DNA from: an uncultured Gemmatimonadales bacterium
GTDB lineage: Bacteria > Gemmatimonadota > Gemmatimonadetes > JACCXV01 > JAHWKZ01
Assembly: GCA_964619975.1 (NCBI GenBank)
Contig: CAZUIY010000042.1
Location: 278 to 64,277 of the forward strand
Direction: 5' to 3'
Length of the DNA stretch: 64,000 bases
The stretch's first letter is position 1. Every line of letters starts with the position of its first letter. The translations under genes were made by a program, and so were the position numbers. Below are positions 1-64,000 of the stretch, in pieces. Below the pieces are notes generated by a model, which was given only the letters and a program-made list of their open reading frames with translations, made no database searches and was not told the origin of the DNA.

Positions 1-1
1 A

Positions 2-3000
2 TCACCCCAGCAAGTCAACGTCGAATCGGTAATCAAGGCGATTACCAAAAGGTGGAAGAACGCGCCTGATGTGGTCATCGTTCAAGACATGAACGACAAG
101 GCTATTCCTGAAGCAGTCCGGGCGGAGAATCAGCGCCAGCTATCGCAAGGGGCAATCGGGGAACCTGAAGGCTTCATTGCCGGGAACAAGGTTTATCTCG
201 TCGCATCACAGCTAAAGACTCCCGGCGATGTGACTCGGGTACTCCTGCATGAATCGCTTGGACACTTCGGCCTTCGCGGAGTATTCGGCCAGGAACTAAA
301 CACCGTATTGAAACAGGTCGCCGCGCTGCGACGCAGTGACATAGAAGCCAAGGCCAAGCAGTACGGGCTTGATGTTTCCAAGGAAACGGACCGGCTGATA
401 GCGGCAGAAGAAGTGCTAGCTGAGTTATCTCAAAATCAACCAAGGAATAACTTGGTTCAACGCGCCATAGCTGTAATACGCGCATGGCTGCGTAACAACA
501 TTCCAGGCTTTGAAAACCTGAAGCTATCCGACGCGGAAATAATAGAAGGAATCCTGAACCCCGCAAGGCGGTTCGTGCAGAAAGGAAGGGTGATAAACGC
601 GCGAGCTAAAGAGGCGGCATTTTCCCGAAATCAAACGACGACGACAGCGTTTAAGAAGTGGTTTGAGGATAGCAAGGTGGTTGATGCGAACGGGAAGCCC
701 ATGATTATGTACCATGGCACAAGTTCCGACTTTGCCAAGTTCGATAACGATGTTGATACCAAGGGCTCCATGGGTAACAGCGTCGGGTTCTATTTCTCAG
801 CCTCGATAGAAGCCGCGAACGACTACGGCAGCGAAGGGCAAGTAATGCCTGTTTATCTGAGAATTAAAAACCCCCTACGTATTGATAGTCGCATGGTCAA
901 CCACGATGCGATTGGAGATATGATCGGACTCAACTTGAGTAAAGTTTACGGAGCACCAGAGCGAGCGGAGGTGTATTGGTTCTTTAAGAACGGTGGGGCG
1001 TACGACGGAAGGAAGGAGGCGCGTGTTGGGGATGCAGTAGTTGCCGCAGCTAAAGCAAAAGGTTACGACGGCGCTATTTTCAAAGAGCGCATTGGCGGCA
1101 AGACAGTAGACGTTTATCTTGCCTTCGATGCGGAACAAATCAAGTCCGCAACCGGCAATCAAGGCACGTTCGACCCAAACAATCCCGATATTCGCTTTTC
1201 CCGTACGACACCCTCATCAACCCCCACCCCTTTCCGCGAACGCTTCGACAAAATCGCAGACTCCCTGATCTATAACTTTCAAGACCGCTTCAAGCCCTTA
1301 AAGGACATTCAAAAGCGCGCTGGTCCCGTATCCGAGGACGCGGACGCCGCCCTTGCCGAAGAACGCTATTCCGGCACGGTACGCGCTCGCCTCGATACCT
1401 TTAACGACTCCATGCGTGATCCTCTCCTGAAGGCCATCCATGACTCGGGGGTGGAATACGAGAAAGTCGAGGAATATCTCCATGCCCTGCACGCGCCCAG
1501 CCGCAACCGGGCAATGCAGGAAATCAATCCGACCGAATCCGAACTCAAGGCACAAGTAGCTGCACTGGAAAAGCAGCGCGATACGCTGACCAATGATCCG
1601 GGCGTGAAGCGCTTCCTCGATCAACGCAGAAAACTGCGGCAGGCCGAGGCCGACATTGAGGACGGCATAGCGGACGAATCGCTGGCGTCCGTCATCAGAA
1701 ACGAGATAGCCAGATTGAGGAAAGAGCGCAGCGTCAAGGACTACGCCGATACGATAGACCGGCTCAAAGCCTTGCGCCTCGTCAAACCCTTTGAAGGTGA
1801 CAACACAGCCCTGTCGGGCATGAGCGATGCGAAAGCAAGGCAGGTGATTGCCGAGGCTGAGAAGAGCGGCAAACGTGCGGCTCTGGATAAAATCTCCGGG
1901 ATCATCAACCAGATCACGGCCAGGACACGGGAAATCTACGTGGAAGGCGGACTGGAAAAGGCGGACGCTATCGAAGCATGGAACCGCAAATATGAAAACT
2001 ATGTGCCGCTGCACCGGGAGGAAGTCTCCGGAAACGGCATGCCAAGAGTGGGGCAGGGCTTCAACATCAAGGGCAAAGAGTCCAAACGGGCGACCGGATC
2101 AACCAGGGAAGTTCAGAACATTCTTGCGCATGTGGTGGCGCAGCATGAAGCCGCAATCGTCCGGTCTGAAAAGGCAAGGGTGGATCGCGCCTTGTTCCAG
2201 TTCGCCACACTGAATCCAGACCCGTCGCTTTGGACACTGGACAATGCGCCGATGCTGAGAACAGTCGATCCTGTCTCAGGATTCGTGGTGGAGCGAGTCG
2301 ATCCCACATACAAGAACCGGGATGAAGTGCTGACGCTCAAGATCGACGGTGAAGAGCATACCATCACCTTCAACGAGCAGAATCAGGAAGCGATGAGGCT
2401 TGCCGCTTCCATGAAGAACCTCTCATCGACCGACATGGGCGAAGTCACCCAAATGGTGGGGCGCTTCACCCGGTTCCTTGCCACGATGAACACCACGGCC
2501 AATCCGGTATTCGTGGCGCGGAACTTCATGCGTGACTTGCAAACCGCCTACGTCAACCTGTCCGATACCGAGATTGCCGGGAAGAAGCGGGAAGTGTTCC
2601 GGAACATTCCGGACGCCATCCGGGGCATGTGGAATCTGTCCCGAGGAAAGAAGAGTTCCAAATGGGCCAAGTACGCGCAGGAGTTCAAGGCCGCAGGTGG
2701 ACAAACCGGATGGATGGAACATTACAAGGACATTGGCACTCGCGCAGATGCTTTGAAGAAGGAACTTGCCACCATGCAACCAGGCAAGCTCAACGCATCG
2801 CGCCGTGCGCTAAAGTCGTGGTGGGGAATCATCGAGGACGCCAACAACGCAGTCGAGAACGGGGCGCGGCTGTCTGCCTATGTCGCTGCCAGGCAGTCTG
2901 GACTATCAGAAGGCAAGGCCGCATCGATTGCCAAGAACTTGACCGTCAACTTCAATGCCCGTGGGGCCAAGTCTGTCGAACTCAATGCCTGGTTCATGTT

Positions 3001-4078
3001 CATGAACGCTTCCATTCAGGGAAGTGCTCGACTCATAAAGGCCATGAACAGCCGTCAGGTGCGGAAGATCGTGGCTGGGGTGGTGCTGTCCGGTTTCCTG
3101 ATGGATATACTCGCCCGGGCAATGGCAGGGGATGACGATGAGGACGGAGAGAACGATTACGACCAACTGCCAGAACACACCAAGGCCATGAACTTTGTTT
3201 TCATGGTGGACGGGCAACCAGTCACAATCCCGATGCCCTATGGCTACAACTTCTTTGCCAGCGCGGGACGCAAAATGTCGGAAATGATTTTCCGCGAGAA
3301 CTACAGCCCGGTCAGGAGTGCTGTGGATCTGGCTGCTGTATTCGTGGATGCCTTCAGCCCGACCGGACAGGCGGGATCGGCGCTTCAATTCGTGGCCCCA
3401 ACAATTGCCGACCCTGCTGTTCAATGGGCGGAAAACAAGAACTTCGCGGGCAACCCACTGAGGCGCGAACAGCATCCTTTCGGTGTGCCGAATCCCGAAT
3501 ACCAGATGGGATTCAAATCGACCAGCGCTCCGGCGAAATGGCTGGCCGAATCGTTGAACACCGCATCGGGTGGGAACGAGGTTCGGCCGGGATTCGTCAA
3601 CGTCAATCCTGCATTCTTTGACTTCGCAGTATCGAGCATTGCCGGAGGCGCGGGAAGAACCTATCTGCAAGTGGCAAGCGGCCCCTTGAAAGCTACCGGG
3701 GATGACAAGATACAGGCGCGTGAGGTTCCATTCCTCAATATCTTCGTGGGCGCCCGTCCTGAATATCAGACGGAACGCAAATACTTCGAGGCCGTGCGCG
3801 AAGTCGAAATGGCACAGAAGGAACTGAAGACCTACCGGGAAAAGGGCGACATTGACATGGTGCGCCGCATCCGGGAAGAACACCGGGCAGCGCTGCGGCT
3901 CATCGAAGCGGAGAAGGAAGCCAAGCGCATTCTGTCAAACCTTCGACGCCGTGACCTGGCGCTTGACAAGGTGGGACTTGAAAACAAGGGACAGTTGAGG
4001 CGGGAGATAGAAGAGAAGCGCCGGGAAGTCATGGCGCGGTTCAACAGGCAATACCGGGAAGCAATGAACGTACAGTAG
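2..4078 (+). CDS. 3' part (at least 1358 codons) of a giant multidomain polyvalent-type protein; 5' end outside the window
   Basis: Frame 2 is open from nt 2, with no stop before the tabulated M at 71. It carries the motif VLLHESLGHFGLRGVFG (HEx3H, metallopeptidase-like). An ART-like block follows: MIMYHGTSSDFAKFD..SVGFYFSASIEAANDYG..PVYLRIKNPL. After that come about 950 aa of helical sequence with hydrophobic segments and a basic coiled-coil tail. All overlapping antisense ORFs are much shorter. Confidence 0.8.
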   Translation, partial: SPQQVNVESVIKAITKRWKNAPDVVIVQDMNDKAIPEAVRAENQRQLSQGAIGEPEGFIAGNKVYLVASQLKTPGDVTRVLLHESLGHFGLRGVFGQELNTVLKQVAALRRSDIEAKAKQYGLDVSKETDRLIAAEEVLAELSQNQPRNNLVQRAIAVIRAWLRNNIPGFENLKLSDAEIIEGILNPARRFVQKGRVINARAKEAAFSRNQTTTTAFKKWFEDSKVVDANGKPMIMYHGTSSDFAKFDNDVDTKGSMGNSVGFYFSASIEAANDYGSEGQVMPVYLRIKNPLRIDSRMVNHDAIGDMIGLNLSKVYGAPERAEVYWFFKNGGAYDGRKEARVGDAVVAAAKAKGYDGAIFKERIGGKTVDVYLAFDAEQIKSATGNQGTFDPNNPDIRFSRTTPSSTPTPFRERFDKIADSLIYNFQDRFKPLKDIQKRAGPVSEDADAALAEERYSGTVRARLDTFNDSMRDPLLKAIHDSGVEYEKVEEYLHALHAPSRNRAMQEINPTESELKAQVAALEKQRDTLTNDPGVKRFLDQRRKLRQAEADIEDGIADESLASVIRNEIARLRKERSVKDYADTIDRLKALRLVKPFEGDNTALSGMSDAKARQVIAEAEKSGKRAALDKISGIINQITARTREIYVEGGLEKADAIEAWNRKYENYVPLHREEVSGNGMPRVGQGFNIKGKESKRATGSTREVQNILAHVVAQHEAAIVRSEKARVDRALFQFATLNPDPSLWTLDNAPMLRTVDPVSGFVVERVDPTYKNRDEVLTLKIDGEEHTITFNEQNQEAMRLAASMKNLSSTDMGEVTQMVGRFTRFLATMNTTANPVFVARNFMRDLQTAYVNLSDTEIAGKKREVFRNIPDAIRGMWNLSRGKKSSKWAKYAQEFKAAGGQTGWMEHYKDIGTRADALKKELATMQPGKLNASRRALKSWWGIIEDANNAVENGARLSAYVAARQSGLSEGKAASIAKNLTVNFNARGAKSVELNAWFMFMNASIQGSARLIKAMNSRQVRKIVAGVVLSGFLMDILARAMAGDDDEDGENDYDQLPEHTKAMNFVFMVDGQPVTIPMPYGYNFFASAGRKMSEMIFRENYSPVRSAVDLAAVFVDAFSPTGQAGSALQFVAPTIADPAVQWAENKNFAGNPLRREQHPFGVPNPEYQMGFKSTSAPAKWLAESLNTASGGNEVRPGFVNVNPAFFDFAVSSIAGGAGRTYLQVASGPLKATGDDKIQAREVPFLNIFVGARPEYQTERKYFEAVREVEMAQKELKTYREKGDIDMVRRIREEHRAALRLIEAEKEAKRILSNLRRRDLALDKVGLENKGQLRREIEEKRREVMARFNRQYREAMNVQ

Positions 4079-4082
4079 AAGC

Positions 4083-4161
4083 AAGGCAAGTTATCCACCG
4101 GCTCCGATATTTTGCGTCCTTTTCACTTGACGCCTATCTTCGCCCGAGGATAACTTGCCTT
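4083..4161. repeat. Perfect 14-bp inverted repeat (AAGGCAAGTTATCC at 4083-4096, GGATAACTTGCCTT at 4148-4161) in the convergent gap between the giant gene and traM
   Basis: Read directly from the sequence. The 51-bp spacer contains a smaller GCGTC..GACGC hairpin. Confidence 0.9.
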
Positions 4162-4212
4162 TGAAGACTGACTTGAACGAGATTGCCCACACCACAAGGG
4201 CGTGGACAACTC

Positions 4213-4632
4213 TCAGATGATTGCAAGCGCTGCGCCAAGAGTCACCACGGCGCAGACTGCCGATACCGACGCGGCAACCATGGTCCCGCGATACGCCTTC
4301 ACGATCCGGTTTGCCACCGGGTCGAGTTCCCTCAGAAGATTCGCCTGGGCTTCTTCCATTGCAGCTGTCACAGCAAAGTTCACCTGCTCTGCAACATAAT
4401 CCGCAGCATCCGTAATCACCCTTCCGGCGGTTTCCTTTGCCGTCACCGAACTCTTCTGAAGCGCATTCTCTACGCGCTTGAAATGCGTTTCACTGATCGA
4501 TTCCAGGTTCCTTATCATCTGTTCCAGAACAATATCGTTCACCCGCATGGAGTCCAGGAGAGGATCGTCATCTTCAATAACTCTTCCGTACTTTACGGAC
4601 GCCTCTTTCTTCACTTCCTCAAGATCAAGCAT
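4213..4632 (-). CDS. traM: TraM-like conjugal transfer protein (last gene of the traK-L-M leader operon)
   Basis: It sits directly downstream of traL. It is 139 aa, helical, with a C-terminal TM segment (VSAVCAVVTLGAALAII). The call rests on synteny and architecture only. Confidence 0.55.
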   Translation of the reverse strand: MLDLEEVKKEASVKYGRVIEDDDPLLDSMRVNDIVLEQMIRNLESISETHFKRVENALQKSSVTAKETAGRVITDAADYVAEQVNFAVTAAMEEAQANLLRELDPVANRIVKAYRGTMVAASVSAVCAVVTLGAALAII

Positions 4633-4641
4633 GGCATCCTC

Positions 4642-5367
4642 CTATTTGATCACTTCATCAAGCTGCTTGAAGATGGAATCACGAACCCTGAATAGGCGTG
4701 ATCGAATCATCTGATTGAAATCTGGAGAAGACAATGCTTCCTCGAACGTGAGCCACGAACCAAGCATTTTCTTCATGGCGTCACCGTGCATGGTCCCGGC
4801 TTCATGTTCCAGGCGAACGATCCCGTGAACGCGCTCTTTGTTTTTTTTATACGCCTTCATTTCCTCGAAATGTTTTCCATCAGAGGTAATCTGGCCCGCA
4901 TGGGCGTTAAGCCACACGACGATCCTGGCTGATGCCGGCATGTGGTTTGCCACGGCATTGAATCCTGAGAGGGTAGGGACCAAATCTTGGTCACCTTTTA
5001 TGATCGTGTGGATATAAACTTGCTTTCCGCTTTGCTGGATCATGTTGATAATGTCGTTCTCTATGATGTACGACGTGAGCGCTACGAAACTGGATGCGCC
5101 GTTATCAATCACGAAGTTTGAATCCTCATCAATGATCTGCATGATCATTTCGTCAAACCTCTCTGGATCAATCTTGTGATCACTTCCAACCACTTCCAAC
5201 CGGCGGGCTTTGAGCGCTTTGTATCCTGCAAGAGTGGCATTGATCGGATCAATATCAATTGGCACAACCGGCCTTGTGTTGCTCATCAAATATTGGACGA
5301 CCAAGGACGAAAGCAAAGACTTTCCAACCCCTCCTTTTCCTTGCAGCGTGAAATGTGCCTGTTTCAT
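4642..5367 (-). CDS. traL: TraL-like P-loop ATPase (ParA/MinD fold)
   Basis: An internal start MKQAHFTLQGKGGVGKS carries a deviant Walker A and is preceded by an AGGAG SD at 5371-5375. The tabulated 358-aa form would overlap traK. Confidence 0.85.
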   Translation of the reverse strand: MKQAHFTLQGKGGVGKSLLSSLVVQYLMSNTRPVVPIDIDPINATLAGYKALKARRLEVVGSDHKIDPERFDEMIMQIIDEDSNFVIDNGASSFVALTSYIIENDIINMIQQSGKQVYIHTIIKGDQDLVPTLSGFNAVANHMPASARIVVWLNAHAGQITSDGKHFEEMKAYKKNKERVHGIVRLEHEAGTMHGDAMKKMLGSWLTFEEALSSPDFNQMIRSRLFRVRDSIFKQLDEVIK

Positions 5368-5392
5368 TTTCTCCTTACTCCTTGTGGTGGTT

Positions 5393-5761
5393 TCACAATA
5401 AATCGTTGTCATCTTCAGACAGGGATTCTTCAAACCTGCTTCCCCGTTTCTTTCCTTCTGATTCTTCTCCCCTGCCGCTGTAAGTTTCAACTGGTTTCTT
5501 CGGTACGGCAACATCAACTTTCTCGGTTTCGACGGCAACAGGTTCTCTCTCAGCTGGCTCAACGCCTGCCTTGCTCCGGATGTATTTATTAACGTAGTTA
5601 ACGAACTGGCTGTAACCGATACCAAGTTCCTTCTGATAATCCTCATATATCGCTGCCATTGTATATCCAGCATTGAACCTCTCCTTGATGGCGTCCTGAC
5701 GTGCCAGGAACGCCACACGTCCGGAGCCGATACGCTTATTTTTTGGTGGCTTCATCGACAA
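5393..5761 (-). CDS. traK: TraK-like oriT-binding relaxosome protein
   Basis: It is the first gene diverging from the oriT region. The N-terminal block RVAFLARQDAIKERFNAGYTMAAIYEDY..FVNYVNKYIRSK resembles IncP TraK, and the C-terminal tail is acidic. Confidence 0.65.
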   Translation of the reverse strand: MSMKPPKNKRIGSGRVAFLARQDAIKERFNAGYTMAAIYEDYQKELGIGYSQFVNYVNKYIRSKAGVEPAEREPVAVETEKVDVAVPKKPVETYSGRGEESEGKKRGSRFEESLSEDDNDLL

Positions 5762-6048
5762 TATTCCTCCGAAATTTCCTCAGACTGCCAACTCATTATA
5801 TTGCATAATTCTGTTCATTTCTATGGAATACAGTGGAAGAGTAAAAAAAAGAGTATAAAACTGTGTATTGCATGGCAGGATTTCATAATTCTGTATATAA
5901 TTACAGTGATTTCTACTGAAATCTTTTTTAGTTCGTAACAGATAGTAAGGCAAGATGTGTATTGTGGGCCTACGCGCTACGCGCTTCTGCCACAATACGA
6001 GAAAATCGGTCACTTATTCGCCTTTCGTCTCAACGGAGGAAACCGACT
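5762..6048. promoter_or_regulatory. oriT: Putative oriT and divergent promoter region
   Basis: This AT-rich non-coding gap lies between the divergent traK and traJ-side operons. The minus strand reads GAAATCCTG/CCATG (rc of 5875-5881), matching the IncP nick core ATCCTG/C. An 11-bp direct repeat CATAATTCTGT occurs at 5804-5814 and 5884-5894, exactly 80 bp apart. TACAGTG occurs at 5829-5835 and 5902-5908. A 9-bp-arm inverted repeat GTATTGTGG/CCACAATAC lies at 5959-5967 and 5990-5998. Confidence 0.55.
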
Positions 6049-6180
6049 ATGAACAACCAAGCCATCTATGAATATGAACTTGAGCAGGCACAATTCCTGA
6101 TGCAACAGTACGAGGGTGGTGTGCCGGAACCAACCGAAGAAACCAAGCCGATACTTGAACAATACGAGGAGGAAGAATGA
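6049..6180 (+). CDS. Small acidic hypothetical protein (43 aa)
   Basis: ATG at 6049 is preceded by GGAGGAAA. The product ends in YEEEE-stop, with an ATGA overlap onto the next ORF. Confidence 0.4.
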   Translation: MNNQAIYEYELEQAQFLMQQYEGGVPEPTEETKPILEQYEEEE

Positions 6181-6383
6181 GAGACAGGGAAGAAGACGCG
6201 CCCGAACCCTCAGTAGCCGATGAACCAATCGTTCGATTAAGGGTTGAGGGTGGGCATGTGTACGCTGACTTTCTCCGACTCAATAATCTTCCTGATGGAA
6301 CTCTGCTTTACGCTCGGAATGGGACAAAGGAAAAGGACGCTTTCGAGAAATTTAAGGCAATGAAGAGGGCGGCAAAACCATGA
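6177..6383 (+). CDS. Hypothetical protein (68 aa)
   Basis: It is translationally coupled (ATGA) at both ends. Confidence 0.5.
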   Translation: MRDREEDAPEPSVADEPIVRLRVEGGHVYADFLRLNNLPDGTLLYARNGTKEKDAFEKFKAMKRAAKP

Positions 6384-6544
6384 AACAGTTCACGGTAAAG
6401 ATGAAATGCCTGGTTTACAAAACGGCAACATTTGAATGCGAAAGCATAGAAGATGCCGAGGGATTTGCTTTGGAGTACGCCACCCGCGTAACGAAATCCG
6501 AAATGTCAGATTGGGAAGTCTTGAGCGTGGAGGAAAACAAATGA
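6380..6544 (+). CDS. Hypothetical protein (54 aa, below the ORF-table cutoff)
   Basis: Read by hand as MKQFTVKMKCLVYKTATFECESIEDAEGFALEYATRVTKSEMSDWEVLSVEENK. It has ATGA overlaps at both ends. Confidence 0.45.
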   Translation: MKQFTVKMKCLVYKTATFECESIEDAEGFALEYATRVTKSEMSDWEVLSVEENK

Positions 6545-6837
6545 GCCACACAGAAGGAAAATTGAAGGCAGACGGTGCGTTGATCAAAAATCAAAATGGG
6601 GAAATGGTGGCGGCCACGGAGGGGAGCCAGAGTAATCACGAAGCCAACGCCCGCCGCCTTGTGGCTTGCTGGAATGCGCTTCTGCCATTCACCACTGAGC
6701 AGGTCGAGAATGGAATTGATCTAGTGAAGTTGATGCAAGAACGTGACGAACTACTGGCGACTTTGCGCGATTTGTATCTGAACGGGAATGCGGAAAACGT
6801 TGAATCCATTCTCGCCAAATACGAGGAAGAAGAATGA
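6541..6837 (+). CDS. Hypothetical small phage-type protein (98 aa)
   Basis: Internal start MSHTEGKLKADG. The motif HEANARRLVACWNALLPF is reminiscent of common small phage proteins. The product ends in YEEEE-stop with an ATGA overlap. Confidence 0.5.
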   Translation: MSHTEGKLKADGALIKNQNGEMVAATEGSQSNHEANARRLVACWNALLPFTTEQVENGIDLVKLMQERDELLATLRDLYLNGNAENVESILAKYEEEE

Positions 6838-7277
6838 ACGACAAAGAAAAACCAGAGATTGATGCGCTCAAGGAGGAAATTGAGCTATGCCACAAAAAGC
6901 TAGAAGGACTGGATGAGCTTATTGATGCGCTCAAGGCAGAACTGCATGGAATGGAGGAGCTGTATCGGAAAAAAGTAGACGACTGCGCGGAAATGGAAGT
7001 GAGCATGCACCGCCAGATCGAGAAGATCAAGGCCGAGAACAAAAAACTCTGCGAAGTAAAACTCGCAGCCGCCCCGACACCGCCGGCGCAGGATGAGGCG
7101 ACTATTTACCAAGTTCGTCTTGTAGGAGAAACTGGAAACAAAGGGCCGTGGACAGATGCGGATAAAGAAATGTACGAGCAGTGCGATTGGAGCGGGTGGG
7201 AGAGAAGGGCGCTCTACACCCGCCCCCAATCCGACAAACTACGGAAGGCGTCGGGAAGTGGCCCGTCCTCGCGGTAA
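6834..7277 (+). CDS. Coiled-coil hypothetical protein (147 aa)
   Basis: The N-terminal half is heptad-rich. It overlaps the predicted traJ start by 20 nt. Confidence 0.5.
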   Translation: MNDKEKPEIDALKEEIELCHKKLEGLDELIDALKAELHGMEELYRKKVDDCAEMEVSMHRQIEKIKAENKKLCEVKLAAAPTPPAQDEATIYQVRLVGETGNKGPWTDADKEMYEQCDWSGWERRALYTRPQSDKLRKASGSGPSSR

Positions 7278-7536
7278 ACCCATCAAGGTTTTCGTGACCG
7301 AGGAAGAGAAGGCCGAGATTGTCCGCCGGGCTGATTCAGCAAATCTCTCCCTTTCTTCCTACCTTCGCGCAGCCGGGATGAATCACTCTGTCCGCTCCGT
7401 CATGGACGTTTGCGCCGTCACCGAACTTGCCCGGATACACAGCGAACTCGGGCGGATCGCGGAAGAGAAGACCATGGAAGAACTGCGGGACATTCAAACG
7501 ATGATCCATGGGTTGATGGGAAGAGCAATAAGGTGA
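7258..7536 (+). CDS. traJ: TraJ-like (MobC family) ribbon-helix-helix relaxosome accessory protein
   Basis: GTG start at 7258. The block PIKVFVTEEEKAEIVRRADSANLSLSSYLRAAG..VTELARIHSELGRIA parallels RP4 TraJ. Its stop overlaps the relaxase start (GTGA). Confidence 0.75.
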   Translation: MARPRGKPIKVFVTEEEKAEIVRRADSANLSLSSYLRAAGMNHSVRSVMDVCAVTELARIHSELGRIAEEKTMEELRDIQTMIHGLMGRAIR

Positions 7537-9161
7537 TAGCCAAGCGCATTACTTCCAAAGCCGCAACTTCCCGCGTAGCTCGACTGGTGCGGTATGTGGT
7601 AGCGGCAGAAGGCAGTATTGACCCTAGAAGCTGGACCCGCACCGCGGATTATGTTCTCGCCAGCAAGACGAACGAGCGCGGGGAAAAGGTCGGGGGCGTG
7701 AGGGTGACAAACTGCAACACTGACGATCCCGCCGTTGCCACTACCCTGATTGAAGCAACACAGGCGGCGAACACCAGATCAAAGACGGACAAGACCTATC
7801 ACCTTGTTTTTTCCTTTCCTCCCGGCGAAGAGCCGGACATAAAGATCCTCCACAAGATCGAAGATGAACTTGTCGCATCTATCGGCTATTCCGAACACCA
7901 GCGTATCAGCGCAGTTCACATCGACACGGATCACCTTCATGTCCACGTCGCTATCAACAAGATACACCCCAAAGGGTTCCAGAATATTGAACCATACTTC
8001 GACAAGCTGAAGCTCATGGAAGCATGCGAGCGGATTGAGATTGAATACGGGCTGACTCGCACGAATCACGGCTTGACCGGCGAGAGAACCAAGGCAGAGA
8101 GGTTATCCGAGAAGCAGGCGAATGCCGAGATACATTCCGGGATTGAGTCGCTTGCCGGGTTTGTCGCCCGCAACCTGGCCGACTCCATGCGGAAATCTGA
8201 ATCATGGGAAGCGCTTCATGAAGTGCTGGGACATGAAGGATTGAGCATAAGGAAGCGCGGGGCGGGGCTTGTCATCGGCAGCGGGGAGCAATGGGTACGT
8301 GCCAGCCAATGCGGTCGCGAGTTTTCCCTGAAGGCACTCACCGACAGGCTGGGCGAATACCAGGCGCCAGCAAAGAAAACCCGCAAGCGGTATAAGAACA
8401 GGCCGATTCAGGGAACCGAGTTCCTCAACGCCACCGTTCTTTATGAGCGCTACCAGGCAGACAGGCAGGGGCGAGTCCAGGCAAGGCAAAACGGCATGAA
8501 CCAGATCAGGAATGAGACCGCGCACTTGAATGCCCAACTTCAACGTTGGCGCATCGCACAGCGAATGCTTGTCAAGGCAACCATGAAAGGGGCAGCAAGA
8601 CGCACTGCGCTCAAGATGATCCGGTTGCAAACGACCGTGGCCCGGAACAACAACCGTAGCGCCATGAACCGGAAACGCCAGAATCTTGTAGCTGCAACGG
8701 CCACGGGTTCATGGCTGCAATGGCTGTCCATTCAGGCGCAGGCAGGCAACACGGAAGCACTCGAAGTGCTGCGGCATAGGGTGCGCAAGGAACAGGTGGG
8801 CGACACCTTGACCGCCGAAGGCAAGGCGGCAACCGAAATACTGAAAGACGCCATCATCAACCGGCACGGACACGCCACATACCGGGCAAACGATGGCGGC
8901 GTGGTAATCGACCGGGCAAACCAGATTCAATCTCTGCGGACGACACGGGGAGCAGCCGAGATTGCATTGGAACTTGCATCGAAGCGGTTCACGGGGAAAG
9001 CGCTAATCGTGGAAGGGCAAGAGACATTCAAGCGGGAAGTGGCGATGCTGGCTGGCGCACAAGGACTTAAGGTTCGATTCTCGGATAAAGGAATGGAGCA
9101 AATAAGGCAGGCATCTATGAAGCCAAGGACGCGCGACAGATCAAAAGGAATGGAGCTATGA
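7533..9161 (+). CDS. traI: MOBP-type relaxase (TraI-like)
   Basis: GTG start VIAKRI. VRVTNC, KTYHLVFSF and the histidine triad HIDTDHLHVHVAINKIHP are present. The N-terminal 250 aa run collinear with RP4 TraI as I recall it. Confidence 0.9.
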   Translation: MIAKRITSKAATSRVARLVRYVVAAEGSIDPRSWTRTADYVLASKTNERGEKVGGVRVTNCNTDDPAVATTLIEATQAANTRSKTDKTYHLVFSFPPGEEPDIKILHKIEDELVASIGYSEHQRISAVHIDTDHLHVHVAINKIHPKGFQNIEPYFDKLKLMEACERIEIEYGLTRTNHGLTGERTKAERLSEKQANAEIHSGIESLAGFVARNLADSMRKSESWEALHEVLGHEGLSIRKRGAGLVIGSGEQWVRASQCGREFSLKALTDRLGEYQAPAKKTRKRYKNRPIQGTEFLNATVLYERYQADRQGRVQARQNGMNQIRNETAHLNAQLQRWRIAQRMLVKATMKGAARRTALKMIRLQTTVARNNNRSAMNRKRQNLVAATATGSWLQWLSIQAQAGNTEALEVLRHRVRKEQVGDTLTAEGKAATEILKDAIINRHGHATYRANDGGVVIDRANQIQSLRTTRGAAEIALELASKRFTGKALIVEGQETFKREVAMLAGAQGLKVRFSDKGMEQIRQASMKPRTRDRSKGMEL

Positions 9162-11029
9162 GCAAGAACGTTTCACCCGTGAAGGCCAGGATGATTTCCG
9201 CCGGGATTATGGGACTGATGATTGTTTCTGTAAGCTCGTACTGTACTCAGTATGTTGCCGAGAAATTTGCCTATCACCCTGCGCTCGGGGGGCCGCTGTC
9301 CGGGCAGTTCTATAACCCGTTTGCCTGGTGGGGATGGTCTCTCCGATATCACAATCAGGCAACGGAAGTTTTCCAGAACGTCTTTTTGATGTTTTTGGCG
9401 GGAGTGATCTTCGCTCTTATTACTGGAAGCCTTGTATTTGGTTTCATTGCTCGATCCAGCCGGAAACATCACGGCATCCACGGCACGGCTCATTTCGCCA
9501 CGGCCGAAGAGGTTGGTGGAACTGGACTGCTGGATGCGGGCAAGGGAGTCTATGTTGGTGGCTACGACATGGACGGCAAGACGCATTACCTTCGCCACGA
9601 TGGGCCGGAACACGTTTGCGCCATTGCGCCGACTCGCTCGGGGAAAGGTGTGGGGCTTGTCATTCCGACATTGCTTTCATGGCCGGAAAGCGTATTTGTC
9701 CTTGACCCGAAGGGGGAAAACTACGCGACGACTTCCGGGTGGAGGCAAAAGAGCGGTAACGTGATCCTGCGCTTCGATCCCGCGCAGCCAGAAATAAGCT
9801 GCTCATGGAATCCGCTGGGGGAAATCCGGTTCGGGACACGCTACCAGATAGGGGATGCTCAAAGTATCGCGCTCATGGTCATAGACGACGATGGAAAAGG
9901 AATCTCAGGAAGCCACTGGCGCACGGCGGCGCATGATCTGCTCGTGGGCGTGATCACTCATGCGCTCTACAAGGCCGAAACCGTGGGGCGCGCGCCATCC
10001 CTTCAGGACTGCGCCATGATGCTCTCTGGCGTGGGTGACTTTGCCGCGCCGGTCGATGAAAACGAGGATACGGAACGGCAGCTGGCGGCACTGTTTGAAG
10101 AAATGGAAGCCGTCACCCTTGGCAATGACACGGCGGCGCGTGAAGCGCAACTGAACATTCGCGCCACCGGCAGGAGGTTCCGCGAAACGGCATCGAAGGA
10201 ACTGGCAAGCATCATTTCCACCGCGCACAATGCCTTGGCGCTCTACCGTGATCCCATTGTGGGCGAGAACACGTCACGCAACGATTTCCGGGTAGCCGAC
10301 CTGATGAACCACGGCCAGCCGGTATCCCTGTACTTCATCACGACCTTTCAGGACAAGGATCGCATGCGTCCGCTGGCGCGGCTCCTGCTCTCGCGGATAT
10401 TGCTCGGGCTGTCCGGGCAGATGGAATTCGAGGACGGCAGATCGAAACCCACGTACAAGCACCGGCTGCTGCTCATGCTCGACGAGTTCCCGACATTGGG
10501 CAAACTGGAAGTTCTACAAAGCGCGCTGGCCTATATCGCAGGCTACGGCATGAAAGCGTATCTCATCACTCAGGATGTGCAACAGCTTTACCACGCATAC
10601 ACCATTTACGAAAGCATTATCTCGAACTGCCATGTTCGGGCGGCATACGCTCCGACCAAGCAGGAGACAGCGGAATGGCTATCGAAAATGACGGGACAGT
10701 CGACCGTCATCAAGGAACAAGTGTCCACTTCAGGCAAACGGTTCGGGGCGGTACTCGAACAGGTTTCCCGCAGTTATCAGGAGGTACAGCGTCCATTGAT
10801 GACTCCGGACGAAATAGCCCGGTTGCCTGCCGCCGTGAAGGACCGGAACGGAAACATACTGGAAGCGGGAGAGATGCTTGTGTTCGTCGCGGGGCATCCG
10901 GTTATCCGGGGGCGGCAGATTCTCTACTTCCTTGATCCGGTATTCTCAAAGCGATCGAAAATCATTCCTCCTTCCAAATCGGACACGATAAGAACCGCCG
11001 ACAAAAAAAGAGTGTTCAAAGTCGCATGA
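9158..11029 (+). CDS. traG: Type IV coupling protein (TraG/VirD4 family)
   Basis: N-terminal TM segments are present. Walker A reads APTRSGKGVGLVIPTLL and Walker B reads LLLMLDEFPTLG. It is 623 aa. Confidence 0.92.
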   Translation: MSKNVSPVKARMISAGIMGLMIVSVSSYCTQYVAEKFAYHPALGGPLSGQFYNPFAWWGWSLRYHNQATEVFQNVFLMFLAGVIFALITGSLVFGFIARSSRKHHGIHGTAHFATAEEVGGTGLLDAGKGVYVGGYDMDGKTHYLRHDGPEHVCAIAPTRSGKGVGLVIPTLLSWPESVFVLDPKGENYATTSGWRQKSGNVILRFDPAQPEISCSWNPLGEIRFGTRYQIGDAQSIALMVIDDDGKGISGSHWRTAAHDLLVGVITHALYKAETVGRAPSLQDCAMMLSGVGDFAAPVDENEDTERQLAALFEEMEAVTLGNDTAAREAQLNIRATGRRFRETASKELASIISTAHNALALYRDPIVGENTSRNDFRVADLMNHGQPVSLYFITTFQDKDRMRPLARLLLSRILLGLSGQMEFEDGRSKPTYKHRLLLMLDEFPTLGKLEVLQSALAYIAGYGMKAYLITQDVQQLYHAYTIYESIISNCHVRAAYAPTKQETAEWLSKMTGQSTVIKEQVSTSGKRFGAVLEQVSRSYQEVQRPLMTPDEIARLPAAVKDRNGNILEAGEMLVFVAGHPVIRGRQILYFLDPVFSKRSKIIPPSKSDTIRTADKKRVFKVA

Positions 11030-11580
11030 ACAATGCAAAGAAATTGCTGGTTGTCTTTGGATTCATCGCGGCCATGGTTGTGCTGATCCATGTCGCGAAG
11101 GAAGCGGGGATCGGGGTCAACACAAGCGGCTCTGCTCCTGTCGGAATATGGCACAAGCAAAAACTCGACAGGATCGAACGAGGAGCGCTCATAGCCTTCT
11201 GCCCGCCAGCTAACCCGATTATCAAGACTCTCGTATCCATGCGGCCGACGCTGCGTGGCAGCTGCGAAGGCAATGGATCAATAGAGTTCATCAAACCGGT
11301 GGGCGCCTTACCGGGCGACATGGTAACGCTCCGGAAAAACGGGAACGTTCTTGTCAATGGCGTTGAAATACCGAATACCAAGGCATCACCCGAGATTGCA
11401 TTCCCGGCTGGTGAATACCGCGTCAATCCGAATGAGGTCTGGACATTCTCGACCTACGACCAGGATAGCTACGACAGTCGCTATTTTGGGCCAGTTCCCA
11501 TATCCAGGATCAAGGGAGAAGCGAAACCGATCCTTGTGTCGGGAGACACATCAAATATGACCAGAGGCTTTGAAAAATGA
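11026..11580 (+). CDS. traF: TraF-like S26-family peptidase (pilin maturation/cyclase)
   Basis: It has an N-terminal TM segment and NTSGSAPVGIWH and DSYDSRYFGP motifs. It sits after traG, as in RP4. Confidence 0.8.
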   Translation: MNNAKKLLVVFGFIAAMVVLIHVAKEAGIGVNTSGSAPVGIWHKQKLDRIERGALIAFCPPANPIIKTLVSMRPTLRGSCEGNGSIEFIKPVGALPGDMVTLRKNGNVLVNGVEIPNTKASPEIAFPAGEYRVNPNEVWTFSTYDQDSYDSRYFGPVPISRIKGEAKPILVSGDTSNMTRGFEK

Positions 11581-12086
11581 TTGACTTGGCACTGATTGAA
11601 GCCTGCGCTCCAAACGTTCATTCATCCACCATCCAGGCAATCATACAGGTGGAAAGCGCGGGTGATCCGCTGGCGGTGAATGTAAACAAAAAGAACGGGG
11701 TGGCCTACCCCTTGCCCAAAAAATTTGAATTGACTGACGAGGCTGTGAGAGGGGCAAAAAAAGCCATTTCTGCCGGATATACGGTTGACCTCGGGCTTAT
11801 GCAGATCAACAGCGTCAATCTGGCACGATTAGGGTATTCCGTGGAGGATATGTTCAATCCATGCAAGAACATGGCAGCGGGAGCACGAATCCTGGAAGAG
11901 AATTATATGCGGGCGCTGCCGTTACACCGTAACGAACAGGCCGCGCTGAGGGCGGCTTTATCTGCCTACAACACAGGAAGCTTCAGTCGGGGCTTTACTA
12001 ACGGATACGTCCAACGGTACGTGCCACACACAGCAAAAACCGCCGTGGAGTTCTCCAAACGGCGGCCAAAAGTTACTCAGGAATAA
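11577..12086 (+). CDS. Lytic transglycosylase (VirB1/TrbN-like)
   Basis: The SLT catalytic region IIQVESAGDPLAVNVN and GLMQINS are present. Confidence 0.85.
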   Translation: MIDLALIEACAPNVHSSTIQAIIQVESAGDPLAVNVNKKNGVAYPLPKKFELTDEAVRGAKKAISAGYTVDLGLMQINSVNLARLGYSVEDMFNPCKNMAAGARILEENYMRALPLHRNEQAALRAALSAYNTGSFSRGFTNGYVQRYVPHTAKTAVEFSKRRPKVTQE

Positions 12087-12153
12087 CGTGGATATTGCTG
12101 TGGGTAACTAGCGAAAGCGTCTGTTTATCCTTACCTCTTCTTGATGCACGGTT

Positions 12154-13251
12154 TTACCGCTGCCATACCCGATCAAACACTATTGCTTGAGATACCGCAA
12201 CGTTGAATTTCGTGCCAAAGGGAATCTCAATCGTAGGCTGAATGTTCAACTCTCTTTGCAGGAACATCCTTCCTGTCATGCTGATTTCCCGCCCCATCGA
12301 TGCAGCAAGAATCTGCTGTGCATTGTAACCTCCATAAACGCTTGCTCCTCGCGGCTGGGTCAGTTGACTGGCAGCCGAGAACAGGGACAACAGAACCGCG
12401 CTGCCAGCTATGCGCCAGTAATGGTTATTAACATGGCCTGACACTCCGGCGGCTCCACTAGCATCCGAACCAGGCATGCGATCGAGCAGAAGGAACGATC
12501 CATCAGGAAACTCTATTTCCTGCCATGCGATGAGCAGTCGGTCCTGACCGAAAGAGACCATGCTGTCGTATATTCCATGCAGTTTCGCGCCTGCCGGTAT
12601 AAGCAGGTTCCGACCGGTGGAACTGTCATACACATTCTCAGCCACCTGCGCCCTCAACTGTCCCGGCAGATCAGAGGTTGTTCTCTGAATCATTACCCCT
12701 GGTATAACACTGCCGCGCGTAAGCTCCATGCCCGGCGCTATCGGGTCCATCCTGGAATGACTTGAATACCTTGGTTCCGTTGTTGCTGCCGCAAGAAACG
12801 CCTGCTTGTGATCTTGTGTTGAATCGTCTTTTCCTTCCGCATCACGCGGCCGCTCCGTTGGCGGCGTCTGCTGACTGTGAATGCTGCCAGAAACCTGCAC
12901 GGCGGATGGGGCTTCACGTGCGGACCTCTCCAACTCCATCCACTGTTTCATACGCTCAGGGATAGGTTGGGGGCCTGCCGCAGAAGGAGGCGAGACATAG
13001 GGAGCAGCAACAGGAGGAGCCTTTGGAATGTCCTCATGCTTGACCGGCGGAATTGCTGACCTGATGACTTCCGGGCGGTCTTCTTCCTTTTCCTTTCGTT
13101 CGGCGAACGGGCCATCCATTCTCTGAAAAACTCCAAGCGTCATCAGCATGCCAGCGAGAATGAATAAAATCACCCCAAGAATTAGCGGACGGCGGTTTAC
13201 CCGCTTCATTTCCGGCGCGGAAGAATCCAGGTAATCAGGAGATGTCATCAT
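12154..13251 (-). CDS. trbI: TrbI/VirB10 family protein
   Basis: It has an N-terminal TM segment, a Pro-rich linker and a conserved C-terminal beta-barrel region (GSVIPGVMIQ..DSSTGRNLLIPAGAKL). Confidence 0.9.
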   Translation of the reverse strand: MMTSPDYLDSSAPEMKRVNRRPLILGVILFILAGMLMTLGVFQRMDGPFAERKEKEEDRPEVIRSAIPPVKHEDIPKAPPVAAPYVSPPSAAGPQPIPERMKQWMELERSAREAPSAVQVSGSIHSQQTPPTERPRDAEGKDDSTQDHKQAFLAAATTEPRYSSHSRMDPIAPGMELTRGSVIPGVMIQRTTSDLPGQLRAQVAENVYDSSTGRNLLIPAGAKLHGIYDSMVSFGQDRLLIAWQEIEFPDGSFLLLDRMPGSDASGAAGVSGHVNNHYWRIAGSAVLLSLFSAASQLTQPRGASVYGGYNAQQILAASMGREISMTGRMFLQRELNIQPTIEIPFGTKFNVAVSQAIVFDRVWQR

Positions 13252-13682
13252 TTCAACGCTCCACGGATGGCAACGCTTCCAGATGACAATCCGTTCTCCG
13301 TGCGAGCGTGATACCGGCTCGCAACCTGGCCTTGATACTTGACTCGAACCAGAATGCCGTTGCCAAGAACGGTCACGTAGTATTTGATCGGGATCGCATC
13401 AGCCGGGGCCTCTCCCGTAGCAATGCCGTATCCTTTGCGCGAAAGCTCGTCAAGGAGTATTTCCTGGAACAGGGTCAACTCCGGCTTGAATGCAAGGATG
13501 GTCTTCGCGGGGGGAAACTGCCGGGAAAGAAAGACGGAAAGATCGACAGCGATTTTCTCTGTCTCGTAGGTGCTTATTCCAGCCTCGACATAGGAGGAAT
13601 CCTGGCCGCGCTGAAACTCCTGTAGCACGGCGCAGCCGCCAAACTGCATCATGATCGCAGCTGCAAGAATCGTCTTCTTCAT
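13248..13682 (-). CDS. trbH: TrbH-like lipoprotein (VirB7 analogue)
   Basis: Signal peptide with lipobox QFGGC. It lies between trbG and trbI. Confidence 0.6.
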   Translation of the reverse strand: MKKTILAAAIMMQFGGCAVLQEFQRGQDSSYVEAGISTYETEKIAVDLSVFLSRQFPPAKTILAFKPELTLFQEILLDELSRKGYGIATGEAPADAIPIKYYVTVLGNGILVRVKYQGQVASRYHARTENGLSSGSVAIRGALK

Positions 13683-14647
13683 TTTCCGTTTCCCCCAATA
13701 TATTCAATATCGACTCGCACCTGATTCTTTCCTGCGCCAGAAACCAGCACGGCATGATCCAGCAGCTTGTCAACTATGTAGGTATCACCGTCAGGGCCGG
13801 GCCGATAGTTCACGACCTCGTAAGAAGGATCTGAGAAAACCCCTCCGGGATCTCCGAGACCGGCAAGAGCCGGCGCCCCGTGCTCGAAATGAGCAGACGG
13901 GAATTGGATGGTCATTTGCCGACCATCGGAATAAACCCTGATCGGCTTCCATCGCGGGTTGTCGCCACTGATGCGGTAATTAAAATCAAGTTTGTCCAGG
14001 CGCTGGCCGTTCGGCAGGATTTTATTGCGCTCGCCAGTCGCTATGGCTGCGTGATACTTATCCAGTACACGATTCATATTCTCCGGGTAGACGAACTCGA
14101 TATACGGGATGTATTCGTTCTTTGTTCCTTTGGCCTGGATCGTATAGCTCCTCCGGTCTGTGTTGATGATGATGTTGGATGTAATGCCGGTTTGCGTGAT
14201 CTTCACGACGATCACATCCCTGTTACCCATCTTTGACAAATCAAGAATCACACGTTTTGGATCACCGACATGCAGACCATTCTTCACTATGGTTTCCCCA
14301 GGCTCCAACCAGATAGCGCACACTTTGCCGGGGGCGCAGAGGATAGTTGGAAGGGTGGCGCCAAAGGTATATACAACCCCGCCGTCTTCTGCCGGCGCCG
14401 GCTTGTCCGGATTGTTCCTCCATCTCCTGACATGCTTCAAGGCTTCTTGTTCGGCACCGGTCAGAGTGACGGGCAAGTCCATCAACACGCCTGTCATCAC
14501 GTCCGCTTCATACGCAACCGGCTCGATGGCAGGGACCATCTGCGCGTGGACTGCCTGACTGACGAGAAGAGGGAGCAATGAAAGCGCCCCAATAAATTTT
14601 GTGGTGGTGTTCATCATTGCCTCGTTTGTTAAAGTCTTTTTGACCAA
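13679..14647 (-). CDS. trbG: TrbG/VirB9 family protein
   Basis: It has a signal peptide and VirB9/CagX-like length and position. Confidence 0.88.
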   Translation of the reverse strand: MVKKTLTNEAMMNTTTKFIGALSLLPLLVSQAVHAQMVPAIEPVAYEADVMTGVLMDLPVTLTGAEQEALKHVRRWRNNPDKPAPAEDGGVVYTFGATLPTILCAPGKVCAIWLEPGETIVKNGLHVGDPKRVILDLSKMGNRDVIVVKITQTGITSNIIINTDRRSYTIQAKGTKNEYIPYIEFVYPENMNRVLDKYHAAIATGERNKILPNGQRLDKLDFNYRISGDNPRWKPIRVYSDGRQMTIQFPSAHFEHGAPALAGLGDPGGVFSDPSYEVVNYRPGPDGDTYIVDKLLDHAVLVSGAGKNQVRVDIEYIGGNGK

Positions 14648-15303
14648 TCAAGGGTTTTCACGAAAACCCCAACGGGATTTTTCATAATCTGCTCTTCTGT
14701 TGATGGCGCGGAAATCACCGTTCCTACGGCGGCTTGCCATTGCTCCTTGCTCTCGACACTTCCTGATTGCGACTTCTTTACTTCCGTCCATTCAACTCGC
14801 CATGTATCCTGGCTTATTCTTGTTACTGAATTGACCGCCACTTCAATCGTGAACCTCTCTGAAATCACGTAGGGATTGTTCGCAGAGTGGTACTCGTGAA
14901 GCGATCCATATGCGGCACTGGATGGCAGGGTCATCATGTAGCTTTGCTCAAGCATTTCTTTTTGCGCTTGAGGGTCCGCATATACAGCGCGGACACCCAT
15001 CAGCCATGTGCGAATGGCTGCTCGAATCTGGTTCGTCGTTGGCTCATTGGGAGTTTCAGCGCGGATAATTCGTACTGGCTCGGAATACTGATCGAACTCG
15101 ACAAGAAACGGGACAACCTTGTGCTGAGACGACACATAAGCCAATCCTCCCGAACTTAAGGCCGCTACTGTAATAGCTCCCACAGCCACCAGGCGCCACG
15201 TATGCAGAGCCTGAAGCAGATTGAAGTGGCGGTCTTCCCACTCAATCCGGCCAGCCAGATACACGCTGTTCGGCTTTCCCTTTGCTGTTTCTTCCTTCTT
15301 CAT
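14629..15303 (-). CDS. trbF: TrbF/VirB8 family protein
   Basis: It has a single N-terminal TM segment (WRLVAVGAITVAAL), is 224 aa, and matches by position. Confidence 0.85.
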   Translation of the reverse strand: MKKEETAKGKPNSVYLAGRIEWEDRHFNLLQALHTWRLVAVGAITVAALSSGGLAYVSSQHKVVPFLVEFDQYSEPVRIIRAETPNEPTTNQIRAAIRTWLMGVRAVYADPQAQKEMLEQSYMMTLPSSAAYGSLHEYHSANNPYVISERFTIEVAVNSVTRISQDTWRVEWTEVKKSQSGSVESKEQWQAAVGTVISAPSTEEQIMKNPVGVFVKTLDWSKRL

Positions 15304-16691
15304 TTTTTGTCCCTGCTGTCAGTTGGATTTTCGGTCTCATCTGGACGGATGATGTTTGCTGGCGTCTCCGGTGGGCTTGGTGCTTCATGGGAAGACACTG
15401 TGCCGCCCAAATCTGGCGGTACAGGAGATGGCCCCATTGAATAATTCGTCGCCCCACTCATGCCTGGCACTGCCAACTCACTGATAAAGGCGGTCGACTT
15501 TGCAGCTGCTGCGGTTGCTGTGTGTGCGACACCCATGGCCTTCGCCATTGGGCTGGGACTCGGTGCTGCACCCGACATGCCGCCGCCACCACCGCGTGAT
15601 CCCACTGGCGACGCTCCGCTGCCACCACCTGAACCTGATGGAGAGGAGGGGGGTGATGGCGGGGTTCCTCCACCGCTGGAAAAACCGGAAGACGAGCCAC
15701 CTCCACCGGACAAACTGGAACTGATTGCGCTAGCTATCCCGCCACCGTCGCCGCCAGCACCGCCAAACATTGAAGACGAGGCAAGCTTTGATGAAATGGC
15801 GGCGCTCGCCGCTGCGCCAAATGCCATGCCCGCCATTGCCATGCCGCCCATAACAGCACCACTGCCGCCCGAAGAAACGCCGAGGATCAGGCTCTGGACA
15901 ACGTTCACGATCTTGTGAGTAAAGATACAGAGCAGGAAAGCCAAGCCCACGAGCACCAGCGTGGACGTATTGTTATGCCGGTAAGCAGCCTGCCACTCCG
16001 TGGCCGAATGCGTGATAAGACCAACTATGAGCGTCAGCACAAACAATTCCGCGCCGACAGCAATGCTGTATTTGATAAATGCCGATGCATATTCCCGCGT
16101 GAACTGAGCACCACCAAAGCCCAGGAACAGAACGGCGGCATTCACGACGAAATATGATTCAAGAAGTGCCACTCCCATCAAGGCGGCGATATAGGTGAAC
16201 GAAACGAGAATGACAATCGATGAAAACACAATCCCGATTCCCTCAACGGGGTTGATTGTGCTCACGCTTGAAACGGTATCCGCGAACCTGACTGCAAGCT
16301 CGAACATGTGTCCCGGTTCCAGCATGTAATTCGTTCCAGCTGCCCTTCCGCCTGCAATACGGAAGCTGTCTATTACTGCCTGCCCCCACACCACGGAGTA
16401 AGTAAGTACCGAGAAAAAGAAGATAGTCCTCATCAGGAAAAGCAGGAACTCGACAAAAATATCCGGGCCGGGGGCTTGTCTGGCAACCATTGGGGCCATC
16501 GTCAAGACAAGCTGGATTGTCGCCAAGCTCCAAAACAGCCACGTCGCGTAATCCCTGAGCGCCATACTCCATCGGTTTGCGCTGTCCCGAACCAGAACCA
16601 GCAAATCCATGTAGGAATCATCTGGATTCGTCAGGTCAGCGGCTCCCGCCGGGACAGCAAGCAGCAATGCCATAAATAAAAACAGGCGCAT
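15300..16691 (-). CDS. trbL: TrbL/VirB6 family polytopic membrane protein with a Gly/Ser/Pro-rich C-terminal tail
   Basis: The ATG at 16691 gives MRLFLFMALLLAVPAGA (signal peptide). It has multiple TM segments and a low-complexity tail (GGGGSSSGFSSGGGTPPSPPSSPSG). Confidence 0.85.
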   Translation of the reverse strand: MRLFLFMALLLAVPAGAADLTNPDDSYMDLLVLVRDSANRWSMALRDYATWLFWSLATIQLVLTMAPMVARQAPGPDIFVEFLLFLMRTIFFFSVLTYSVVWGQAVIDSFRIAGGRAAGTNYMLEPGHMFELAVRFADTVSSVSTINPVEGIGIVFSSIVILVSFTYIAALMGVALLESYFVVNAAVLFLGFGGAQFTREYASAFIKYSIAVGAELFVLTLIVGLITHSATEWQAAYRHNNTSTLVLVGLAFLLCIFTHKIVNVVQSLILGVSSGGSGAVMGGMAMAGMAFGAAASAAISSKLASSSMFGGAGGDGGGIASAISSSLSGGGGSSSGFSSGGGTPPSPPSSPSGSGGGSGASPVGSRGGGGGMSGAAPSPSPMAKAMGVAHTATAAAAKSTAFISELAVPGMSGATNYSMGPSPVPPDLGGTVSSHEAPSPPETPANIIRPDETENPTDSRDKK

Positions 16692-16693
16692 GA

Positions 16694-16906
16694 TCAAAGC
16701 CCTCTCCTGCGGCCTTCCTTGATCGGCGCTTGGTTCATGACCGGCGCACAGTGCCTCTTCAGTTCTTCTATCTCGATCTTCGCTTCCAGGAGTTGGCGCT
16801 CAAGGGCGGCATGGTCTGACGGAAGCGCCATGTATGCCGCGCCAAATCCGCCAGCACCGGATAAAAGAATAAGCATGTAAAGCCACAGATATTTAATCGT
16901 TAACAT
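16694..16906 (-). CDS. Small membrane protein at the TrbK (entry exclusion) position
   Basis: It is 70 aa, lies between trbJ and trbL, and has one TM segment. It has no lipobox Cys, unlike RP4 TrbK. Confidence 0.4.
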   Translation of the reverse strand: MLTIKYLWLYMLILLSGAGGFGAAYMALPSDHAALERQLLEAKIEIEELKRHCAPVMNQAPIKEGRRRGL

Positions 16907-17661
16907 TAGAGCCCTCTCCTGCTGCCCGCCTGAACGGGGGCTTGTCTGTAGTACGTGCTGAATGCGTCGGCATGGGTTTGCCGTTCGACCTGATAGGCCA
17001 TGAACTCTGCTTGTAAACGAAGGTTTTGTGCGGCGATCTGGCTCAGTCCCTCCATCTGGCGGGATAGATTCCCCGCGATCTGATTCCCGGCTTGCATCGC
17101 TTCAAGATGACCGCCTGCATTGTTCGACTGCGCTATCAGTCGCCGGAGCATCTGCTCTTCAGTATCGGAACGATTGACTACCATCCCGGCCATTTGCAAT
17201 GCGCTTTTGGTGTTCTCGTACCCCTTGTTCGACCATTGCTCATACCGCTCGCGCATGGCTTCTTTTGTCGGGCGGCCTTGCCCCATCGTGGACAGATAGG
17301 TGTAATAGGTGGGGTTCATCGTATAAAACATGGAATCCACGTTCTCCAAGCGGTAGCGGAGACTCTGCCCCTGCATATAGAGCGAATACAGGGATCTGAA
17401 AGAGTCGCCTACAGGCTTGAATACCGGATCAGCCAATGAGACGGCATCACGAACCATCCTTTCATACTGAGATATTTCAAGCTGAATCTGACGTGCCGCG
17501 TCCGCTGCCCTCGCTACTTCAGCGGCCACGGTCTGACCCATGTGAAGTGGATCGTTGACAATATCCCCCATCCCGAAAAAGGCTCTCGCCGGAGTTGCAG
17601 ACAACACCCACACCAGAACCAAGACAACAATACGCTTACCGTACATATTTTTCATAATCAA
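16906..17661 (-). CDS. trbJ: TrbJ/VirB5 family protein
   Basis: It has a signal peptide (VLVWVLSATPARA), is helical, and is 251 aa. Confidence 0.8.
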   Translation of the reverse strand: MIMKNMYGKRIVVLVLVWVLSATPARAFFGMGDIVNDPLHMGQTVAAEVARAADAARQIQLEISQYERMVRDAVSLADPVFKPVGDSFRSLYSLYMQGQSLRYRLENVDSMFYTMNPTYYTYLSTMGQGRPTKEAMRERYEQWSNKGYENTKSALQMAGMVVNRSDTEEQMLRRLIAQSNNAGGHLEAMQAGNQIAGNLSRQMEGLSQIAAQNLRLQAEFMAYQVERQTHADAFSTYYRQAPVQAGSRRGL

Positions 17662-20143
17662 CCCCTCTGCTTTTCATCCAGTGAAGCGGCCAGTTCGCCC
17701 CGTGCTTCTTCTCGAATTCCCGAACCAGGTTTACATCATCGATCCCGCTCACGCCCGCGAAACTCAAGGCAACGTCGCCCAGTTTCAAATCGAACATCCG
17801 ACGACCAAGCGGAGAACGGTAGTAATACTGCCGCTTGTATTGCGCCCGCTTGAGATTCATGATTTCCCCTTGGCTCAAGCCGAACTTTTCATACAGATCA
17901 GCCGGGCCGGGATTTTCGCCAGACCCCCTGGAATCAGCTTCCTTGTTCGGCAAGAAAATCTTTGTCGGACAGTTCTCAAGAATCACATCGAGCAGCCCTG
18001 AATGGGAAAGATCGGACAGGCTTTGCGTGGCAAGCCATAATCCGGCGTTGAGCTTCCGAAGCTCCTTGAACCATTTGCGGAGATTTTCCCGGGCAACCTC
18101 GGTTGTGAACATGACCCATGCTTCGTCCATCAAGATGATCGTCGGCTGACCTTTGAGTCTTTTTTCGGTGCGACGGAACAAGTACGAGAGAACCGGAACC
18201 GCATTCTTTGGCCCGAGGCTCATCAGGGTGTCAATCTCGTACACAATCAGGTGAGACTCACTCAGCACGTCATGGGTCCCGTTCAGGAGGGTTCCCAACC
18301 CGCCACCTGGGTTTGCATAGCCTTTCATCGCGTCGTGAATGCCGCTGTCTTGCACTGTGTAAAGGAATGACTCAATGCTGCGGGTTTCTTTCGGGGCGCG
18401 ACTCATCAGTGCCAGCGCTTCGCTAACCAAGCCTCTCTGGCGCACGGTCATGGGGTGTCCTGTCTGCAACTCAAAGCACAGTTCCAGCCATTCTGAAGCC
18501 CACAGCCTGTCTGAAGCCGCATCTATCTCCGCCAGCGGAGCAAGCTGCAAGTCAGAACCGTCTGCGCCGATGTCGTAATGATTGCCTCCTGTCGCCGTGC
18601 ACATTGCATACATGGAATAGCGCTTGTCGAAACAGACAACGTTTGCGTGTTCCACTGTTCCATCGGGCCGGGGCTTGGATGCATATCTCAGGAATTGAGC
18701 GGCAAACATGCCAAACAACGTGGACTTGCCAGCACCCGTGGGGCCAAGCACGACACCGTGGCCCACGTCTTCGACGTGGGTGTTCACCCTGAATGGGGTG
18801 CTGCCAGAAGCAATTGCGTACATCAGCGGAGGCGAATTCTCGGGGAAGAAGGAGCATGGACTCGACTTCAGTCCGGGCCACATGCTGGACAGTGGCATTA
18901 AATCCGCCAGGTTCATCGAATTGATGAATGGCTGGCGAACGTTTTCCCGCATGTGTCCGGGCAGGCTCCCGCGCCAAGCTTCGGCGGCGTTCTCCGTCTC
19001 TATCATGGCGTGAAACCCGATGGACTCCACCTGTGCATGAACGTAATCGGCAACACGAGAGAGATACCCTCGATCCTCATTCATCAGAATGATCACCGAT
19101 GTATAGTAGCCCCCGGATATTTCGCCGCTTTTCATGTCCTTGATTGCTTGCGCTGTATCAAGGCTCATGGCCTGAGCGTCCAGGTCATCGCGGCCTTCTC
19201 CGCCCCTTGCGCGGCTCGACTGCGAAAAAACATCTCCTTTGGCCCATTGGTTCCAGTGTTTGAAACGCTTGTCCATGACCGCAAGGCTTGTCTGCTGATC
19301 GAGAAAGATAAAGCGCGTAGACCAGCGATATTCAAGCGGCAAATGCTCGAACAGCGCCAGAACGCCGGGCGCGGATGCAGATGGCAAGCCGGTAATGGTG
19401 ACGGCCGCTATGTATTTTTTCCCAAGCTTCGGGGTATCTCCGATCCAGAGATCCTCATTCCCGATCCACGTATCCATGTACATCGGGCAACCGGGAAGGC
19501 GAACCTTTATTTCCTTGCCTGTCAGGCAGCGGCTCAGGTGGTTTACCAGTTCGTCGCTCACGTAGGAGTCATTGCCCACGGATACCGTTATTTTCCCCAT
19601 CCGGTGAAGCAACAGTTCGTTTCGCAATCCTTGATAGAACGTATTTATTTTCTGCTTGAACTCTTCAAGAGATGTATTAAGGTAGGCGTTCTCTCCCTCA
19701 TGCCCCCCACCGGAATGAAACAAGGCGGCGAATCTCGTTGCCGAACTGGATGGGGGGCGATAGTTGAAAACTATTGCGTATTCTGTTTCAAAGCAGGCGC
19801 CAATCGATCCGAACATCTCCCTGCGTTCGGCATCGATAAGTGCGGAGACAGGGTCAGGAAAGTAGCACTCGGACGGGTCGGGGTAGTTTGGTGACGTTAC
19901 TCTGATTGCGTCTATCCAGACTGCCCAGCCAGTGCCGAAGCGGTGCAGGTAGTTGTTGACCATTGCCGTTAGATAATTCTTGTCCTCGTCCGAGGAACTG
20001 TCTGGATCATTTCCCTGAAAGTAGAAGCCAGCCAAAAGGGAGCCGTCCTTGCACAGCACGATCCCTTCATCAATAGGCACGGCATAATTCAGCAGATCAG
20101 AGAAGCCCGCTTCTTCTTTCTTCCGAGAAAACAGCATCATCAA
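17636..20143 (-). CDS. trbE: TrbE/VirB4 ATPase
   Basis: It is 835 aa. Walker A reads GPTGAGKST and Walker B reads IILMDEAW. Confidence 0.95.
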   Translation of the reverse strand: MMMLFSRKKEEAGFSDLLNYAVPIDEGIVLCKDGSLLAGFYFQGNDPDSSSDEDKNYLTAMVNNYLHRFGTGWAVWIDAIRVTSPNYPDPSECYFPDPVSALIDAERREMFGSIGACFETEYAIVFNYRPPSSSATRFAALFHSGGGHEGENAYLNTSLEEFKQKINTFYQGLRNELLLHRMGKITVSVGNDSYVSDELVNHLSRCLTGKEIKVRLPGCPMYMDTWIGNEDLWIGDTPKLGKKYIAAVTITGLPSASAPGVLALFEHLPLEYRWSTRFIFLDQQTSLAVMDKRFKHWNQWAKGDVFSQSSRARGGEGRDDLDAQAMSLDTAQAIKDMKSGEISGGYYTSVIILMNEDRGYLSRVADYVHAQVESIGFHAMIETENAAEAWRGSLPGHMRENVRQPFINSMNLADLMPLSSMWPGLKSSPCSFFPENSPPLMYAIASGSTPFRVNTHVEDVGHGVVLGPTGAGKSTLFGMFAAQFLRYASKPRPDGTVEHANVVCFDKRYSMYAMCTATGGNHYDIGADGSDLQLAPLAEIDAASDRLWASEWLELCFELQTGHPMTVRQRGLVSEALALMSRAPKETRSIESFLYTVQDSGIHDAMKGYANPGGGLGTLLNGTHDVLSESHLIVYEIDTLMSLGPKNAVPVLSYLFRRTEKRLKGQPTIILMDEAWVMFTTEVARENLRKWFKELRKLNAGLWLATQSLSDLSHSGLLDVILENCPTKIFLPNKEADSRGSGENPGPADLYEKFGLSQGEIMNLKRAQYKRQYYYRSPLGRRMFDLKLGDVALSFAGVSGIDDVNLVREFEKKHGANWPLHWMKSRGVDYEKYVR

Positions 20144-20442
20144 TATTCCTCTTTCCCTTTTTTCGTCCTGTGTAGCACGGAGGTAGCCGGATAGTGATCC
20201 TTATATGCGATGTGGCGAAAATAGACTTCCTTGATCATCGGGTCACGTTTCGTGGCGCGGCGAAGCAGGAAAATCACCACAAGGAAAAAGAGCGCCCCCA
20301 AGCCAACACCCATTGGCTGCTTGACCATCAACCCTATGAAGATAGAGATAAGGCCAACAAAGATGACGGTATCCCTGTCACAGCCAAGCAGCAGTTGTAC
20401 CCTGGTCAAGGATTTGTACATGTTTGTTTTACGCAGGCTCAT
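20140..20442 (-). CDS. trbD: TrbD/VirB3 family protein
   Basis: It is 100 aa with two TM segments and is coupled to trbE. Confidence 0.85.
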   Translation of the reverse strand: MSLRKTNMYKSLTRVQLLLGCDRDTVIFVGLISIFIGLMVKQPMGVGLGALFFLVVIFLLRRATKRDPMIKEVYFRHIAYKDHYPATSVLHRTKKGKEEY

Positions 20443-20795
20443 GGGCGGAGGGTGGCGGCAATCACTTCAATTTCTTCGGGAGAAATAACAGCACCACCGA
20501 AAAGAAGCGTCATCACCTGGGGGGCGGCAATGAACAGACCGATACCGGACAGGATCGTGATAGCGCCTGTTGTCAGGTTTCCAAGGTTCCCGGTGATCCA
20601 CTGATACCCAAGATACAGAATCGCGCATACGCCAAGGCCCAGCGCGAACGGGCCGGTTGCGAAGCGAATGAACGTGTCAATCGCTCCTTCCCCCGGCAAG
20701 CCGGTTCTCGCGTTGTTGATGAAGGCCGACGCATCGGATACGGCAAGTAGAAGCGGAAGAGCCAGAAAGAACCATCTTTGAGTAAAAATTTTCAT
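20439..20795 (-). CDS. trbC: TrbC/VirB2 pilin precursor
   Basis: It has a long signal peptide and two hydrophobic segments, and is 118 aa. Confidence 0.8.
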   Translation of the reverse strand: MKIFTQRWFFLALPLLLAVSDASAFINNARTGLPGEGAIDTFIRFATGPFALGLGVCAILYLGYQWITGNLGNLTTGAITILSGIGLFIAAPQVMTLLFGGAVISPEEIEVIAATLRP

Positions 20796-20810
20796 GAAAA
20801 ACGCTCCTGT

Positions 20811-21023
20811 TTATAGTAAGGAAAACACTGCAAAAGCCACCGTCAAGACGGTCAAGCCGTACCTGATCAGAGTAAGAAGCCCTCGCTTGATACCGTCGCG
20901 CATGAAGATGAAACCCAGGAACAACAAAACACCCCACAACCATGACTTCATGCCCTTGTCGTTGACCCAGGTCGCAGGCTCCAATGTCCCGATGAAATCG
21001 ACCATAAAAATTAACTTGTCCAC
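20811..21023 (-). CDS. Small hypothetical membrane protein between trbB and trbC
   Basis: It is 70 aa with two TM segments. Its start overlaps the trbB stop by 13 nt. Confidence 0.4.
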   Translation of the reverse strand: MDKLIFMVDFIGTLEPATWVNDKGMKSWLWGVLLFLGFIFMRDGIKRGLLTLIRYGLTVLTVAFAVFSLL

Positions 21024-21991
21024 TTAACCCCCGCTTCCTCGATCAAATAATGTCCGTTGCTGTGCCCTTTCACATTCACGACCTCCCGTACCGAGGGCTT
21101 CCCTGCCACCCGCGCAACGAAGATAATCGTATCGATAACACTCGCCACCAAATCTTTTTGGGAGGATGAACTAACCACGGATACCAGTTTTTCAACTCGC
21201 ATCAAAGCATCAATGGCCGAATTTGCGTGAATCGTCGCAACCCCCCCGGGGTGCCCCGTATTCCAGGCCATGAGCATCGTCAACGTGGGCTTCGGATCGC
21301 GCACTTCTCCGACAATGATCCTGTCCGGGTTATATCTCAGTGTGTCCGTCAGCAACTCATCAAGATCGATCACGCCCTTAATTGCCTTTAAAGACACGTG
21401 ATTCTTGGAGCGGCACCTGATTTCCCTCGTGTCCTCCAGAATCATCAGCCTGTCAGATGGCGTGGCCTCCGAGATATGCCCTATGACCGCATTCGCCAAA
21501 GTCGTTTTGCCGCTTCCAGTGCCGCCAGCAATAAGAATGTTTTTCTTCGGTTTGTGAGCGTCATTCGGATCAAACACAGCTTGCTCTATCGCCTCGCGCT
21601 GAAACTTGCTCATGACACCCTGAGTAATGTAATCAGCCAAGGATAGCGGTTGAATCATGTGCTTCCGAATCGAAAACACAGGTGCGGCCGATACCGGCGG
21701 AATCGCTGCCTGAAACCTCGAACCATCAATCGGCAATTCGCACGAAAGGGTGGGCTTCAAGTCATTTATAACCGTTCCGGTCATTACCGCGACAGTTCCG
21801 ATAAATGCCTTTGCCCTCCACGCATCCATGGAACCTGCCTCTTTTGCTGGCGCACCGAAACTCTCCGCCCACAGAATTCCATCTTCATTCAGCATAATTT
21901 CGATCACCGCAGGATCATCCAGCAAGCCCTTGATGACCGGCCCCATGTCAAGGTTCAGCTTGCCGAGACCGCCCGTTGATTTGGAATCCAT
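21011..21991 (-). CDS. trbB: TrbB/VirB11 secretion ATPase
   Basis: Walker A reads AGGTGSGKTT. The RIIVGEVR and His-box regions are present. Confidence 0.92.
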   Translation of the reverse strand: MDSKSTGGLGKLNLDMGPVIKGLLDDPAVIEIMLNEDGILWAESFGAPAKEAGSMDAWRAKAFIGTVAVMTGTVINDLKPTLSCELPIDGSRFQAAIPPVSAAPVFSIRKHMIQPLSLADYITQGVMSKFQREAIEQAVFDPNDAHKPKKNILIAGGTGSGKTTLANAVIGHISEATPSDRLMILEDTREIRCRSKNHVSLKAIKGVIDLDELLTDTLRYNPDRIIVGEVRDPKPTLTMLMAWNTGHPGGVATIHANSAIDALMRVEKLVSVVSSSSQKDLVASVIDTIIFVARVAGKPSVREVVNVKGHSNGHYLIEEAGVKWTS

Positions 21992-22046
21992 TTTTGCCGC
22001 GTATCCTTTTGAATTTCCTTAATGCATATATGTATCATAGCACATA

Positions 22047-22065
22047 TTATGTATGATAATACATA
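22047..22065. promoter_or_regulatory. Operator copy 1 (TTATGTATGATAATACATA) in the trbB promoter region
   Basis: It matches 22386-22404 at 18 of 19 positions and contains the dyad ATGTAT-GATA-ATACAT. It overlaps a candidate minus-strand promoter (TTGAAT-16-TATTAT). Confidence 0.5.
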
Positions 22066-22106
22066 TTCCAGAGAATAATTCAAGCAAAAATTGCCAATTT
22101 CAGACG

Positions 22107-22352
22107 CTATTCTTTGGGGGTGAGAAGCTTGCAGAGCGGTTGCCGGACTACTTCCGCAAGGACAATTGCGTTATCCAGGCTGATGTTGCTTTTTGCTGTT
22201 TCGATGCGTGACAGGAATGATTGCGTGAGACCGGTAAGTTTAACCACGTCTTCCTGAGTAAGCCCGGCTTCGGTTCGGGCTTGCCGCAGGTTTCTGGCGA
22301 ACACTCGTCTTTTTTTGTGAATTATCTCTTTCTTGCCGGGGTGCTCTGCCAT
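22107..22352 (-). CDS. XRE-family HTH transcriptional regulator (candidate transfer-gene repressor)
   Basis: HTH reads LTQEDVVKLTGLTQSFLSRIETAKSNISLDN. It lies immediately upstream of trbB. Confidence 0.8.
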   Translation of the reverse strand: MAEHPGKKEIIHKKRRVFARNLRQARTEAGLTQEDVVKLTGLTQSFLSRIETAKSNISLDNAIVLAEVVRQPLCKLLTPKE

Positions 22353-22385
22353 GATGATCCAGGAAATATTGCCTCATTATTGATC

Positions 22386-22404
22386 TTATGAATGATAATA
22401 CATA
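22386..22404. promoter_or_regulatory. Operator copy 2 (TTATGAATGATAATACATA) upstream of the XRE regulator gene
   Basis: It shares an identical 13-mer ATGATAATACATA with copy 1 and lies 34-52 nt upstream of the regulator start codon. Confidence 0.5.
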
Positions 22405-22441
22405 ATTCACAATACAACCGGCAACTTTCATGTCTCCCCCG

Positions 22442-22750
22442 TTACTGCCGCATTTTATGCATCAACACACCGGGGGCTGGGCGGGAGATGGTTCCGGTTC
22501 GCGTTTCCTCGATACCTCCGGCTTCTTCGGATGCTTCAGGCTTCTGCTCAACGATAAAACCAGATCCACGGCCGCCTGTCACGCGCATGTGGTCTATCTC
22601 CACTTTCGCAACGTTGATCATGACCTGAGCTACGTCCGCAATGGCTTTTGCGCGATCAAGCTCAATCGGATTTTCCTTGTCCAGCAACCCCTCGATGGTC
22701 TCTCCAAGCCGTTGACGCAACGATTCGCTGGTATATTTTTCACGTGCCAC
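22442..22750 (-). CDS. Hypothetical protein (102 aa)
   Basis: It is an intact ORF that overlaps the upstream HNH gene stop by 11 nt. Confidence 0.5.
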   Translation of the reverse strand: MAREKYTSESLRQRLGETIEGLLDKENPIELDRAKAIADVAQVMINVAKVEIDHMRVTGGRGSGFIVEQKPEASEEAGGIEETRTGTISRPAPGVLMHKMRQ

Positions 22751-23252
22751 TGTTTTTCTCCCTTCTGTTTATATGTTTGACGATCCTGATCCGAAGATGA
22801 ATCAGTTCCTTTATTTCTTCGGGCAGATTGTGAATCGAATTCTGCGTCAGCAACTCAGATCGGTGGATCAGTGCAAGATTATTTATCGCACAGTTTGTGC
22901 GATCACCGTCCTTGAATTTGAGTGCCATGCCAGGCGGGACCGGTCCGTTCGCCTCTTCCCAATTCCTGATATGCAACTGCATCCATTTGCGCGGCTCACC
23001 GTGCTTGACCCACAGGTACCCGTTCTTGCGTAGTTGCACCGCGCCAACTCTGAGAGTATTCGCAGGCTTCTGATCATCTCTTCTGATAATTGCGCCAGAA
23101 TCTTTCTTGACCCCCATTCTCCATGCTACCAACGCCAGCTGCTTGAGCGTCAGGCCGAAGCGATGCGATAGCTCATCGTTGCTCGTGCAGGGATAAAGCC
23201 GTGAGAATTCGGCTTTTTCCTCTTTTGTCAGGATTCGGTACTTTCGCGGCAT
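22740..23252 (-). CDS. HNH homing-type endonuclease
   Basis: The block HIRNWEEANGPVPPGMALKFKDGDRTNCAINNLALIHRSE fits the HNH_3 pattern. Confidence 0.75.
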   Translation of the reverse strand: MPRKYRILTKEEKAEFSRLYPCTSNDELSHRFGLTLKQLALVAWRMGVKKDSGAIIRRDDQKPANTLRVGAVQLRKNGYLWVKHGEPRKWMQLHIRNWEEANGPVPPGMALKFKDGDRTNCAINNLALIHRSELLTQNSIHNLPEEIKELIHLRIRIVKHINRREKNSGT

Positions 23253-23755
23253 TCCAGCACCTTCCGGCGGATCGTGTAACGATTGATCCCGACTTTCTGC
23301 GCAATCTGAGCGTAAGAGGCGCCCTGGTCGTGCATTTCCACAAGACGGCGCGGCATGATCCCGTACCGCGTCGCAAAATCTTTGTCCGTCTGCTTGGTAC
23401 TCCTGGGGCGCATGTTCGACATCCGTACCCGCGTCGCTCTTTCGTCCGAGAGTTGTTTCAATTCCTCGTCATTAGAGATGTAGATCTGCGCCATCTTCCT
23501 CGATACTCCAATTTGTGTTCCGATGATCTGATTCGACAGTCCGTTTTTGATCATCTCGGCGATACGGTCATGATTCTTCTCGCATCGGCGCCATGACATT
23601 GCTGCTTTTGGCGTTTTTGGTTCCGGGCCTGTTGGCTCGGATATCTGTGGTAGCGGAGCGGGAAAAGTCACCCCATATAGAAGCGCCGCGGTCGAATAGG
23701 ATGGAATCGGTTCGCCTGGCTTGCGTTTCCGAACGATATGAACGTGCTCGGTCAC
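23228..23755 (-). CDS. DNA-binding protein with two HTH-like segments
   Basis: The two segments are NGLSNQIIGTQIGVSRKMAQIY and QGASYAQIAQKVGINRYTIRRK. The true start is uncertain. Confidence 0.45.
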   Translation of the reverse strand: MTEHVHIVRKRKPGEPIPSYSTAALLYGVTFPAPLPQISEPTGPEPKTPKAAMSWRRCEKNHDRIAEMIKNGLSNQIIGTQIGVSRKMAQIYISNDEELKQLSDERATRVRMSNMRPRSTKQTDKDFATRYGIMPRRLVEMHDQGASYAQIAQKVGINRYTIRRKVLECRESTES

Positions 23756-23958
23756 AACGAAACCCTCTCTATCTCGATGGGTATATCCATTTCCATGGCT
23801 GCTTCTTCCGACAGCATGATCTGCCGGGCCATCTCCTGCTCATAAATCCACCGGTTAACCTCGGCATTGCGATTACCCAGGATCGCCAACAGGCAAATGA
23901 AGGAGAAAACGTACATCAGGTTTAAGAATGTTTTCATGTTGCCCTCCAATCCCGGCAA
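23752..23958 (-). CDS. Small membrane protein (68 aa)
   Basis: It has one TM segment (VFSFICLLAILG) and is coupled to the downstream gene. Confidence 0.4.
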   Translation of the reverse strand: MPGLEGNMKTFLNLMYVFSFICLLAILGNRNAEVNRWIYEQEMARQIMLSEEAAMEMDIPIEIERVSL

Positions 23959-23990
23959 GCAAACGCCTGCCGGGAAGAATAAAATATATT

Positions 23991-24401
23991 TTAGAAAGGG
24001 ATGTCGTCATCCAGCGAATTCTCTGCCGATTTCGCGGCAGTCTTGCCCTGGCTGGCGCTCTTTTGCTTGCTGCCAAGCATTTGCATCTTGTCCACAACTA
24101 CCTTTGTCGCGTACTTTTCGACCCCGGACTTATCCGTGTATTTCTCGGTTCTGAGCGCACCCTCGACAAATATGGACTCGCCTTTTTTAAGATGCTCTCC
24201 GACCGCTTCGGCCAGCTTGCGAAAGAACGTGAGGTTGACGTACTCGACACGCTCCTTTTTCTCGCCATTCTTGTCCTTCCAGGTTTCGTTGCAGGCGATT
24301 GACACGTTTGTTACCGCGTCGCCATTGGGCATGTAGCGAGTTTCAGGGTCTTTCGTGAGGTTGCCGATACCGCTCCATCTGTTCAGTGAGGCCATAATCA
24401 T
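23991..24401 (-). CDS. ssb: Single-stranded DNA-binding protein
   Basis: It has an OB-fold N-terminus (GNLTKDPETRYMPNGDAVTNVSIA) and an acidic tip DDDIPF. Confidence 0.92.
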   Translation of the reverse strand: MIMASLNRWSGIGNLTKDPETRYMPNGDAVTNVSIACNETWKDKNGEKKERVEYVNLTFFRKLAEAVGEHLKKGESIFVEGALRTEKYTDKSGVEKYATKVVVDKMQMLGSKQKSASQGKTAAKSAENSLDDDIPF

Positions 24402-25312
24402 TCTCCTTTCGATTCGTTGATTTCACGCTGACGGATTGCTTCTTTCTCTTCGGGCGTGGGTTCCCAGTCCGACGAAACCTGTTCTTGTATTTCTCCGGTT
24501 TCGGTGTCAACAGATTTGGTTTCCTCTTCCGGCACGGGCGCCCAGGTTCCTTCTATGGCGTCCTTGACGGTCAAGTTCTGGCTACCAATTTCCGCCGCAT
24601 CATTCAGGGCTATGGCTGCGGCCATTTCCGCGCTGGCAGGCATGTATTTAAGCACTTGCAGGAGCACAACCTTACGAGCGTACATTTCCATGTTTTCATG
24701 GGCGTAATGGCGCTTGCCGACCTTGTTGTAACGCGCAAGGTGCTTCTTCACGCGGCCTATGGTCCACACTTCGATAACCGGCCATTCCGCGCCCTTGACG
24801 CGACCTATGGCGTAAACGTGGGTCAAGCGGTCAACGTCGAATTCCTCCCCGGGTTTGTGGCTCACGAAAGGCCGGTCCCCAAGGGCATAGTCGAACTCGT
24901 CGCCTTCGAACACGGCTCCCGTCCATGTGGTGGCATTGCCTGAACGGTTAGTCAGGTCAACCAGTCCTTTCCAACCTGGAACAAACTGGCATTCGACATC
25001 GACAACCTTCCACTCTCCGTTGATGTTTTTCTTTTTCTCATAGGGAATCAGATATGATCGACCGAGGGTGTCCGGCTCCAATCCAAGCTGGCTTGCCTGG
25101 ATGACTGCGGCAAACACGCTGCGCGGATCGCATTCCGCGAGCTTTGGGGTGCGTCGGAAAGCGGTGAGGGCAATCCGAGACATCCGATCCGGGCTCAAGT
25201 GGCGGGGCAGTGCGCGTGCAATCTCATTCTTGAATTGCTCAAGCATTGCCGGGAAGTTCTTTGGTTTCTTCGATTCGCCGTTTACTGCGGCTTTCAGTGC
25301 GGTGGCGCTCAT
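24398..25312 (-). CDS. recT: RecT-family single-strand annealing recombinase
   Basis: FAAVIQASQLGLEPDTLGRSYLIPY and the overall RecT layout are present. It is coupled to ssb. Confidence 0.85.
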   Translation of the reverse strand: MSATALKAAVNGESKKPKNFPAMLEQFKNEIARALPRHLSPDRMSRIALTAFRRTPKLAECDPRSVFAAVIQASQLGLEPDTLGRSYLIPYEKKKNINGEWKVVDVECQFVPGWKGLVDLTNRSGNATTWTGAVFEGDEFDYALGDRPFVSHKPGEEFDVDRLTHVYAIGRVKGAEWPVIEVWTIGRVKKHLARYNKVGKRHYAHENMEMYARKVVLLQVLKYMPASAEMAAAIALNDAAEIGSQNLTVKDAIEGTWAPVPEEETKSVDTETGEIQEQVSSDWEPTPEEKEAIRQREINESKGE

Positions 25313-25325
25313 CTTTTTTATCTCC

Positions 25326-26255
25326 TTATCTGAGTCTCAGGACTCTGTACTCTTTGGTTTTGCGGAATGCTGAAACTATCTCGGGGTGTGTTTCTTCGAT
25401 GGCTTTAACGTCTAATCGCGTCGTGGCCTGGGTCTTCCATGTTGCAATAGGTCGGTCCCGGTAAAGCAGGGTTGCAGCTTCTCCCATCCGGGCTTTCAGT
25501 GTCGTTTCCAGTGTTTCTATTTCCTTCTCAAGCATCCGGGCCTGGGCTTTCCGGTCCTTTAATTCCTGGCAGACAAGAACAAGCTCGTCGTCCGCTTCAG
25601 CCACGGTCCCGCCGTCTTTCGCGTACAACCATTTCACATCGGACGGCTCTTTTGGTTCCGGGGGGTTCCTTGTTTGTACTCGGTTCCAGAATGCGATTTC
25701 CTTTTCCCGAATCATGGCAATGAGTTCATCATCCCGGGCCATTTCGTGAATCCTCAGATCATCCGCGCCTATCAGGGCGGCGATGATCATTCTCTTGCGC
25801 GGCTTGATCATCAGGCCGTGCATCCCCTGGGCGACGTAGTAGATTGGAATCTCGTCGGTTCCTTCCTCTCCCCAATCCTTGGCTGCGAACGGATGGACGG
25901 TCTTGATTTCCGAGGGAATGTCCTCGCCGTCCACCATCAACTCAATGTCGATTTCGCATTGAAGAAAGGGATGTTCCGGATCGTGGTAACGGGCATTCCT
26001 GGCAATCACCTCAACTTCATGGCCGCGTCCAAGTAATTCATCCACAAGCATTTCAACCACAACCGGCTCCCAGCGTTTACCACGGTTAAGTACCTTGTCG
26101 CGGGCCTTGTTCGATTCCTCTACAAAAGCTCCAATCTTTTCCTGGTACAACTGGAACTCAGTCTTCCAGCGCGATACCCCAAGAATCGCAGCAACATCGC
26201 TGCCTCCTATAAACTTGGTTCTGTCCGGTTTTACTTGAATGATTGGTGCGTTCAT
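25326..26255 (-). CDS. YqaJ/lambda-Exo-like 5'-3' exonuclease
   Basis: KFIGGSDVAAILGVSRWKTEFQLYQEK and PD-(D/E)XK-type blocks are present. It lies upstream of recT. Confidence 0.85.
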   Translation of the reverse strand: MNAPIIQVKPDRTKFIGGSDVAAILGVSRWKTEFQLYQEKIGAFVEESNKARDKVLNRGKRWEPVVVEMLVDELLGRGHEVEVIARNARYHDPEHPFLQCEIDIELMVDGEDIPSEIKTVHPFAAKDWGEEGTDEIPIYYVAQGMHGLMIKPRKRMIIAALIGADDLRIHEMARDDELIAMIREKEIAFWNRVQTRNPPEPKEPSDVKWLYAKDGGTVAEADDELVLVCQELKDRKAQARMLEKEIETLETTLKARMGEAATLLYRDRPIATWKTQATTRLDVKAIEETHPEIVSAFRKTKEYRVLRLR

Positions 26256-26314
26256 GTCTTCATCCCTCTGAATTGGTCCCGGCTTTTGTCCAGTGCCGGG
26301 GAACTGGGAGGGGG

Positions 26315-26650
26315 TTAATCGTTCGCTTCAAGCTGTGCCGCTGCCTGTTGCACGGCTTCTCTCAAGGTCTTTCCGATTACCGCAAACGGAAGATCGTCGC
26401 TATGCAATGTCCAGTGGCCCACTTTCAAATCCGTCCCTCTGTGCCAGGTCAGTTGCGCGGCGTTCTCGGCAACCCAGTCAATAATTTCCTTGTCCGTCAT
26501 GTCCAGAGGCGCGGGGATGCTTTGCGTCCATGCTTCCCGATACCACTTTTCCCATGCTGCTGCTGACGTTCTCATCGTCATTTCTCCTGAAAAGAACGCG
26601 GACACGAATCGAACGTGTTTTGGTGTGATCCCGCTACCAGCACCTAGCAC
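26315..26650 (-). CDS. Hypothetical protein (111 aa)
   Basis: It is an intact ORF in the leftward early operon. Confidence 0.5.
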   Translation of the reverse strand: MLGAGSGITPKHVRFVSAFFSGEMTMRTSAAAWEKWYREAWTQSIPAPLDMTDKEIIDWVAENAAQLTWHRGTDLKVGHWTLHSDDLPFAVIGKTLREAVQQAAAQLEAND

Positions 26651-26661
26651 CGCGTAACCAT

Positions 26662-26787
26662 TTAATCCAGCGCACCAAGAAGAATCTTGTCGTCTTCCTT
26701 GTCCCTCGGGGAATCGGCGCGCCAGAGCTTGATAAACATTGGAACCATCACAGCCAGGCCAATCAGCATCCCGATAATCCAGTCCAT
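26662..26787 (-). CDS. Possible 41-aa membrane peptide (below the ORF-table cutoff)
   Basis: Read by hand as MDWIIGMLIGLAVMVPMFIKLWRADSPRDKEDDKILLGALD, with a GAGGGA SD upstream. Confidence 0.3.
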   Translation of the reverse strand: MDWIIGMLIGLAVMVPMFIKLWRADSPRDKEDDKILLGALD

Positions 26788-26903
26788 GATTTATCCCTCG
26801 AAAAAGTGCGCCTGTCTTTCCAGGCTGTCAGCTTGCTTAAGGCGGTTACTTATACCCTTACAGGCTTTTTAACGAGGCCGAGCCCTCGAAGCGTGCTGCT
26901 CTC

Positions 26904-27140
26904 TTATGCTGGAAGTTGCTCTTCCGCTGCCGGGTCTGGCTGAATGGTTTCCACTGTTACCGGCTTATCAGAAAAACACACCACTTTGAATTCGGACCCG
27001 TCCTTCCCGGTAATCGTCAACTCCGTTGTGTTGAGAAATACGGCGCCGAATTGCAACGGCTCTACCTTTTGCTGGATCGACTGAACGCCGTGGATATTCA
27101 TCGATGCGAACTGCATTTTTCCCTCCGTTTGTTGTTGCAT
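26904..27140 (-). CDS. Hypothetical protein (78 aa)
   Basis: It is an intact ORF. Confidence 0.45.
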   Translation of the reverse strand: MQQQTEGKMQFASMNIHGVQSIQQKVEPLQFGAVFLNTTELTITGKDGSEFKVVCFSDKPVTVETIQPDPAAEEQLPA

Positions 27141-27254
27141 ATGGAGGTTTGATTGTTGCGCAATCGCACATATATGTCAACAACTATTTGTTATGTTTTT
27201 GCGCGACTCTGCGGACAAAATTTTTTGCCGCGAACGCGACAAGAGAAGAGGGGG

Positions 27255-27617
27255 TTATTCTTCGGATTCGACGTGGCGCATGATTCGCCACTTGAGAATT
27301 TCCAGGGGGGTGATCGCAGAACGGGGATTCAGAAAATACGAGCCTTCCATTCCGGCTTCGTAGTCATGCTCATATTCCGCACAGCCCACTATCCCTTTCA
27401 ACGTGCCATTTCTTGCATTCTCGGCCAGTTGTTCGGTATATGCGATCAGGCTTTCCCGCAGGCCGTCCGGGAGATCGTTTTGTTGTTTTTTTGATACCAC
27501 AAGGCTAATGAGGTTTTTCGGGTGCTGAGAGGCCGGGGTGTTGTCGTTACCCCGTGACTGGACATGTTCAAGCTCTTTGATGCGGCTTTTGCTGGTTCGC
27601 TCGATAATCCGAGGCAT
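27255..27617 (-). CDS. Hypothetical protein (120 aa)
   Basis: It is an intact ORF that overlaps the CI-like gene end by 50 nt. Confidence 0.45.
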   Translation of the reverse strand: MPRIIERTSKSRIKELEHVQSRGNDNTPASQHPKNLISLVVSKKQQNDLPDGLRESLIAYTEQLAENARNGTLKGIVGCAEYEHDYEAGMEGSYFLNPRSAITPLEILKWRIMRHVESEE

Positions 27618-28098
27618 CAGGGGAGGGTCTGCGTCGCTTTATTGGTTGGTTTTGATGACGGGATTCGCCAAGTCTAAGTTGCGGATTGGGGTAGATATCC
27701 GTCTGACGGCGGTCAGATTCATCGCGTGAATCTTCGTAATAGGCTTCCGGCTCGGACAGCCGTTCCGCCATTTTGTAGATGATACCACGATCTTCGCGGG
27801 GCATAGCCTTGATATTGTTGATGAGTCTGTACTCGTCCAGCGTCAGCAATTCCTTCAGCGTCAAATCCTCGCGCGGCATTTCCATGCCTTCGATGGGAAC
27901 GTCACCGCGCAGCTGGCTTTCCGTGATCCGGTACAACCGGGCGATACAGCGGACGGTATCCGGTTTCAGGTCTCCGCGAGGATTGCCCAGGAAACGGTAA
28001 ATCGTGGATGGATGCACGCCTGTTTCCTTGAATATCGAGTGCGGATTATGGCCTGACTGCTCCATCAGGTTCCGCAAAATTGTGTGCATCTTGGACAT
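27568..28098 (-). CDS. CI-like HTH repressor without a recognisable S24 peptidase domain
   Basis: An internal start gives MSKMHTILRNLMEQSGHNPHSIFKETGVHPSTIYRFL (HTH). It diverges from a Cro-like gene. The 289-aa tabulated form would cross the promoter region. Confidence 0.65.
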   Translation of the reverse strand: MSKMHTILRNLMEQSGHNPHSIFKETGVHPSTIYRFLGNPRGDLKPDTVRCIARLYRITESQLRGDVPIEGMEMPREDLTLKELLTLDEYRLINNIKAMPREDRGIIYKMAERLSEPEAYYEDSRDESDRRQTDIYPNPQLRLGESRHQNQPIKRRRPSPDASDYRANQQKPHQRA

Positions 28099-28210
28099 GC
28101 TGCGTATTGTTTCGTGCGCGAAACACTTTGTCAAGCGAAATGTGGCGTGTATGCTTTCGCGCATGATATTATTGACATCTGTGATTTTACGCAACATAAT
28201 CTTGGACACG
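28099..28210. promoter_or_regulatory. Divergent immunity switch region (promoters and operator-like dyads)
   Basis: The plus-strand promoter is TTGACA (28172-28177), 17 nt, CATAAT (28195-28200). The minus-strand promoter is TTGACA (rc 28129-28134), 17 nt, AACAAT. An 8-bp inverted repeat GCGCGAAA/TTTCGCGC lies at 28116-28123 and 28155-28162. The dyad TTTCG-TGCG-CGAAA lies at 28110-28123. Confidence 0.55.
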
Positions 28211-28447
28211 ATGATTATTCCAATAATTCCACCCAAAAAATATATCGACGACCTGCGGGAGAAAGCAGGGTTGTCCGATGCCGAAATCGCGAAAGCGGCG
28301 GGGCTTACGAGAACAACAGTCTGGCGGATCAGGCATGGGAAGCACAAAACCACGTCGGTCGAGCCAGGAAACAGAATTGCCAATCTGCATGCCATGGTTT
28401 TCAAGAAACGGGCAGTAGCAGAAAGGCGTGCGAGCAAATGCTCATGA
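28211..28447 (+). CDS. Cro-like HTH regulator (78 aa)
   Basis: Internal ATG at 28211. HTH reads LSDAEIAKAAGLTRTTVWRIRHGK. Confidence 0.65.
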   Translation: MIIPIIPPKKYIDDLREKAGLSDAEIAKAAGLTRTTVWRIRHGKHKTTSVEPGNRIANLHAMVFKKRAVAERRASKCS

Positions 28448-28574
28448 GCGCACTAGGGACTGCAAGCCCGAACGGTGGAAATGCCTCATCCACCAACGTG
28501 CGCTCACCCTATCAACGAGGCACCGCTCTTGCAGGCGGTTTTGTAGGAGGCAGCAAAATGGAAGAGGTGTCGGG

Positions 28575-29507
28575 ATGAAAAACGATGAGCAAGTACATCC
28601 GTTCGCAATAGTTCCTGCTGAAGTCGTAATGGACACTAGGTTAACTCTCGAAACAATGCGGGTTCTTGTTACTCTCTTTTCATTCAGAAACAAGGTAACT
28701 GGACTTACATTCCCCAGCAGGGAAGCCATTTCAGAGCGATGCGGGATGCATCCTTCAAATATAAGCGAGGCCACAAAGAAACTTGTTGATCTTGGATGGC
28801 TTTCCAAGGATGGAAAGGGTGGTTACAGCAAAACAACGAAATACACCATAACCATACCCGAAGAAGTCTCTGAAATGGCTGAAAAGCATAAGGCAAGAAG
28901 TGATGCAAGGAAGGCAAAAGTAGCCGAACAAACTACCGTAGCCCAATCGGCTACGGTAGCCGAACAGGCTACACGCAAAGGTAGCCCAGTCGGCTATTCA
29001 TCGGTAGCCGAACAGGCTACACGCAAAGGTAGCCCAGTCGGCTACACGCAAGTAACAGATCATTTAACAGATCAACTAACAGACAAAAAAGCAACAGAGT
29101 TGTCTGCGCCGAAAAAATCCGGCGCCCCCAAAGAAAAATCTGAGGCTGTTACGAACGAGGCATGGGCGGCTTACAACACGGCTTATTTCAATCGGTATGG
29201 AACCGAAATGATAGAAACCGGGAAAACAAGAGGCCAGATGATGACTTTTCTAAAGCGGGTCGGGAGAGAAGAAGCTCCTCACATTGCCGCCTTCTACGTT
29301 TCCCTTAACAACAAGTATTACGTCCAGAACCAACACACCCTTGGCGCACTTGTTTCAGACGCTGAAGCTCTCCGCACTCAATGGATCACTGGCCGCACCA
29401 TGACTTCCCGCCGTGCTTCCGAGATTGATGACACGGCCACCAACGTGAACGCGGTTAATGAAGCAATCGCAATGCTGAGAAGGAGGGAAAAAAATGCAGC
29501 GCTCTGA
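28575..29507 (+). CDS. Replication initiator (lambda O-like winged-helix N-terminus) containing the origin
   Basis: The start gives MKNDEQVHPFAIVPAEVVMDTRLTLETMRVLVTLFSFRN..FPSREAISERCGMHPSNISEATKKLVDLGWL. An iteron array lies inside the coding sequence. Confidence 0.7.
   Translation: MKNDEQVHPFAIVPAEVVMDTRLTLETMRVLVTLFSFRNKVTGLTFPSREAISERCGMHPSNISEATKKLVDLGWLSKDGKGGYSKTTKYTITIPEEVSEMAEKHKARSDARKAKVAEQTTVAQSATVAEQATRKGSPVGYSSVAEQATRKGSPVGYTQVTDHLTDQLTDKKATELSAPKKSGAPKEKSEAVTNEAWAAYNTAYFNRYGTEMIETGKTRGQMMTFLKRVGREEAPHIAAFYVSLNNKYYVQNQHTLGALVSDAEALRTQWITGRTMTSRRASEIDDTATNVNAVNEAIAMLRRREKNAAL
28920..29100. repeat. ori: Origin-like iteron array: six 17-bp dyads GTAGCC-N5-GGCTAC followed by 12-bp-spaced TAACAGA repeats in an A-rich tract
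   Basis: The dyads lie at 28920-28936, 28938-28954, 28956-28972, 28981-28997, 29004-29020 and 29029-29045. TAACAGA occurs at 29053, 29065 and 29077, and AACAGA at 29093. Confidence 0.75.
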
Positions 29508-30192
29508 TTTGGAAACGGCGGTACAGGTAATCGGCGCAACTGCTGAAGTCATGGGAACGAGGTTGCAGCCAATGGCGCTAACACTGATGGCAGAGGATTT
29601 ATCGGAATATCCGCTCGAAGAACTCAAGGCCGCTCTCAAGCGTTGCAGGCGGGAAGTATCCGGGCGTTTGACGCTGGCTGCGATCATCGACCGGATTCAC
29701 TCTGCGGATGGTTTCCCTGGCGCGGACGAGGCATGGGCTCTGATGAGCAGGCCGGAGGATGAAACGGTTGTAATCATTAGTGAAATGGCCGCTGCGATGC
29801 AGGTGGCAAGGCCATTACTCGCTGAGGGCGATAACGTAGCGGCGCGGATGGCTTTCCGCGAAACCTATACGCGCATAGTCAACGAGGCCAGAGACAAGCA
29901 CCTGAAGCCCGCATGGTTCGTATCCCTTGGTCATGATCCGGCAGGCAGGGTCCAGCCGATAGCTGACGCGATCCGGGCAGGCAAGCTCCATCTGGATCAT
30001 TCCCTTGGCCTGCTCGGTCCTGATTCAAAGGCTGAACTCCTGAAGCTCACAGGAAACACGAATCACCCTTTCCTGATCGAGTACAAGCAAGCGCGGATCG
30101 AGGCGCAAAAACCCCTGGACAGGGATTCAGGGCTGAAGCATATCGCCGCGCTCAGGGGCATATTCCGGCAGCCGGAAAAGGAGGAATCATGA
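29494..30192 (+). CDS. Hypothetical protein, possibly replication-associated (helicase-loader position)
   Basis: It overlaps the initiator stop. The suggestion rests on position only. Confidence 0.4.
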   Translation: MQRSDLETAVQVIGATAEVMGTRLQPMALTLMAEDLSEYPLEELKAALKRCRREVSGRLTLAAIIDRIHSADGFPGADEAWALMSRPEDETVVIISEMAAAMQVARPLLAEGDNVAARMAFRETYTRIVNEARDKHLKPAWFVSLGHDPAGRVQPIADAIRAGKLHLDHSLGLLGPDSKAELLKLTGNTNHPFLIEYKQARIEAQKPLDRDSGLKHIAALRGIFRQPEKEES

Positions 30193-30404
30193 AGTTCACA
30201 GATTGCTCGAAACTAAACGCAGACGAGCGAACAGATATGTTCGGAAAAGGATTTGCAGATGTCTTGGTGACAGGGTTTTGTGTTGAAGACGGGCAGATGT
30301 ACACAAGGATTGTCCTTGACGGAAATACGGCGACTCTGATCGGGGACCCGGAGCAAGCGCTACACAATTACCTGCTAGGCAAGAATCTAGGGAGGGCGCA
30401 GTAA
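30189..30404 (+). CDS. Hypothetical protein (71 aa)
   Basis: It has an ATGA-coupled start. Confidence 0.5.
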   Translation: MKFTDCSKLNADERTDMFGKGFADVLVTGFCVEDGQMYTRIVLDGNTATLIGDPEQALHNYLLGKNLGRAQ

Positions 30405-30607
30405 TGAAAACCTCTCCGACCTATACCGAGCAATTCCGAAAAGAATGCGAGGCGCGCCACGTATTGACCATGAGCCGTCAGCGCCGCAAAGCTTACTACC
30501 AGGGCGTCAAAGAGAAGTGCGGGGCAGCTGCCGAAAAGGAACTGATTGCCGAGGTCAGGCGGCAGTACAAGATGCGGGAGAAAGCGCAAGGCTTGGAGTT
30601 GGCATGA
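30404..30607 (+). CDS. Hypothetical protein (67 aa)
   Basis: It is coupled at both ends. Confidence 0.5.
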   Translation: MKTSPTYTEQFRKECEARHVLTMSRQRRKAYYQGVKEKCGAAAEKELIAEVRRQYKMREKAQGLELA

Positions 30608-30978
30608 TCAAAACCCGCCAGGCACCCGAGTTCCAGCAGCAATGTGCTTTGTTTAATTGGAGTGCGCTATTTTCCCGGACATATCCAGAGTTAAAGCTCC
30701 TGCGTGGATCCATGAACGGGGTCAAGCTGACTGCCGCTCAAGCTGGCAAGGCAAAAGCGGCGGGGATGCTGAAGGGCGAACACGACGTGACACTGCCGGT
30801 GCGTCGTGGGCGATACATCGGGCTATCCATCGAACTCAAGCACGGTGACAACCGGCCAACGAAAGAGCAGCTGGACTACGGGGCCGCGCTTGAAGAAGAG
30901 GGCTGGTTCGTTACCTATTGCTGGTCATGGACGGAAGCAGCGGACGTGATCCAGAAATATTTGAAGGGGGAACTGTGA
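30604..30978 (+). CDS. VRR-NUC domain nuclease
   Basis: Internal start MIKTRQAPEFQQQCALFNW. The PD-(D/E)XK-type block reads GEHDVTLPVRRGRYIGLSIELKHGDNRPTKEQ. Confidence 0.8.
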   Translation: MIKTRQAPEFQQQCALFNWSALFSRTYPELKLLRGSMNGVKLTAAQAGKAKAAGMLKGEHDVTLPVRRGRYIGLSIELKHGDNRPTKEQLDYGAALEEEGWFVTYCWSWTEAADVIQKYLKGEL

Positions 30979-31382
30979 GCGACGAACTGCCCGAGGGCAT
31001 CAGCGCGACTCTCAGGACGTACCACATGATGAGGGATGGAACCCTTCGCGTGGTGGCAGACGTAGACCCGCGATTCAAAGCGAATTTCCACAAATTATTC
31101 CCGGATATTGACACCCCTATCGCGCTTGCCCCTCTCAGACTGGATTTCGAGCGCATCGAACTCAAGCAGCAAGGGCCGCTCTGCAAACTAGCCGCTATTT
31201 GGTGCAAGGACAGGGATTTTCAGGAGTGGATAGAGAGAGAGGACGAACAAGAGGCGGCGGAGTGGATCCGGAAAACCTGCGAAGTCGAATCAAGGCGTGA
31301 TCTGGACAGCGACCATGGCGCCGCGCTGCGCTTCCAGCAATTTGTGCGAGAACCGTTCATGGACTGGATGAAGGGCCGATGA
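30975..31382 (+). CDS. Hypothetical protein
   Basis: The GTG start overlaps the VRR-NUC stop (GTGA). Confidence 0.45.
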   Translation: MSDELPEGISATLRTYHMMRDGTLRVVADVDPRFKANFHKLFPDIDTPIALAPLRLDFERIELKQQGPLCKLAAIWCKDRDFQEWIEREDEQEAAEWIRKTCEVESRRDLDSDHGAALRFQQFVREPFMDWMKGR

Positions 31383-31660
31383 CCCGCGACGAGCAGCGTC
31401 ACCATGACATTCTGCGTTGCCTGGGGTGCGTGATCTGCCGGAAATTTTTCGGCAAACACACGCCCCCGTCCATACATCACATTGCAGAAGGCTCAGGACT
31501 CCGTAGCGAGTGGATGACGGCTCCATTGTGTCATAGCCATCACCAAGGACCGGAAGGCTTCCACAGCGCCCCAAAACGATTCTTGGCGGCATATAACCTT
31601 CCTACCGAGTATCACCTGCTGCTGTACGTTGCAAAATTCAGGGCGGAGGACCGGATTTGA
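31379..31660 (+). CDS. Small Cys/His-rich putative HNH-type nuclease
   Basis: CLGCVIC..IHHIAEGSG..PLCHSHHQGPEGFH resembles a zinc-finger/HNH pattern. The assignment is tentative. Confidence 0.4.
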   Translation: MTRDEQRHHDILRCLGCVICRKFFGKHTPPSIHHIAEGSGLRSEWMTAPLCHSHHQGPEGFHSAPKRFLAAYNLPTEYHLLLYVAKFRAEDRI

Positions 31661-31923
31661 TCATCCGGCACGACAGGGAATGGCGCAAATTCGCCCATGA
31701 GTGGCACCTGAACCTGAAGCGCATTCCGGGGTTGAGCTTTATCGAGTACGAATATGCCATCACACGCACTGCCTGGGCAGCGTGGGATCGTAGATCGGAA
31801 CTGGCGGCAAGCGCGGCTGAAGCACGCGCAATGTACAACGCAGGGCTTCAACATGCGTCAGAAGTGATCTATCAGATTCACGGCAAAGAGTCGGCCAAAG
31901 CTATCCAGAAACTGAAAATCTGA
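31657..31923 (+). CDS. Hypothetical protein (88 aa)
   Basis: It has an ATGA-coupled start. Confidence 0.5.
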   Translation: MIIRHDREWRKFAHEWHLNLKRIPGLSFIEYEYAITRTAWAAWDRRSELAASAAEARAMYNAGLQHASEVIYQIHGKESAKAIQKLKI

Positions 31924-31932
31924 GGGCAATTC

Positions 31933-32442
31933 ATGTTCCACAGCTGCGAATCTGCGCTTCATTGGGCCTATAACATCTCGGAGCGGCCAATCGTCAAGAT
32001 GGCGGCAATAAACACGATGCGAGGTGCATCGACAGGTATGGCAAACGAACTGCTCGACAACCTCACTGCCCAGGATCGGCACGGACAGGCGGCCATGATT
32101 ATCGGAATGGTGGACCAGTTGCATGATCCGGTGGCGCGGGAATTCGTAAAAGCGAGGTTTGGCAGAAGGTTGAGTCAAGAGGAACTGCGGTTGCTCGTAT
32201 TCCGTTGCTGCGGGTGGGTTGGGGTAGGGGAGGAAAAGCATGATGCGGTCTACAGGATAGTGCGGGGATATTTCGGGCCGGGGAATATCTCGTTACGAAC
32301 GATCAGGCGGTCCATCGGATGTAGGCACAGGTCCGCAATCGTGACAAAGCGGGAGTTGTTCGACGGATTGGAATCGATAAACAAAAATGCCCTGGCAGAG
32401 TTGTCAGGGCAAATGGAAAGGAAGGGGCTGATTAGCCCCTGA
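31933..32442 (+). CDS. Hypothetical protein; last gene of the rightward early operon, a candidate late-gene regulator by position only
   Basis: It is 169 aa. I recognised no diagnostic motif. Confidence 0.5.
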   Translation: MFHSCESALHWAYNISERPIVKMAAINTMRGASTGMANELLDNLTAQDRHGQAAMIIGMVDQLHDPVAREFVKARFGRRLSQEELRLLVFRCCGWVGVGEEKHDAVYRIVRGYFGPGNISLRTIRRSIGCRHRSAIVTKRELFDGLESINKNALAELSGQMERKGLISP

Positions 32443-32463
32443 TATGAAGGGCTAAATGATGGG

Positions 32464-32793
32464 TCAATCTATCACCGAGCAAAACGGTGACTCCATAAGA
32501 TGGAGTTTCTTTGCGTAAAACTGGGGTTTTTCGCCTTCAGGCGAACGATTGGCATTCTCAAAGACTCCAACTGCGAACCCTTGATTTGCCAGCTTTAAAG
32601 CCAGCCAGGGGTGGACACAAGCAACCGCCTGAAATGGTCCGGCGGGGTGCGAATCAACAACGCCCCATGCCATTGGGGCGAATGCGTCCACGTCGCCAAC
32701 GTGGATCAGATCAAACCCTTGCTCGGCGGCAAGGGCGGTCTGTTCAGCTGTTGGTGTGTGGCGGCTGATAAATGCCATTTTTGCCATTTTCAT
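32464..32793 (-). CDS. Hypothetical protein (109 aa)
   Basis: It is an intact ORF with an AAGGA SD. Confidence 0.5.
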   Translation of the reverse strand: MKMAKMAFISRHTPTAEQTALAAEQGFDLIHVGDVDAFAPMAWGVVDSHPAGPFQAVACVHPWLALKLANQGFAVGVFENANRSPEGEKPQFYAKKLHLMESPFCSVID

Positions 32794-32866
32794 TTTTTCC
32801 TTTTGGGTTGTTTGTTGCCCCGATTGAGTTACAAACCTCGGGGCGGGGTTCGACGAAGAGCATTAC

Positions 32867-33046
32867 TCAGCTAGAGTAGTGCTCTACAGCCGCGAAGAGG
32901 TCTTCGACAGCCGCCTTGGCATTGTCGAAGAAATTCTCTTCTAGCTGTTGGCCGTAGTAGCCTTTCACTACTACAGCCCATATGCGTCCGGCGCGGTATT
33001 CAACCACGCCAGAGCAAAGCCGCTCTCTAATATCCAACAATTTCAT
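32867..33046 (-). CDS. Hypothetical protein (59 aa, below the ORF-table cutoff)
   Basis: Read by hand as MKLLDIRERLCSGVVEYRAGRIWAVVVKGYYGQQLEENFFDNAKAAVEDLFAAVEHYSS, with an AGGAG SD upstream. Confidence 0.45.
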   Translation of the reverse strand: MKLLDIRERLCSGVVEYRAGRIWAVVVKGYYGQQLEENFFDNAKAAVEDLFAAVEHYSS

Positions 33047-33128
33047 TTTTTTAACTCCTGTGGTGGTTTATTGAATTCTGAATGAATCAAGGGTGATTTT
33101 GTTATCCGGCAAGCTTGCGGGTCATGAG

Positions 33129-33392
33129 TTACCCACACCCTCCTAGATGCTCGGTTGCCTCATTGCATGGATTTCTAGGCACACTCCCCACTGATTCCTC
33201 CCCATCGTAATTGAGAGGGAAATAAACCCTGTTTCTAGTCCAGAGGGTAAACGGCGTGCCTTCTGGTTGCCCATAAGAAGAATCGAAGTCGCGGTCCAGT
33301 TCTCCGTTTTGCAATGTGCAGTGCTCTACATCTTCCCAGGACTCATCTTCAAGAATCATTTCCTGCTGTATCAATTCACGCCAGCTTGTCAT
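33129..33392 (-). CDS. Hypothetical protein (87 aa)
   Basis: It has an AGGAGA SD. Confidence 0.5.
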   Translation of the reverse strand: MTSWRELIQQEMILEDESWEDVEHCTLQNGELDRDFDSSYGQPEGTPFTLWTRNRVYFPLNYDGEESVGSVPRNPCNEATEHLGGCG

Positions 33393-33457
33393 TTTTTCAT
33401 GTCTCCTACAATTCGCGGCAAATTTGTCGTCATCAGTATGCGGTGATGACGCGGCAA

Positions 33458-33661
33458 TCAGAGAAGTTTAGAAAGGGTGTATCCAAGCACGACAAGAAGC
33501 GGAATCGTCAGGATTCGGGAGCGCAGTAATTTTCTGTTTTCCCGATGGATCACCTTTTCATACTTTTTACCGAAGGTCAGGCGGTGCGCGGCATACCCGG
33601 CAAGCTCAATCAACCATAAAAAGATGATTATTTGCAGGATCAGCAATAAGTCTGGATTCAT
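33458..33661 (-). CDS. Small membrane protein (67 aa)
   Basis: It has two hydrophobic segments and a weak SD. Confidence 0.4.
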   Translation of the reverse strand: MNPDLLLILQIIIFLWLIELAGYAAHRLTFGKKYEKVIHRENRKLLRSRILTIPLLVVLGYTLSKLL

Positions 33662-33768
33662 GGTGTCCGGGCAGTGATTGACTTACCCACCCCTTCCGCC
33701 CCTCTTGCCCTTGTCACTCGGCTGGGGCTTCAGGCGTGGATAACTCCGTTCGGGGAGGTCGGCGGGGG

Positions 33769-33996
33769 TCATCTTCTGCTCCTGAACTCAGGGGGAATAT
33801 GATCCATGACTTTTTGTGGGCCAAAAATCACATATGGCCCGCCCACATTTAATGCTATTTCCATGGCGTATGCCGCGGCTGCGGCGGGATCGCTTCCAGC
33901 TTCCCCTGATCGCGGCCTGCCTGTGCCAGTTTTGTGGGAACAGGTGAATCGTCCTGGCATGCTGGAACTCTCTGTTACTGTGATTATTGTTGCCAT
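33769..33996 (-). CDS. Hypothetical protein (75 aa)
   Basis: A perfect AAGGAG SD lies 5 nt upstream of the ATG at 33996. Confidence 0.5.
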   Translation of the reverse strand: MATIITVTESSSMPGRFTCSHKTGTGRPRSGEAGSDPAAAAAYAMEIALNVGGPYVIFGPQKVMDHIPPEFRSRR

Positions 33997-34223
33997 TGTG
34001 ACTCCTTAATCTCATTTATCCAGAAATCAACACTGTGCGCATAACGCCCAGCTGCAATATGAGGATAACGCTCCTTCATGACTTTGACTGCTGCCGAATA
34101 TCCGGCCACAGGGCCGATTTTACCAATTGGAATTGGATCAAAAGCAAACGACTCTGCCTCTTCCTGAGTTTTAAACTCAGCAACTATCTCGTCATCAAAT
34201 AATGATCCCAGCACTTCAAACAT
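33984..34223 (-). CDS. Hypothetical protein (79 aa)
   Basis: It has an AAGGAGA SD. Confidence 0.5.
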   Translation of the reverse strand: MFEVLGSLFDDEIVAEFKTQEEAESFAFDPIPIGKIGPVAGYSAAVKVMKERYPHIAAGRYAHSVDFWINEIKESQWQQ

Positions 34224-34440
34224 TTTGTTCTCCTTTCTTTATGTTGAATAGCTCCCACGATGCAGCTGGCATTCTCCGTTCCCCTGATTCGTACTTTCTC
34301 CACGCAGACAACGTCACGTGGATTAGTCTGCATGCCTCTGCCTGGGTGAGTCCTGTTTCGGCTCTGGCAGCAATGATTTCGACCGGAAGGGGATTTCGCC
34401 CCTCTCGGGGCGATTTGGAACGGTTTGGGTGTGAGGTCAA
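34216..34440 (-). CDS. XRE-type HTH protein (74 aa)
   Basis: It has a TTG start with a GGAGG SD. HTH reads LTQAEACRLIHVTLSAWRKYESGERRMP. Confidence 0.6.
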   Translation of the reverse strand: MTSHPNRSKSPREGRNPLPVEIIAARAETGLTQAEACRLIHVTLSAWRKYESGERRMPAASWELFNIKKGEQNV

Positions 34441-34474
34441 TTTGAAAATCCTCCGTTCTGGGTTGATGGTGTAA

Positions 34475-34642
34475 CTATGCGTGAGTTAAATAAGCTTTGC
34501 TGACATCGTAAACCCTCCATCCCTGAGGGCATTTAGCGTCGGCTTGATTGCAAGCTTGGACGATGCTTCCGCTGCGTCCAAGCTTCAACACTTTTCTTTC
34601 GCCAGTTTGTTTATTAATGATAATGGCGCGGTAGGTGAGCAT
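34475..34642 (-). CDS. Hypothetical protein (55 aa, below the ORF-table cutoff)
   Basis: Read by hand as MLTYRAIIINKQTGERKVLKLGRSGSIVQACNQADAKCPQGWRVYDVSKAYLTHA, with an AAGGAGA SD. Confidence 0.4.
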   Translation of the reverse strand: MLTYRAIIINKQTGERKVLKLGRSGSIVQACNQADAKCPQGWRVYDVSKAYLTHA

Positions 34643-34656
34643 TTATTTGTTTCTCC

Positions 34657-34935
34657 TTACTTTTTAAGTAAACGGTCGTATTCAACGTAATATTCTGCGC
34701 CGGTTATATCTATCACCTCCCTGCTGTAGTCTTTGAGACGGTTGCTGGCTTTTATTGCAGCGGACGCCGTCTTGTGTGTGGTGTATCCCTTTCCGCCGTA
34801 GTAAGCGGCCAGGATGACCGCATACTTGCAGCCAGGCGCAAATACAATATTGCGGTCATACATATCACTCGCCAGATCATGGATTGATCCTGTTCCAGAC
34901 ATTTTTTTATGGATGGTGATAGTCACGCTTGCCAT
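34657..34935 (-). CDS. Hypothetical protein (92 aa)
   Basis: It has an AAGGAGA SD. Confidence 0.5.
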   Translation of the reverse strand: MASVTITIHKKMSGTGSIHDLASDMYDRNIVFAPGCKYAVILAAYYGGKGYTTHKTASAAIKASNRLKDYSREVIDITGAEYYVEYDRLLKK

Positions 34936-34961
34936 TTTCGTTCTCCTTGGTTGTGGTTGTT

Positions 34962-35135
34962 TTAGAGTCTGGTCAGACTGGCAACCGTGTTGACCCCATC
35001 TACGTTCCAGTTGTTATTCACGGCGTCCATCGCACTTTTCTCTTCTATTCCGTCTTCCATAAGTAGGCGAACGGCCCTGTTCATCAGGTCAATGTCGCGC
35101 TGGGTGAATCCATTTGTGTTGTCTAGGGTAAACAT
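34962..35135 (-). CDS. Hypothetical protein (57 aa, below the ORF-table cutoff)
   Basis: Read by hand as MFTLDNTNGFTQRDIDLMNRAVRLLMEDGIEEKSAMDAVNNNWNVDGVNTVASLTRL, with an AAGGAGA SD. Confidence 0.4.
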   Translation of the reverse strand: MFTLDNTNGFTQRDIDLMNRAVRLLMEDGIEEKSAMDAVNNNWNVDGVNTVASLTRL

Positions 35136-35204
35136 TTATTTCTCCTTTCAGTGGTTGTTAATCCGTCCACCCATGCCCGGTTAAGAGCATGAGTTGAAGG
35201 ACTA

Positions 35205-37211
35205 TCAGAAACAGAGGTCAAACTGACCGACAGGGGTTTCAGCCAAAACAGGAAAAACAAGGCTCATTAGAACCGTGTTTACGCTGGTTCCTGACTCCTT
35301 GAACGTATCGGCTGGTAACACTTCCCAGCTTCCGCCTGCTGCCTCAACTATGGGCCGCAGCTGCGCGTTCTGGCGCGGCCCATTGGCGCATATTGCAACC
35401 AGTCGGCCTCCAGGCTTGAGCATGTCTATGGCTTTCGTGATGTGCTTTATGTCCACTGCGTTTTCAAAGGGCGGGTTCATGATTACCGCATCGAACTTGC
35501 CCAAATCGCCATTGCATTCCAGAAAGTCTGCCTGCTTTACCTCTCCTGCCAATCCTGACTTTTCGATGAGCGAAACGAGGGAATGATTTATTTCCACGGC
35601 CACAACATCAAGCGCGGTTTGACGTGCCGGGACGAAAGGGACCACTCCGGGCAAGGCTTCAAGAATCCGGCCTGTTCCAGCGCTTGGCTCCAGTACTCTG
35701 TTCCCTATTTCAAGCTGTGCCATGTCAACCATCCGGGCGGCAAGGTCAACCGGAGTAGGAAACAATTGAGGAGCGGAAACAACCTTAACGCCTCCGTTCT
35801 TTAGCTGGTCTTTCATTGCCTTGAATGCTGCCTCCTCGTGATCTGGTTCGCGCATCTTTACGGGTGCCGGGGCGGGAATTTCCTTTTTCACTTCAAACTT
35901 GACTGGCTCCGTTGCTTCTGGCGCGGGACGGTTAACCAATTTTGCATCTGTGATGAAAATCTGCGCTTGTTTGTAGCTTCCACCAGGCACAAATCCGATC
36001 CGATAACGATAGGCTCCATGTTCCTCTGTAGCCTGGACTCTCCTGATTACCTTGTAATCTGAATGTTTCCGTTTCCATTCTTCAGAAGTCATTTCTATGA
36101 ATCCTTCGCCGGGGATATTGACGATAGGGGCGAGCTTCGTAACTTTCTCCACCTTTGCGGCTTCTTCCTCGGTGGGGGCGCGGTAGTCTTTTACCTCTTC
36201 AATCCCGCGAACAGGGACATATCTGCAATTTGTTGTGACGCTGTTAACCTTTCCTCCGGTCTTGTTTACGCGTATAACAACCATCCATTCACCACGAACC
36301 AAAACACGGCCACCGGGTTTAATGTCAAATTTGGAATCCGCTAATCCGCCTTGCTCGACGAGCATTGCTTTTTCATACGCAATACGGTTGTTAAAATGGT
36401 TTAGCCAGCGTTCATGATGGGCTATGATGCGCGGATAGTATTTCTTTGCGTGCTCCACTACTTCTTCAACGGTACGTGGCGCATATGAGTTAGGGTATGA
36501 TCCGCTTAGGACGTCATAAGCGGATGGGGACATAATTAAGTCTTTCCGGTCCCCTTCTTTTCTAGGCAATGGGAGCCGCGAATATCCGGCAATAGCTAAC
36601 GCTTGCTCATGCGTCAAGTTCTCTCTGCTCCATAGCTTCAGATCCCGCTCTGCTTCTTTTATGTATTTTTCCTGCTTGCGCTTATCGGATTCCAAGCCCT
36701 TGATCCGGCGTGCGCGAACGTCCGGGCGCTCCTTGTACTTGGCGGCGCGGATTGCACCAGCTGCGCGGTATGTCCAATACTTGGACGTTTCCCACATCTT
36801 GACGGCTTTTTTCATGCCGTTTTCAATGCGTTCTGCGTCTTTTCTGGCGCGTTTCTCGCTGTGGTGGCCTACCAGGATAGGCTGACCGAGGGGGATATTG
36901 TCTGCGATGCCTGAGACAGCTTCGCGTACGCGGGTGGCGTCAGTGGCGCGTTTCTCGCTGTATTCCTCGAAACGGTCTGAGCGTTCTTCGGCGCGTTCGA
37001 CTAGGCTTTTGTCCTCGTCTTCGATTTCTCCGCACAATTCAATCAGGAGGTCTTCGCGGGCCGGGGTCCACATGGGGGCTACAAACAATTCTTGCTTTGG
37101 TGCCCACTTGAAACCAGCAGCTTTTACGCGGTCATATGTTTCGCGGTCAAGCCTGTTTGTTGAATAAAGCCGCAGCTTGTTGTCATCCGGCGAATATGTT
37201 GCGTTCATCAT
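35205..37211 (-). CDS. Large fusion protein: DUF3560-like N-terminal region plus a C-terminal gamma-class N6-adenine DNA methyltransferase
   Basis: The start MMNATY follows an AAGGAGA SD. Motif I reads VLEPSAGTGRIL and motif IV reads IMNPPFE. The N-terminus YSPDDNKLRLYSTNRLDRETYDRVKAAGFKWAP resembles plasmid and phage DUF3560 proteins. Confidence 0.8.
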   Translation of the reverse strand: MMNATYSPDDNKLRLYSTNRLDRETYDRVKAAGFKWAPKQELFVAPMWTPAREDLLIELCGEIEDEDKSLVERAEERSDRFEEYSEKRATDATRVREAVSGIADNIPLGQPILVGHHSEKRARKDAERIENGMKKAVKMWETSKYWTYRAAGAIRAAKYKERPDVRARRIKGLESDKRKQEKYIKEAERDLKLWSRENLTHEQALAIAGYSRLPLPRKEGDRKDLIMSPSAYDVLSGSYPNSYAPRTVEEVVEHAKKYYPRIIAHHERWLNHFNNRIAYEKAMLVEQGGLADSKFDIKPGGRVLVRGEWMVVIRVNKTGGKVNSVTTNCRYVPVRGIEEVKDYRAPTEEEAAKVEKVTKLAPIVNIPGEGFIEMTSEEWKRKHSDYKVIRRVQATEEHGAYRYRIGFVPGGSYKQAQIFITDAKLVNRPAPEATEPVKFEVKKEIPAPAPVKMREPDHEEAAFKAMKDQLKNGGVKVVSAPQLFPTPVDLAARMVDMAQLEIGNRVLEPSAGTGRILEALPGVVPFVPARQTALDVVAVEINHSLVSLIEKSGLAGEVKQADFLECNGDLGKFDAVIMNPPFENAVDIKHITKAIDMLKPGGRLVAICANGPRQNAQLRPIVEAAGGSWEVLPADTFKESGTSVNTVLMSLVFPVLAETPVGQFDLCF

Positions 37212-37484
37212 TTTTGATTCTCCTTGTGGTTTAGCTACATGAAGCACACTCTTTGGAATGCGCTTTAGGTAACTCGTACCTTGTTACATCTGCCAGCCTG
37301 AAGCGGCAGTTCCCCGCAAGCCCATTAGTGCGCTTGCTCCCTTGGACCTAGTAGGGTTGTCAACCCAGGCTTAACCCTGGTAGACCCTTTAAGGGACCGA
37401 CTAGCAATCCCCGACTAGGTATCGACTTTTGCGTTATTTCGCGCCCGGCTCGCATCAACCGTGTTTCGTTACTGCATGGTTCAC

Positions 37485-37513
37485 ATTGTGACACCAGCGA
37501 GACATTGTGTCAA
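37485..37513 (-). promoter_or_regulatory. Candidate sigma70 promoter for the methyltransferase operon (TTGACA-17-CACAAT)
   Basis: The -35 element is the reverse complement of 37508-37513 and the -10 element is the reverse complement of 37485-37490. ACATTGTG is repeated at 37483-37490 and 37502-37509. Confidence 0.4.
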
Positions 37514-37587
37514 GGGATGTTTATACAAGAATGCAACAAGAATGAAAAAATACTCACAAGTTTTTCTTGTTACTTGTGAATAAACCC

Positions 37588-37616
37588 TTGATTTTTACGG
37601 GGACCGCTTTTATAAT
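37588..37616 (+). promoter_or_regulatory. Near-consensus sigma70 promoter (TTGATT-17-TATAAT), candidate late promoter
   Basis: It was read directly. A -10-like TGTAAT lies at 37623-37628, just downstream. Confidence 0.6.
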
Positions 37617-37644
37617 GAAATTTGTAATGTCGAGAAATCACCCC

Positions 37645-37668
37645 AAAGCCGCCAACGCGGCTTTTTTT
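37645..37668 (+). terminator. Intrinsic terminator about 30-45 nt downstream of the candidate late promoter
   Basis: The stem is AAAGCCGC (37645-37652) paired with GCGGCTTT (37657-37664), with loop CAAC. A T7 run lies at 37662-37668. Confidence 0.7.
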
Positions 37669-37681
37669 GCGCCTATCGGAA

Positions 37682-38071
37682 ATGAATCCCTTGCTGCTTA
37701 AACCGGCAGTCATGGCTGCAATCCTCGCGGGCGTGGCGGTGGTGGCGTTTGTTGTCGGGTGGGCTGTGGAGAACTGGCGCAAGTCAGGCGCAATCGAGAA
37801 ACTGCGGGGAGAGAACGCTCTACTGGTCGCAGCTGGCGGAAAGTGCGCGATAGACGTAAAAAATACCCGGGCGGCGATGGAGGCGCTTGCGGATGCGGCG
37901 AACAGGCGGATACAGGAAGCCGAGGAAGCTATGCGCCAAGCTGAACCAGCGGCTCAGGAACGTTCTCAGACAATTCTGAGGATCAAAGCGTTGCCTCCGG
38001 TGCCGATAGATAAACAGTGTGAGGCGATCCAGGCGGAACAGGCTGCATATGTGGCAGAGAGGCGCAAGTGA
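37682..38071 (+). CDS. i-spanin-like protein (N-terminal TM segment plus periplasmic coiled coil)
   Basis: The ATG at 37682 gives MNPLLLKPAVMAAILAGVAVVAFVVGW. It is helical and charged, and is coupled to a lipoprotein gene. Confidence 0.45.
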   Translation: MNPLLLKPAVMAAILAGVAVVAFVVGWAVENWRKSGAIEKLRGENALLVAAGGKCAIDVKNTRAAMEALADAANRRIQEAEEAMRQAEPAAQERSQTILRIKALPPVPIDKQCEAIQAEQAAYVAERRK

Positions 38072-38340
38072 GACAGACGTGGATTATCCCGCTGGCTCTC
38101 GCCGGGTGCGCTCAGGCACCTGTGCAAACACAGGTGATCGAGAAACCGGTGCCGATTTACTGCCAAGTGCCAGTGCCCAAGGAATGCAAAGACAGTTACG
38201 CGGTTGACCGCGTGAGTCCAGCGGATGATCCGCTGGTTATCAATAGAGCAATGCGTATAGAGATCGAGGAGCGCGCACAGTGCGAAATCAAACTGCGGGC
38301 GGCATTGAAAGGTTGCAATACGACACACAAGGGCAGCTAG
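38068..38340 (+). CDS. o-spanin-like outer-membrane lipoprotein
   Basis: The GTG start overlaps the upstream stop. The lipobox reads LALAGC. It is 90 aa with several Cys residues. Confidence 0.45.
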   Translation: MRQTWIIPLALAGCAQAPVQTQVIEKPVPIYCQVPVPKECKDSYAVDRVSPADDPLVINRAMRIEIEERAQCEIKLRAALKGCNTTHKGS

Positions 38341-38489
38341 TGGCGCGACTGGTTAAAACCGGCTTCGGTGCCTGGGTACTATTGCCTGAACCTGATTTTC
38401 TGCCAGTGCGCGATGGGAAAGGCAAATTCGGATTGTGGGATTGCAAACAGAGGAAACAAGTGGAGTTTGCAAAGGCTGAAAACACATGA
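38340..38489 (+). CDS. Small hypothetical protein (49 aa from GTG 38340; the tabulated alternative starts at 38280)
   Basis: It is coupled to terS by an ATGA overlap. The start is uncertain. Confidence 0.35.
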   Translation: MARLVKTGFGAWVLLPEPDFLPVRDGKGKFGLWDCKQRKQVEFAKAENT

Positions 38490-38920
38490 GCAAACGGATT
38501 GCATACTCGGTTGAGTTGGCGGCGGAAATATGCGCACGTGTCGCAGGAGGCGAACCGCTGACCGCAATAACCAGAGATAAGGATATGCCGAGTTATGCAG
38601 CTGTGTGCAAATGGTTACTGGAACACAATGAATTCGTAGAGATATACGCGCGCGCGAAGGAAGATTGCGCTGACTACCTGGCTGATGATTTGGTGCGCAT
38701 ATCTGATGAGTATCCTGTTCTTGATCCTAATGGAAAACTGGATTCCGCCTGGGTCCAATGGCAGCGAAACCGAATCGATGTGCGTAAATGGACGGCGGCA
38801 AAACTCAAGCCGAGAAAATACGGTGATCGGATCACGAACACACACGAAGGCGGCGATCCTGACAAGCCGATCCTACAGAATATTACCGTGTCATTTATTG
38901 GCACAAATGAGACAAAATAG
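38486..38920 (+). CDS. terS: Terminase small subunit
   Basis: The N-terminal HTH-like block reads ELAAEICARVAGGEPLTAITRDKDMPSYAAVCKWL. EIYARAKEDCADYLADDL is typical of this TerS family. It lies upstream of terL. Confidence 0.7.
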   Translation: MSKRIAYSVELAAEICARVAGGEPLTAITRDKDMPSYAAVCKWLLEHNEFVEIYARAKEDCADYLADDLVRISDEYPVLDPNGKLDSAWVQWQRNRIDVRKWTAAKLKPRKYGDRITNTHEGGDPDKPILQNITVSFIGTNETK

Positions 38921-38967
38921 GGCGATTGCCTAAATATCGGGCGATTCTAAGGCGTTCTAAGCGATTA
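38921..38967. repeat. Direct repeats GGCGATTGCCTAA / GGCGATTCTAA / GGCGTTCTAA / GCGATTA immediately after terS
   Basis: They were read directly at 38921-38933, 38940-38950, 38951-38960 and 38961-38967. Confidence 0.6.
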
Positions 38968-39175
38968 TTTTTACCGGGTCAAGGGGATAGTGTGGGGCGA
39001 ATGTAGTTTATTCGTCTTTTTTATTGCCTGAGTGGGAGAAAGTCTCACTCTGCCGCCGAGACGATTAAACCGAAGTGGGAAACGAGGGATAAATCATGGG
39101 CTGGTTCCCGATACTGAAAAACGCGGTTCCACCGAGACGCTATAAGTAACCTGTCTATTTTGGGTACTCCCTAAC

Positions 39176-39261
39176 TTACACTGTTATTTGTGTAACAATA
39201 GTATTCTTTTTGGTCTTTTATTGACACTTTTGTTTTTAAGCGTAAGATGTAAATCTTACAC
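39176..39261. promoter_or_regulatory. res-like recombinase binding sites overlapping the recombinase promoter
   Basis: The dyad TTACAC-N8-GTGTAA lies at 39176-39195 and the dyad GTAAGAT-GTAA-ATCTTAC at 39242-39259. They share the half-site CTTACAC. The promoter TTGACA (39221-39226), 17 nt, TAAGAT (39244-39249) overlaps the second dyad. Confidence 0.5.
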
Positions 39262-39278
39262 AACAACAGGAGAAAGCA

Positions 39279-39866
39279 ATGAAAGGCCAAAAAGTGGGTT
39301 ACAAGCGGGTGAGTACGGTAGATCAGAGTGTGGAAAGGCAACTTGAGGGGATCGAACTTGACAGAGTATTTGTTGATAGCGCGAGTGGCAAGGATACAAA
39401 TAGGCCGGGACTGCAAGATGCGGTCAAGTACGTGCGCGAAGGCGATACTCTCATCGTCCATTCGATGGATAGGTTAGCCAGGAACGTCGAGGACATGCTT
39501 CGTCTGGTGCGTGAAATGAACGGGAAGGGCGTAACGGTGCAATTCATCAAAGAGAATATGAGTTTTGCCGCTGGCAAAGATGACCCACGGGCGCATTTGA
39601 TGTTTGCCATGCTGGGCGCATTTGCACAGTTTGAGCGAGCCTTGATTCGTGAGCGGCAGAGGGAAGGCATTGCTATAGCCAAGACCAAGGGAAAGTACAA
39701 GGGGCGTCCACCATCATTAAAAGCGGAACATATAGCAGGAATTCGGGAGCGGGTAGCTACGGGCGTGGCGAAATCCAAGGTTGCGAGGGAATTTAAGATA
39801 AGCCGGGAAACCGTTTACCGAATACTCAGGGCAGATGACAACAACACAAGCGCAATTCCCGGCTAA
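39279..39866 (+). CDS. Small serine recombinase (resolvase/invertase family, 195 aa)
   Basis: The catalytic N-terminus reads VGYKRVSTVDQSVERQ. DRLARN, FAQFERALIRERQREGI and a C-terminal HTH (KVAREFKISRETVYRIL) are present. Confidence 0.92.
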   Translation: MKGQKVGYKRVSTVDQSVERQLEGIELDRVFVDSASGKDTNRPGLQDAVKYVREGDTLIVHSMDRLARNVEDMLRLVREMNGKGVTVQFIKENMSFAAGKDDPRAHLMFAMLGAFAQFERALIRERQREGIAIAKTKGKYKGRPPSLKAEHIAGIRERVATGVAKSKVAREFKISRETVYRILRADDNNTSAIPG

Positions 39867-41088
39867 GCTCCAATTCCTTTTCGAGCCGCACCGCTATAAA
39901 GTTTTGTACGGCGGAAGAGGTGGAGCAAAGAGTTGGGGAGTAGCAAGAGCATTGTTGATCCAGGGGGCTTCGCGCCCCCTTCGCATTTTGTGCGCCCGGG
40001 AATTGCAGAACTCCATCGCGGAGTCCGTCCACCATCTGCTTCAGGATCAGATCGGCCAACTCGGGCTGGATGGATTCTACGAGATCCAGAACCAGTTGAT
40101 TACCGGGAAAAACGGGACTGAGTTCATATTCGCCGGGCTGCGGAACAACGTCACGCGCATCAAATCGTTCGAGGGCGTCGATGTGGTGTGGGTCGAGGAG
40201 GCGCAGACAGTCAGCAAGTCAAGCTGGGAGACCCTGATACCTACCATACGCCGGGAAGGCTCCGAAATCTGGATCACGTTCAACCCGGAACTTGAGACGG
40301 ACGAGACCTACCAGCGTTTTGTCGTCAAGCCACCCGAGAAAGCCAGGGTGGAAAAGGTCAACTGGGACGACAATCCATGGTTTCCGGAAATCCTGCGGCG
40401 AGAGAAGGACGAACTCAAAGAGCGCGATCCTGACTCGTACCGCAATATCTGGCTGGGTGAGTGCCGCTCATCGCTGGAAGGAGCCATCTACGCCAAGGAG
40501 TTGCGCCAGGCAGCAGACGATGGCCGGATCATGAATGTCCCATACGATGCGCTCAAGCCCGTCCACACGTTTTGGGACCTGGGCTGGGCCGACAATACCA
40601 GCATATGGTTCGCGCAGGCGGTGGGGCAGGAACTGCGGCTCATCGACTACTATGCAAACAGTCTGGAACCGCTACAGCACTATATCCAGGTGCTACAGAG
40701 CAAGGGGTATATCTATGGTATCGACTGGCTTCCGCACGATGCAAAGGCAAAATCTCTCAGTACGGGCAAATCGATCGAGGAGATTATGTTGGCACTGGGG
40801 CGAAAGGTGCAGATTTGCGCGAACTTGTCCTTGTACGACGGTATCCAGGCGGTTCGCTCCGTATTCGGACGCTGTTATTTTGACGAAACCCGATGCGCCG
40901 AAGGACTCCAAAGCTTGAGGCACTACCGCTATGACGTGGACCCTGAGAGCAAACAATTGTCTGGCCGCCCATTGCACGATATCCACAGCCATGCAGCCGA
41001 CGCATTCCGCTACTTTGCCATCTCGATTGGAGAGGACACGCCGAACATGACAGCGCGAGGTATCAAGATGGTCGGGTGGCGGGCGTGA
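39835..41088 (+). CDS. terL: Terminase large subunit
   Basis: The Walker A-like motif reads YGGRGGAKSWGVA. VVWVEEAQ is Walker B, and a C-terminal nuclease region is present. Its start overlaps the recombinase 3' end by 32 nt. Confidence 0.9.
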   Translation: MTTTQAQFPAKLQFLFEPHRYKVLYGGRGGAKSWGVARALLIQGASRPLRILCARELQNSIAESVHHLLQDQIGQLGLDGFYEIQNQLITGKNGTEFIFAGLRNNVTRIKSFEGVDVVWVEEAQTVSKSSWETLIPTIRREGSEIWITFNPELETDETYQRFVVKPPEKARVEKVNWDDNPWFPEILRREKDELKERDPDSYRNIWLGECRSSLEGAIYAKELRQAADDGRIMNVPYDALKPVHTFWDLGWADNTSIWFAQAVGQELRLIDYYANSLEPLQHYIQVLQSKGYIYGIDWLPHDAKAKSLSTGKSIEEIMLALGRKVQICANLSLYDGIQAVRSVFGRCYFDETRCAEGLQSLRHYRYDVDPESKQLSGRPLHDIHSHAADAFRYFAISIGEDTPNMTARGIKMVGWRA

Positions 41089-41714
41089 AGATAATGAACG
41101 CAACTCTCTTGCACATCGACTGCATGGAGTACATGGCAGGGTTACCGGACAAGGCGTTTGATTTGGCTATAGTTGACCCGCCTTATGGGATAGGCGCTGC
41201 GCTGGTAGTTGGTGGCACGTGGTCAGTTAAATACCAGAAAAAGGGTGTGGCGTGGGATGTTGCGCCCGATAAGTCTTATTTCATGGAGCTTCGACGGGTT
41301 AGCAAGAATCAGGTCGTATGGGGCGGCAATTACTTCGTTGAAAATATGCTGTCTTCGCGCGGTTTTATATGTTGGGTTAAGCCAAATATGTCCGGTATGC
41401 ACACGATGGCAGGCTGCGAGTTGGCGTTAACTTCATTCGATAAAAACGCCAAGGTGTACAACATTTCCAGCCAATCAAATGAACCTCGAATCCACGTAAC
41501 CCAGAAACCCATAAAACTGTATGAGCGGACGTTGGTGGATTTCGCCAAGCCCGGGCAGCGCATTCTTGACACTCATCTAGGCTCAGGTTCCAGCGCGATA
41601 GCTTGCAATAACCTTGGCTTTGAAATGGTGGGTTGTGAGTTGGATGATGATTACTACAGTGCGGCTTGCGCTCGCGTAGAGCAAGCAACCAGACAAGAAA
41701 GGTTGTTTGCTTGA
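41076..41714 (+). CDS. Beta-class DNA methyltransferase (N6A/N4C; DPPY before FxGxG)
   Basis: Motif IV reads IVDPPYGIG, followed by motif I DTHLGSGSSAIAC. The alternative start is the ATG at 41094. Confidence 0.88.
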   Translation: MAGVKIMNATLLHIDCMEYMAGLPDKAFDLAIVDPPYGIGAALVVGGTWSVKYQKKGVAWDVAPDKSYFMELRRVSKNQVVWGGNYFVENMLSSRGFICWVKPNMSGMHTMAGCELALTSFDKNAKVYNISSQSNEPRIHVTQKPIKLYERTLVDFAKPGQRILDTHLGSGSSAIACNNLGFEMVGCELDDDYYSAACARVEQATRQERLFA

Positions 41715-41772
41715 TGGAGCGCATTGCTGGTAATCGGGTATCCGCATACCCGGATGGCGGGCTGCATAGATA

Positions 41773-43995
41773 ATGGAGAACGCACCGAACAGGCGTGTGC
41801 CCCCAATTGGCAAAGACATAGCGTTTGAAACCTATGACCGTATCTGCCGGGATATAAGGAATCAGCCGAAATGGCGGCTGGACTCAGATACTGACGCGGA
41901 CTACTACGATGGATCGCAGATCAGCCAGGAAGTCGAGGCAAGGTTGAGACGTGCCGGAATCCCCCCGCAGGATTCGAATCTCATCAAGCCTACGATCAAC
42001 GCCGTCCTGGGGCTGGAAGCTCGCAGCCGTACCGATTACAAGGTGACGGCAGACGACGAGAGCCAGGAAGAGATCGCGGAAGGGCTATCGGCCAAGATCA
42101 AAGAAATGGAAAGCGAGAGCCGCGCCGACCGGGCCATGTCGGATGCCTACTCGTCAATGATGAGGACCGGCATAGGCTGGATCGAGGTATCACGCGAGAT
42201 TGATCCGAATAAATACCCTTATCGCGTAAGGGAAATTCACCGCAACGAAATATTCTGGGACTGGTCTGCTCGCGAACCTGACCTGTCGGATGCCAGGTAT
42301 CTGAGACGGGATAAGTGGATCGACGTGCCCTACGCCGTCAGCGCATTCCCAAAACACAAGGACCTGATCGAGAACTCCTGGGCTGGCTGGAACACGGTGG
42401 ATGTGTACGACGGCGACAATACCGGGATGGTGCGGGCATATGAGATAGAGCAGCAATGGAGCCACATGCAAGAGGACTATCTCAATCGCCAAGGCGGGAT
42501 GGTCAAACTCTCGGAACTCTGGTACCGATACTTCGAGAACGTGCATGTGTTGTACCTGCCGACAGGTCAGGCCGTTGAATTCAACGAACAGAATCCGTAT
42601 CACCACCAGGCGATAGCCGCAGGACTGGTGCAGGTGCAAAAGGCCATGATGCCGAGGGTGCGGGTATCGATCTGGCTGGGGCCGCACAAGTTGATGGACG
42701 TGCCCACGCCATTGCCGCACGCGAGCTTCCCCTATATCCCCTTCTGGTGCTTCAGGAAGGATCGCAGCCGATCCCCCTATGGCCTGGTGCGCGACATGAG
42801 GGGGCCGCAGGATCAGATCATCGATCTGGATATCCTGCTCTATGAAGTCATGAATTCGGTCAAGGTGGAAGTGGACAATGACGCGCTGGACCTTGCGCAA
42901 AACACTTATCAGGAGATGGCTGAGAACATCAACAGTTTGAGGTCGATCACCATCCTGAATTCGATGAGGCGCAATCCCAACGGCTTCAAGGTCACTCGGG
43001 AATACACGCTTGCAAACCAGATATTCCAGCTAGTGCAGGAACGCAAGCGCAGGATCGAGGAAGTTGCGGGTGTTTACCGCGCCATGCTGGGCGATGCGAC
43101 ACAAGCAAAAAGCGGGGTGGCGATCAATAACCTGGTAGAGCAGGGATCGACCGTACTGGCAGAGCCGAACGACAACTTCCGCTATGCCAGGCGTCAATGC
43201 GGGCAACAATTGCTGGCTTTTGCAATATCCGACATGATCGGCAAGCCTACACAGATTGCGGTGCAGGAAGGGGCGCGGCAACGGATGATCTACTTCAACC
43301 GCGAAGTGATGACGCCGGATGGCCCCGTGGTTGAAAACGACATTGCAATGGCGCAAGTGAAAGTGGTGCTGGAAGACATCCCGGCAACACCTACCTATCG
43401 CGCGCAGCAGTTGCAGGCGTTCACGCAGATTGTGCAGGCAGCGCCCCCTGCGTACCAGGCAGCACTCTATCCGGTCATGCTCGAACTCTCCGATGTTCCG
43501 AACCGCCATGAATTGGCTGACCAGTTGCGCAAGATCGGTAACGTGCCTGGGCGGATGACGCCGGAACAGGAGCAGATCGAGGCGCAGAAAGCCGCACAAG
43601 CCGAACAGATACAGCAACAAATCATCATGCTGGAAATGCAGTTCAAGCAGGCGCAGATAGCGAAGGAACAGGCAAGCGCGATGAAGCTACAGGCAGAAGC
43701 GCAGAGGCTGGGAGCGCCAGAGTCAGGAGGCGATGAAGGGCAACACAACATGCTCAAGATGCAGGCAATGGAGCAGGAGCTTAAATCCCTGCAACAGATG
43801 CAGCAATTGCAGGAGCAGATCGGTCGATTGAAGCTGCAACTGGCGGACAAGTCGGGCGAATTGCAGTTGAAATCCAGGGCGCTCGACATTGAGGAAGAGA
43901 AGGTGCGGGTGGATGCAACCGTCAAGGGCGAGCAGTTGGTGCTTCAGCACGTAGCAGCCAACCGGCCGCAACCACAACCGGGAGCCAAGGCATGA
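41773..43995 (+). CDS. Portal protein with a long C-terminal coiled-coil (barrel-like) extension
   Basis: It is 740 aa and follows terL. DADYYDGSQISQE and a Q/E-rich helical tail (aa about 600-720) recall P22-type portals. Confidence 0.78.
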   Translation: MENAPNRRVPPIGKDIAFETYDRICRDIRNQPKWRLDSDTDADYYDGSQISQEVEARLRRAGIPPQDSNLIKPTINAVLGLEARSRTDYKVTADDESQEEIAEGLSAKIKEMESESRADRAMSDAYSSMMRTGIGWIEVSREIDPNKYPYRVREIHRNEIFWDWSAREPDLSDARYLRRDKWIDVPYAVSAFPKHKDLIENSWAGWNTVDVYDGDNTGMVRAYEIEQQWSHMQEDYLNRQGGMVKLSELWYRYFENVHVLYLPTGQAVEFNEQNPYHHQAIAAGLVQVQKAMMPRVRVSIWLGPHKLMDVPTPLPHASFPYIPFWCFRKDRSRSPYGLVRDMRGPQDQIIDLDILLYEVMNSVKVEVDNDALDLAQNTYQEMAENINSLRSITILNSMRRNPNGFKVTREYTLANQIFQLVQERKRRIEEVAGVYRAMLGDATQAKSGVAINNLVEQGSTVLAEPNDNFRYARRQCGQQLLAFAISDMIGKPTQIAVQEGARQRMIYFNREVMTPDGPVVENDIAMAQVKVVLEDIPATPTYRAQQLQAFTQIVQAAPPAYQAALYPVMLELSDVPNRHELADQLRKIGNVPGRMTPEQEQIEAQKAAQAEQIQQQIIMLEMQFKQAQIAKEQASAMKLQAEAQRLGAPESGGDEGQHNMLKMQAMEQELKSLQQMQQLQEQIGRLKLQLADKSGELQLKSRALDIEEEKVRVDATVKGEQLVLQHVAANRPQPQPGAKA

Positions 43996-44020
43996 CATTC
44001 GAGGAAGAGGCGACAGGCCC

Positions 44021-45289
44021 ATGATCAGATTCATAGACAAGGCATTCATCGGCGGGACGCTTTTTGACCGGGGGATGATCGCGCAATTCGACGCCAAGAC
44101 GGAAGCGGACCTGATCGCGGATGGTGACGCGCTTGAATACGTCATCGAAGTCAGCGGAGTCATTGAAACGGCCAATCATGCGCTGACCGCTGATAGTGCC
44201 ACGACCGCCGTCAATGCAACGAACGCCACCAACGCAAACTATGCCACCAACGCAAACTATGCGACGAGCGCCGGGACCGCGCTGACTGCAAACACGGCCG
44301 GGAGTGCTACCAGCGCGCAAACTGCGCAAACGGCCAATTCCGCGAATGTCGCAAACACGGCCGGGAGTGCCGCGACCGCCGAGACAGCTGCGTCGGCAAG
44401 CCATGCAACCACGGCGGACACGGCAACGACAGCAGAACACGCAACGACCGCGACGACGGCAACGAACGCGACACTGGCAGCGAACGCCACGAATGCGGAG
44501 CGGGCGACACTGGCAGACAGCGCGACCGTGGCGCTCATTACGCCGATCCATCCGTACTACCACTTTCACGGCTACGCGGGGAGACAGTATGCCGGGGACG
44601 GAAAATTTTTCGATATATCAGGGATCAATCACGGCGCAAGGGGAGTGCATCTCTCTGATGCCGCGATGTTCGCAAACCCGGGATATGTCTCGACCGTTGA
44701 CCCGGTTTCTGGTTCGACAGATTCCGTTATCCGGATGCCTGCCGTCAATTTCGATTACGAAGGCGGGGAAACGCTCCTTGTCTGGTGGCTGGGGATGGCA
44801 ACGTCAGAAGGATCGCAGCAATACATTGTGGGCGATGGATACTCAACGACTGTAAAAGGCTGGGGGGCCACAGCCACGTCAACACAGAAGCTTCAGATCA
44901 TTACAAACGGCGCGACTCAGGGATACGGAGGGATGAGCAACAACACAATCTTCGATGGAACGCTGCATGATTTCGCGTTCGTGCTGGACGGCCAGAACAA
45001 AAAATACTCGATGTGGACGGACGGGTCGCTTGATTTGAGTTTTGCCGCTTCAGGCTACCGGGATTTCAACCTGGGGAGCGACTACGACACGAAGACAGCC
45101 AACACGGTCAACATCGGGGCGGGAAGTCCGGCTCCTGGTGGTACGTCCGGAATCGCGGTCAAGACCCGGGCGCTGGTCATCATGCGTTTGCCGGTAGGCT
45201 ATCCCGTTCCATCGGCGGCGGTACTCACCAATATTTTTCGGCAACTGCGCGCCAATCCCGACAAACTGGTACTTGCGAGCGCATTCTGA
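44021..45289 (+). CDS. Fibre-like protein: Ala/Thr/Asn repeat tract plus a ConA/LamG-like jelly-roll C-terminal domain
   Basis: The repeat tract lies at aa about 50-170 (ATNATNANYATNANYATSAGTALTANTAGSA...). The LamG-like block reads DGTLHDFAFVLDGQNKKYSMWTDGSLD. Confidence 0.55.
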   Translation: MIRFIDKAFIGGTLFDRGMIAQFDAKTEADLIADGDALEYVIEVSGVIETANHALTADSATTAVNATNATNANYATNANYATSAGTALTANTAGSATSAQTAQTANSANVANTAGSAATAETAASASHATTADTATTAEHATTATTATNATLAANATNAERATLADSATVALITPIHPYYHFHGYAGRQYAGDGKFFDISGINHGARGVHLSDAAMFANPGYVSTVDPVSGSTDSVIRMPAVNFDYEGGETLLVWWLGMATSEGSQQYIVGDGYSTTVKGWGATATSTQKLQIITNGATQGYGGMSNNTIFDGTLHDFAFVLDGQNKKYSMWTDGSLDLSFAASGYRDFNLGSDYDTKTANTVNIGAGSPAPGGTSGIAVKTRALVIMRLPVGYPVPSAAVLTNIFRQLRANPDKLVLASAF

Positions 45290-46032
45290 TGACACAGATA
45301 CTCAACCTACCTTTTCAAAGCGCGGCTGATTTTTCAAACTGCCGCTGGCTTGCCGCCAATGGCATTTTCCAGGCAGGCAGTACGCTTCCGAACGGCATTA
45401 CAGATCATATTTTCATCGAGAACAACGCCTGCAAGCTCTTGCTGAATACAGTGACGGACGCACCGGACTCGTCAGGCTGGATGCGTACCGAAGTCGATTT
45501 TGGGGATTTTCCAACTGCATTTGGTGAAGTCTGGTCAACATTTGAGTTCAAGTACGACTGGACATTTACAAACTACATCGTAATCGGAAGCTGGTCTGTC
45601 ATGATCAGCGGGGCGTCCGGAACGACATACGTTCCGATAGGCTTCAGAATTCGGGACAACTGCCTTGTGATACAGGCCCCCCTCGATCTCGGGGTGATAG
45701 GATTCAGCAACCAGGATTTGGCCGTGATCCCGATTCAACCGGGAACGTGGTATCAAGTATGCGCACATTCAAACCTTCAGTCAGGCGCGACCGGTTTCCG
45801 TGAAATCCTGCTCGATGGTGTGCCGATCTTCCGGCAATGGAACGCGCCTACCACCTATGTCGATGCAACGGCGCATTACTTCAAAGTGGGACCATACGAC
45901 GGGTTGCATACAAAAATGTTCACCGAAGCAATCATGCATATCCGCAATGTGACCATGTGGACCGGCAATGACGGATACCAGGCCGTGATAGGAGGCGTCC
46001 CCAGGACACCCCGCAGGCTGGTGCAAGGGTAA
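45289..46032 (+). CDS. Jelly-roll protein resembling polysaccharide lyases (possible depolymerase)
   Basis: The motif AHYFKVGPYDG resembles the YFKAGxY motif of PL7-type lyases. The rest is beta-rich. The call is tentative. Confidence 0.4.
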   Translation: MTQILNLPFQSAADFSNCRWLAANGIFQAGSTLPNGITDHIFIENNACKLLLNTVTDAPDSSGWMRTEVDFGDFPTAFGEVWSTFEFKYDWTFTNYIVIGSWSVMISGASGTTYVPIGFRIRDNCLVIQAPLDLGVIGFSNQDLAVIPIQPGTWYQVCAHSNLQSGATGFREILLDGVPIFRQWNAPTTYVDATAHYFKVGPYDGLHTKMFTEAIMHIRNVTMWTGNDGYQAVIGGVPRTPRRLVQG

Positions 46033-46051
46033 AGACACACAAGTTTTCACG

Positions 46052-46076
46052 AAAGCCGCTTCCGGGCGGCTTTTTT
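46052..46076 (+). terminator. Intrinsic terminator after the jelly-roll gene pair
   Basis: The stem-loop is AAAGCCGC-TTCCGG-GCGGCTTT, followed by a T6 run. Confidence 0.65.
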
Positions 46077-46176
46077 ATTGCCCGCAAGGGCCGCGCTCAC
46101 GGCGATACCGTAGTTTTTTTCAACCATTTCCGCGCAGGCGGAACCCGCTCACTGGGTCAAGCAGTTGGAGACAGGC

Positions 46177-47169
46177 ATGGAACTCAACGACGAACAGATA
46201 GCAAAGCTCACACCGGAGCAGATTACGGAGTACGAGGACAACCCCGAAGCACGGGAGAAAATCCTGGCAAGTCTCAAATCAGACGAGGAAACCGAAGACA
46301 CGCCCGAACAGGAAGAGGAAGACGCGGCTAACGGCGAGGGTGAAGAGGAAGAATCGGAAGAAGAGGAACAGGCCGAACCTGAACAGGAGGATGAGCCGGT
46401 CGTTCTGACCAAGAGTGGCAAGGGCATCATCCCTTATGAAAAGCACAAGGAACTGAGGATGGAAGTCGCCACCCTGCGGGACAAGCTCGCCGGGATGGAA
46501 AAGACGAAAGCCGAACTGGAAACGCTCAAGGCAAAAATCAGAGAAGCAGGTACGCCGGGGCGAAGAGCCGATATCCAGAAGAAGCTGGAAGAGCGGATTG
46601 CAACGATGAAGGAGGATTTCCCCGACATAGGCAATTCGATGGACGACTTCAACCAGATGTTCTCCGACCTGGTACAGCAGATCGAATCGGACAAGGCCGA
46701 AGCCAAGGCCAAGGCCGAGGAGGAAGCGCAACTGCGGGTGCGGACTGTGCAGGAACAGGTTCAGGAAGCCAAGGAAAACAACCCCGATCTGATGCATTGG
46801 GAGGCACACGACGAGGACGCATGGAATGAGGCCATGATGCAGGATGAAATCCTGCGCAATCAACCGAAGTGGGCGAGAAAGTCGTACGAAGAGCGCTTTG
46901 CTGAAGTCGTCAAACGGGTTCGCGCAATCATGCCGGACGCTTCCGAACCCAAACGTGCAGAGCCACCGGAAAAAACCAGGGAAAAGGCAAAGGCCAAACT
47001 GGAAAAGGCGGTGGAGAAAAAACCCACAACCCTGTCCGACATTCAGGGCGGCGGAACACCCATGTCTGAGCGGGACCAGATTGAGAACCTGTCGCCACAT
47101 GAGCTGGCGGCAAAACTCATGAGGATGCCCGCGCAGCAGCAAGCCGCGCTGAGGGCGGAACTCGATTAA
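46177..47169 (+). CDS. Scaffolding protein
   Basis: The ATG at 46177 follows GGAGA. The protein is highly acidic with coiled coils and lies directly upstream of the capsid gene. Confidence 0.65.
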   Translation: MELNDEQIAKLTPEQITEYEDNPEAREKILASLKSDEETEDTPEQEEEDAANGEGEEEESEEEEQAEPEQEDEPVVLTKSGKGIIPYEKHKELRMEVATLRDKLAGMEKTKAELETLKAKIREAGTPGRRADIQKKLEERIATMKEDFPDIGNSMDDFNQMFSDLVQQIESDKAEAKAKAEEEAQLRVRTVQEQVQEAKENNPDLMHWEAHDEDAWNEAMMQDEILRNQPKWARKSYEERFAEVVKRVRAIMPDASEPKRAEPPEKTREKAKAKLEKAVEKKPTTLSDIQGGGTPMSERDQIENLSPHELAAKLMRMPAQQQAALRAELD

Positions 47170-47182
47170 ATAGGAAAAGGAA

Positions 47183-48454
47183 ATGGCTGAGACAAACGTA
47201 CCGAGCGGAAGCTCGATTGCAATAAAGCACTATTCGGCGGCACTGTTCGCCAATACGCTCCGTGGCACGACTGCCATGGAAAACCTCATGGGGCCGGTCA
47301 ATCCGTCCGCTGCCATGGAAAAAGTGGCAGGCCAGACCGATCCGGGCGTGCCTATCGTGAGAATCGACAATCTCATGAAGAACCCCGGTGATGTGGTATC
47401 GCTGGACCTCATTGACACGATCAGCGGGGAGCCGTTGATAGGAGACGTGAATCGTGAAGGCAAGGGCGTGCCGCTGTCGTTCACGAGTCAGGAAATCCGG
47501 ATCGATCTTGCATCCAAAGTGGTGGACGCTGGCGGCTCCATGAGCCAGCAGCGCACCAAGCACAACCTGCGCGAGATTGCCCTGGCGCAACTGTCGGGCT
47601 ACTTTCCACGGCTCGACACGCAGGAATCGCTGGTGCATCTGGCAGGTGCGCGGGGTTCTCAAGCCGGGGTAGACTGGACGATCCCGCTTCAATCTGCCGC
47701 GAACTTCAACACGGTCATGATCAACCCGGTCAAGGCTCCGACCTATAACCGGCATTATGTCGTCAACGGCGCGAACCTCACGCAAGGCGGACAGCAATTG
47801 GGGTCGATCACTTCGACCGATCTGTTCAAACTCACGCACCTGGATCAACTGCGCAAGCGGCTGGACGACATGGATCAGCCGATCCAGTCCGTGAAGCTCG
47901 CGGGCGACCGGGCTGCGCAGACTTCCAAGATGTGGGTATTCCTGGCTACTCCGAACCAGTATTCAATATTGCTCACGGAAGGAAGCCTGAGAGCGTTCCA
48001 GCAGCACGCAGTAAACCGGGCGAGTTATTTCGATACGCGCCATCCACTCTTCGCTGGCGAAGTGGGTATGTGGAACGGGATTCTTGTCATCAAGAACGAA
48101 CGCGCCATCCGTTTCCTGCCTTCCGAGTCTACCAAGATCGTTACGGCGGCAAACGCCGCAACTGCAACGGAGACGGATCAGGCTGTGAACGCATCCCTTG
48201 GCGCAGGCTACGCGGTAGAGCGTGGATTGCTTCTCGGAGCGCAGGCGCTGGGGGTTGCCTACGGGAAAACCAAGGTGTCAGGCATGCAGTACGGATGGAA
48301 GGAACACTGGTACAACTTCGAGAGCAACCTTGAAGTCATGGGCGAAAAGGTGTGCGGGAAAGCCAAGATTCGGCTCAATATTGCCGATGGTACCGGCGCA
48401 AAAATCCCCACGGACTTCGGTGTCATCGCCGTGGATTCCGCCGTACCGCTCTAA
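47183..48454 (+). CDS. Major capsid protein
   Basis: It is 423 aa, follows the scaffold gene, and is followed by stem-loops. Its N-terminal region recalls the N4 gp56-type capsid family; this is from memory and unverified. Confidence 0.8.
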   Translation: MAETNVPSGSSIAIKHYSAALFANTLRGTTAMENLMGPVNPSAAMEKVAGQTDPGVPIVRIDNLMKNPGDVVSLDLIDTISGEPLIGDVNREGKGVPLSFTSQEIRIDLASKVVDAGGSMSQQRTKHNLREIALAQLSGYFPRLDTQESLVHLAGARGSQAGVDWTIPLQSAANFNTVMINPVKAPTYNRHYVVNGANLTQGGQQLGSITSTDLFKLTHLDQLRKRLDDMDQPIQSVKLAGDRAAQTSKMWVFLATPNQYSILLTEGSLRAFQQHAVNRASYFDTRHPLFAGEVGMWNGILVIKNERAIRFLPSESTKIVTAANAATATETDQAVNASLGAGYAVERGLLLGAQALGVAYGKTKVSGMQYGWKEHWYNFESNLEVMGEKVCGKAKIRLNIADGTGAKIPTDFGVIAVDSAVPL

Positions 48455-48463
48455 TGAATTGCA

Positions 48464-48491
48464 GAATCCTCTAGCTTATTTCAGAGGATTC
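48464..48491 (+). other. Perfect 9-bp-stem hairpin immediately after the capsid gene
   Basis: GAATCCTCT (48464-48472) pairs with AGAGGATTC (48483-48491). There is no clear T-run. Confidence 0.6.
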
Positions 48492-48533
48492 CAGTTCATT
48501 CCAATGGATTTTAATTAATTTCAGGAGTTTTCA

Positions 48534-48977
48534 ATGGCAACTTTCGACGCAGCCGACCTCGGCACGAAACCCCGGCACCTGGGGCGATATGGAAATGGCA
48601 CTGTGGTTTGGGGGTCAGTCTCTCCGACGGCAGGCGCACTCAACGATGTTTACCGCCCACTAATCATTCCGGGCGGACTGGAAGTAACCGAAATCCGGAT
48701 CAATTTTCCGGATATGGATACAGGCGGAACGACCTTCGCCGTCAAGATTGGATATGCGCCAGTCGATGCGGATGCAGGGCCGACGGCAGACGATGATTAC
48801 TTCTCTGCCGCGACTACTGTGCTTACCGGCACAACTGGAAGCCTGTGGCTTACGTTCGATCCCATCAAGTTCGAAAAGCCTGTGTTCCTGACATTCACCG
48901 TCTCCGTCGCTGCCACTGCCTTCGCTACCGGCAAGATCGTTGCGAAAGTCTACGGAGACGGGCTGGGTATCAAATAA
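48534..48977 (+). CDS. Hypothetical virion protein (possible decoration protein)
   Basis: It has a strong SD, is beta-rich, and lies between the capsid gene and a strong terminator. Confidence 0.45.
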   Translation: MATFDAADLGTKPRHLGRYGNGTVVWGSVSPTAGALNDVYRPLIIPGGLEVTEIRINFPDMDTGGTTFAVKIGYAPVDADAGPTADDDYFSAATTVLTGTTGSLWLTFDPIKFEKPVFLTFTVSVAATAFATGKIVAKVYGDGLGIK

Positions 48978-48996
48978 GTTCTCCTTGCTGGGCATG

Positions 48997-49031
48997 TGGG
49001 CGCTCTTGTGGTGGGGGCGCCCATTTTTTTT
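48997..49031 (+). terminator. Intrinsic terminator
   Basis: The stem TGGGCGC (48997-49003) pairs with GCGCCCA (49017-49023), followed by a T8 run at 49024-49031. Confidence 0.7.
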
Positions 49032-49041
49032 GGAGCCAATA

Positions 49042-49419
49042 ATGCGTATCAAATACATAGGCAATTGCGTCAAGACCGACAGCATCACTGGCGTGGGGCT
49101 GCAATGGGAACCCGGTCAGGAACGGGAAGTCACCGGCACGGTGGGAGCGCATCTTCTGCAATTCCCCGACACATGGCGCGAAGTCAAGACCCAGAAGGAT
49201 GATGACGAAAAGGAAGAAGCCCAAGAAGCCATAGGGATCATGGAAACCGACACGCCAAAAGAGGAACCGCTCGAAATGATCGATTTCCATGGCATGACGA
49301 AGGATCAGCTCATCGAATTTTCCATGGACAGGTGGGGCGAGAAAATCGACAAGCGCAAAAACCTGGGCGATATACGGCAGCGTGTGATTGAACGGCATAC
49401 GCAGGAGCAGAATCCCTGA
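49042..49419 (+). CDS. Hypothetical protein (125 aa)
   Basis: Internal start MRIKYIGN after the terminator. Confidence 0.45.
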   Translation: MRIKYIGNCVKTDSITGVGLQWEPGQEREVTGTVGAHLLQFPDTWREVKTQKDDDEKEEAQEAIGIMETDTPKEEPLEMIDFHGMTKDQLIEFSMDRWGEKIDKRKNLGDIRQRVIERHTQEQNP

Positions 49420-49751
49420 TGCCGTTTACCTACCAGTCTGTCGTTGATCTGGCCCGAGCGCCCTTGAACGACTCGGACAAGACGCGGTATTCCGATGACG
49501 ATCTGCTCATGTTCGCCAACCACGGGATGCTGGCACTCACGAAACGGCGACCTGATCTCTTCATTGGCCAGTTCTCAAGCCTGCCGACAGGGGAAGAAAC
49601 ACTGACAGATCCTTTCCCCATTGGCGCGGAATACGTGCAACTGCTGGCTGATTGGGTAACGGCACGGGCGGAAATGACAGATGACGAACACGCCAACTCG
49701 GGACGTGCTGCCGCATTCGTCAACCTGTTCGGCTCGGAGGCTCAGCTATGA
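49419..49751 (+). CDS. Possible head-tail connector/adaptor protein
   Basis: It is 110 aa. The call rests on position and a gp6-like pattern (DLARAPLNDSDKTRYSDDDLLMFANHG). It is tentative. Confidence 0.4.
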   Translation: MPFTYQSVVDLARAPLNDSDKTRYSDDDLLMFANHGMLALTKRRPDLFIGQFSSLPTGEETLTDPFPIGAEYVQLLADWVTARAEMTDDEHANSGRAAAFVNLFGSEAQL

Positions 49752-50371
49752 CTCCATGGAGCGCATTCTTCGATCTATTGGCAACCGAAGTGCCGGGATG
49801 CCCGCAGGAGGCACAGACAAACGCGCTACGACAGTCTGCCATCACGTTCTGCGAATGCTCCATGGTGTGGGAATACGATCATCCGGATGTGCCCATCGTA
49901 AACGGTACGGCGCGATACCTGTTTGACCCGCCGGATGATGCCGTGGTGCACCTTGTCACTCACGCGGAGTTCAACGAACGCGAACTGGAAGTGAACGTGA
50001 TGGAGCACGATATTCGCATCTGGAACTGGCGCAATAAGACCGGGTTTCCCGAATACGTGCTGGGCGGGCCGCTTGCCTTTACGCTGGCTCCAAAGCCTGA
50101 CATCGATGGCACACTCACACTCGACGTGATCCTGAAGCCATCGCACATCGCCACCGGGATTGAGGACTTCATCTTCAACGAGTACGCGGAACCTATCGTT
50201 CACGGTGCCAAGGCGCGGCTCATGCGAAGCCCCAAGAAGCCATATACCGACATGGGTCTGTCCACTTACTACGAGAGCATGTTCCGCATAGAGACTGCGC
50301 GGGCGGGACTTCGGGCGTCGCGGGATCACTCGCGTGCGCCGGTTGAAACCAGGTTGATGAAGAGGCGATAG
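49748..50371 (+). CDS. Hypothetical virion protein (207 aa)
   Basis: It is coupled within the structural operon. Confidence 0.45.
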   Translation: MTPWSAFFDLLATEVPGCPQEAQTNALRQSAITFCECSMVWEYDHPDVPIVNGTARYLFDPPDDAVVHLVTHAEFNERELEVNVMEHDIRIWNWRNKTGFPEYVLGGPLAFTLAPKPDIDGTLTLDVILKPSHIATGIEDFIFNEYAEPIVHGAKARLMRSPKKPYTDMGLSTYYESMFRIETARAGLRASRDHSRAPVETRLMKRR

Positions 50372-51292
50372 ATGGGGCTTAAATTCACCAATTTCGGGCG
50401 CGCTGTAATAAGCTCAGCGCCTTCCGGGACCACTGGCCTGAGTTTCACCGTGGAAGCCGGGAAGGGCTTGCTGTTTCCGGTGCTGGCTCCGGGGGATTAC
50501 TTCTACGGAATCTTCAAGGACGCATCCGGCAACCATGAGATCGTCAAGGTCGAGACGCGAACAACCGACACGATGACCATAGCAGCGGGCGGACGTGGAC
50601 TGGATGGCACGAATGCCCGTACGTGGGTGGCTGGGGATTACTTTGTCGCCGGACTCACAAACGCCGCGCTTCAGGAATCGCTCACGAATGACAATCTGGT
50701 GGCGCTGGCCGCGCTTTCATCCAGCGCAGACAAGCTTCCGTATTTTTCCAGCGTGGCAGAGGCTGCGCTCACATCGTTCACGCCGTTTGCCCGCCAGTTG
50801 CTCGATGATGCGGACGCTGCAACGATGCGCAATACGCTGGGGGTTACTTCCGCCATAACTGCGGCAATCAATGCCGCAGTTATCCCATCCGGCACGAAAA
50901 TGCTGTTCTGTCAGGCCAATGCGCCTACCGGGTGGGTTAAAGACACGTCTGCCTATAATCACGCGATCCGGATTGTCGGGACCGCTGGCGGAACGACTGG
51001 CGGAACCGTGGCGTTTACCGATGCATTCCGGAACCAGGGCGTATATGGATCGGTGTCAAATACCACTTTGGCGGAATGGCAAATGCCAGTTCACGCCCAT
51101 TCCGTCCCCCTCCAAAGTTGGGCAATGCACGCTGGAAATAGCGGCCCTTGGGATACCCCGCTCTACAACGGGACTTCTTCGGCATGGACAAATTACAGCG
51201 GAGGCGGTGGGGCGCACAACCACGGGTTCACTGGCACGGCAATAAACATGAATGTTTATTACGTCACCATGATCCTTGCGACTAAAAGCTGA
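50372..51292 (+). CDS. Tail fibre protein with a tail-collar-like C-terminal domain
   Basis: GTKMLFCQANAPTGWVKD, MPVHAHSV and GGGGAHNHGFTG resemble the phage tail collar (MdpB-like) domain. Confidence 0.6.
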   Translation: MGLKFTNFGRAVISSAPSGTTGLSFTVEAGKGLLFPVLAPGDYFYGIFKDASGNHEIVKVETRTTDTMTIAAGGRGLDGTNARTWVAGDYFVAGLTNAALQESLTNDNLVALAALSSSADKLPYFSSVAEAALTSFTPFARQLLDDADAATMRNTLGVTSAITAAINAAVIPSGTKMLFCQANAPTGWVKDTSAYNHAIRIVGTAGGTTGGTVAFTDAFRNQGVYGSVSNTTLAEWQMPVHAHSVPLQSWAMHAGNSGPWDTPLYNGTSSAWTNYSGGGGAHNHGFTGTAINMNVYYVTMILATKS

Positions 51293-51636
51293 TGGAAACG
51301 CGAGTTGCTGAATGTCCCCTCGGGGCGAAATGCGAAGAATTGAAGGAAGAGAACGGCAAGCCTGTTCTTTACCGCTGCCCGTGGTACATCAAGATCATGG
51401 GGCGCGATCCGAATACCGGAAAAGAGATTGATAACTGGGGCTGCGCGATTGCATGGATGCCCGCTCTCATGATCAACACGGCAAACGAAGCGCGCCAGGG
51501 GGCGGCTGCAACCGAATCCTTCCGGAATGAAATGGTCAAGCAGGGAGAAACAACTCAAAAGGTCATGCTGCTGGCCGCGCAAATGCGCACCCGGCGCGAT
51601 GACGATCTATTGGAGCAACGCGAAATATGCGAATGA
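51292..51636 (+). CDS. Hypothetical protein (114 aa)
   Basis: It has a coupled start. Confidence 0.45.
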   Translation: METRVAECPLGAKCEELKEENGKPVLYRCPWYIKIMGRDPNTGKEIDNWGCAIAWMPALMINTANEARQGAAATESFRNEMVKQGETTQKVMLLAAQMRTRRDDDLLEQREICE

Positions 51637-52205
51637 CGATCATACGGGATGACAACGTGGTCGGGATTAACGGCCAATTCAGAAAGGTGGACCTGACCGG
51701 ATTCCCTCCGGATGTGCGGGCCGTCCAGTGGAACGAGACAACCGGCCATATCGAATACGACGACGGATCGAATGTCGAGATTGACGGCATATCCGGTTTT
51801 CAGCCGTTCATAGACCAATGGACCCGGAACGCGCCGCCCATGCCACGGCCGCCGACCACGCAGGAACGGGTGGCTGCGGCTCATGCCAGGATAAACGCAT
51901 CGTATGAATCCGCAATACTACAGATTGTAGGCAGTTATCCGGCTCATGAAATTTCGAGTTGGGACAAGCAGGAAACCGAAGCACGAGCATGGGTGGCGGA
52001 CAACACGGCGGCTACGCCCTGGCTGGATGGCGCGGCAACTGCAAGGGGGATCCCCAAGGCTGAACTGGTGGCCAAGGTTATCGCGCAGGCCGATGCGCTC
52101 GCGCCGGTACATGGCGCGCTTTCCGGCAAGCGGCAATACCTCCGCGACCGGATCAACGCGCTCGTTAACCCGACACAGGAACAATTGAACGCAATCCAGT
52201 GGTAG
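51627..52205 (+). CDS. Possible tail-fibre assembly/chaperone-like protein
   Basis: It follows the fibre gene. The C-terminal ISSWDKQETEARAWVAD pattern is typical of DUF4376-like proteins. The call is tentative. Confidence 0.35.
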   Translation: MRMTIIRDDNVVGINGQFRKVDLTGFPPDVRAVQWNETTGHIEYDDGSNVEIDGISGFQPFIDQWTRNAPPMPRPPTTQERVAAAHARINASYESAILQIVGSYPAHEISSWDKQETEARAWVADNTAATPWLDGAATARGIPKAELVAKVIAQADALAPVHGALSGKRQYLRDRINALVNPTQEQLNAIQW

Positions 52206-52234
52206 TCGATTTCAAACAGAAGAGGGAGCAACAA

Positions 52235-52390
52235 ATGGGCAAGTGGTCGGAAGAGAAAGAGCAATACAAGAAACTGGAAGCCGAGGCAGACGAACTCACT
52301 GAGAAAATAAAACGGTCGAATTACACGGCGGCAATATTGCTTGCCGTCGCTGTCGTGGTGATTGCGGGCGGGATTTATCTTCTGCTCTGA
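52235..52390 (+). CDS. Small protein with a C-terminal TM segment (holin/antiholin candidate)
   Basis: The ATG at 52235 follows GAGGGAG. It is 51 aa, with TM segment AAILLAVAVVVIAGGIYLLL. Confidence 0.35.
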   Translation: MGKWSEEKEQYKKLEAEADELTEKIKRSNYTAAILLAVAVVVIAGGIYLLL

Positions 52391-52722
52391 TGAATGAGCC
52401 AAAGGAAGAAAAGAAGGTCTTTCACGTACCCGAATGGGTACGTGAATGGATCGTAAAGATTGTTCCGTGGGCGCTCATGGCGGTAATCGCTGCGTTTGTC
52501 GGACTGTTCATGGACAACATCGGCAACAAGAAGGATATATCCAGAAACCACTGGCGCAATGACCAGCAGGACATACGCCAGGATAGGCTCGAAATCAGGC
52601 AGGATCGGATCGAGGAGGCAATTGATCAGCTGCGTGATACGCAAAATGAATTTCAGGGCCAGGCGTTGCACCGGCTGGATATCCTCATCGAGAAGAACGA
52701 GCGCAGGCGACGGGAACGATGA
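52390..52722 (+). CDS. Single-TM coiled-coil protein (holin or i-spanin candidate)
   Basis: The TM segment reads IVPWALMAVIAAFVGLF, followed by a charged heptad region. Confidence 0.4.
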   Translation: MNEPKEEKKVFHVPEWVREWIVKIVPWALMAVIAAFVGLFMDNIGNKKDISRNHWRNDQQDIRQDRLEIRQDRIEEAIDQLRDTQNEFQGQALHRLDILIEKNERRRRER

Positions 52723-52976
52723 AATCCTTCCTGCCGTTCATGGTGGCCCTTGCGGGCTGCTCCATGCCTCCACATGCCGAGGAAAGGACTGAGCCGCCCG
52801 TGATCGTCCACGAAGAAGCAATTCGCCCTGATCCGCAGCCACGGCAGAGACAAAGGGCTGTTAAAGAGAAATCCGAACCGATGCCAAAGGCAGACGATCT
52901 TTGTCCGCCAAAAAAAGGTGAGACGGATCAGGAGCGGATCATCAGGAAACTAGACTGCCTGCTGGAGCGTGACTGA
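52719..52976 (+). CDS. Small lipoprotein (o-spanin candidate)
   Basis: The lipobox reads VALAGC. It is Pro-rich, 85 aa, with an ATGA overlap upstream. Confidence 0.45.
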   Translation: MKSFLPFMVALAGCSMPPHAEERTEPPVIVHEEAIRPDPQPRQRQRAVKEKSEPMPKADDLCPPKKGETDQERIIRKLDCLLERD

Positions 52977-53518
52977 TGGCGCTTGAATCGCAAAATGTAG
53001 CTGTCCGCACGGCTGTTGCGGCCATTACGGTTACTCTGTCCATGGTAGCCGGTATAGCAGGATTCGAGGGGTTGCGCACGACGGCCTATATTCCTGTTCC
53101 GGGAGACGTTCCAACACTTGGCTATGGCACAACGGAGGGAGTCAAGCTGGGCGATACGATCACGCCGGAGCGCGCCATGCACCGGCTGCGGGATGAAGTG
53201 GATTCCGTTTACGCGCAAGGGGTGCGCCGCTGCGTGCTGGTGCCGCTGACTGATTACGAGTTCGGCGCTTTTCTGTCTCTTGCCTATAACGTAGGAGTGC
53301 CTACTTTCTGCCGCAAGGCAGCAAAGGGAAAGCCGCCCAACCTGATAGACCTCATCAACAGCAAGCAATACAAGGCGGCTTGCCGCCGGATAGAGGCGTT
53401 CGTGTATGGACCGGACGGGCGCGGCGGCAAGAAGATACTCCGGGGTTTGGTCAAGCGCAGGGCGGAAGAGCGGGCGATATGCGAAGGACGACGCGCAAAT
53501 CAGAGCCCAGCCGCGTAA
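52976..53518 (+). CDS. GH24-type lysozyme with a SAR-like N-terminal segment (endolysin)
   Basis: FEGLRTTAYIPVPGDVPTLGYGTT and SLAYNVG blocks are present. The N-terminus VAVRTAVAAITVTLSMVAGIAGF is weakly hydrophobic. Confidence 0.85.
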   Translation: MALESQNVAVRTAVAAITVTLSMVAGIAGFEGLRTTAYIPVPGDVPTLGYGTTEGVKLGDTITPERAMHRLRDEVDSVYAQGVRRCVLVPLTDYEFGAFLSLAYNVGVPTFCRKAAKGKPPNLIDLINSKQYKAACRRIEAFVYGPDGRGGKKILRGLVKRRAEERAICEGRRANQSPAA

Positions 53519-53532
53519 TCGCGCCAACGCGC

Positions 53533-53766
53533 ATGCGCGTTGGGCCGGACCTCGAACTGATATGGCATCAGAACGAAGTGGGAACAGGGGCAGGCGGAGT
53601 ATGGCATGCGATGCAGGCCGACGTTTGCACCGAGGACGGCCAGCAACTTGCAAAGCTTGACGTGTGTAACGGGCGCTATCGCATCTTTGCCTGCGGCCTG
53701 TCCGATTGGGACAGGAGAAGGCTTACGTCCAAGCTTGCCGCTTTTGACTTGGAGGAATACCAGTGA
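53533..53766 (+). CDS. Hypothetical protein (77 aa)
   Basis: It has an internal ATG, and its stop overlaps the next GTG start. Confidence 0.35.
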   Translation: MRVGPDLELIWHQNEVGTGAGGVWHAMQADVCTEDGQQLAKLDVCNGRYRIFACGLSDWDRRRLTSKLAAFDLEEYQ

Positions 53767-55799
53767 CGGGCTTCAGGATTGCCGGTTTTTCTGGCCTTGT
53801 GCCAAGGATGGCGCGGCAACTGCTCGCGCCGAATCAAGCGCAGGTCGCAACCAACTGCAACCTCACTTCCGGCGACTTGCGCTCAAGGAACGGGCCTCGG
53901 CTGGTGTTCAAGCCGGTAGTCGATGGCGATATCCAGTCAATGTTCCGGATGGAAAAGGACGGCCAGGAAAAATGGCTGGCATGGAACCGGGACGTGGACG
54001 TGGCGCGCTCGCCCATTGCAGATAACGTGGACAGGCGATTCTATTACACCGGCGATGGTGAGCCTCGGGTATCGAACTTCGATGTATCGACACAGGGCAG
54101 CGGCCCCTATCCGTCCGGCTGCTACGTGCTGGGCGTATCCCCTCCCATCGTCAAGCCAACTGTCTCTGCTTCGGGCGGGGCCAGCGCCACGACGGTGACA
54201 AGGGTGTACGCCTATACGTTCGTTACCCCGTGGGATGAGGAATCCGCGCCTTCGCCGCCTTCTACCCCAACAAGTGGGAAGATCGACGCCACATGGAGCC
54301 TGTCCGGGCTGGCCGTGCCGCCGGTCAACAGCGGGACAATTTCCGGGGCGCTGCGGAACATGCCGACGGCGGGCTACGTGACAATCACGATGGATACGGT
54401 CTACGGCCTGCGAGAGCATGAGGAAATCCGCTTTGCCGGAATCGTTGGCATGACGGATCTGAATGGCGCATTCCCGATTCACAGTGTGGACACAACCGCC
54501 AAGACGATCACGGTCAACCTCTTCACCGCGCAGATTTACACCTCTGGCGGTACGTGGGAGCGGACCGCGCCCCACAACACGGGCGGGATGACAAAGCGCG
54601 TGTACCGCCTGGCGACTTCGGAATCCGGAGACGAATACCATTATGTCGTCACCCTGTCGGATTCCGTGACAACCTTCAGCGACACGGTGACGGACGCAAA
54701 CCTGGGGGGCGTCATGCCCTCGACAAAGTGGCTTATGCCGCCTGCCGACCTTCGCGGAATCGTCATCCTGCCAAACGGCATAGCGGCTGGGTTCACCAAT
54801 AACAATATCCATTTCTCTGAACCGTTCAAGCCCTACGCATGGCCTGAAGGATATATCCAGGCATACGACCAGGACATTGTTGCCATAGGCGTGACGGGTA
54901 CTACGCTCGTGGGCCTCACGGAAGGCAACCCGTTCACCATCACGGGCGTGGAACCTCTGACGATGGGCGGCGGCATGGAAAAGCTCGCCGTCGCATGGCC
55001 GTGCATGGCAAAGCGTTCGGTGGCCAGTTTCGCCTTTGGCGTGGCTTATGCCGCGCCGCAAGGGTTGGTCATCATCGGCGCCCAGAATGACGTGGTGACC
55101 AAAGACCTGTTCACGCAGAAGGAATGGAGTGACCTGACGCCGACAAACTTCATCGCGGCAACCGCTGACAACCGCTATTACGCGGGCTATTCGGCCAACC
55201 AAAGTTCGATGATGTTTGTGATCGACAAGACCGAAGCCGCGAGTTTCGTCACCATCAACCAGAAAATATCCGCAATCTGGACGGACCCGGCAACGGGCAA
55301 GCTCTATGTCGCCATTGATGGCGACATTTACGAGTGGGAAGGCGATGCGGGTGTGCGGATCCCGTACGAATGGAAAAGCAAGCTTTTCCTGCTGCCCTCG
55401 CCGGTCAACTACGGGGCGGCGAAGATCGATGTGGACTTTGGAATATTCGGAACCGGATCGACGGTGACGAGCCAGGAATCCCTGGATGCAATCATTGCTG
55501 GCAATGAAGCAATCATTACGGCGGGAGAAACAAATGACGCGATGGCCGAACCCATGATTGCGGAATACGAGATAGGCGGGGATGCCATGCAACCGCTGCC
55601 CGGGCTATCTGCCGATACGCTGCAATTCCAGTTATGGGCCGGGGGGACTCTCAAGCACTCGCAGAAGATCACCAGCTCACGCGCTTTCCGCCTGCCGTCA
55701 GGTTACAAGACCGACAACGTGGAAGTAATCCTTGCCGGGAACGTGCGGGTATCGGGCGTCGTGCTGGCTGAAACGATGGATGGACTGAAGCAACTTTAA
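53763..55799 (+). CDS. Large virion structural (tail) protein, 678 aa
   Basis: The call rests on size and position. A 551-aa antisense ORF is judged a shadow. Confidence 0.55.
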   Translation: MTGFRIAGFSGLVPRMARQLLAPNQAQVATNCNLTSGDLRSRNGPRLVFKPVVDGDIQSMFRMEKDGQEKWLAWNRDVDVARSPIADNVDRRFYYTGDGEPRVSNFDVSTQGSGPYPSGCYVLGVSPPIVKPTVSASGGASATTVTRVYAYTFVTPWDEESAPSPPSTPTSGKIDATWSLSGLAVPPVNSGTISGALRNMPTAGYVTITMDTVYGLREHEEIRFAGIVGMTDLNGAFPIHSVDTTAKTITVNLFTAQIYTSGGTWERTAPHNTGGMTKRVYRLATSESGDEYHYVVTLSDSVTTFSDTVTDANLGGVMPSTKWLMPPADLRGIVILPNGIAAGFTNNNIHFSEPFKPYAWPEGYIQAYDQDIVAIGVTGTTLVGLTEGNPFTITGVEPLTMGGGMEKLAVAWPCMAKRSVASFAFGVAYAAPQGLVIIGAQNDVVTKDLFTQKEWSDLTPTNFIAATADNRYYAGYSANQSSMMFVIDKTEAASFVTINQKISAIWTDPATGKLYVAIDGDIYEWEGDAGVRIPYEWKSKLFLLPSPVNYGAAKIDVDFGIFGTGSTVTSQESLDAIIAGNEAIITAGETNDAMAEPMIAEYEIGGDAMQPLPGLSADTLQFQLWAGGTLKHSQKITSSRAFRLPSGYKTDNVEVILAGNVRVSGVVLAETMDGLKQL

Positions 55800-55813
55800 T
55801 ATGGAGACATGGA

Positions 55814-56197
55814 ATGGCTAAATACGCTCACGCCGATGTGCTGGACAACGGCCTGAATCAACTCAAGAACAGCGCAATCAGGATGCTGTTGATCAAGGCA
55901 TACGCTGCGGCGGACAACTACGCAACCGTTATCGGAAACGCAATCTGCACGGTAACGGTTGCCTCCGCTGACTTCACCCTGTCAGGCGCGGACGGGGCGG
56001 CGCGTGTCGTCACAATCGCCGCGAAAAGCGGGACCGCATCCGCTGGCTCCGGGGCGTCGCCTGATCTACACATTGCATTCACCGACAACGTGAGCAAGGT
56101 GCTGCTGGTCACGGATGAAACCACGAATCAGGTCATCACCAGCGGGAACACCGTCAACTTCCCCAGCCTGACATATACCAGCAGTCAACCTGTATAA
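55814..56197 (+). CDS. Hypothetical virion protein (127 aa)
   Basis: It has a GGAGA SD. Confidence 0.5.
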   Translation: MAKYAHADVLDNGLNQLKNSAIRMLLIKAYAAADNYATVIGNAICTVTVASADFTLSGADGAARVVTIAAKSGTASAGSGASPDLHIAFTDNVSKVLLVTDETTNQVITSGNTVNFPSLTYTSSQPV

Positions 56198-56204
56198 GGA
56201 GGAT

Positions 56205-56630
56205 TTGAAAGTGGCGAAAAGATACTACATTTGCGACATCATAGGCGACGGCACGGACTCCATGCCAACCCCCACGACAGGCCCATATCGACCATCTATT
56301 GCAGATCTCGGGGTGTCCTGGGTCGGGAGCATTCCATCCGATCCGGAAACCGGGAGTCCGCTCCATAGCTGGACGCTCGTGTTAGTCAACACGGACAACC
56401 ACACCAGGGTTCTGTCCGCAAAAGGGGTTGATGCTCTGCCCGATTTTCCACTGGACGGAAAAATCAACGCAATTAACAACGTAACCCGGAATGCCATGCT
56501 CGGGAAACTCGGGGCAAGAGGAATTGACACGTCATTTATCGGGAACGCGGATGGATACCGCGAGGTTATCCGTGGCATCGGCAAAAAGCTGGACGTCGCA
56601 TTCGACGAGAATAACTTCGACGTAGCCTGA
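56205..56630 (+). CDS. Hypothetical virion protein (141 aa)
   Basis: It has a GTG start after GGAGGA. Confidence 0.45.
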   Translation: MKVAKRYYICDIIGDGTDSMPTPTTGPYRPSIADLGVSWVGSIPSDPETGSPLHSWTLVLVNTDNHTRVLSAKGVDALPDFPLDGKINAINNVTRNAMLGKLGARGIDTSFIGNADGYREVIRGIGKKLDVAFDENNFDVA

Positions 56631-58285
56631 TGGCACAGTTTGCGTCGGACACGTTCACCGGAACCGACGGCACCGCACTTCAAGCCTATAGCGCGGACTG
56701 GACGCGTCACACCAGCTACTCCGTTAACAGCGTCATCATCGGCAACCGTGCGATATGTCTCGCTAGCGGTGGCAGTGCATACTGGCATTCAGGCTCCCCC
56801 GCGTCTGCGGACTACAGCGTATCGTGTGACATATACGTTGCTGAATATTCGCCGAGTTTTTCGTATGCTGGCGTAATTGGTCGATCCAGCACTGCGGCGA
56901 ATACGTTCTATCACGCCAGGCACGGCGTAGGCGCGGGCTGGCAACTCTATCGTGCCGTTGCTGGCGCTTTTACCCTGCTCGGGAGTGCGGCAGGGCCGCT
57001 CACGGCAGGGAGCACGTACGCCCTCAAGCTCGACATGTCGGGCAGTACTATCAAGATGTTCGTCGATGGTGTGGCTCTCGCGACAGCGAATGATACACAG
57101 ATCACGGCAGCGGGGAAACCGGGAATACGGTTTTCTAACAACAGCGCGATCCTCGGAACTGATGGGCTGCATCTTGACAACTTCAGCGCGGATGAAGCGG
57201 GGGCGGGGGCGCATGATTTAACCATTGCCAATGCCTCTCAAGGCAACGTTGTTGCAAACGGCACTGTAACCCAAACCCATGCGCTGACCATTTCCAGTGC
57301 GGCACAAGGCAATTCCGTGTCAACCGGATCACTGGTTCAGGTTCACGCACTGGCAATCGCCAATACGACACAAGCCAACCTTGTCGATGACGTTGCAATC
57401 GGGGTAGGGGCAGCGTCCGATCTTGATATTGCCAATGCGACGCAAACCAACACCGCTGGCGCTGGTGGGGTAACACAGGAACACATACTTTCCTGGGAAA
57501 GCAGCACGCAGCAGAACGCTGCCAGCACACCGGCAATCAGCCAGACACATGCGCTGACTGTCCCGAATCTCACGCAACCGAATAGCGCATCGGACGGGGC
57601 AATAACACAGTCTCATGCGCTTGTCGGTGCAAACGCAGTGCAAGCGAATCCAGCAAGCCCCGGATCAGTTGCGGTTGGCGGTTCTGGCGACCTGATCGTA
57701 TCGGCCTCGATCCAGGCCAACACGTCAAGTACCGGGGCGATTGAACAGACTCACATTCTGGTCATATCCGCGACGGTACAGGACAACGCCGGCGAGTCTG
57801 TCACCGTCACACAGGTTCATCCCCTCACGGCTGAAGACCTCGCGCAAGGCAATGTTCTCAGCGACGGGGAAGTAATCAGTTTCGGGGATCTGGTAGCAGG
57901 CAACCCGGTACAGCAAAACAGCCTTTCAAACTCGTACGTCACCACGACGCAGACGCTCGCGATTGCCAGCGCGGAACAGGACAATCGCGCAAGCAGCGGG
58001 GCAATCATCCCGGGGGAGATATTCGAGGAATCGGTATCCGCTTCTTCATCTGCGGCGACCCTTGGCGCAATCAAGAAGCCGGGGATTCCAGGCGACACGG
58101 CGAAGTGGCTGCGGACCATGCTTGAAATCATCATCGGGCGCAGGAACAACAAGATCACGGTCCCAAAACGGCAAACCCTGACGTTCTCATCACCGCCGAC
58201 AAAGGCGGAATGCGAGGCGCTTTACAGCTACGTCAACGCCGTGCGGGAATCCCATGAACAGATAGTAAACAGACTGGATTCATGA
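56630..58285 (+). CDS. Tail fibre/spike-like protein: N-terminal ConA/LamG-like domain plus about twelve ~22-aa tandem repeats
   Basis: The LamG-like block reads YALKLDMSGSTIKMFVDGV. The repeat consensus is roughly H-A-L-x-I-x-x-A-x-Q-x-N-x(6-8)-T-Q-x, spanning aa 195 to about 460. Confidence 0.6.
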   Translation: MAQFASDTFTGTDGTALQAYSADWTRHTSYSVNSVIIGNRAICLASGGSAYWHSGSPASADYSVSCDIYVAEYSPSFSYAGVIGRSSTAANTFYHARHGVGAGWQLYRAVAGAFTLLGSAAGPLTAGSTYALKLDMSGSTIKMFVDGVALATANDTQITAAGKPGIRFSNNSAILGTDGLHLDNFSADEAGAGAHDLTIANASQGNVVANGTVTQTHALTISSAAQGNSVSTGSLVQVHALAIANTTQANLVDDVAIGVGAASDLDIANATQTNTAGAGGVTQEHILSWESSTQQNAASTPAISQTHALTVPNLTQPNSASDGAITQSHALVGANAVQANPASPGSVAVGGSGDLIVSASIQANTSSTGAIEQTHILVISATVQDNAGESVTVTQVHPLTAEDLAQGNVLSDGEVISFGDLVAGNPVQQNSLSNSYVTTTQTLAIASAEQDNRASSGAIIPGEIFEESVSASSSAATLGAIKKPGIPGDTAKWLRTMLEIIIGRRNNKITVPKRQTLTFSSPPTKAECEALYSYVNAVRESHEQIVNRLDS

Positions 58286-58917
58286 CAAACAGATACCTGT
58301 ACAAACTCCTTGATGCAAATATCGGATACCCGCTTACGCACGAGTTGGCGCTCAGTATCATGCGGGTGGCGTCCATGCTTGAGCCGCTTGTGGAGCCTGA
58401 AAACATCGGGCAAATCATCCCGGCAGAGCATGAGGGATTCGTTTTTGCCGTGGAACGCATGGATGCCATAGAAGGCGAGATGCGGCCCCTGCATCTGGCG
58501 CACTGGGGGGAAACGGAAGAACACCGGCATGGCCTGCCATTCAATCCGGATTACACCACGTTCATCCGGTATGAGGCGGCGGGGCGATACGTCCTTTTCA
58601 CGATACGGGAGAAGGGGCGGCTCGTGGGCAACTGTGCCATGTATCTTGATAGAAGCACACACACGCAAACGCTGATTGCCACCGAGGATACGCTGTACCT
58701 GTTGCCACAAGCCCGGAGGGGAACGGTCGCAAAAAGGTTTATCGAATACTGCGAGGCGGCATTGAAAAGCCTGGGCGTGAAGGAAATAAGCGTAAGCGTG
58801 AAGACGGTCAACCGGGCCGGACTGTTCTTCCAGAGGATGGGTTATCGCCATGTGGAAAACGGATTAACGAAAGTATTGGAGGAAAAAAATGTGCGCACCG
58901 AAAGCTCCGAAGCCTGA
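58282..58917 (+). CDS. GNAT-family N-acetyltransferase
   Basis: The acetyl-CoA motif-A-like block reads LLPQARRGTVAKRFIEYCEAALKSLGVKEISVS. The C-terminal part reads FFQRMGY. Confidence 0.7.
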   Translation: MTNRYLYKLLDANIGYPLTHELALSIMRVASMLEPLVEPENIGQIIPAEHEGFVFAVERMDAIEGEMRPLHLAHWGETEEHRHGLPFNPDYTTFIRYEAAGRYVLFTIREKGRLVGNCAMYLDRSTHTQTLIATEDTLYLLPQARRGTVAKRFIEYCEAALKSLGVKEISVSVKTVNRAGLFFQRMGYRHVENGLTKVLEEKNVRTESSEA

Positions 58918-59713
58918 TCCCGCGATTGGTCAGGCGGCATTATCCAATGCCGAACTTGCAAAGGAACAAACTGCTGTAGCTCGGGAACAGTTGGCCTGGG
59001 AGAAGGAGAGGGCCAACCGGCAGGACCCGCTGGTCGAGAAGATCGTCAACCAGCAAATTGCATCTGGTGACGAGAATGCCGCTCGCGCTGCGGAACAGTG
59101 GAACATCTACCAGAACCTTTTCCGTCCTGTCGAGGAAAGGATGGTATCCGACGCGATGGGCTTTGACTCCGAAGAACGCAAAGAGCGCATGGCGGCGGAA
59201 GCTGCATTGGACGTAACCCGGGGATATGCCGCTGCACAGGACCAGAATGCGCGCACCCTGGGAGCGATGGGCATAAACCCCAACTCCGGGCGGTTCGCGG
59301 GGCTTGCCAATGAGACGGCATTGATGCAGGCAAAGGACACGGCGGGTGCCATGAACCGGGCAAGGCGCGGCACAGAAATGCAGGGCATAGCCTTGAGGAC
59401 TGGGGCTGCGCAATTCGGGCGGAACATGCCCAACACGGGGATCGCGGCGGACAGCCTGGTACTCAACTCGGGTAATTCCGCCGTAGGAAACCTTGCCACA
59501 AACTCGCAAATGCACAACGCCAACAATGCGGCGGCTGCGCAATGGTTCGGGGGCGCAATGCAGGGCAACCAGTCGGCCGGGGGGTTGCTTAACAACCTGT
59601 ACGGAAATCAACTGGCGGGATACCAGACCCAGGCGGGGATCACGAGTGGGGCCATGCAGGGAATTGGAAGCCTTGTCGGTGGGCTTGGTACTGCCGGAAT
59701 ACTGGCTTTCTGA
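58889..59713 (+). CDS. Gly/Ala/Asn/Gln-rich putative internal virion (ejection) protein
   Basis: It has a strong SD, is 274 aa, and has a low-complexity C-terminus ending in a hydrophobic segment. Confidence 0.4.
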   Translation: MCAPKAPKPDPAIGQAALSNAELAKEQTAVAREQLAWEKERANRQDPLVEKIVNQQIASGDENAARAAEQWNIYQNLFRPVEERMVSDAMGFDSEERKERMAAEAALDVTRGYAAAQDQNARTLGAMGINPNSGRFAGLANETALMQAKDTAGAMNRARRGTEMQGIALRTGAAQFGRNMPNTGIAADSLVLNSGNSAVGNLATNSQMHNANNAAAAQWFGGAMQGNQSAGGLLNNLYGNQLAGYQTQAGITSGAMQGIGSLVGGLGTAGILAF

Positions 59714-60402
59714 TGCGCGTACTCGCATTCTCCGGCGGCAAGGATTCCATGGCATGCCTTCATCTCTGCAAGCGCAGCATCGACTGTGCAATCTATGTTG
59801 ACACCGGCAAATCCTATCCAGAAACGCAAATGATGGTGAAGTACGCGGAAACAATCGTGCCGTTCGTAATCGTTCATAGCGATCAAGAAGAACAAAACAG
59901 AGTCAACGGACTGCCATCCGATGTTGTTCCAATCGATTACACAGCATTGGGTCAAGTGATAAGCGGCGCAAAGCCTGTCATGATCCAGAGTTATCTGGAT
60001 TGCCACTTCCAAAACATCAGTTATCCCCTGTTTACCAAGGCCAAAGAACTCGGGGCGACTCATATTCTATACGGACAAAGGAGCAGTGATTCGCATCAGG
60101 CACCAGCCAGGAATGGCGACATAATCGACGAGATTGTGAGACTGCATCCGGTCGAAGGCTGGTCGGATCAGGACGTGCTTGACTACCTGCAAACCGTGAT
60201 GGACGTGCCAGAGCATTACTACCTCGGGCATTCATCAATGGACTGTTACGACTGCACGGCATTCAGGAATGAAACGCAGGATCGGATGGAATACACGAAG
60301 GAAAGATATCCGAATTTCCACAGAAAATATCAGGAACGAATGGACATGATCAGGCAGGCGCTTGAGATGAGCGGATACTTGGAGAAAAGACATGGCACTT
60401 AA
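59713..60402 (+). CDS. PAPS-reductase-family PP-loop ATP pyrophosphatase
   Basis: The N-terminal PP-loop reads LAFSGGKDSMACLHL. It is 229 aa. Confidence 0.78.
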   Translation: MRVLAFSGGKDSMACLHLCKRSIDCAIYVDTGKSYPETQMMVKYAETIVPFVIVHSDQEEQNRVNGLPSDVVPIDYTALGQVISGAKPVMIQSYLDCHFQNISYPLFTKAKELGATHILYGQRSSDSHQAPARNGDIIDEIVRLHPVEGWSDQDVLDYLQTVMDVPEHYYLGHSSMDCYDCTAFRNETQDRMEYTKERYPNFHRKYQERMDMIRQALEMSGYLEKRHGT

Positions 60403-62278
60403 CGCGGTTGGCGGTCTCGCGCAGGGATTGGCGCAAGGAATCGACATGGGCATGCGCTGGCACGGACTGAACCAGAGTATCGGGCTTCAAAAACAGCGGC
60501 AGGAACGGCTTGAGAAACGAGATGAGCGCGACGCCGAAATCCATGAAATGAAGAAAGATCAGTTTGCGTCGGAGAAGGAAATCAGGGATCGCAGGAACAA
60601 CGCGCTCAATGAAATTGCTCAATATACTCAGTCGATCATGGGCGGAGGCCCGCAGCCACAACAGCAGCCGAATATCAACGTGGCCGGACCCATTCCCGCT
60701 GGAGGGATTGGTGGCGCAACACAAATGACACCCGACAGCGGGAGTCTTGCGCCTGCCGCGTCACAAGCGGCACAGGCCCAGGCTCCACAAGCGCAGGAAC
60801 AATCCATTCCGCCTGGAAAGGTACTGGAACGCGGCATGGTAACGGGCATGTACTCCCCGAAAATGCTGACCGATATTGCCAGCATATGGGCCAAGCACGG
60901 CTTGCAGGAAGAGGGCATCAAATACATGAACCAGGCATATGAGGCCGAGAAGCGCGGCGGGGTTCGCGCATCAATGGCACTCATGCAGAACAACCCAGCC
61001 GCGGCTGCCAAAGCGTTGCAGGAAGGCGGAGTGGAGCTCGAAGGCGTGCCGGTCAAGGTCAATGATGATCCGAATGACTTTCGCTGGAAGCTCAACATCG
61101 CGGGACAGGGCGAGACAACGGCGGACGTGCGGCAATGGCTACGCTCCACCATGGACCCGGAAGAATTCTTCAGGGCTGAAGACAGAAGGATCAAGGACGA
61201 GCGGGAAGCGGCCATGGACGAGCGCAAGCAATCGTTCGCGGAACAGAAAGGCCGAGCGGAACTCGGTCTTGATGCGGCAAAGACGCAGGCGCAGATCGGA
61301 TACCTGAGAAGCCGCAGCCAGCTTGCAGAGGCCAACGCGGACAAGGCTGACCGCTGGGAGCCGGGGGCGCTGCGGCCAACCCGATCAAGCGAATCCCAGA
61401 TCAATACCGCGCTGACACGCCGGGAAAAGGCGTTCGACCGGGTGAGCATGGTAAAGGACGAATTTGGCGGCAAGCCCGAGGTCGACCCCATGAGGCGGCA
61501 AGTGCTGGACAGCGCAGCCAACCAGTATCAGGCATTCCTTGAGGATTTACGCGGGGAAGAACTGGACGCGCGGGATCACCACAAGTTTACTGACGTGATG
61601 GTGAGTTTTCCCGTGAACGGTACGCCGCAGCAGATAGCGAAATGGGAAGAGTCGCAACTGTTCCCTCGCTTCGGGCTGAAGAGAAAAGCAAAGGCGGCAA
61701 CCAAGGAAGATACTCCGCGCCAAGTCACTGCACCAGCTGGCGGACTCGCGCCTGCTTCAACACGCGCACCGGCTCCAAGAACAGGAGCGCTCTCATCCCT
61801 TGACCGTGACCGTGCAAGCGCGGCACTGAACAAGGAAATGGAAGGCGTACAGCGTGCGCTGAAAACACCTAACCTCAGCACCGAACAGCGCAAGACACTC
61901 TCATTGCAGGCGCAGGAAATCGCCAAGCGGCGGGATGCGCTGAAGAGAAAGAGAGGCCAATCATCTGACCCAGAATCAGAGCCTGTCCCTGATTACGGAT
62001 TACGACGAGATGGCAGCAAAAAAGGTACTGGATGGCTTGGCATCCAAAAAACCAAATCTGGTAGCGACATGACGGAATACACCGTTGGTTTGGAGATAAA
62101 CGGAAATGAGGTGGATGTTCCTACACTGGTGCCAACTTTGAATCAAAAAGAAATTGACTATCTGAAAACAGAGCCAGACCTGCGAGAAAGGAGCCAAATC
62201 AACGATTCAATCATAAGAAAAGCAAAAGAACATGCAGAGAAACGAATGCGAGAAGGAAAAAGCGTTTTCGCAGATTAA
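60392..62278 (+). CDS. Coiled-coil putative internal virion (ejection) protein, 628 aa
   Basis: It is charged and helical, with a Q/A/P-rich linker. It lies immediately before the giant ORF. Confidence 0.45.
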   Translation: MALNAVGGLAQGLAQGIDMGMRWHGLNQSIGLQKQRQERLEKRDERDAEIHEMKKDQFASEKEIRDRRNNALNEIAQYTQSIMGGGPQPQQQPNINVAGPIPAGGIGGATQMTPDSGSLAPAASQAAQAQAPQAQEQSIPPGKVLERGMVTGMYSPKMLTDIASIWAKHGLQEEGIKYMNQAYEAEKRGGVRASMALMQNNPAAAAKALQEGGVELEGVPVKVNDDPNDFRWKLNIAGQGETTADVRQWLRSTMDPEEFFRAEDRRIKDEREAAMDERKQSFAEQKGRAELGLDAAKTQAQIGYLRSRSQLAEANADKADRWEPGALRPTRSSESQINTALTRREKAFDRVSMVKDEFGGKPEVDPMRRQVLDSAANQYQAFLEDLRGEELDARDHHKFTDVMVSFPVNGTPQQIAKWEESQLFPRFGLKRKAKAATKEDTPRQVTAPAGGLAPASTRAPAPRTGALSSLDRDRASAALNKEMEGVQRALKTPNLSTEQRKTLSLQAQEIAKRRDALKRKRGQSSDPESEPVPDYGLRRDGSKKGTGWLGIQKTKSGSDMTEYTVGLEINGNEVDVPTLVPTLNQKEIDYLKTEPDLRERSQINDSIIRKAKEHAEKRMREGKSVFAD

Positions 62279-62287
62279 AGACACAGA

Positions 62288-64000
62288 ATGGATGAATTAA
62301 CCCTCGAAGAAGATGCTGGCGAACTTGTCGCCCCTCGTCCAAGACGCCAGAGGATGGACGCGCCCATGCCGCGCTCTCGGCCGCGCATGATCGAACTGGA
62401 CGACGACGCTGAAATGCGGCTGCGAGAGATAGCGCAGTCGATGCAGTCCTTCCAGCAGACTGCTCCTGCGGAAACCGCGCAGCCCGAGAAACCTCTCGGC
62501 CTCATGGGAACGATCCGGGAGGGCGCGAAAGGAACATTACGGGCGTTGGGCGCTACCGTGGACACGGCGCAAGGAGATGCGCAGGAAGTGGTGCGCGCCG
62601 CGCAGGATCAGGCAGACGCACCCAAAGACCCTGACCTTGAACGCTTCTATGCGCACATCGAGGAACGCAAGGCAGCGTTGGGAGAAGACCCGTCGCTTTG
62701 GGAAGGCATCAAGGCCGTAGGCGGGGCGGCAATAGATAACCCCCGCGGATTCGGCCTGATGATCGCGGAACAGTTGCCGAACTCGGGCGCAGCGCTGGGA
62801 GCGGCGGGGGCTGGCGCTTTGGCCGGATCATTCGCCGGACCCGTTGGCTCTGCTATCGGTGGATTGGCGGGGCTGGCGGCTGCGAACATCGGCTTGGAAA
62901 CCGGTCACAAGGCGCTGGAAGCGGCCGCCGATGGAGACTTCACGCCGAAAGAACAAAGCCGGGTGCGGCGCGAGGGATTAATCAAGGGCGGCGTCATTAC
63001 CGGGGTGGATGCGGCAACGTTGGGCGTGACCAAGTTCATCACCAACACCAGCCGCCGTGCCGTGGAACGCGCCACGATGAAGACGCTGGCCGATAACGGC
63101 GTGGACGTGACCAATGCGGCAGCACGTCGGGCTGCAATGGAAACACCAGAGATTGCCGAAGCCGTCACAGCAGCGCAAAGCATGGCACGTTCGGGAGCGG
63201 AAAGGCTTGGCAACCGGATAGCGCAGACCGGCGGGGCGATAGCGCTTGAAACCATCGGGGAGGGCGCGGGGGAATATCTCGGGGAACTAGCGGCGACCGG
63301 GCGCGCAAATGCGGTAGACGCCGTAATCGAGGGTTTCGCCGGATTCGGTACCAGCATCGGGGAAATAGCAACAGTCGGAGCGTTGAACCGGCGCGGATTG
63401 AACCGATTGCTGGACAGCCAGGAAGAAGCGCAGACACAGGCCGAAAAACAGACGCAGGACACCGGGGTGGAGCATGAGGCCATGCCATCTCCTACCGAGC
63501 CGGAAAAGTTCGTGGCCGTGCCGAAAGCGCGCTCTGTCTCCGGAATAGAGTTAACACGCGACGAGGAAGGAAACCTCAAGCCGGTCACGCCCGGCTCCAC
63601 GCAGACGGAGTTCAACCTTGCCAACCGGCCGGGTTTTCAGCAGGACGCTGAAACACGCAGGAGGGCGCGGGAAGAGGAACGCACGCGGGAGGAAGCGTAC
63701 AGGAAGAACCCCATAGTCGTGTCAAAGGACATGCCGCGCTCCATTGCTGGCCGTCCCGCAGCTGATCTCACGAATGAAGCGCTGGAATACACGGCGAAGA
63801 ACGGCGGCGCACGCGCCCGCCAGATCGCCATGGACGAGATTGCACGACGCAAGGCGCAAGGCACTCCTGTAGTCACGCCAGAGAAACCGGCGGAAAAGGT
63901 AAAAAGAATCATTGCTACCGGCGCGGAGAAGGCTCAGGAGGACGCCAGGAAGAATTCGATACTTCCATCCGTCCCGACTGCTCCGATTCAACCAGCGACT
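62288..64000 (+). CDS. 5' part (571 codons, open at the window edge) of a giant virion/polyvalent-type protein; not in the supplied ORF table
   Basis: I translated it by hand from the ATG at 62288 and found no stop through 64000, where the last codon ends. It has a Gly/Ala-rich hydrophobic segment (GAALGAAGAGALAGSFAGPVGSAIGGLAGLAAANIG). The antisense ORFs listed here are shadows. Confidence 0.7.
   Translation, partial: MDELTLEEDAGELVAPRPRRQRMDAPMPRSRPRMIELDDDAEMRLREIAQSMQSFQQTAPAETAQPEKPLGLMGTIREGAKGTLRALGATVDTAQGDAQEVVRAAQDQADAPKDPDLERFYAHIEERKAALGEDPSLWEGIKAVGGAAIDNPRGFGLMIAEQLPNSGAALGAAGAGALAGSFAGPVGSAIGGLAGLAAANIGLETGHKALEAAADGDFTPKEQSRVRREGLIKGGVITGVDAATLGVTKFITNTSRRAVERATMKTLADNGVDVTNAAARRAAMETPEIAEAVTAAQSMARSGAERLGNRIAQTGGAIALETIGEGAGEYLGELAATGRANAVDAVIEGFAGFGTSIGEIATVGALNRRGLNRLLDSQEEAQTQAEKQTQDTGVEHEAMPSPTEPEKFVAVPKARSVSGIELTRDEEGNLKPVTPGSTQTEFNLANRPGFQQDAETRRRAREEERTREEAYRKNPIVVSKDMPRSIAGRPAADLTNEALEYTAKNGGARARQIAMDEIARRKAQGTPVVTPEKPAEKVKRIIATGAEKAQEDARKNSILPSVPTAPIQPAT

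What the first reader, a model, noticed from the sequence alone, without database searches (positions are those of the whole stretch)
1..64000. Complete RP4-like conjugation machinery embedded in a complete tailed-phage genome (candidate conjugative phage-plasmid)
**Seen.**
- The region 4.2-22.4 kb holds a MOBP-type relaxase (HIDTDHLHVHVAINKIHP), TraJ- and TraK-like accessory proteins, a TraG coupling protein and a TraF peptidase.
- It also holds a full Trb/VirB-like mating-pair-formation set with three intact Walker-A ATPases.
- This block is flanked on both sides by phage-type genes. On the left is a giant polyvalent/virion-type protein gene (2-4078).
- On the right (22.4-64 kb) are HNH-SSB-RecT-exonuclease, a CI/Cro switch, an iteron replication module, terminase, portal, scaffold, capsid, tail, lysis and ejection genes.
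- All genes look intact and tightly packed.
- I found no integrase, transposase or att-like duplication, and I noticed no obvious compositional break at either junction (judged by eye, not computed).
- The only recombinase is a 195-aa resolvase.

**Established knowledge.** Phage-plasmids such as P1, N15 and SSU5 types exist. To my knowledge they generally lack a relaxase plus a complete MPF system, and conjugative plasmids lack virion genes.

**Inference.**
- This may be a single replicon able to spread both as a virion and through a conjugative pilus.
- The phage SSB/RecT pair could also act on incoming conjugative ssDNA.
Basis: partly seen in the sequence, partly recalled or inferred. Interest (0 to 1): 0.95.

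Follow-up and report, generated by a model that had tools for sequence, protein, structure and literature searches.

The report
Phage genome carrying its own conjugation machinery
This is a 65.5-kb circular element, apparently from soil ammonia-oxidising bacteria (Nitrosospira), that holds a complete short-tailed phage genome and a complete plasmid-type conjugation system on one molecule; it belongs to a conserved family, so it may be able to move between cells both as a virus and by mating.

Summary

- **Conjugation block.** Window 4213-22352 is a complete IncP/Ti-like (MOB-P relaxase, Trb-type) conjugation cassette with a conserved, structured oriT candidate.
- **Phage genome.** The rest is a complete P22-portal-type podophage genome: early recombination genes, a repressor-like gene, a lambda-O-like iteron replicon, terminase, portal, capsid, tail fibre, lysis and ejection proteins.
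- **One circular molecule.** The two window ends are halves of one 2444-aa polyvalent virion protein gene. An independent assembly joins them through 1,544 bp, giving a 65,544-bp circle. There is no room for an integrase or att sites outside the window.
- **Not a chimera.** Both junctions lie inside that single independently assembled contig.
- **A conserved family.** Dozens of contigs of mostly 65-74 kb, from at least a dozen other assemblies or sequencing runs, show the same order at 40-80% protein identity. This is not a chimera, and the divergence argues against a recent cointegrate.
- **Correction.** The "ParA-like" gene is IncP TraL. There is no dedicated partition system.
- **Relatives.** A sibling phage carries ParA, TrfA and a resolvase in the same slot. 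A Nitrosospira plasmid carries the same cassette and the same oriT block.

Dual transfer and a plasmid-prophage state are inferred, not shown. Published work treats conjugative phage-plasmids as rare cointegrates or artefacts.

The parts
62288..64000 (+). 5' part (571 codons) of the giant polyvalent virion protein gene. The gene continues through 1,544 bp outside the window into window 1-4078.
   Evidence: Logan contig SRR10083322_69297 carries one 2444-aa ORF across this join and is 100% identical to the window. Full protein hits phrog_14770 at E 1e-256.
1..4078 (+). 3' part (1358 codons) of the same giant gene, with ART-PolyVal and LPD38 domains.
   Evidence: Pfam ART-PolyVal E 1e-31 and LPD38 E 8e-42. 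The full protein also carries ddrB-ParB.
4213..4632 (-). TraM-like protein (139 aa), in the IncP 'leader operon' position.
   Evidence: NCBIfam TraM PRK13895 E 2e-7, below the curated cutoff. Same position in pNRS527-1 and in relatives.
4642..5367 (-). TraL P-loop ATPase (241 aa).
   Evidence: NCBIfam TraL PRK13886 E 6e-75 over 1-238 of 241 positions (251.7 bits, below the curated cutoff of 360); the ParA partition model reaches only E 3e-4.
5393..5755 (-). TraK-like protein (DUF5338, 120 aa).
   Evidence: Precomputed Pfam DUF5338. The syntenic gene in pNRS527-1 is annotated as a TraK family protein.
5756..6049 (.). Candidate oriT region. It holds an invariant 22-nt block (5949-5970), an outer inverted repeat (5959-5967 with 5990-5998) and an inner hairpin (5974-5977 with 5981-5984). 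Divergent promoter-like sites lie at 5823-5795 (minus strand) and 5872-5901 (plus strand).
   Evidence: The block is invariant in all elements compared, and is present in plasmid pNRS527-1. In the nested hairpins 92% of cells are paired, 3 pairs show compensatory changes, and slid controls give 22-66%. Promoter-like sites. On the minus strand the order is inverted repeat, 8 nt, then ACATCTTG|CC, which resembles the IncP nick core ATCCTG|C (recalled from memory).
6049..7277 (+). Five small ORFs of unknown function between the oriT candidate and traJ.
   Evidence: Gene calls of the Logan contig. No family hits.
7258..7536 (+). TraJ/NikA-like relaxosome accessory protein.
   Evidence: NCBIfam TraJ PRK13877 E 7e-15. 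Precomputed Pfam NikA-like.
7533..9161 (+). MOB-P relaxase TraI (542 aa) with the histidine motif HIDTDHLHVHVAINKIHP.
   Evidence: NCBIfam TraI_MobP_relax 457 bits, above the cutoff of 250. Pfam Relaxase, TraI_middle and LPD7.
9158..11029 (+). Type IV coupling protein TraG/VirD4.
   Evidence: Pfam T4SS-DNA_transf E 1e-102 and TraG-D_C.
11026..12086 (+). TraF S26 peptidase (11026-11580) and an SLT lytic transglycosylase, VirB1-like (11577-12086).
   Evidence: Pfam Peptidase_S26 E 2e-16 and SLT E 4e-17.
12154..21991 (-). trb operon. TrbI 12154-13251; TrbH 13248-13682; TrbG 13679-14614; TrbF 14629-15303; TrbL 15300-16697; a 70-aa ORF 16694-16906; TrbJ 16906-17655; TrbE 17636-20137; TrbD 20140-20442; TrbC pilin 20439-20795; TrbB 21011-21991.
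   Evidence: Pfam TrbI, CagX, VirB8, TrbL, CagE_TrbE_VirB, VirB3, TrbC and T2SSE. NCBIfam TrbJ_Ti 116 bits, above the cutoff of 100.55; TrbH weak. Gene calls.
22025..22067 (.). 19-nt tandem repeat (2.3 copies) overlapping a promoter-like site just upstream of trbB. Possible operator.
   Evidence: Tandem Repeats Finder and promoter scan. The function is inferred.
22107..22352 (-). HTH_3 regulator (81 aa) heading the trb operon, in the TrbA position. It marks the last gene of the conjugation cassette.
   Evidence: Pfam HTH_3 E 1e-10. NCBIfam TrbA weak at E 2e-5. A homologue sits in the same position in pNRS527-1 (58% identity) and in relatives (68%).
22740..26650 (-). Phage early-left recombination operon, on the same strand as trb. 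HNH 22740-23252; HTH protein 23228-23755; SSB 23991-24401; RecT 24398-25312; YqaJ exonuclease 25326-26255; a 111-aa ORF.
   Evidence: Pfam HNH_3, SSB E 2e-32, RecT E 2e-31 and YqaJ E 2e-16. PHROGs.
27568..28437 (-). Repressor-like HTH ORF in the immunity region. The true start is probably internal to the ORF.
   Evidence: Homologue of the cI-position HTH gene in relatives (48% identity). No family hit of its own.
28428..30192 (+). Replication module. A lambda-O-like initiator (28428-29507) contains iterons GTAGCCGAACAGGCTAC at 28913-29083. It is followed by a phrog_6028 protein (29494-30192).
   Evidence: phrog_391 'replication initiation O-like' E 2e-23 and phrog_6028 E 5e-59. Repeats. Pfam HTH_36.
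35205..37247 (-). DUF3560 plus methyltransferase fusion protein (680 aa).
   Evidence: Pfam DUF3560 E 4e-37 and MTS. PADLOC methyltransferase hits.
37667..38340 (+). Pair of small envelope proteins; the second (38068-38340) has a lipoprotein-type signal. Possible spanins.
   Evidence: Read from the translations. The second ORF hits phrog_3580, of unknown function. The spanin assignment is inferred.
38486..41088 (+). Packaging genes. TerS 38486-38920; a small serine recombinase (resolvase/invertase type, 195 aa) 39279-39866; TerL 39835-41088.
   Evidence: Pfam Sf6_terminase E 3e-34, Resolvase + HTH_7 E 4e-37 and Terminase_3 E 2e-42.
41076..41714 (+). Orphan N6/N4 DNA methyltransferase.
   Evidence: phrog_67. 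PADLOC MTase_II E 2e-41.
41773..48454 (+). Head genes. P22-type portal 41773-43995; a repeat-rich 422-aa protein 44021-45289; a polysaccharide-lyase-like protein 45289-46032; a scaffold-like protein 46165-47169; major capsid protein 47183-48454.
   Evidence: Pfam P22_portal E 5e-104 and Phage_capsid_3 E 1e-145. phrog_156, phrog_479 and phrog_334. Precomputed Pfam Polysacc_lyase.
48534..53518 (+). Virion and tail-fibre genes (tail fibre 50372-51292) and a lysis cassette: small membrane proteins 52199-52722, a lipoprotein 52719-52976 and endolysin 52976-53518.
   Evidence: phrog_437; tail-fibre PHROGs; phrog_7 endolysin E 7e-43.
53763..62278 (+). Internal virion and ejection-type proteins plus accessory genes. 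Internal virion protein 53763-55799; a 551-aa repeat protein 56630-58285; acetyltransferase 58282-58917; virion protein 58889-59713; PAPS-reductase-like 59713-60402; a 628-aa protein 60392-62278.
   Evidence: phrog_511 E 8e-146, phrog_8003 E 1e-86, phrog_424 and phrog_1249.

Best explanation
The window is 64 kb of a 65,544-bp circular element. Its relatives place its host in Nitrosospira or allied ammonia oxidisers.

What it is. A temperate, integrase-less, P22-portal-type short-tailed phage. The slot between the end of its late (virion) operon and the end of its early-left (recombination) operon is where lambdoid phages keep int/att. Here that slot holds a complete 18-kb IncP/Ti-like conjugation cassette: traM-traL-traK, oriT, traJ-traI-traG-traF-SLT, then trbI to trbB and an HTH regulator.

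Most likely mode of operation (inferred).
- In the carrier cell the element is repressed and persists as a circular plasmid-prophage. It would replicate from its O-like iteron origin, and the small serine recombinase would resolve multimers.
- From that state it can leave the cell in two ways.
- Route 1, conjugation. The MOB-P relaxase nicks the conserved oriT, probably at ACATCTTG|CC on the minus strand, 8 nt from the inverted repeat. It then pilots the single strand through the coupling protein and the Trb pilus and channel. traK-L-M would enter the recipient first.
- Route 2, infection. After induction, headful packaging by the Sf6-type TerS and Terminase_3 TerL into a Phage_capsid_3 head is followed by lysis.

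Shown: gene content, intactness, circular map, conserved synteny, conserved structured oriT candidate.
Inferred: the plasmid state, the nick site, and that both routes work on the same molecule.
For: One molecule.
- A Logan contig of SRR10083322 (40,685 bp) is 100% identical to the window. It runs window 53843 -> 64000 -> 1,544 bp -> 1 -> 28983, and so covers both junctions and closes the circle.
- The MCP, T4CP and TrbB all sit on one NCBI contig of 65,685 bp. That is 65,544 + 141, as expected for a circular contig with a k-mer overlap.

Complete modules.
- Conjugation.
- Phage.
- No integrase or transposase was found, and the conjugation and phage blocks have uniform composition.

Family conservation.
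- Homologues of the giant protein and of the relaxase lie on many contigs of 65-74 kb.
- Context look-ups show the same order in ENA, JGI, Logan and NCBI assemblies from other samples: virion genes, giant protein, TraM/L/K, oriT, TraJ, TraI, T4CP, TraF, SLT, TrbI and onward.
- The other junction is also conserved: O-like replicon, HTH, YqaJ, SSB, HTH, TrbB through TrbI on one strand.
- Protein identity to these relatives is 40-68% for conjugation genes and 54-80% for virion genes, so the association is old.
- A second member was assembled twice, at 65,381 and 65,268 bp, with different linearisation points.

oriT candidate.
- A 22-nt block is invariant across all family elements compared and across plasmid pNRS527-1.
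- The nested hairpins show compensatory changes.

Plasmid context.
- Sibling phage IMGVR_UViG_3300049749_000001 carries ParA, TrfA and a resolvase in the same slot.
- Nitrosospira plasmid pNRS527-1 carries the same cassette in the same order.
Against: - No experiment or read-level data. Neither virion packaging of the 4-22 kb block nor mating has been shown.
- No dedicated partition system and no plasmid-type Rep. The only replicon is a lambdoid O-like module, which could serve lytic replication alone, so the plasmid-prophage state is unproven.
- Genome size. At 65.5 kb it exceeds the 58-60 kb of the nearest cultured phages by portal similarity. It may be at or beyond headful capacity.
- The circular map is equally expected from a circularly permuted, terminally redundant headful phage.
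- In one relative (L087) the T4CP is split into two ORFs. Decay of the conjugation genes may therefore occur in the family.
- CONJScan and MOBscan typing was not run.
- The nick site is assigned by analogy, recalled from memory.
Confidence: 0.6

Rival explanations
1. A working temperate phage (or phage-plasmid) whose conjugation cassette is a passenger. On this view the cassette is non-functional, decaying, or used for something other than self-transfer, such as adhesion, exclusion, mobilising other DNA, or exporting the polyvalent protein.
For: The T4CP is split in one relative. The relaxase is about 100 aa shorter than in the related plain plasmids, 542 aa against 616-668 aa. No transfer data exist.
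Against: All 11 Trb genes, TraF, the T4CP, the relaxase, TraJ/K/L/M and the oriT candidate are intact here. They are retained in order in relatives that are only 40-68% identical. That pattern is hard to explain without purifying selection. The oriT block is invariant.
Confidence: 0.17
2. Essentially a conjugative plasmid whose phage part is defective or domesticated, for example a source of transducing or GTA-like particles, or a cryptic prophage. Only conjugation would move the complete element.
For: At 65.5 kb the element is larger than the nearest cultured relatives at 58-60 kb. If the head holds less than one genome length, the virions would be non-infectious for the element itself.
Against: The phage set is complete and uninterrupted: TerS, TerL, portal, scaffold, MCP, tail fibre, ejection proteins, lysis cassette, repressor-like gene and replicon. 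The element has no plasmid Rep or Par backbone of its own, unlike pNRS527-1. Close homologues of the structural module (MCP 80-86%) are widespread in Nitrosospira genomes.
Confidence: 0.13
3. A prophage merely integrated into a conjugative plasmid or ICE, or a recent cointegrate of two replicons. These would separate again.
For: Known 'conjugative phage-plasmids' are of this kind: E. coli p1002-1, and the roughly 175-kb E. coli phage-plasmids regarded as cointegrates or artefacts.
Against: There is no integrase, transposase, IS element or att-like duplication. The whole circle is accounted for. The element has only one replication module. Its size is 65.5 kb, not the sum of two replicons. The junctions are conserved in relatives at 40-80% identity. 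Composition is uniform.
Confidence: 0.05
4. An assembly chimera of a phage and a plasmid present in the same metagenome.
For: The element is known only from metagenome assemblies.
Against: Two different assemblers give identical joins. The same architecture appears in many other samples and pipelines: MEGAHIT, SPAdes, Logan and JGI.
Confidence: 0.02

Closest known systems
Nitrosospira sp. NRS527 plasmid pNRS527-1 (NZ_AP024516.1), conjugation cassette
   Same: Identical gene order: TraM-like, TraL, TraK, oriT, TraJ, TraI, T4CP, S26 peptidase, SLT, TrbI through TrbB, HTH. It has the same 22-nt oriT block, and its inverted repeat carries a compensatory change. The inferred host genus is the same.
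   Different: Proteins are only 29-73% identical. In pNRS527-1 the cassette sits in a plasmid backbone with ParA/ParC, a Rep protein, a toxin-antitoxin pair and Zorya. It has no phage genes: the portal search found no Nitrosospira plasmid.
IncP-1 RP4/RK2 Tra1 core with Ti-plasmid-type Trb mating-pair formation (MOB-P / MPF-T)
   Same: TraJ, TraI, TraG, TraF, TraK, TraL, TraM and TrbB through TrbL homologues, with divergent operons around oriT. The relaxase histidine motif and the nick-like ATCTTG|C resemble RP4 (family hits; the RP4 details are recalled from memory).
   Different: The trb gene order is B-C-D-E-J-L-F-G-H-I, as on Ti plasmids and ICEs. There is no primase, no TrfA and no KorA/B or IncC. 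The cassette is embedded in a phage.
Phage-plasmids (P1, N15, SSU5 types; Pfeifer et al. 2021, PMC7969092)
   Same: An integrase-less temperate-phage gene set on a circular, plasmid-sized molecule with a resolvase-type recombinase. A sibling phage of this family has ParA and TrfA.
   Different: Described phage-plasmids have plasmid Rep/Par modules and, with rare exceptions, no relaxase or mating-pair genes. This element shows the reverse pattern: full conjugation machinery but no ParAB.
Conjugative phage-plasmid cointegrates (E. coli p1002-1, SegMantX preprint 10.1101/2025.03.14.643293; roughly 175-kb E. coli P-Ps in PMC10123127)
   Same: Phage-plasmid genes and conjugation genes on one molecule.
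   Different: Those are large fusions of two recognisable replicons, regarded as recent cointegrates or possible artefacts. This element is compact, has a single replicon and no IS elements, and represents a diverged, syntenic family.
Podophages with a P22-type portal and Phage_capsid_3 capsid; nearest by portal are Achromobacter phage CF418P1, Vibrio podophages and Stx2 phages
   Same: Portal, capsid, terminase, internal virion proteins and a giant polyvalent virion protein. Genome sizes are around 58-62 kb.
   Different: Portal identity is only 35-37%. No cultured-phage record carries a close Trb-type T4CP or any VirB4: the only T4CP matches in cultured phages are 22-31% identical (Streptococcus, Listeria, Synechococcus phages), and the VirB4 hits are all unannotated faecal-metagenome contigs.
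Phage-ICE tandems and the 'conjugative prophage' Phi1207.3 of Streptococcus (PMC13651849, PMC4260502)
   Same: Phage DNA that is reported to move by conjugation (abstracts seen).
   Different: Those are integrated elements in Gram-positive chromosomes that rely on integrases and accretion with a separate ICE. They are not a single integrase-less circle with its own T4SS.

Membership tests
Self-transmissible conjugative element, MOB-P relaxase with Trb (MPF-T-like) system | Relaxase of the TraI/MobA(P) family | tested here: met
   NCBIfam TraI_MobP_relax 457 bits against a cutoff of 250. Pfam Relaxase, TraI_middle and LPD7.
Self-transmissible conjugative element, MOB-P relaxase with Trb (MPF-T-like) system | Type IV coupling protein and VirB4-family ATPase | tested here: met
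   T4SS-DNA_transf E 1e-102. CagE_TrbE_VirB plus P-loop_TraG in the 833-aa TrbE.
Self-transmissible conjugative element, MOB-P relaxase with Trb (MPF-T-like) system | Full mating-pair-formation set: VirB1-B11 equivalents plus the pilin-maturation peptidase | tested here: met
   SLT, TrbC, TrbD, TrbE, TrbJ (TIGR02780 above its cutoff), TrbL, TrbH, TrbF, TrbG, TrbI, TrbB and TraF. Formal CONJScan typing was not run.
Self-transmissible conjugative element, MOB-P relaxase with Trb (MPF-T-like) system | A cognate oriT with a nick site | tested here: inconclusive
   A conserved 22-nt block and covarying hairpins lie between traK and traJ and are shared with pNRS527-1. The nick site is assigned only by resemblance to IncP nic, recalled from memory.
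Self-transmissible conjugative element, MOB-P relaxase with Trb (MPF-T-like) system | Demonstrated cell-to-cell transfer | not testable with these tools
   Requires mating experiments.
Phage-plasmid | Complete virion, packaging and lysis gene set | tested here: met
   TerS, TerL, portal, scaffold-like protein, MCP, tail fibre, internal virion proteins and endolysin.
Phage-plasmid | Plasmid-type replication and/or partition functions | tested here: inconclusive
   Only an O-like iteron replicon and a resolvase are present. The 'ParA' is TraL. A sibling phage does have ParA and TrfA.
Phage-plasmid | No integration module; extrachromosomal circular prophage | tested here: inconclusive
   Absence of an integrase and a closed 65,544-bp circle are shown. 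Carriage as a plasmid in lysogens cannot be shown from sequence.
Prophage integrated in a plasmid or ICE / recent cointegrate | Integrase with att sites or IS-bounded junctions; two replicon backbones; near-identity to separate parents | tested here: not met
   No integrase, transposase or flanking repeats, and only one replicon. The closest plasmid cassette is 29-73% identical at protein level. The junctions are conserved in diverged relatives.
P22-portal-type short-tailed phages | P22_portal, HK97-fold capsid (Phage_capsid_3), terminase, and no tail tube, sheath or tape-measure genes | tested here: met
   Pfam hits. No tube, sheath or tape-measure PHROG among the hits. Nearest cultured portal is 37% identical, so the element belongs to no described genus.

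The most novel reading that the evidence does not exclude
A widespread, evolutionarily stable lineage of truly dual-mode mobile elements in soil nitrifiers. The same 65-kb molecule would leave the cell either packaged in its own podovirus capsid or as relaxase-piloted single-stranded DNA through its own T4SS. The conjugation cassette would have taken over the slot, and the ecological role, of the integration module. This would give a phage a receptor-independent route into new hosts. Its giant polyvalent anti-defence protein could possibly serve both entry routes.
Probability: 0.4. Interest if true: 0.92.

Novelty: new variant of a known kind. Interest (0 to 1): 0.85.

Why it matters
- **It challenges a textbook division.** Mobile elements are classed by how they move, in virions or by conjugation. 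Large surveys state that phage-plasmids use virions instead of conjugation, and that the few exceptions are probably cointegrates or artefacts (PMC10123127, PMC10879196).
- **It offers a natural test system.** A compact, conserved family carrying both systems intact would show the two strategies can coexist stably on one replicon. It would allow direct study of the trade-offs involved: host range, lysis versus mating, and the capsid size limit.
- **It points to a database bias.** Three IMG/VR entries of this family all stop at or just after traJ, where the relaxase region begins. This suggests virus-calling pipelines clip such hybrids, so they may be under-counted.
- **It could be practically useful.** A self-transmissible phage-derived replicon native to Nitrosospira could serve as a genetic tool for ammonia oxidisers, which are hard to manipulate.

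Tried and rejected
- **Nucleotide similarity.** Megablast of window 1-25000 against the phage and plasmid collections found nothing, apart from an 82-bp hit in traL of pNRS527-1.
- **T4CP in IMG/VR.** The scan found no close relative. This was later explained by the IMG/VR contigs being cut at traJ.
- **Source-contig look-up.** An exact look-up of the window's TrbB (P0241) failed. The NCBI record name of the source contig is therefore unknown.
- **IncP nick consensus.** YATCCTGY occurs 7 times against 7.3 expected, and none of the sites lies in the oriT gap. I rejected it as the nick motif in favour of the conserved block.
- **ParA as partition ATPase.** Rejected; the gene is TraL.
- **Serine recombinase as integrase.** Considered unlikely. 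It is a 195-aa resolvase/invertase type, and its homologue sits in the ParA/TrfA plasmid module of a sibling phage.
- **oriT hairpin stability.** Folding the window's oriT region alone is not significant (z = -1.65). Support for the structure comes from covariation instead.
- **RNA genes and defence systems.** Rfam and tRNA scans found nothing. PADLOC found only orphan methyltransferases.
- **Isolate genomes.** I could not see whether the prophage relatives in cultured Nitrosospira genomes carry the cassette. One example is N. multiformis Nl12 contig NZ_QAOK01000020.1 (65,769 bp).

Full report
**1. What is in the window**

A six-frame ORF survey and family scans show two kinds of gene content.

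Window 4213-22352 is a conjugation cassette.
- On the minus strand lie a TraM-like gene (4213-4632), TraL (4642-5367) and a TraK-like DUF5338 gene (5393-5755). TraL matches NCBIfam PRK13886 at E 6e-75 over its full length (251.7 bits, below that model's curated cutoff of 360).
- An AT-rich 294-bp gap follows.
- On the plus strand come five small ORFs, then TraJ (7258-7536, E 7e-15).
- Next is a MOB-P relaxase (7533-9161), which scores 457 bits on TraI_MobP_relax against a cutoff of 250.
- Then come the coupling protein TraG (9158-11029, E 1e-102), the TraF S26 peptidase and an SLT transglycosylase.
- Converging on these from the minus strand are trbB-C-D-E-J-(70 aa)-L-F-G-H-I (21991 down to 12154), headed by an 81-aa HTH regulator (22107-22352).

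The element has no dedicated partition system.

The remainder is a phage genome.
- An early operon sits on the same strand as trb: HNH, SSB, RecT, YqaJ exonuclease (22740-26255).
- A repressor-like HTH ORF follows.
- The replication module is a lambda-O-like initiator with iterons GTAGCCGAACAGGCTAC inside the gene (28913-29083) and a phrog_6028 partner.
- There are two orphan methyltransferases.
- Packaging and head genes are Sf6-type TerS, a 195-aa resolvase-type serine recombinase, Terminase_3 TerL, a P22-type portal, a scaffold-like protein and a Phage_capsid_3 major capsid protein.
- Tail-fibre genes, a holin/lipoprotein/endolysin cassette and internal virion proteins complete the set.
- No tail tube, sheath or tape-measure family was hit, so the virion is probably short-tailed.

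No integrase, transposase, tRNA gene or Rfam family was found.

**2. One circular molecule**

- Exact-protein look-ups found a Logan assembly contig of run SRR10083322 (40,685 bp) that is 100% identical to the window.
- It runs window 53843 -> 64000, then 1,544 bp not in the window, then window 1 -> 28983.
- The open reading frames at the two window ends are thus the two ends of a single 2444-aa gene. It carries ddrB-ParB, ART-PolyVal and LPD38 domains and hits phrog_14770 at E 1e-256.
- The molecule closes at 65,544 bp.
- Everything outside the window lies inside that gene. This removes the possibility of an integrase and att sites just beyond the window.
- The same contig spans both module junctions (4.1 kb and 22.4 kb).
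- The window's MCP, T4CP and TrbB are recorded on one NCBI contig of 65,685 bp. That is 65,544 + 141, as expected for a circular contig with a k = 141 terminal overlap. The assembler is my inference.
- Tetranucleotide usage of the conjugation block matches the phage blocks (r = 0.91-0.93) as well as the phage blocks match each other (0.90). GC3 is similar across blocks.

**3. A family, not a one-off**

- A capsid-based scan of one genome per species returned 32 loci. All 13 from cultured isolates, and nearly all the MAG contigs, are named Nitrosospira or Nitrosovibrio; one MAG is named Nitrosomonas and three only to class or phylum. MCP identity is 80-86%. This identifies the probable host clade.
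- Homologues of the giant protein and of the relaxase sit on many metagenomic contigs of 65-74 kb.
- Context look-ups cover ENA, JGI, Logan and NCBI assemblies from other samples. Examples are NODE_18_length_68256, NODE_7_length_66796, scaffold_68 (66,939 bp), NODE_6_length_72089 and JBDTEV010000242.1 (65,381 bp).
- They show the same order each time: lysozyme, internal virion protein, PAPS reductase, giant protein, (SSB), TraM/L/K, gap, NikA/TraJ, relaxase, T4CP, TraF, SLT, TrbI and onward.
- The other junction is conserved too: O-like replicon, HTH, YqaJ, SSB, small ORFs, HTH, then TrbB through TrbI on one strand.
- Identity to the window is 40-68% for conjugation proteins and 54-80% for virion proteins.
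- A chimeric assembly cannot reproduce the same joins across samples, assemblers and this much divergence, and the divergence argues against a recent cointegrate.
- The JBDTEV contig and a Logan contig of the same element (65,381 and 65,268 bp) are linearised at different points. This is a second case of a circular map.

**4. Where the cassette sits and where it came from**

- In this phage family the slot between the end of the late operon (the giant gene) and the end of the early-left operon is variable.
- IMG/VR relative 3300049749_000001 (61.6 kb) has TerL at 71%, RecT at 74% and the giant protein at 57% identity. In that slot it holds an HTH gene, a ParA ATPase, a TrfA replication initiator (PF07042, E 9e-42) and a resolvase 63% identical to the window's. 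It has no conjugation genes within the roughly 31 kb of that contig examined, which includes the whole slot. It is a classical phage-plasmid sibling.
- Nitrosospira plasmid pNRS527-1 carries the same 17-kb cassette in the same order, from the TraM-like gene to the HTH regulator. There it sits in a ParA/ParC/Rep/toxin-antitoxin/Zorya backbone, with 29-73% protein identity.
- The window element therefore looks like this phage backbone with a Nitrosospira-type conjugation cassette in its plasmid-module slot. That is the position where lambdoid phages keep int/att.

**5. oriT candidate**

- The traK-traJ gap contains a block, GGCAAGATGTGTATTGT(G/A)GGCC (window 5949-5970). It is invariant in the nine distinct versions recovered, including pNRS527-1, while the surrounding spacer is only about 53% identical.
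- The block overlaps nested inverted repeats. In these, 92% of cells are paired, three pairs show compensatory changes, and slid controls give 22-66% pairing.
- On the minus strand the order is inverted repeat, 8 nt, then ACATCTTG|CC. From memory, this resembles the IncP arrangement, with nic ATCCTG|C lying 8 nt from the repeat.
- The exact IncP consensus itself is not enriched and is absent from the gap.
- Divergent promoter-like sites flank the block.
- A 19-nt tandem repeat overlaps a promoter-like site upstream of trbB.

**6. How it most likely works**

Shown:
- intact and complete gene sets for both transfer routes;
- one circular map;
- conserved synteny;
- a conserved, structured oriT candidate;
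- no integration module.

Inferred:
- The element is carried as a repressed circular prophage-plasmid. It would replicate from its O-like iteron origin, and the serine recombinase would resolve multimers.
- It can spread by conjugation. The relaxase would nick oriT, and traK-L-M would enter the recipient first.
- After induction, it can also spread by headful packaging and lysis.

Main uncertainties:
- There is no ParAB or plasmid-type Rep.
- At 65.5 kb the genome is above the 58-60 kb of the nearest cultured phages by portal similarity. Capsid capacity could therefore be limiting.
- A circular assembly is also what a permuted headful phage gives.
- One relative has a split T4CP.

**7. Comparison with what is known**

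- No cultured-phage record carries a close Trb-type T4CP or any VirB4. Four cultured Gram-positive phages and one Synechococcus phage gave only weak T4CP matches at 22-31% identity. All VirB4 hits, and the stronger T4CP hits, are unannotated faecal-metagenome contigs.
- No PLSDB plasmid of Nitrosospira carries the portal.
- The literature treats phage-plasmids and conjugation as alternatives. Only 6 of 222 E. coli phage-plasmids had conjugation-related elements. Those were about 175 kb and were regarded as cointegrates or artefacts (PMC10123127).
- P1-like phage-plasmids that gain mob or oriT have lost their phage function (PMC10879196).
- The term 'conjugative phage-plasmid' appears for an E. 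coli fusion plasmid, p1002-1, and once in passing in a single-cell survey.
- I found no description of this family.
- I therefore class it as a new variant of a known kind. It is a phage-plasmid-like element, but compact, single-replicon, conserved, and fully equipped for conjugation.

**8. Verdict**

- Function is untested.

Noticed in passing
L098 (IMGVR_UViG_3300027691_000041, contig 1-2461); L096 13866-14533 (IMGVR_UViG_3300045283_000417, contig end); L097 1-725 (IMGVR_UViG_3300037419_003064, contig start): Three independent IMG/VR virus contigs of this family all end inside traJ or within 400 bp after it, where the relaxase region begins. The 51-kb one also starts just past the trbB side. 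This looks like systematic clipping of the conjugation block by the virus-calling or trimming pipeline. If so, such hybrids are hidden in viral databases.
   Followed up: partly
L012 12768-20452 and L100 10001-14179 (IMGVR_UViG_3300049749_000001, 61,595 bp): A sibling phage has TerL at 71%, RecT at 74% and the giant protein at 57% identity. In the same slot it carries HTH, ParA, TrfA (PF07042, E 9e-42) and a resolvase 63% identical to window 39279-39866. No conjugation genes were seen in the roughly 31 kb of the contig examined, which includes the whole slot. It is a classical phage-plasmid version of the same backbone.
   Followed up: yes
L083 (JGI 3300037467, contig Ga0395902_0000078, 131,088 bp): According to the homology-search tables, this contig carries two different family relaxases (P0138 and P0146) and a TrbB (P0288). 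It may be two family members in tandem, or a cointegrate. Its length happens to equal exactly 2 x 65,544, which I take to be coincidence because its relaxases are only 57-58% identical to the window's.
   Followed up: no
L087 11623-13835 versus L086 11623-13329: In ERZ27321041 NODE_6_length_72089 the coupling-protein gene is called as two ORFs (195 + 546 aa). In the otherwise matching ERZ27320626 contig it is a single 568-aa gene. This could be a disruption, a duplication or an assembly error.
   Followed up: no
L082 6247-6684; L086 4129-4566; L008 13075-13500: Several relatives have an extra SSB gene between the giant gene and traM. By the inferred transfer direction, this would lie in the leading region. 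The window lacks it and has only the SSB in the early operon (23991-24401).
   Followed up: no
L077 22168-22530; L082 9628-10026; L086 9679-10011; L101 22840-23193: Relatives carry a phage-type NinX gene (PF10765) between NikA/TraJ and the relaxase, inside the relaxase operon. The window has no such gene; traJ abuts traI.
   Followed up: no
window 39279-39866: The resolvase-type serine recombinase sits between TerS and TerL here. In the ParA/TrfA sibling it sits in the plasmid-module slot. It is absent from most Nitrosospira genome loci that carry the capsid module.
   Followed up: partly
window 44021-46032: Two unusual genes lie between the portal and the scaffold gene. One encodes a 422-aa Ala/Thr/Asn-rich protein with 18-nt tandem repeats (44201-44492). 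The other is a polysaccharide-lyase-like gene (PF14099, precomputed). This region is poorly conserved among relatives.
   Followed up: no
window 22025-22067: A 19-nt tandem repeat (CATATTATGTATCATAACA, 2.3 copies) lies between trbB and the HTH regulator gene and overlaps a promoter-like site on the trb strand. It is a possible operator.
   Followed up: no
L047, L062, L066, L067 and other loci: The same virion module (MCP 81-86% identical) lies in contigs of 0.18-1.45 Mb in cultured Nitrosospira and Nitrosovibrio strains, twice in strains Nv4 and Nsp11. These are presumably integrated prophages. Whether they carry an integrase or the conjugation cassette could not be checked.
   Followed up: no

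Follow-up and report, generated by a model that had tools for sequence, protein, structure and literature searches.

What does the long open reading frame at the start of this DNA encode, and why does it lie beside an origin of conjugative transfer? The initial annotation took it for a giant polyvalent-type protein that might be delivered to recipients either by phage ejection or through a T4SS. Within the window, by which we mean the whole 64,000-nucleotide stretch analysed here, it proves to be a protein of known kind in an unusual phage–conjugation hybrid element. The reading that best explains the locus as a whole, and which we consider likely, is a 2,444-aa polyvalent protein of the phage type with an ejection-type role, its adjacency to oriT being a module seam.

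The giant gene closes a phage late operon

As first annotated, the ORF is open from nt 2: frame 2 continues to the stop codon at 4076–4078, giving 1,358 codons in a reading-frame check of the window. This ORF is incomplete and carries the C-terminal part of a longer gene, corresponding to aa 1087–2444 of the full protein. Window positions 53843–64000 recur at 100% identity in an independent contig, L001, which runs on for 1,544 extra nt and then resumes at window positions 1–6734. Because L001 thus joins the end of the window to its start, the gene consists of 62288–64000, the 1,544-nt gap and 1–4078, and encodes 2,444 aa; in L001 it is a single ORF of 7,335 nt. The source molecule is a circle of roughly 65.5 kb, of which the window lacks 1,544 nt. 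Residues are numbered below within the window part unless the full protein is named.

60392–62278, plus strand: 628-aa upstream partner of the giant gene, without a family assignment; 9 nt separate its stop from the giant-gene start
62288–64000, plus strand: giant gene, 5′ part, first 571 codons, joined to window position 1 via L001
2–4078, plus strand: giant gene, 3′ part, C-terminal 1,358 codons plus stop of the polyvalent protein

The giant gene is the last of a plus-strand block in which terminase, portal, capsid, adaptor, fibre, GNAT and PAPS reductase genes precede it, and it closes the late (virion) operon of a podophage module that resembles 933W and Bcep22. Matches to 933W extend to the window’s portal, capsid and nozzle-like genes. 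Relatives have a gene for 500–550 aa at the position of the upstream partner, where the Bcep22-like phage JC1 encodes the virion protein gp68. The same operon-end position of the giant gene, with no T4SS nearby, recurs in a 57.7-kb Comamonas plasmid, 933W, a Nitrosovibrio prophage and a 56-kb phage contig.

Domain composition of the giant protein

A Pfam-A scan of the full protein, with E values up to 1, returned LPD38, ART-PolyVal and ddrB-ParB and nothing else. All three lie above their Pfam cut-offs, so that the polyvalent assignment and the proposed ART-PolyVal and LPD matches hold. The ddrB-ParB domain occupies aa 590–712 of the full protein and is encoded within the 1,544-nt gap. With ddrB-ParB, ART-PolyVal, HEXXXH and LPD38 domains within 2,444 aa, at least two unrelated effector domains share one polypeptide. 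The conserved N-terminal region, 69–75% identical to the N-termini of relatives, contains a Gly/Ala-rich hydrophobic stretch at aa 160–205 of the full protein.

2–601, plus strand: HEXXXH domain, candidate zincin-like peptidase; H83-E84-x3-H88 at nt 248–265, AAEEVLA at nt 401–421
614–631, plus strand: AAFSRN junction, between the HEXXXH domain and the ART cassette; FSR at aa 1293 of the full protein
683–1171, plus strand: ART-PolyVal ADP-ribosyltransferase domain; H in YHGT (nt 710–721), Y in GFYFS (nt 785–799), D in GYDG (nt 1061–1072)
1190–1207, plus strand: IRFSRT junction, FSR at aa 1485 of the full protein, then an S/T/P linker; directly 5′ of the C-terminal module
1235–4075, plus strand: conserved C-terminal module, ~950 aa, the virion/ejection module common to 933W L0134, Sp5 ORF80, phi24B gp47 and Bcep22-like giants
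3068–3124, plus strand: transmembrane-like hydrophobic segment IVAGVVLSGFLMDILARAM, then an acidic run
3149–3736, plus strand: LPD38 domain, Pfam E = 7.5e-42

The ART-type assignment is borne out by a match of ART-PolyVal (PF18760) to aa 228–390 over the full profile length (E = 1.4e-31; 110.6 bits, cut-off 31.2). The motifs on which that assignment had been based are all present (KPMIMYHGTSSDFAKFD starting at aa 232, GFYFS at aa 262, PVYLRIKNPL at aa 283 and GYDGAIFKE at aa 354), although the first of them follows the HEx3H motif by 152 aa, not by about 170. An alignment of 10 homologues shows conservation of the H and D, with YHG and G-x-DG nearly invariant, and the aromatic position, FYF in the window protein, is Y, F or H in the others. 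The domain fits the active-site configuration described for ART, with H on strand 1, Y on strand 2 and D on strand 5 (PMC5512222).

The HEXXXH domain carries VLLHESLGHFGLRGVFG at aa 80–96 (nt 239–289), in which H83 and H88 give the spacing H-E-x-x-x-H, as noted initially, rather than HExxH. In the wider family, 5,827 cluster representatives match the domain, nearly all of them giant proteins. The motif HExLGHxGLRGxFG retains HExLGH in 146 of 147 instances among diverse giant proteins, an EE follows approximately 50 aa downstream in 146 of 146, and the H, E, H and EE are near-invariant in the family alignment. In an AF2 model (pLDDT 84.9), a helix and then three strands precede the motif helix, which the Glu helix follows; the HEx3H motif and the EE each lie on a predicted helix (74–109 and 128–145), and this predicted order fits the description of zincins. 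The fold recurs among phage polyvalent proteins in BFVD, and an HEXXXH peptidase variant was described in polyvalent proteins by Iyer et al. 2017 (PMC5512222). The invariant motif and EE and this described variant speak for the metallopeptidase-like reading. Against it, Pfam-A scans of the full protein, the window part and aa 1–233 at E up to 1 listed no metallopeptidase family, and neither Foldseek against the PDB (best E 0.38) nor a profile search of PDB sequences matched a solved zincin. The match to a SprT-like viral model was weak (E = 0.37), and hhalign of the domain against P1 DdrB found nothing. We regard the HEXXXH domain as a plausible candidate metallopeptidase.

FSR junctions as cassette boundaries

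The giant protein contains three FSR motifs, against 0.34 expected. Of the 13 close relatives with an FSR, 11 have the last one approximately 956–975 aa before the C-terminus, and a homology breakpoint near the IRFSRT junction falls at aa 1483–1494 of the full protein. Mosaic breakpoints between relatives coincide with the FSR junctions; both protein ends are kept and the centre is exchanged at these short junctions of FSR plus a Ser/Thr/Pro linker. In the window protein the variable centre comprises ddrB-ParB, a helical region, the HEXXXH domain and the ART domain. The ART cassette is missing from relatives P0039 and P0040, and by sequence comparison is a presence/absence cassette among relatives.

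The C-terminal module is shared with proteins found in virions

The initial description of approximately 950 helical residues with hydrophobic segments is right in length and, in an AF2 model (pLDDT 79.9), in its mostly helical character, but the window part has a single clearly transmembrane-like segment, at aa 1023–1041 (Kyte–Doolittle 1.86). LPD38 (PF18857) is matched over profile positions 1–189 of 189 (144 bits against a cut-off of 27). Residues 416–1358 align with 933W L0134 and the Stx-phage proteins at 31.6% identity (tblastn, E = 2e-102), the module matches phrog_14770 and phrog_616, and it is 60–80% identical among relatives. The AF2 model of the module has no structural neighbour in the PDB.

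Proteins that share this C-terminus are tied to particles. The Sp5 protein ORF80 (2,793 aa) is essential, its deletion leaving DNA-filled tailless heads (PMC5155283); phi24B gp47 is abundant in virions, is unseen by cryo-EM and has been proposed as an ejection protein; and JC1 gp69 (4,515 aa, with a C-terminal LPD38) gave 51 unique peptides from purified virions. A structural or assembly role would explain the no-tail phenotype of Sp5 no less well than an ejected effector would. On that account the conserved ends of the protein would construct the tail or core or act as a ruler for it, and the ‘enzymes’ of the centre would be minor passengers or inactive, in keeping with a centre that is freely swapped or lost while the ends stay 60–80% identical. 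We consider a mainly structural protein unlikely: the strict conservation of the ART H and D and of the HEXXXH H, E, H and EE across very diverse proteins argues for activity, and arms-race effectors typically show this kind of cassette turnover.

The junction with the transfer block

Downstream, the giant gene faces a conjugation region.

4083–4161, no strand assigned: perfect 14-nt inverted repeat (arms 4083–4096 and 4148–4161) in the gap where the giant gene and the traM-like gene converge, read from the sequence
4213–4632, minus strand: traM-like gene, Pfam Activator-TraM E = 0.0012, below cut-off
4642–5367, minus strand: traL-like P-loop gene, Pfam CbiA E = 2.3e-06
5393–5755, minus strand: traK-like gene, Pfam DUF5338 E = 6.4e-09
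5925–6005, minus strand: oriT core, inverted repeat 5959–5967/5990–5998, 8 nt, ATCTTG|CC on the minus strand
7156–7536, plus strand: NikA-like accessory protein
7410–9161, plus strand: MOBP-type relaxase with a C-terminal LPD7 domain

The genes at 4213–5755 resemble a leader operon, agreeing with IncP traK-L-M in order and sizes. The oriT core aligns with IncP-type oriT and is conserved in relative L005, with different flanks; the predicted nick lies between 5951 and 5950. The giant gene is approximately 1.9 kb from this RP4-like oriT, as its placement next to the leading end of the transfer origin had implied, and the predicted nick strand bears out the proposed order of entry into a recipient, with traK-L-M first and then the 3′ end of the giant gene.

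This order, in which the minus T-strand is the template of the plus-strand gene, would be compatible with a role as a leading-region gene, with no transfer of protein: transcribed early in transconjugants from the T-strand template, it would blunt their defences, as with the anti-defence leading-region genes of Samuel et al. 2024, which share an orientation permitting transcription from the incoming strand. Several features make this very unlikely. The 5′ end of the giant gene lies 7.3 kb further in, the intervening traK-L-M genes are oppositely oriented, and non-conjugative relatives carry the same gene at the same operon end. The 9 nt between the upstream ORF and the giant gene are too few to hold a promoter of its own, a single-strand promoter included.

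Export of the giant protein through the element’s own T4SS during conjugation is very unlikely, even though the element has a complete trb-type T4SS, T4CP, relaxase and oriT, the giant gene adjoins the leader operon in all hybrid relatives examined, and ART domains are known from both phage-type and conjugative-type polyvalent proteins (PMC5512222). In the same survey ddrB-ParB and LPD38 are restricted to phage-type polyvalent proteins, and since both are phage-only markers, T4SS delivery lacks support. None of the conjugative-only domains of Iyer et al. (primase, RadC and others) appears in the Pfam scan of the giant protein, and its conserved C-terminus is common to phages without a T4SS. 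The giant gene runs towards traM as part of a phage operon, where expression would be expected once the cell is committed to lysis; LPD7 sits on the relaxase instead. The earlier suggestion of delivery by either route thus finds no support in a gene that ends the phage late operon after a 9-nt gap and holds the same place in T4SS-less relatives.

A broader version, in which phage particles and conjugation both work and the giant gene serves both, its product injected from virions and, in addition, expressed early in transconjugants or exported by the T4SS, is likewise highly improbable; were it true, one swappable anti-defence cassette would protect the DNA by either travel route. Because relatives without a T4SS also have the giant gene at the end of the phage operon, its closeness to oriT is best read as a module junction, a seam at which an IncP/Ti-like transfer block (traK-L-M, oriT, relaxase, T4CP and trb genes) would meet the end of a phage late operon. 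The escort protein of conjugation itself would be the relaxase with its LPD7 tail.

Proposed role in infection

By analogy with the Stx-phage and JC1 proteins, the phage-type polyvalent protein probably travels in the virus particle and enters the cell together with the DNA. It would lie inside the capsid and exit through the tail at infection. The C-terminal module may be needed for virion or tail function and perhaps builds a conduit across the envelope, a role that is a borrowed hypothesis for a module without a structural neighbour. The central enzymes would then hit host targets in the first minutes of infection, the H-Y-D ART ADP-ribosylating host factors and the ParB-like domain acting on nucleic acid or nucleotides. 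More tentatively, the HEXXXH domain could be a zinc peptidase whose cuts, possibly at the FSR junctions, divide the polyprotein into units. For the giant protein itself, presence in the virion, ejection, ART activity and proteolysis are all predictions.

With the giant protein, a described but barely tested family gains one more member. Its FSR-marked cassette boundaries give precise constructs for studying the proposed self-processing by the HEXXXH domain and the effects of cassettes on host defences, and that domain has approximately 5,800 matching representatives, no reported Pfam metallopeptidase family and no solved structure. The element, judged by its gene content, is a complete podophage plus a complete IncP/Ti-like conjugation system, and the hybrid recurs in several independent assemblies of 65–68 kb; according to a 2025 review, no conjugative phage-plasmid has been found. 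It allows a direct question: are escort proteins route-specific, with the LPD7 relaxase for conjugation and the giant protein for infection?

Comparison with known systems

The transfer region has the layout and strand relations of the RP4 Tra1 core (traJ-traI / oriT / traK-L-M), the oriT cores align over GCGNGTRGGCCYAC..ATCYTG|CC, and, as in IncP, the relaxase is of MobA/VirD2 type with TraI_middle and the accessory protein is NikA-like. Unlike in RP4, oriT and the relaxase gene are separated by several small ORFs, traM borders on a phage late gene instead of plasmid DNA and the TraM match is below the Pfam cut-off.

In the Stx phages, 933W L0134, Sp5 ORF80 and phi24B gp47 (2,811 aa) are homologous to the window protein over their C-terminal ~940 aa, including LPD38, and each is likewise the last large gene of the late region. 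Their centres contain LPD5, LPD1 and MuF-C, whereas the window protein has ddrB-ParB, HEXXXH and ART; the Stx phages are integrating phages that lack conjugation genes, whereas the window element carries a T4SS.

JC1 shares the window’s gene order (GNAT acetyltransferase, unknown gene, PAPS reductase, ~500-aa virion protein, giant gene), and Bcep22 gp75 and JC1 gp69 (‘DarB-like’, Lessievirus) have LPD38 at the C-terminus, as does the window protein. JC1 gp69 is called DarB-like on account of its lytic transglycosylase, methyltransferase and helicase domains, none of which was found in the window protein by the Pfam scan; the latter is about half its size (2,444 versus 4,515 aa). A DarB-like antirestriction identity was rejected, as the full-protein Pfam scan contained no DNA methyltransferase or helicase; some relatives, such as P0055, do have a helicase.

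The P1 Dar system (DarB, DdrB) also consists of capsid-packaged anti-defence proteins, and DdrB, which is proteolytically processed, is the prototype of ddrB-ParB; the Dar proteins are separate, whereas the window protein is fused and lacks the methyltransferase and helicase. Polyvalent proteins in PMC5512222 combine, as here, unrelated enzymatic domains in one giant polypeptide, among them the H-Y-D ART. Relative to that class, the window member is set apart by the T4SS of its element and by the position of its gene directly against the oriT leader operon.

Extent and domains of the giant protein

The giant gene is open from nucleotide 2, as stated in the initial annotation, and its frame continues for 1,358 codons to a stop at 4076–4078; upstream, it extends past the window's left edge. 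Looking up the adjacent 628-amino-acid protein led to L001, a contig from an independent assembly, in which window positions 53843–64000 (100% identity) are followed by 1,544 nucleotides absent from the window and then by window positions 1–6734. Since L001 joins both window ends through these 1,544 nucleotides, the source is approximately 65.5 kb long and either circular or circularly permuted. Both window ends (1 and 64000) thus fall inside one gene, and the missing stretch encodes residues 572–1086 of its product, including a ddrB-ParB domain. Residue n of the window part is residue n + 1086 of the full protein.

60392–62278, plus strand: partner gene, 628 amino acids
62288–64000, the 1,544-nt gap and 1–4078, plus strand: giant gene, 7,335 nt, 2,444 amino acids
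2–601, plus strand: HEXXXH domain, a candidate zincin-like peptidase
683–1171, plus strand: ART-PolyVal (ART) domain
1235–4075, plus strand: C-terminal module, containing LPD38

A Pfam scan of the full protein matches three families, all of them domains of polyvalent proteins, the kind to which the protein had been assigned; NCBIfam gives no match. A 'DarB-like' label was dropped, as Pfam finds neither a methyltransferase nor a helicase in the full protein.

Pfam families in the 2,444-residue protein
ddrB-ParB: full-protein residues 590–712; E = 4.6e-28; wholly within the missing 1,544 nt
ART-PolyVal: full-protein residues 1314–1476, window residues 228–390; E = 2.9e-31 (1.4e-31 for the window part)
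LPD38: full-protein residues 2136–2331, window residues 1050–1245; E = 1.5e-41 (7.5e-42 for the window part)

The motifs quoted earlier are all present. VLLHESLGHFGLRGVFG, at window residues 80–96, reads H-E-x-x-x-H, the HEx3H spacing that had been noted instead of HExxH. KPMIMYHGTSSDFAKFD begins at residue 232, at a distance of 152 residues rather than about 170, and is followed by GFYFS, PVYLRIKNPL and GYDGAIFKE. When 10 ART copies from relatives are aligned, YHG has a nearly invariant His and G-x-DG a nearly invariant Asp, in accord with the H-Y-D active site described for this ART clade (Iyer et al. 2017). The proposed ART assignment is sound.

A C-terminal module shared with virion proteins

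The last ~950 residues match phrog_14770 (8e-242) and phrog_616, which are PHROGs families of giant phage proteins. A tblastn search of 50,697 phage records gives matches in 385, the best being Stx-converting phages (window residues 416–1358, 31.6% identity, E = 2e-102); the 933W counterpart, L0134, is 8.4 kb long and the final gene of the late region. The Sp5 orthologue ORF80 (2,793 amino acids) is one of nine essential late genes, and its deletion yields DNA-filled heads without tails (PMC5155283). The phi24B protein gp47 (2,811 amino acids; LPD5, LPD1, MuF-C and LPD38) is abundant in virions by proteomics, unseen in the cryo-EM map and proposed by its authors to be a capsid-packaged ejection protein (bioRxiv 10.64898/2026.04.10.717836). 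Purified virions of the Bcep22-like phage JC1 yielded 51 unique peptides of its gp69 (4,515 amino acids, LPD38 at 4195–4401).

Gene order upstream is also similar to that of JC1, where gp69 is preceded by an acetyltransferase, an unknown gene, a PAPS reductase and two more genes, including one for a 510-amino-acid virion protein. In the window, a GNAT acetyltransferase, a gene of ~270 amino acids and a PAPS reductase (58282–60400, plus strand) precede the partner gene and the giant gene. A crude open reading frame on the opposite strand (58940–59854, minus) is probably spurious.

In the AF2 model of the C-terminal module (pLDDT 79.9), helices predominate and two small sheets are present, in keeping with the earlier description of helical sequence; just one segment is transmembrane-like (window residues 1023–1041), directly before LPD38. 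Neither Foldseek against the PDB nor sequence and profile searches of PDB chains finds a neighbour for the module.

The HEXXXH domain, a probable metallopeptidase

The HEXXXH domain is real and very common. With an E-value limit of 1e-3, a profile built from 20 homologues matches 5,827 cluster representatives (727 with a limit of 1e-30), and nearly all of the best matches are internal stretches of proteins of 2,000–5,000 amino acids, some with up to seven copies. Of 147 instances, 146 have the motif HExLGHxGLRGxFG, in which H, E, G and H are invariant, and a pair of glutamates follows ~50 residues later (146/146).

The AF2 model (pLDDT 84.9) consists of a helix, three strands, a long helix that bears the motif and a later helix that bears the EE pair. 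Iyer et al. give the same order of elements for the zincin core of polyvalent-protein peptidases and name an HEXXXH subset with a probable bend in the helix. BFVD contains further phage polyvalent proteins with this predicted fold (E = 4e-9 to 1e-6, TM 0.63–0.73). The motif, the EE pair and the predicted element order agree with the proposed metallopeptidase-like domain; family and structure searches speak against it: a Pfam scan at E up to 1 reports no metallopeptidase family, Foldseek of the model against the PDB gives no significant match (best E = 0.38), a profile search of PDB sequences gives none, and hhalign detects no relation to P1 DdrB. A metallopeptidase of the HEXXXH subset is the probable assignment from sequence and model, similarity to a solved zincin fold not having been found in the PDB.

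Mosaicism and FSR junctions

The C-terminal profile collects 84 relatives. The closest share the C-terminal module at 60–80% identity and vary in Pfam content, with ddrB-ParB, ART, RadC, a Strawberry-notch-type helicase, SLT, GGDEF, LPD1/3/5 and MuF-C among the variable domains. Pairwise comparison with the window protein reveals sharp breakpoints (full-protein residues):

P0039 and P0040: match 1–1315 and 1483–2444, without 1316–1482, the ART cassette
P0044: matches 1–998 and 1494–2444
P0055, P0059 and P0060: match from ~1075 onward only

The breakpoints fall at the tripeptide FSR and the Ser/Thr/Pro-rich linker behind it. The tripeptide is present at residues 1078, 1293 and 1485 (three observed, 0.34 expected), and in 11 of the 13 close relatives bearing the motif the last copy lies ~956–975 residues from the C terminus. 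These junctions bound the HEXXXH domain and ART (window sites 614–631 and 1190–1207); they may be plain linkers that tolerate recombination, cleavage sites of the HEXXXH domain, or both.

A podophage module joined to a conjugation system

The giant protein belongs to a known kind; the unusual feature is the element that carries it, a circle of ~65.5 kb combining a 933W/Bcep22-like podophage module with an IncP/Ti-like conjugation system (oriT, NikA, MOBP relaxase, T4CP, TraF and trbB-I). The podophage structural set of the window is complete and lies on the plus strand; the transfer system is complete as well. Genes for recombination and replication of phage type are also present: SSB, RecT, YqaJ and an O-like initiator.

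Terminases and portal, plus strand: Sf6-type small terminase, large terminase, P22-type portal
Capsid and adaptor, plus strand: N4-gp56/933W-type capsid, SU10-type adaptor
Fibres and a 678-amino-acid phrog_511 'internal virion protein', plus strand
NikA-like protein and MobA/VirD2-type relaxase with TraI_middle and a C-terminal LPD7
TraG/VirD4 coupling protein, TraF-type S26 peptidase, SLT
trbB-C-D-E-J-(K)-L-F-G-H-I, minus strand, in Ti/IncP order
traM-like gene, minus strand, downstream of and convergent with the giant gene; Activator-TraM E = 0.0012, below the cut-off
traL-like P-loop gene, minus strand, likewise downstream and convergent
traK-like DUF5338 gene, minus strand, likewise downstream and convergent

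The same architecture recurs in independent assemblies of 65–68 kb (relatives L005, L009 and L010). Pfam scans of the window's open reading frames find no tyrosine integrase, only a small serine recombinase (39279–39866). A 2025 review knows of no conjugative phage-plasmid, and a 2025 survey describes conjugation domains as merely sporadic in putative phage-plasmids. Relatives of the element's VirB4 amount to four unannotated fragments among the 50,697 phage records, and each of the 15 PLSDB plasmids that have this type of capsid is classed as non-mobilizable.

The closest named relatives (P0012, P0056 and P0061) come from Nitrosovibrio and Nitrosospira, the window has a G+C content of 54%, and the only near-identity DNA match of window 1–8000 among plasmids and phages is 82 nt long, to a Nitrosospira plasmid. 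An ammonia-oxidising betaproteobacterium is the probable host.

Two further genes stand out. A 680-amino-acid protein (35205–37247, minus strand) combines DUF3560 (E = 6.3e-36) with a methyltransferase domain, and its C-terminal part falls within PHROGs giant-phage-protein families, including phrog_10691, which the giant protein also matches. Just past the portal gene, a 422-amino-acid protein (44021–45289, plus strand) matches no family and includes a long repetitive stretch rich in Ala, Thr and Asn (ATNATNANYATNANYATSAG...).

Transfer origin and order of entry

The gap at 5756–6049 contains an inverted repeat (5959–5967 and 5990–5998), followed on the minus strand by 8 nt and then ATCTTG|CC. 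The 74-nt nick region of RP4 is 100% identical in IncP plasmids by BLAST; in pBS228, traJ/traI are upstream of it on the other strand and traK-L-M downstream on its own strand. Aligning the RP4 region with the window's minus strand and with L005 gives a common core, GCGNGTRGGCCYAC...AC..ATCYTG|CC, with differing flanks. Homology predicts a minus-strand nick between 5951 and 5950, with the cut in the IncP core placed as in RP4 (ATCCTG|C). This site replaces ATCCTGC at 5875–5881 (minus strand), which is not conserved in L005 and represents a common pattern in the window (28 matches, 16.5 expected). Nicking of the plus strand within the hairpin loop (CTTCTG|CC) was also rejected, as in the IncP layout the strand entering traK has the repeat on the 5′ side of its nick.

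From the predicted nick, the transferred strand would run through traK, traL and traM and reach the stop codon of the giant gene after ~1.9 kb; the RP4-like core thus supports the orientation and the entry order that had been proposed, with the 3′ end of the giant gene following traK-L-M.

Divergent sigma-70-like promoter matches (10/12 each) flank the oriT region at 5795–5901, directed into the traK-like operon on one side and to the relaxase side on the other, as at the oriT of IncP; shuffled sequence gives at least as many such matches. Between the convergent giant and traM-like genes lies a perfect inverted repeat with 14-nt arms and a 51-nt loop (4083–4161; AAGGCAAGTTATCC ... GGATAACTTGCCTT), which may serve as a bidirectional terminator or bind a protein.

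Position of the giant gene and route of delivery

The junction of the giant gene with convergent traM-L-K, oriT and relaxase is found in three further assemblies, of 66.9, 68.3 and 65.3 kb, and the giant protein of the 68.3-kb assembly is on 16 contigs. With four independent assemblies carrying the giant gene/traM-L-K junction, an assembly chimera is ruled out and the arrangement defines a family. In relatives with no T4SS nearby, the giant gene is again the last of the late operon and abuts differing neighbours:

Comamonas 57.7-kb plasmid: replication and partition genes
933W: accessory genes
Nitrosovibrio chromosome: another prophage
56-kb phage contig: recombination and replication genes

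In the simplest interpretation, the late operon acquired the transfer block at its end and the giant protein is carried in the virion. The initial observation is confirmed and extended. The initial annotation was right on the kind of protein and on the geometry and plausible on the peptidase; its suggestion of delivery through the T4SS is unsupported, the position at the late-operon end being the same in relatives that have no T4SS nearby.

The giant gene could instead act as a leading-region gene, expressed early in the recipient from the transferred strand. With the predicted nick, that strand is the template of the giant gene, which favours the earlier suggestion and is the orientation reported for leading-region anti-defence genes (PMC11541004), but the gene starts 7.3 kb further in, just 9 nt separate it from the upstream open reading frame and the intervening leader genes are in the opposite orientation, which makes early expression very unlikely. 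The relaxase demonstrably accompanies DNA in conjugation. That of the element (7410–9161, plus strand) ends in a polyvalent-associated domain of its own, LPD7 (E = 7.4e-15), an arrangement shared by the relatives, and each route may therefore have a separate escort protein.
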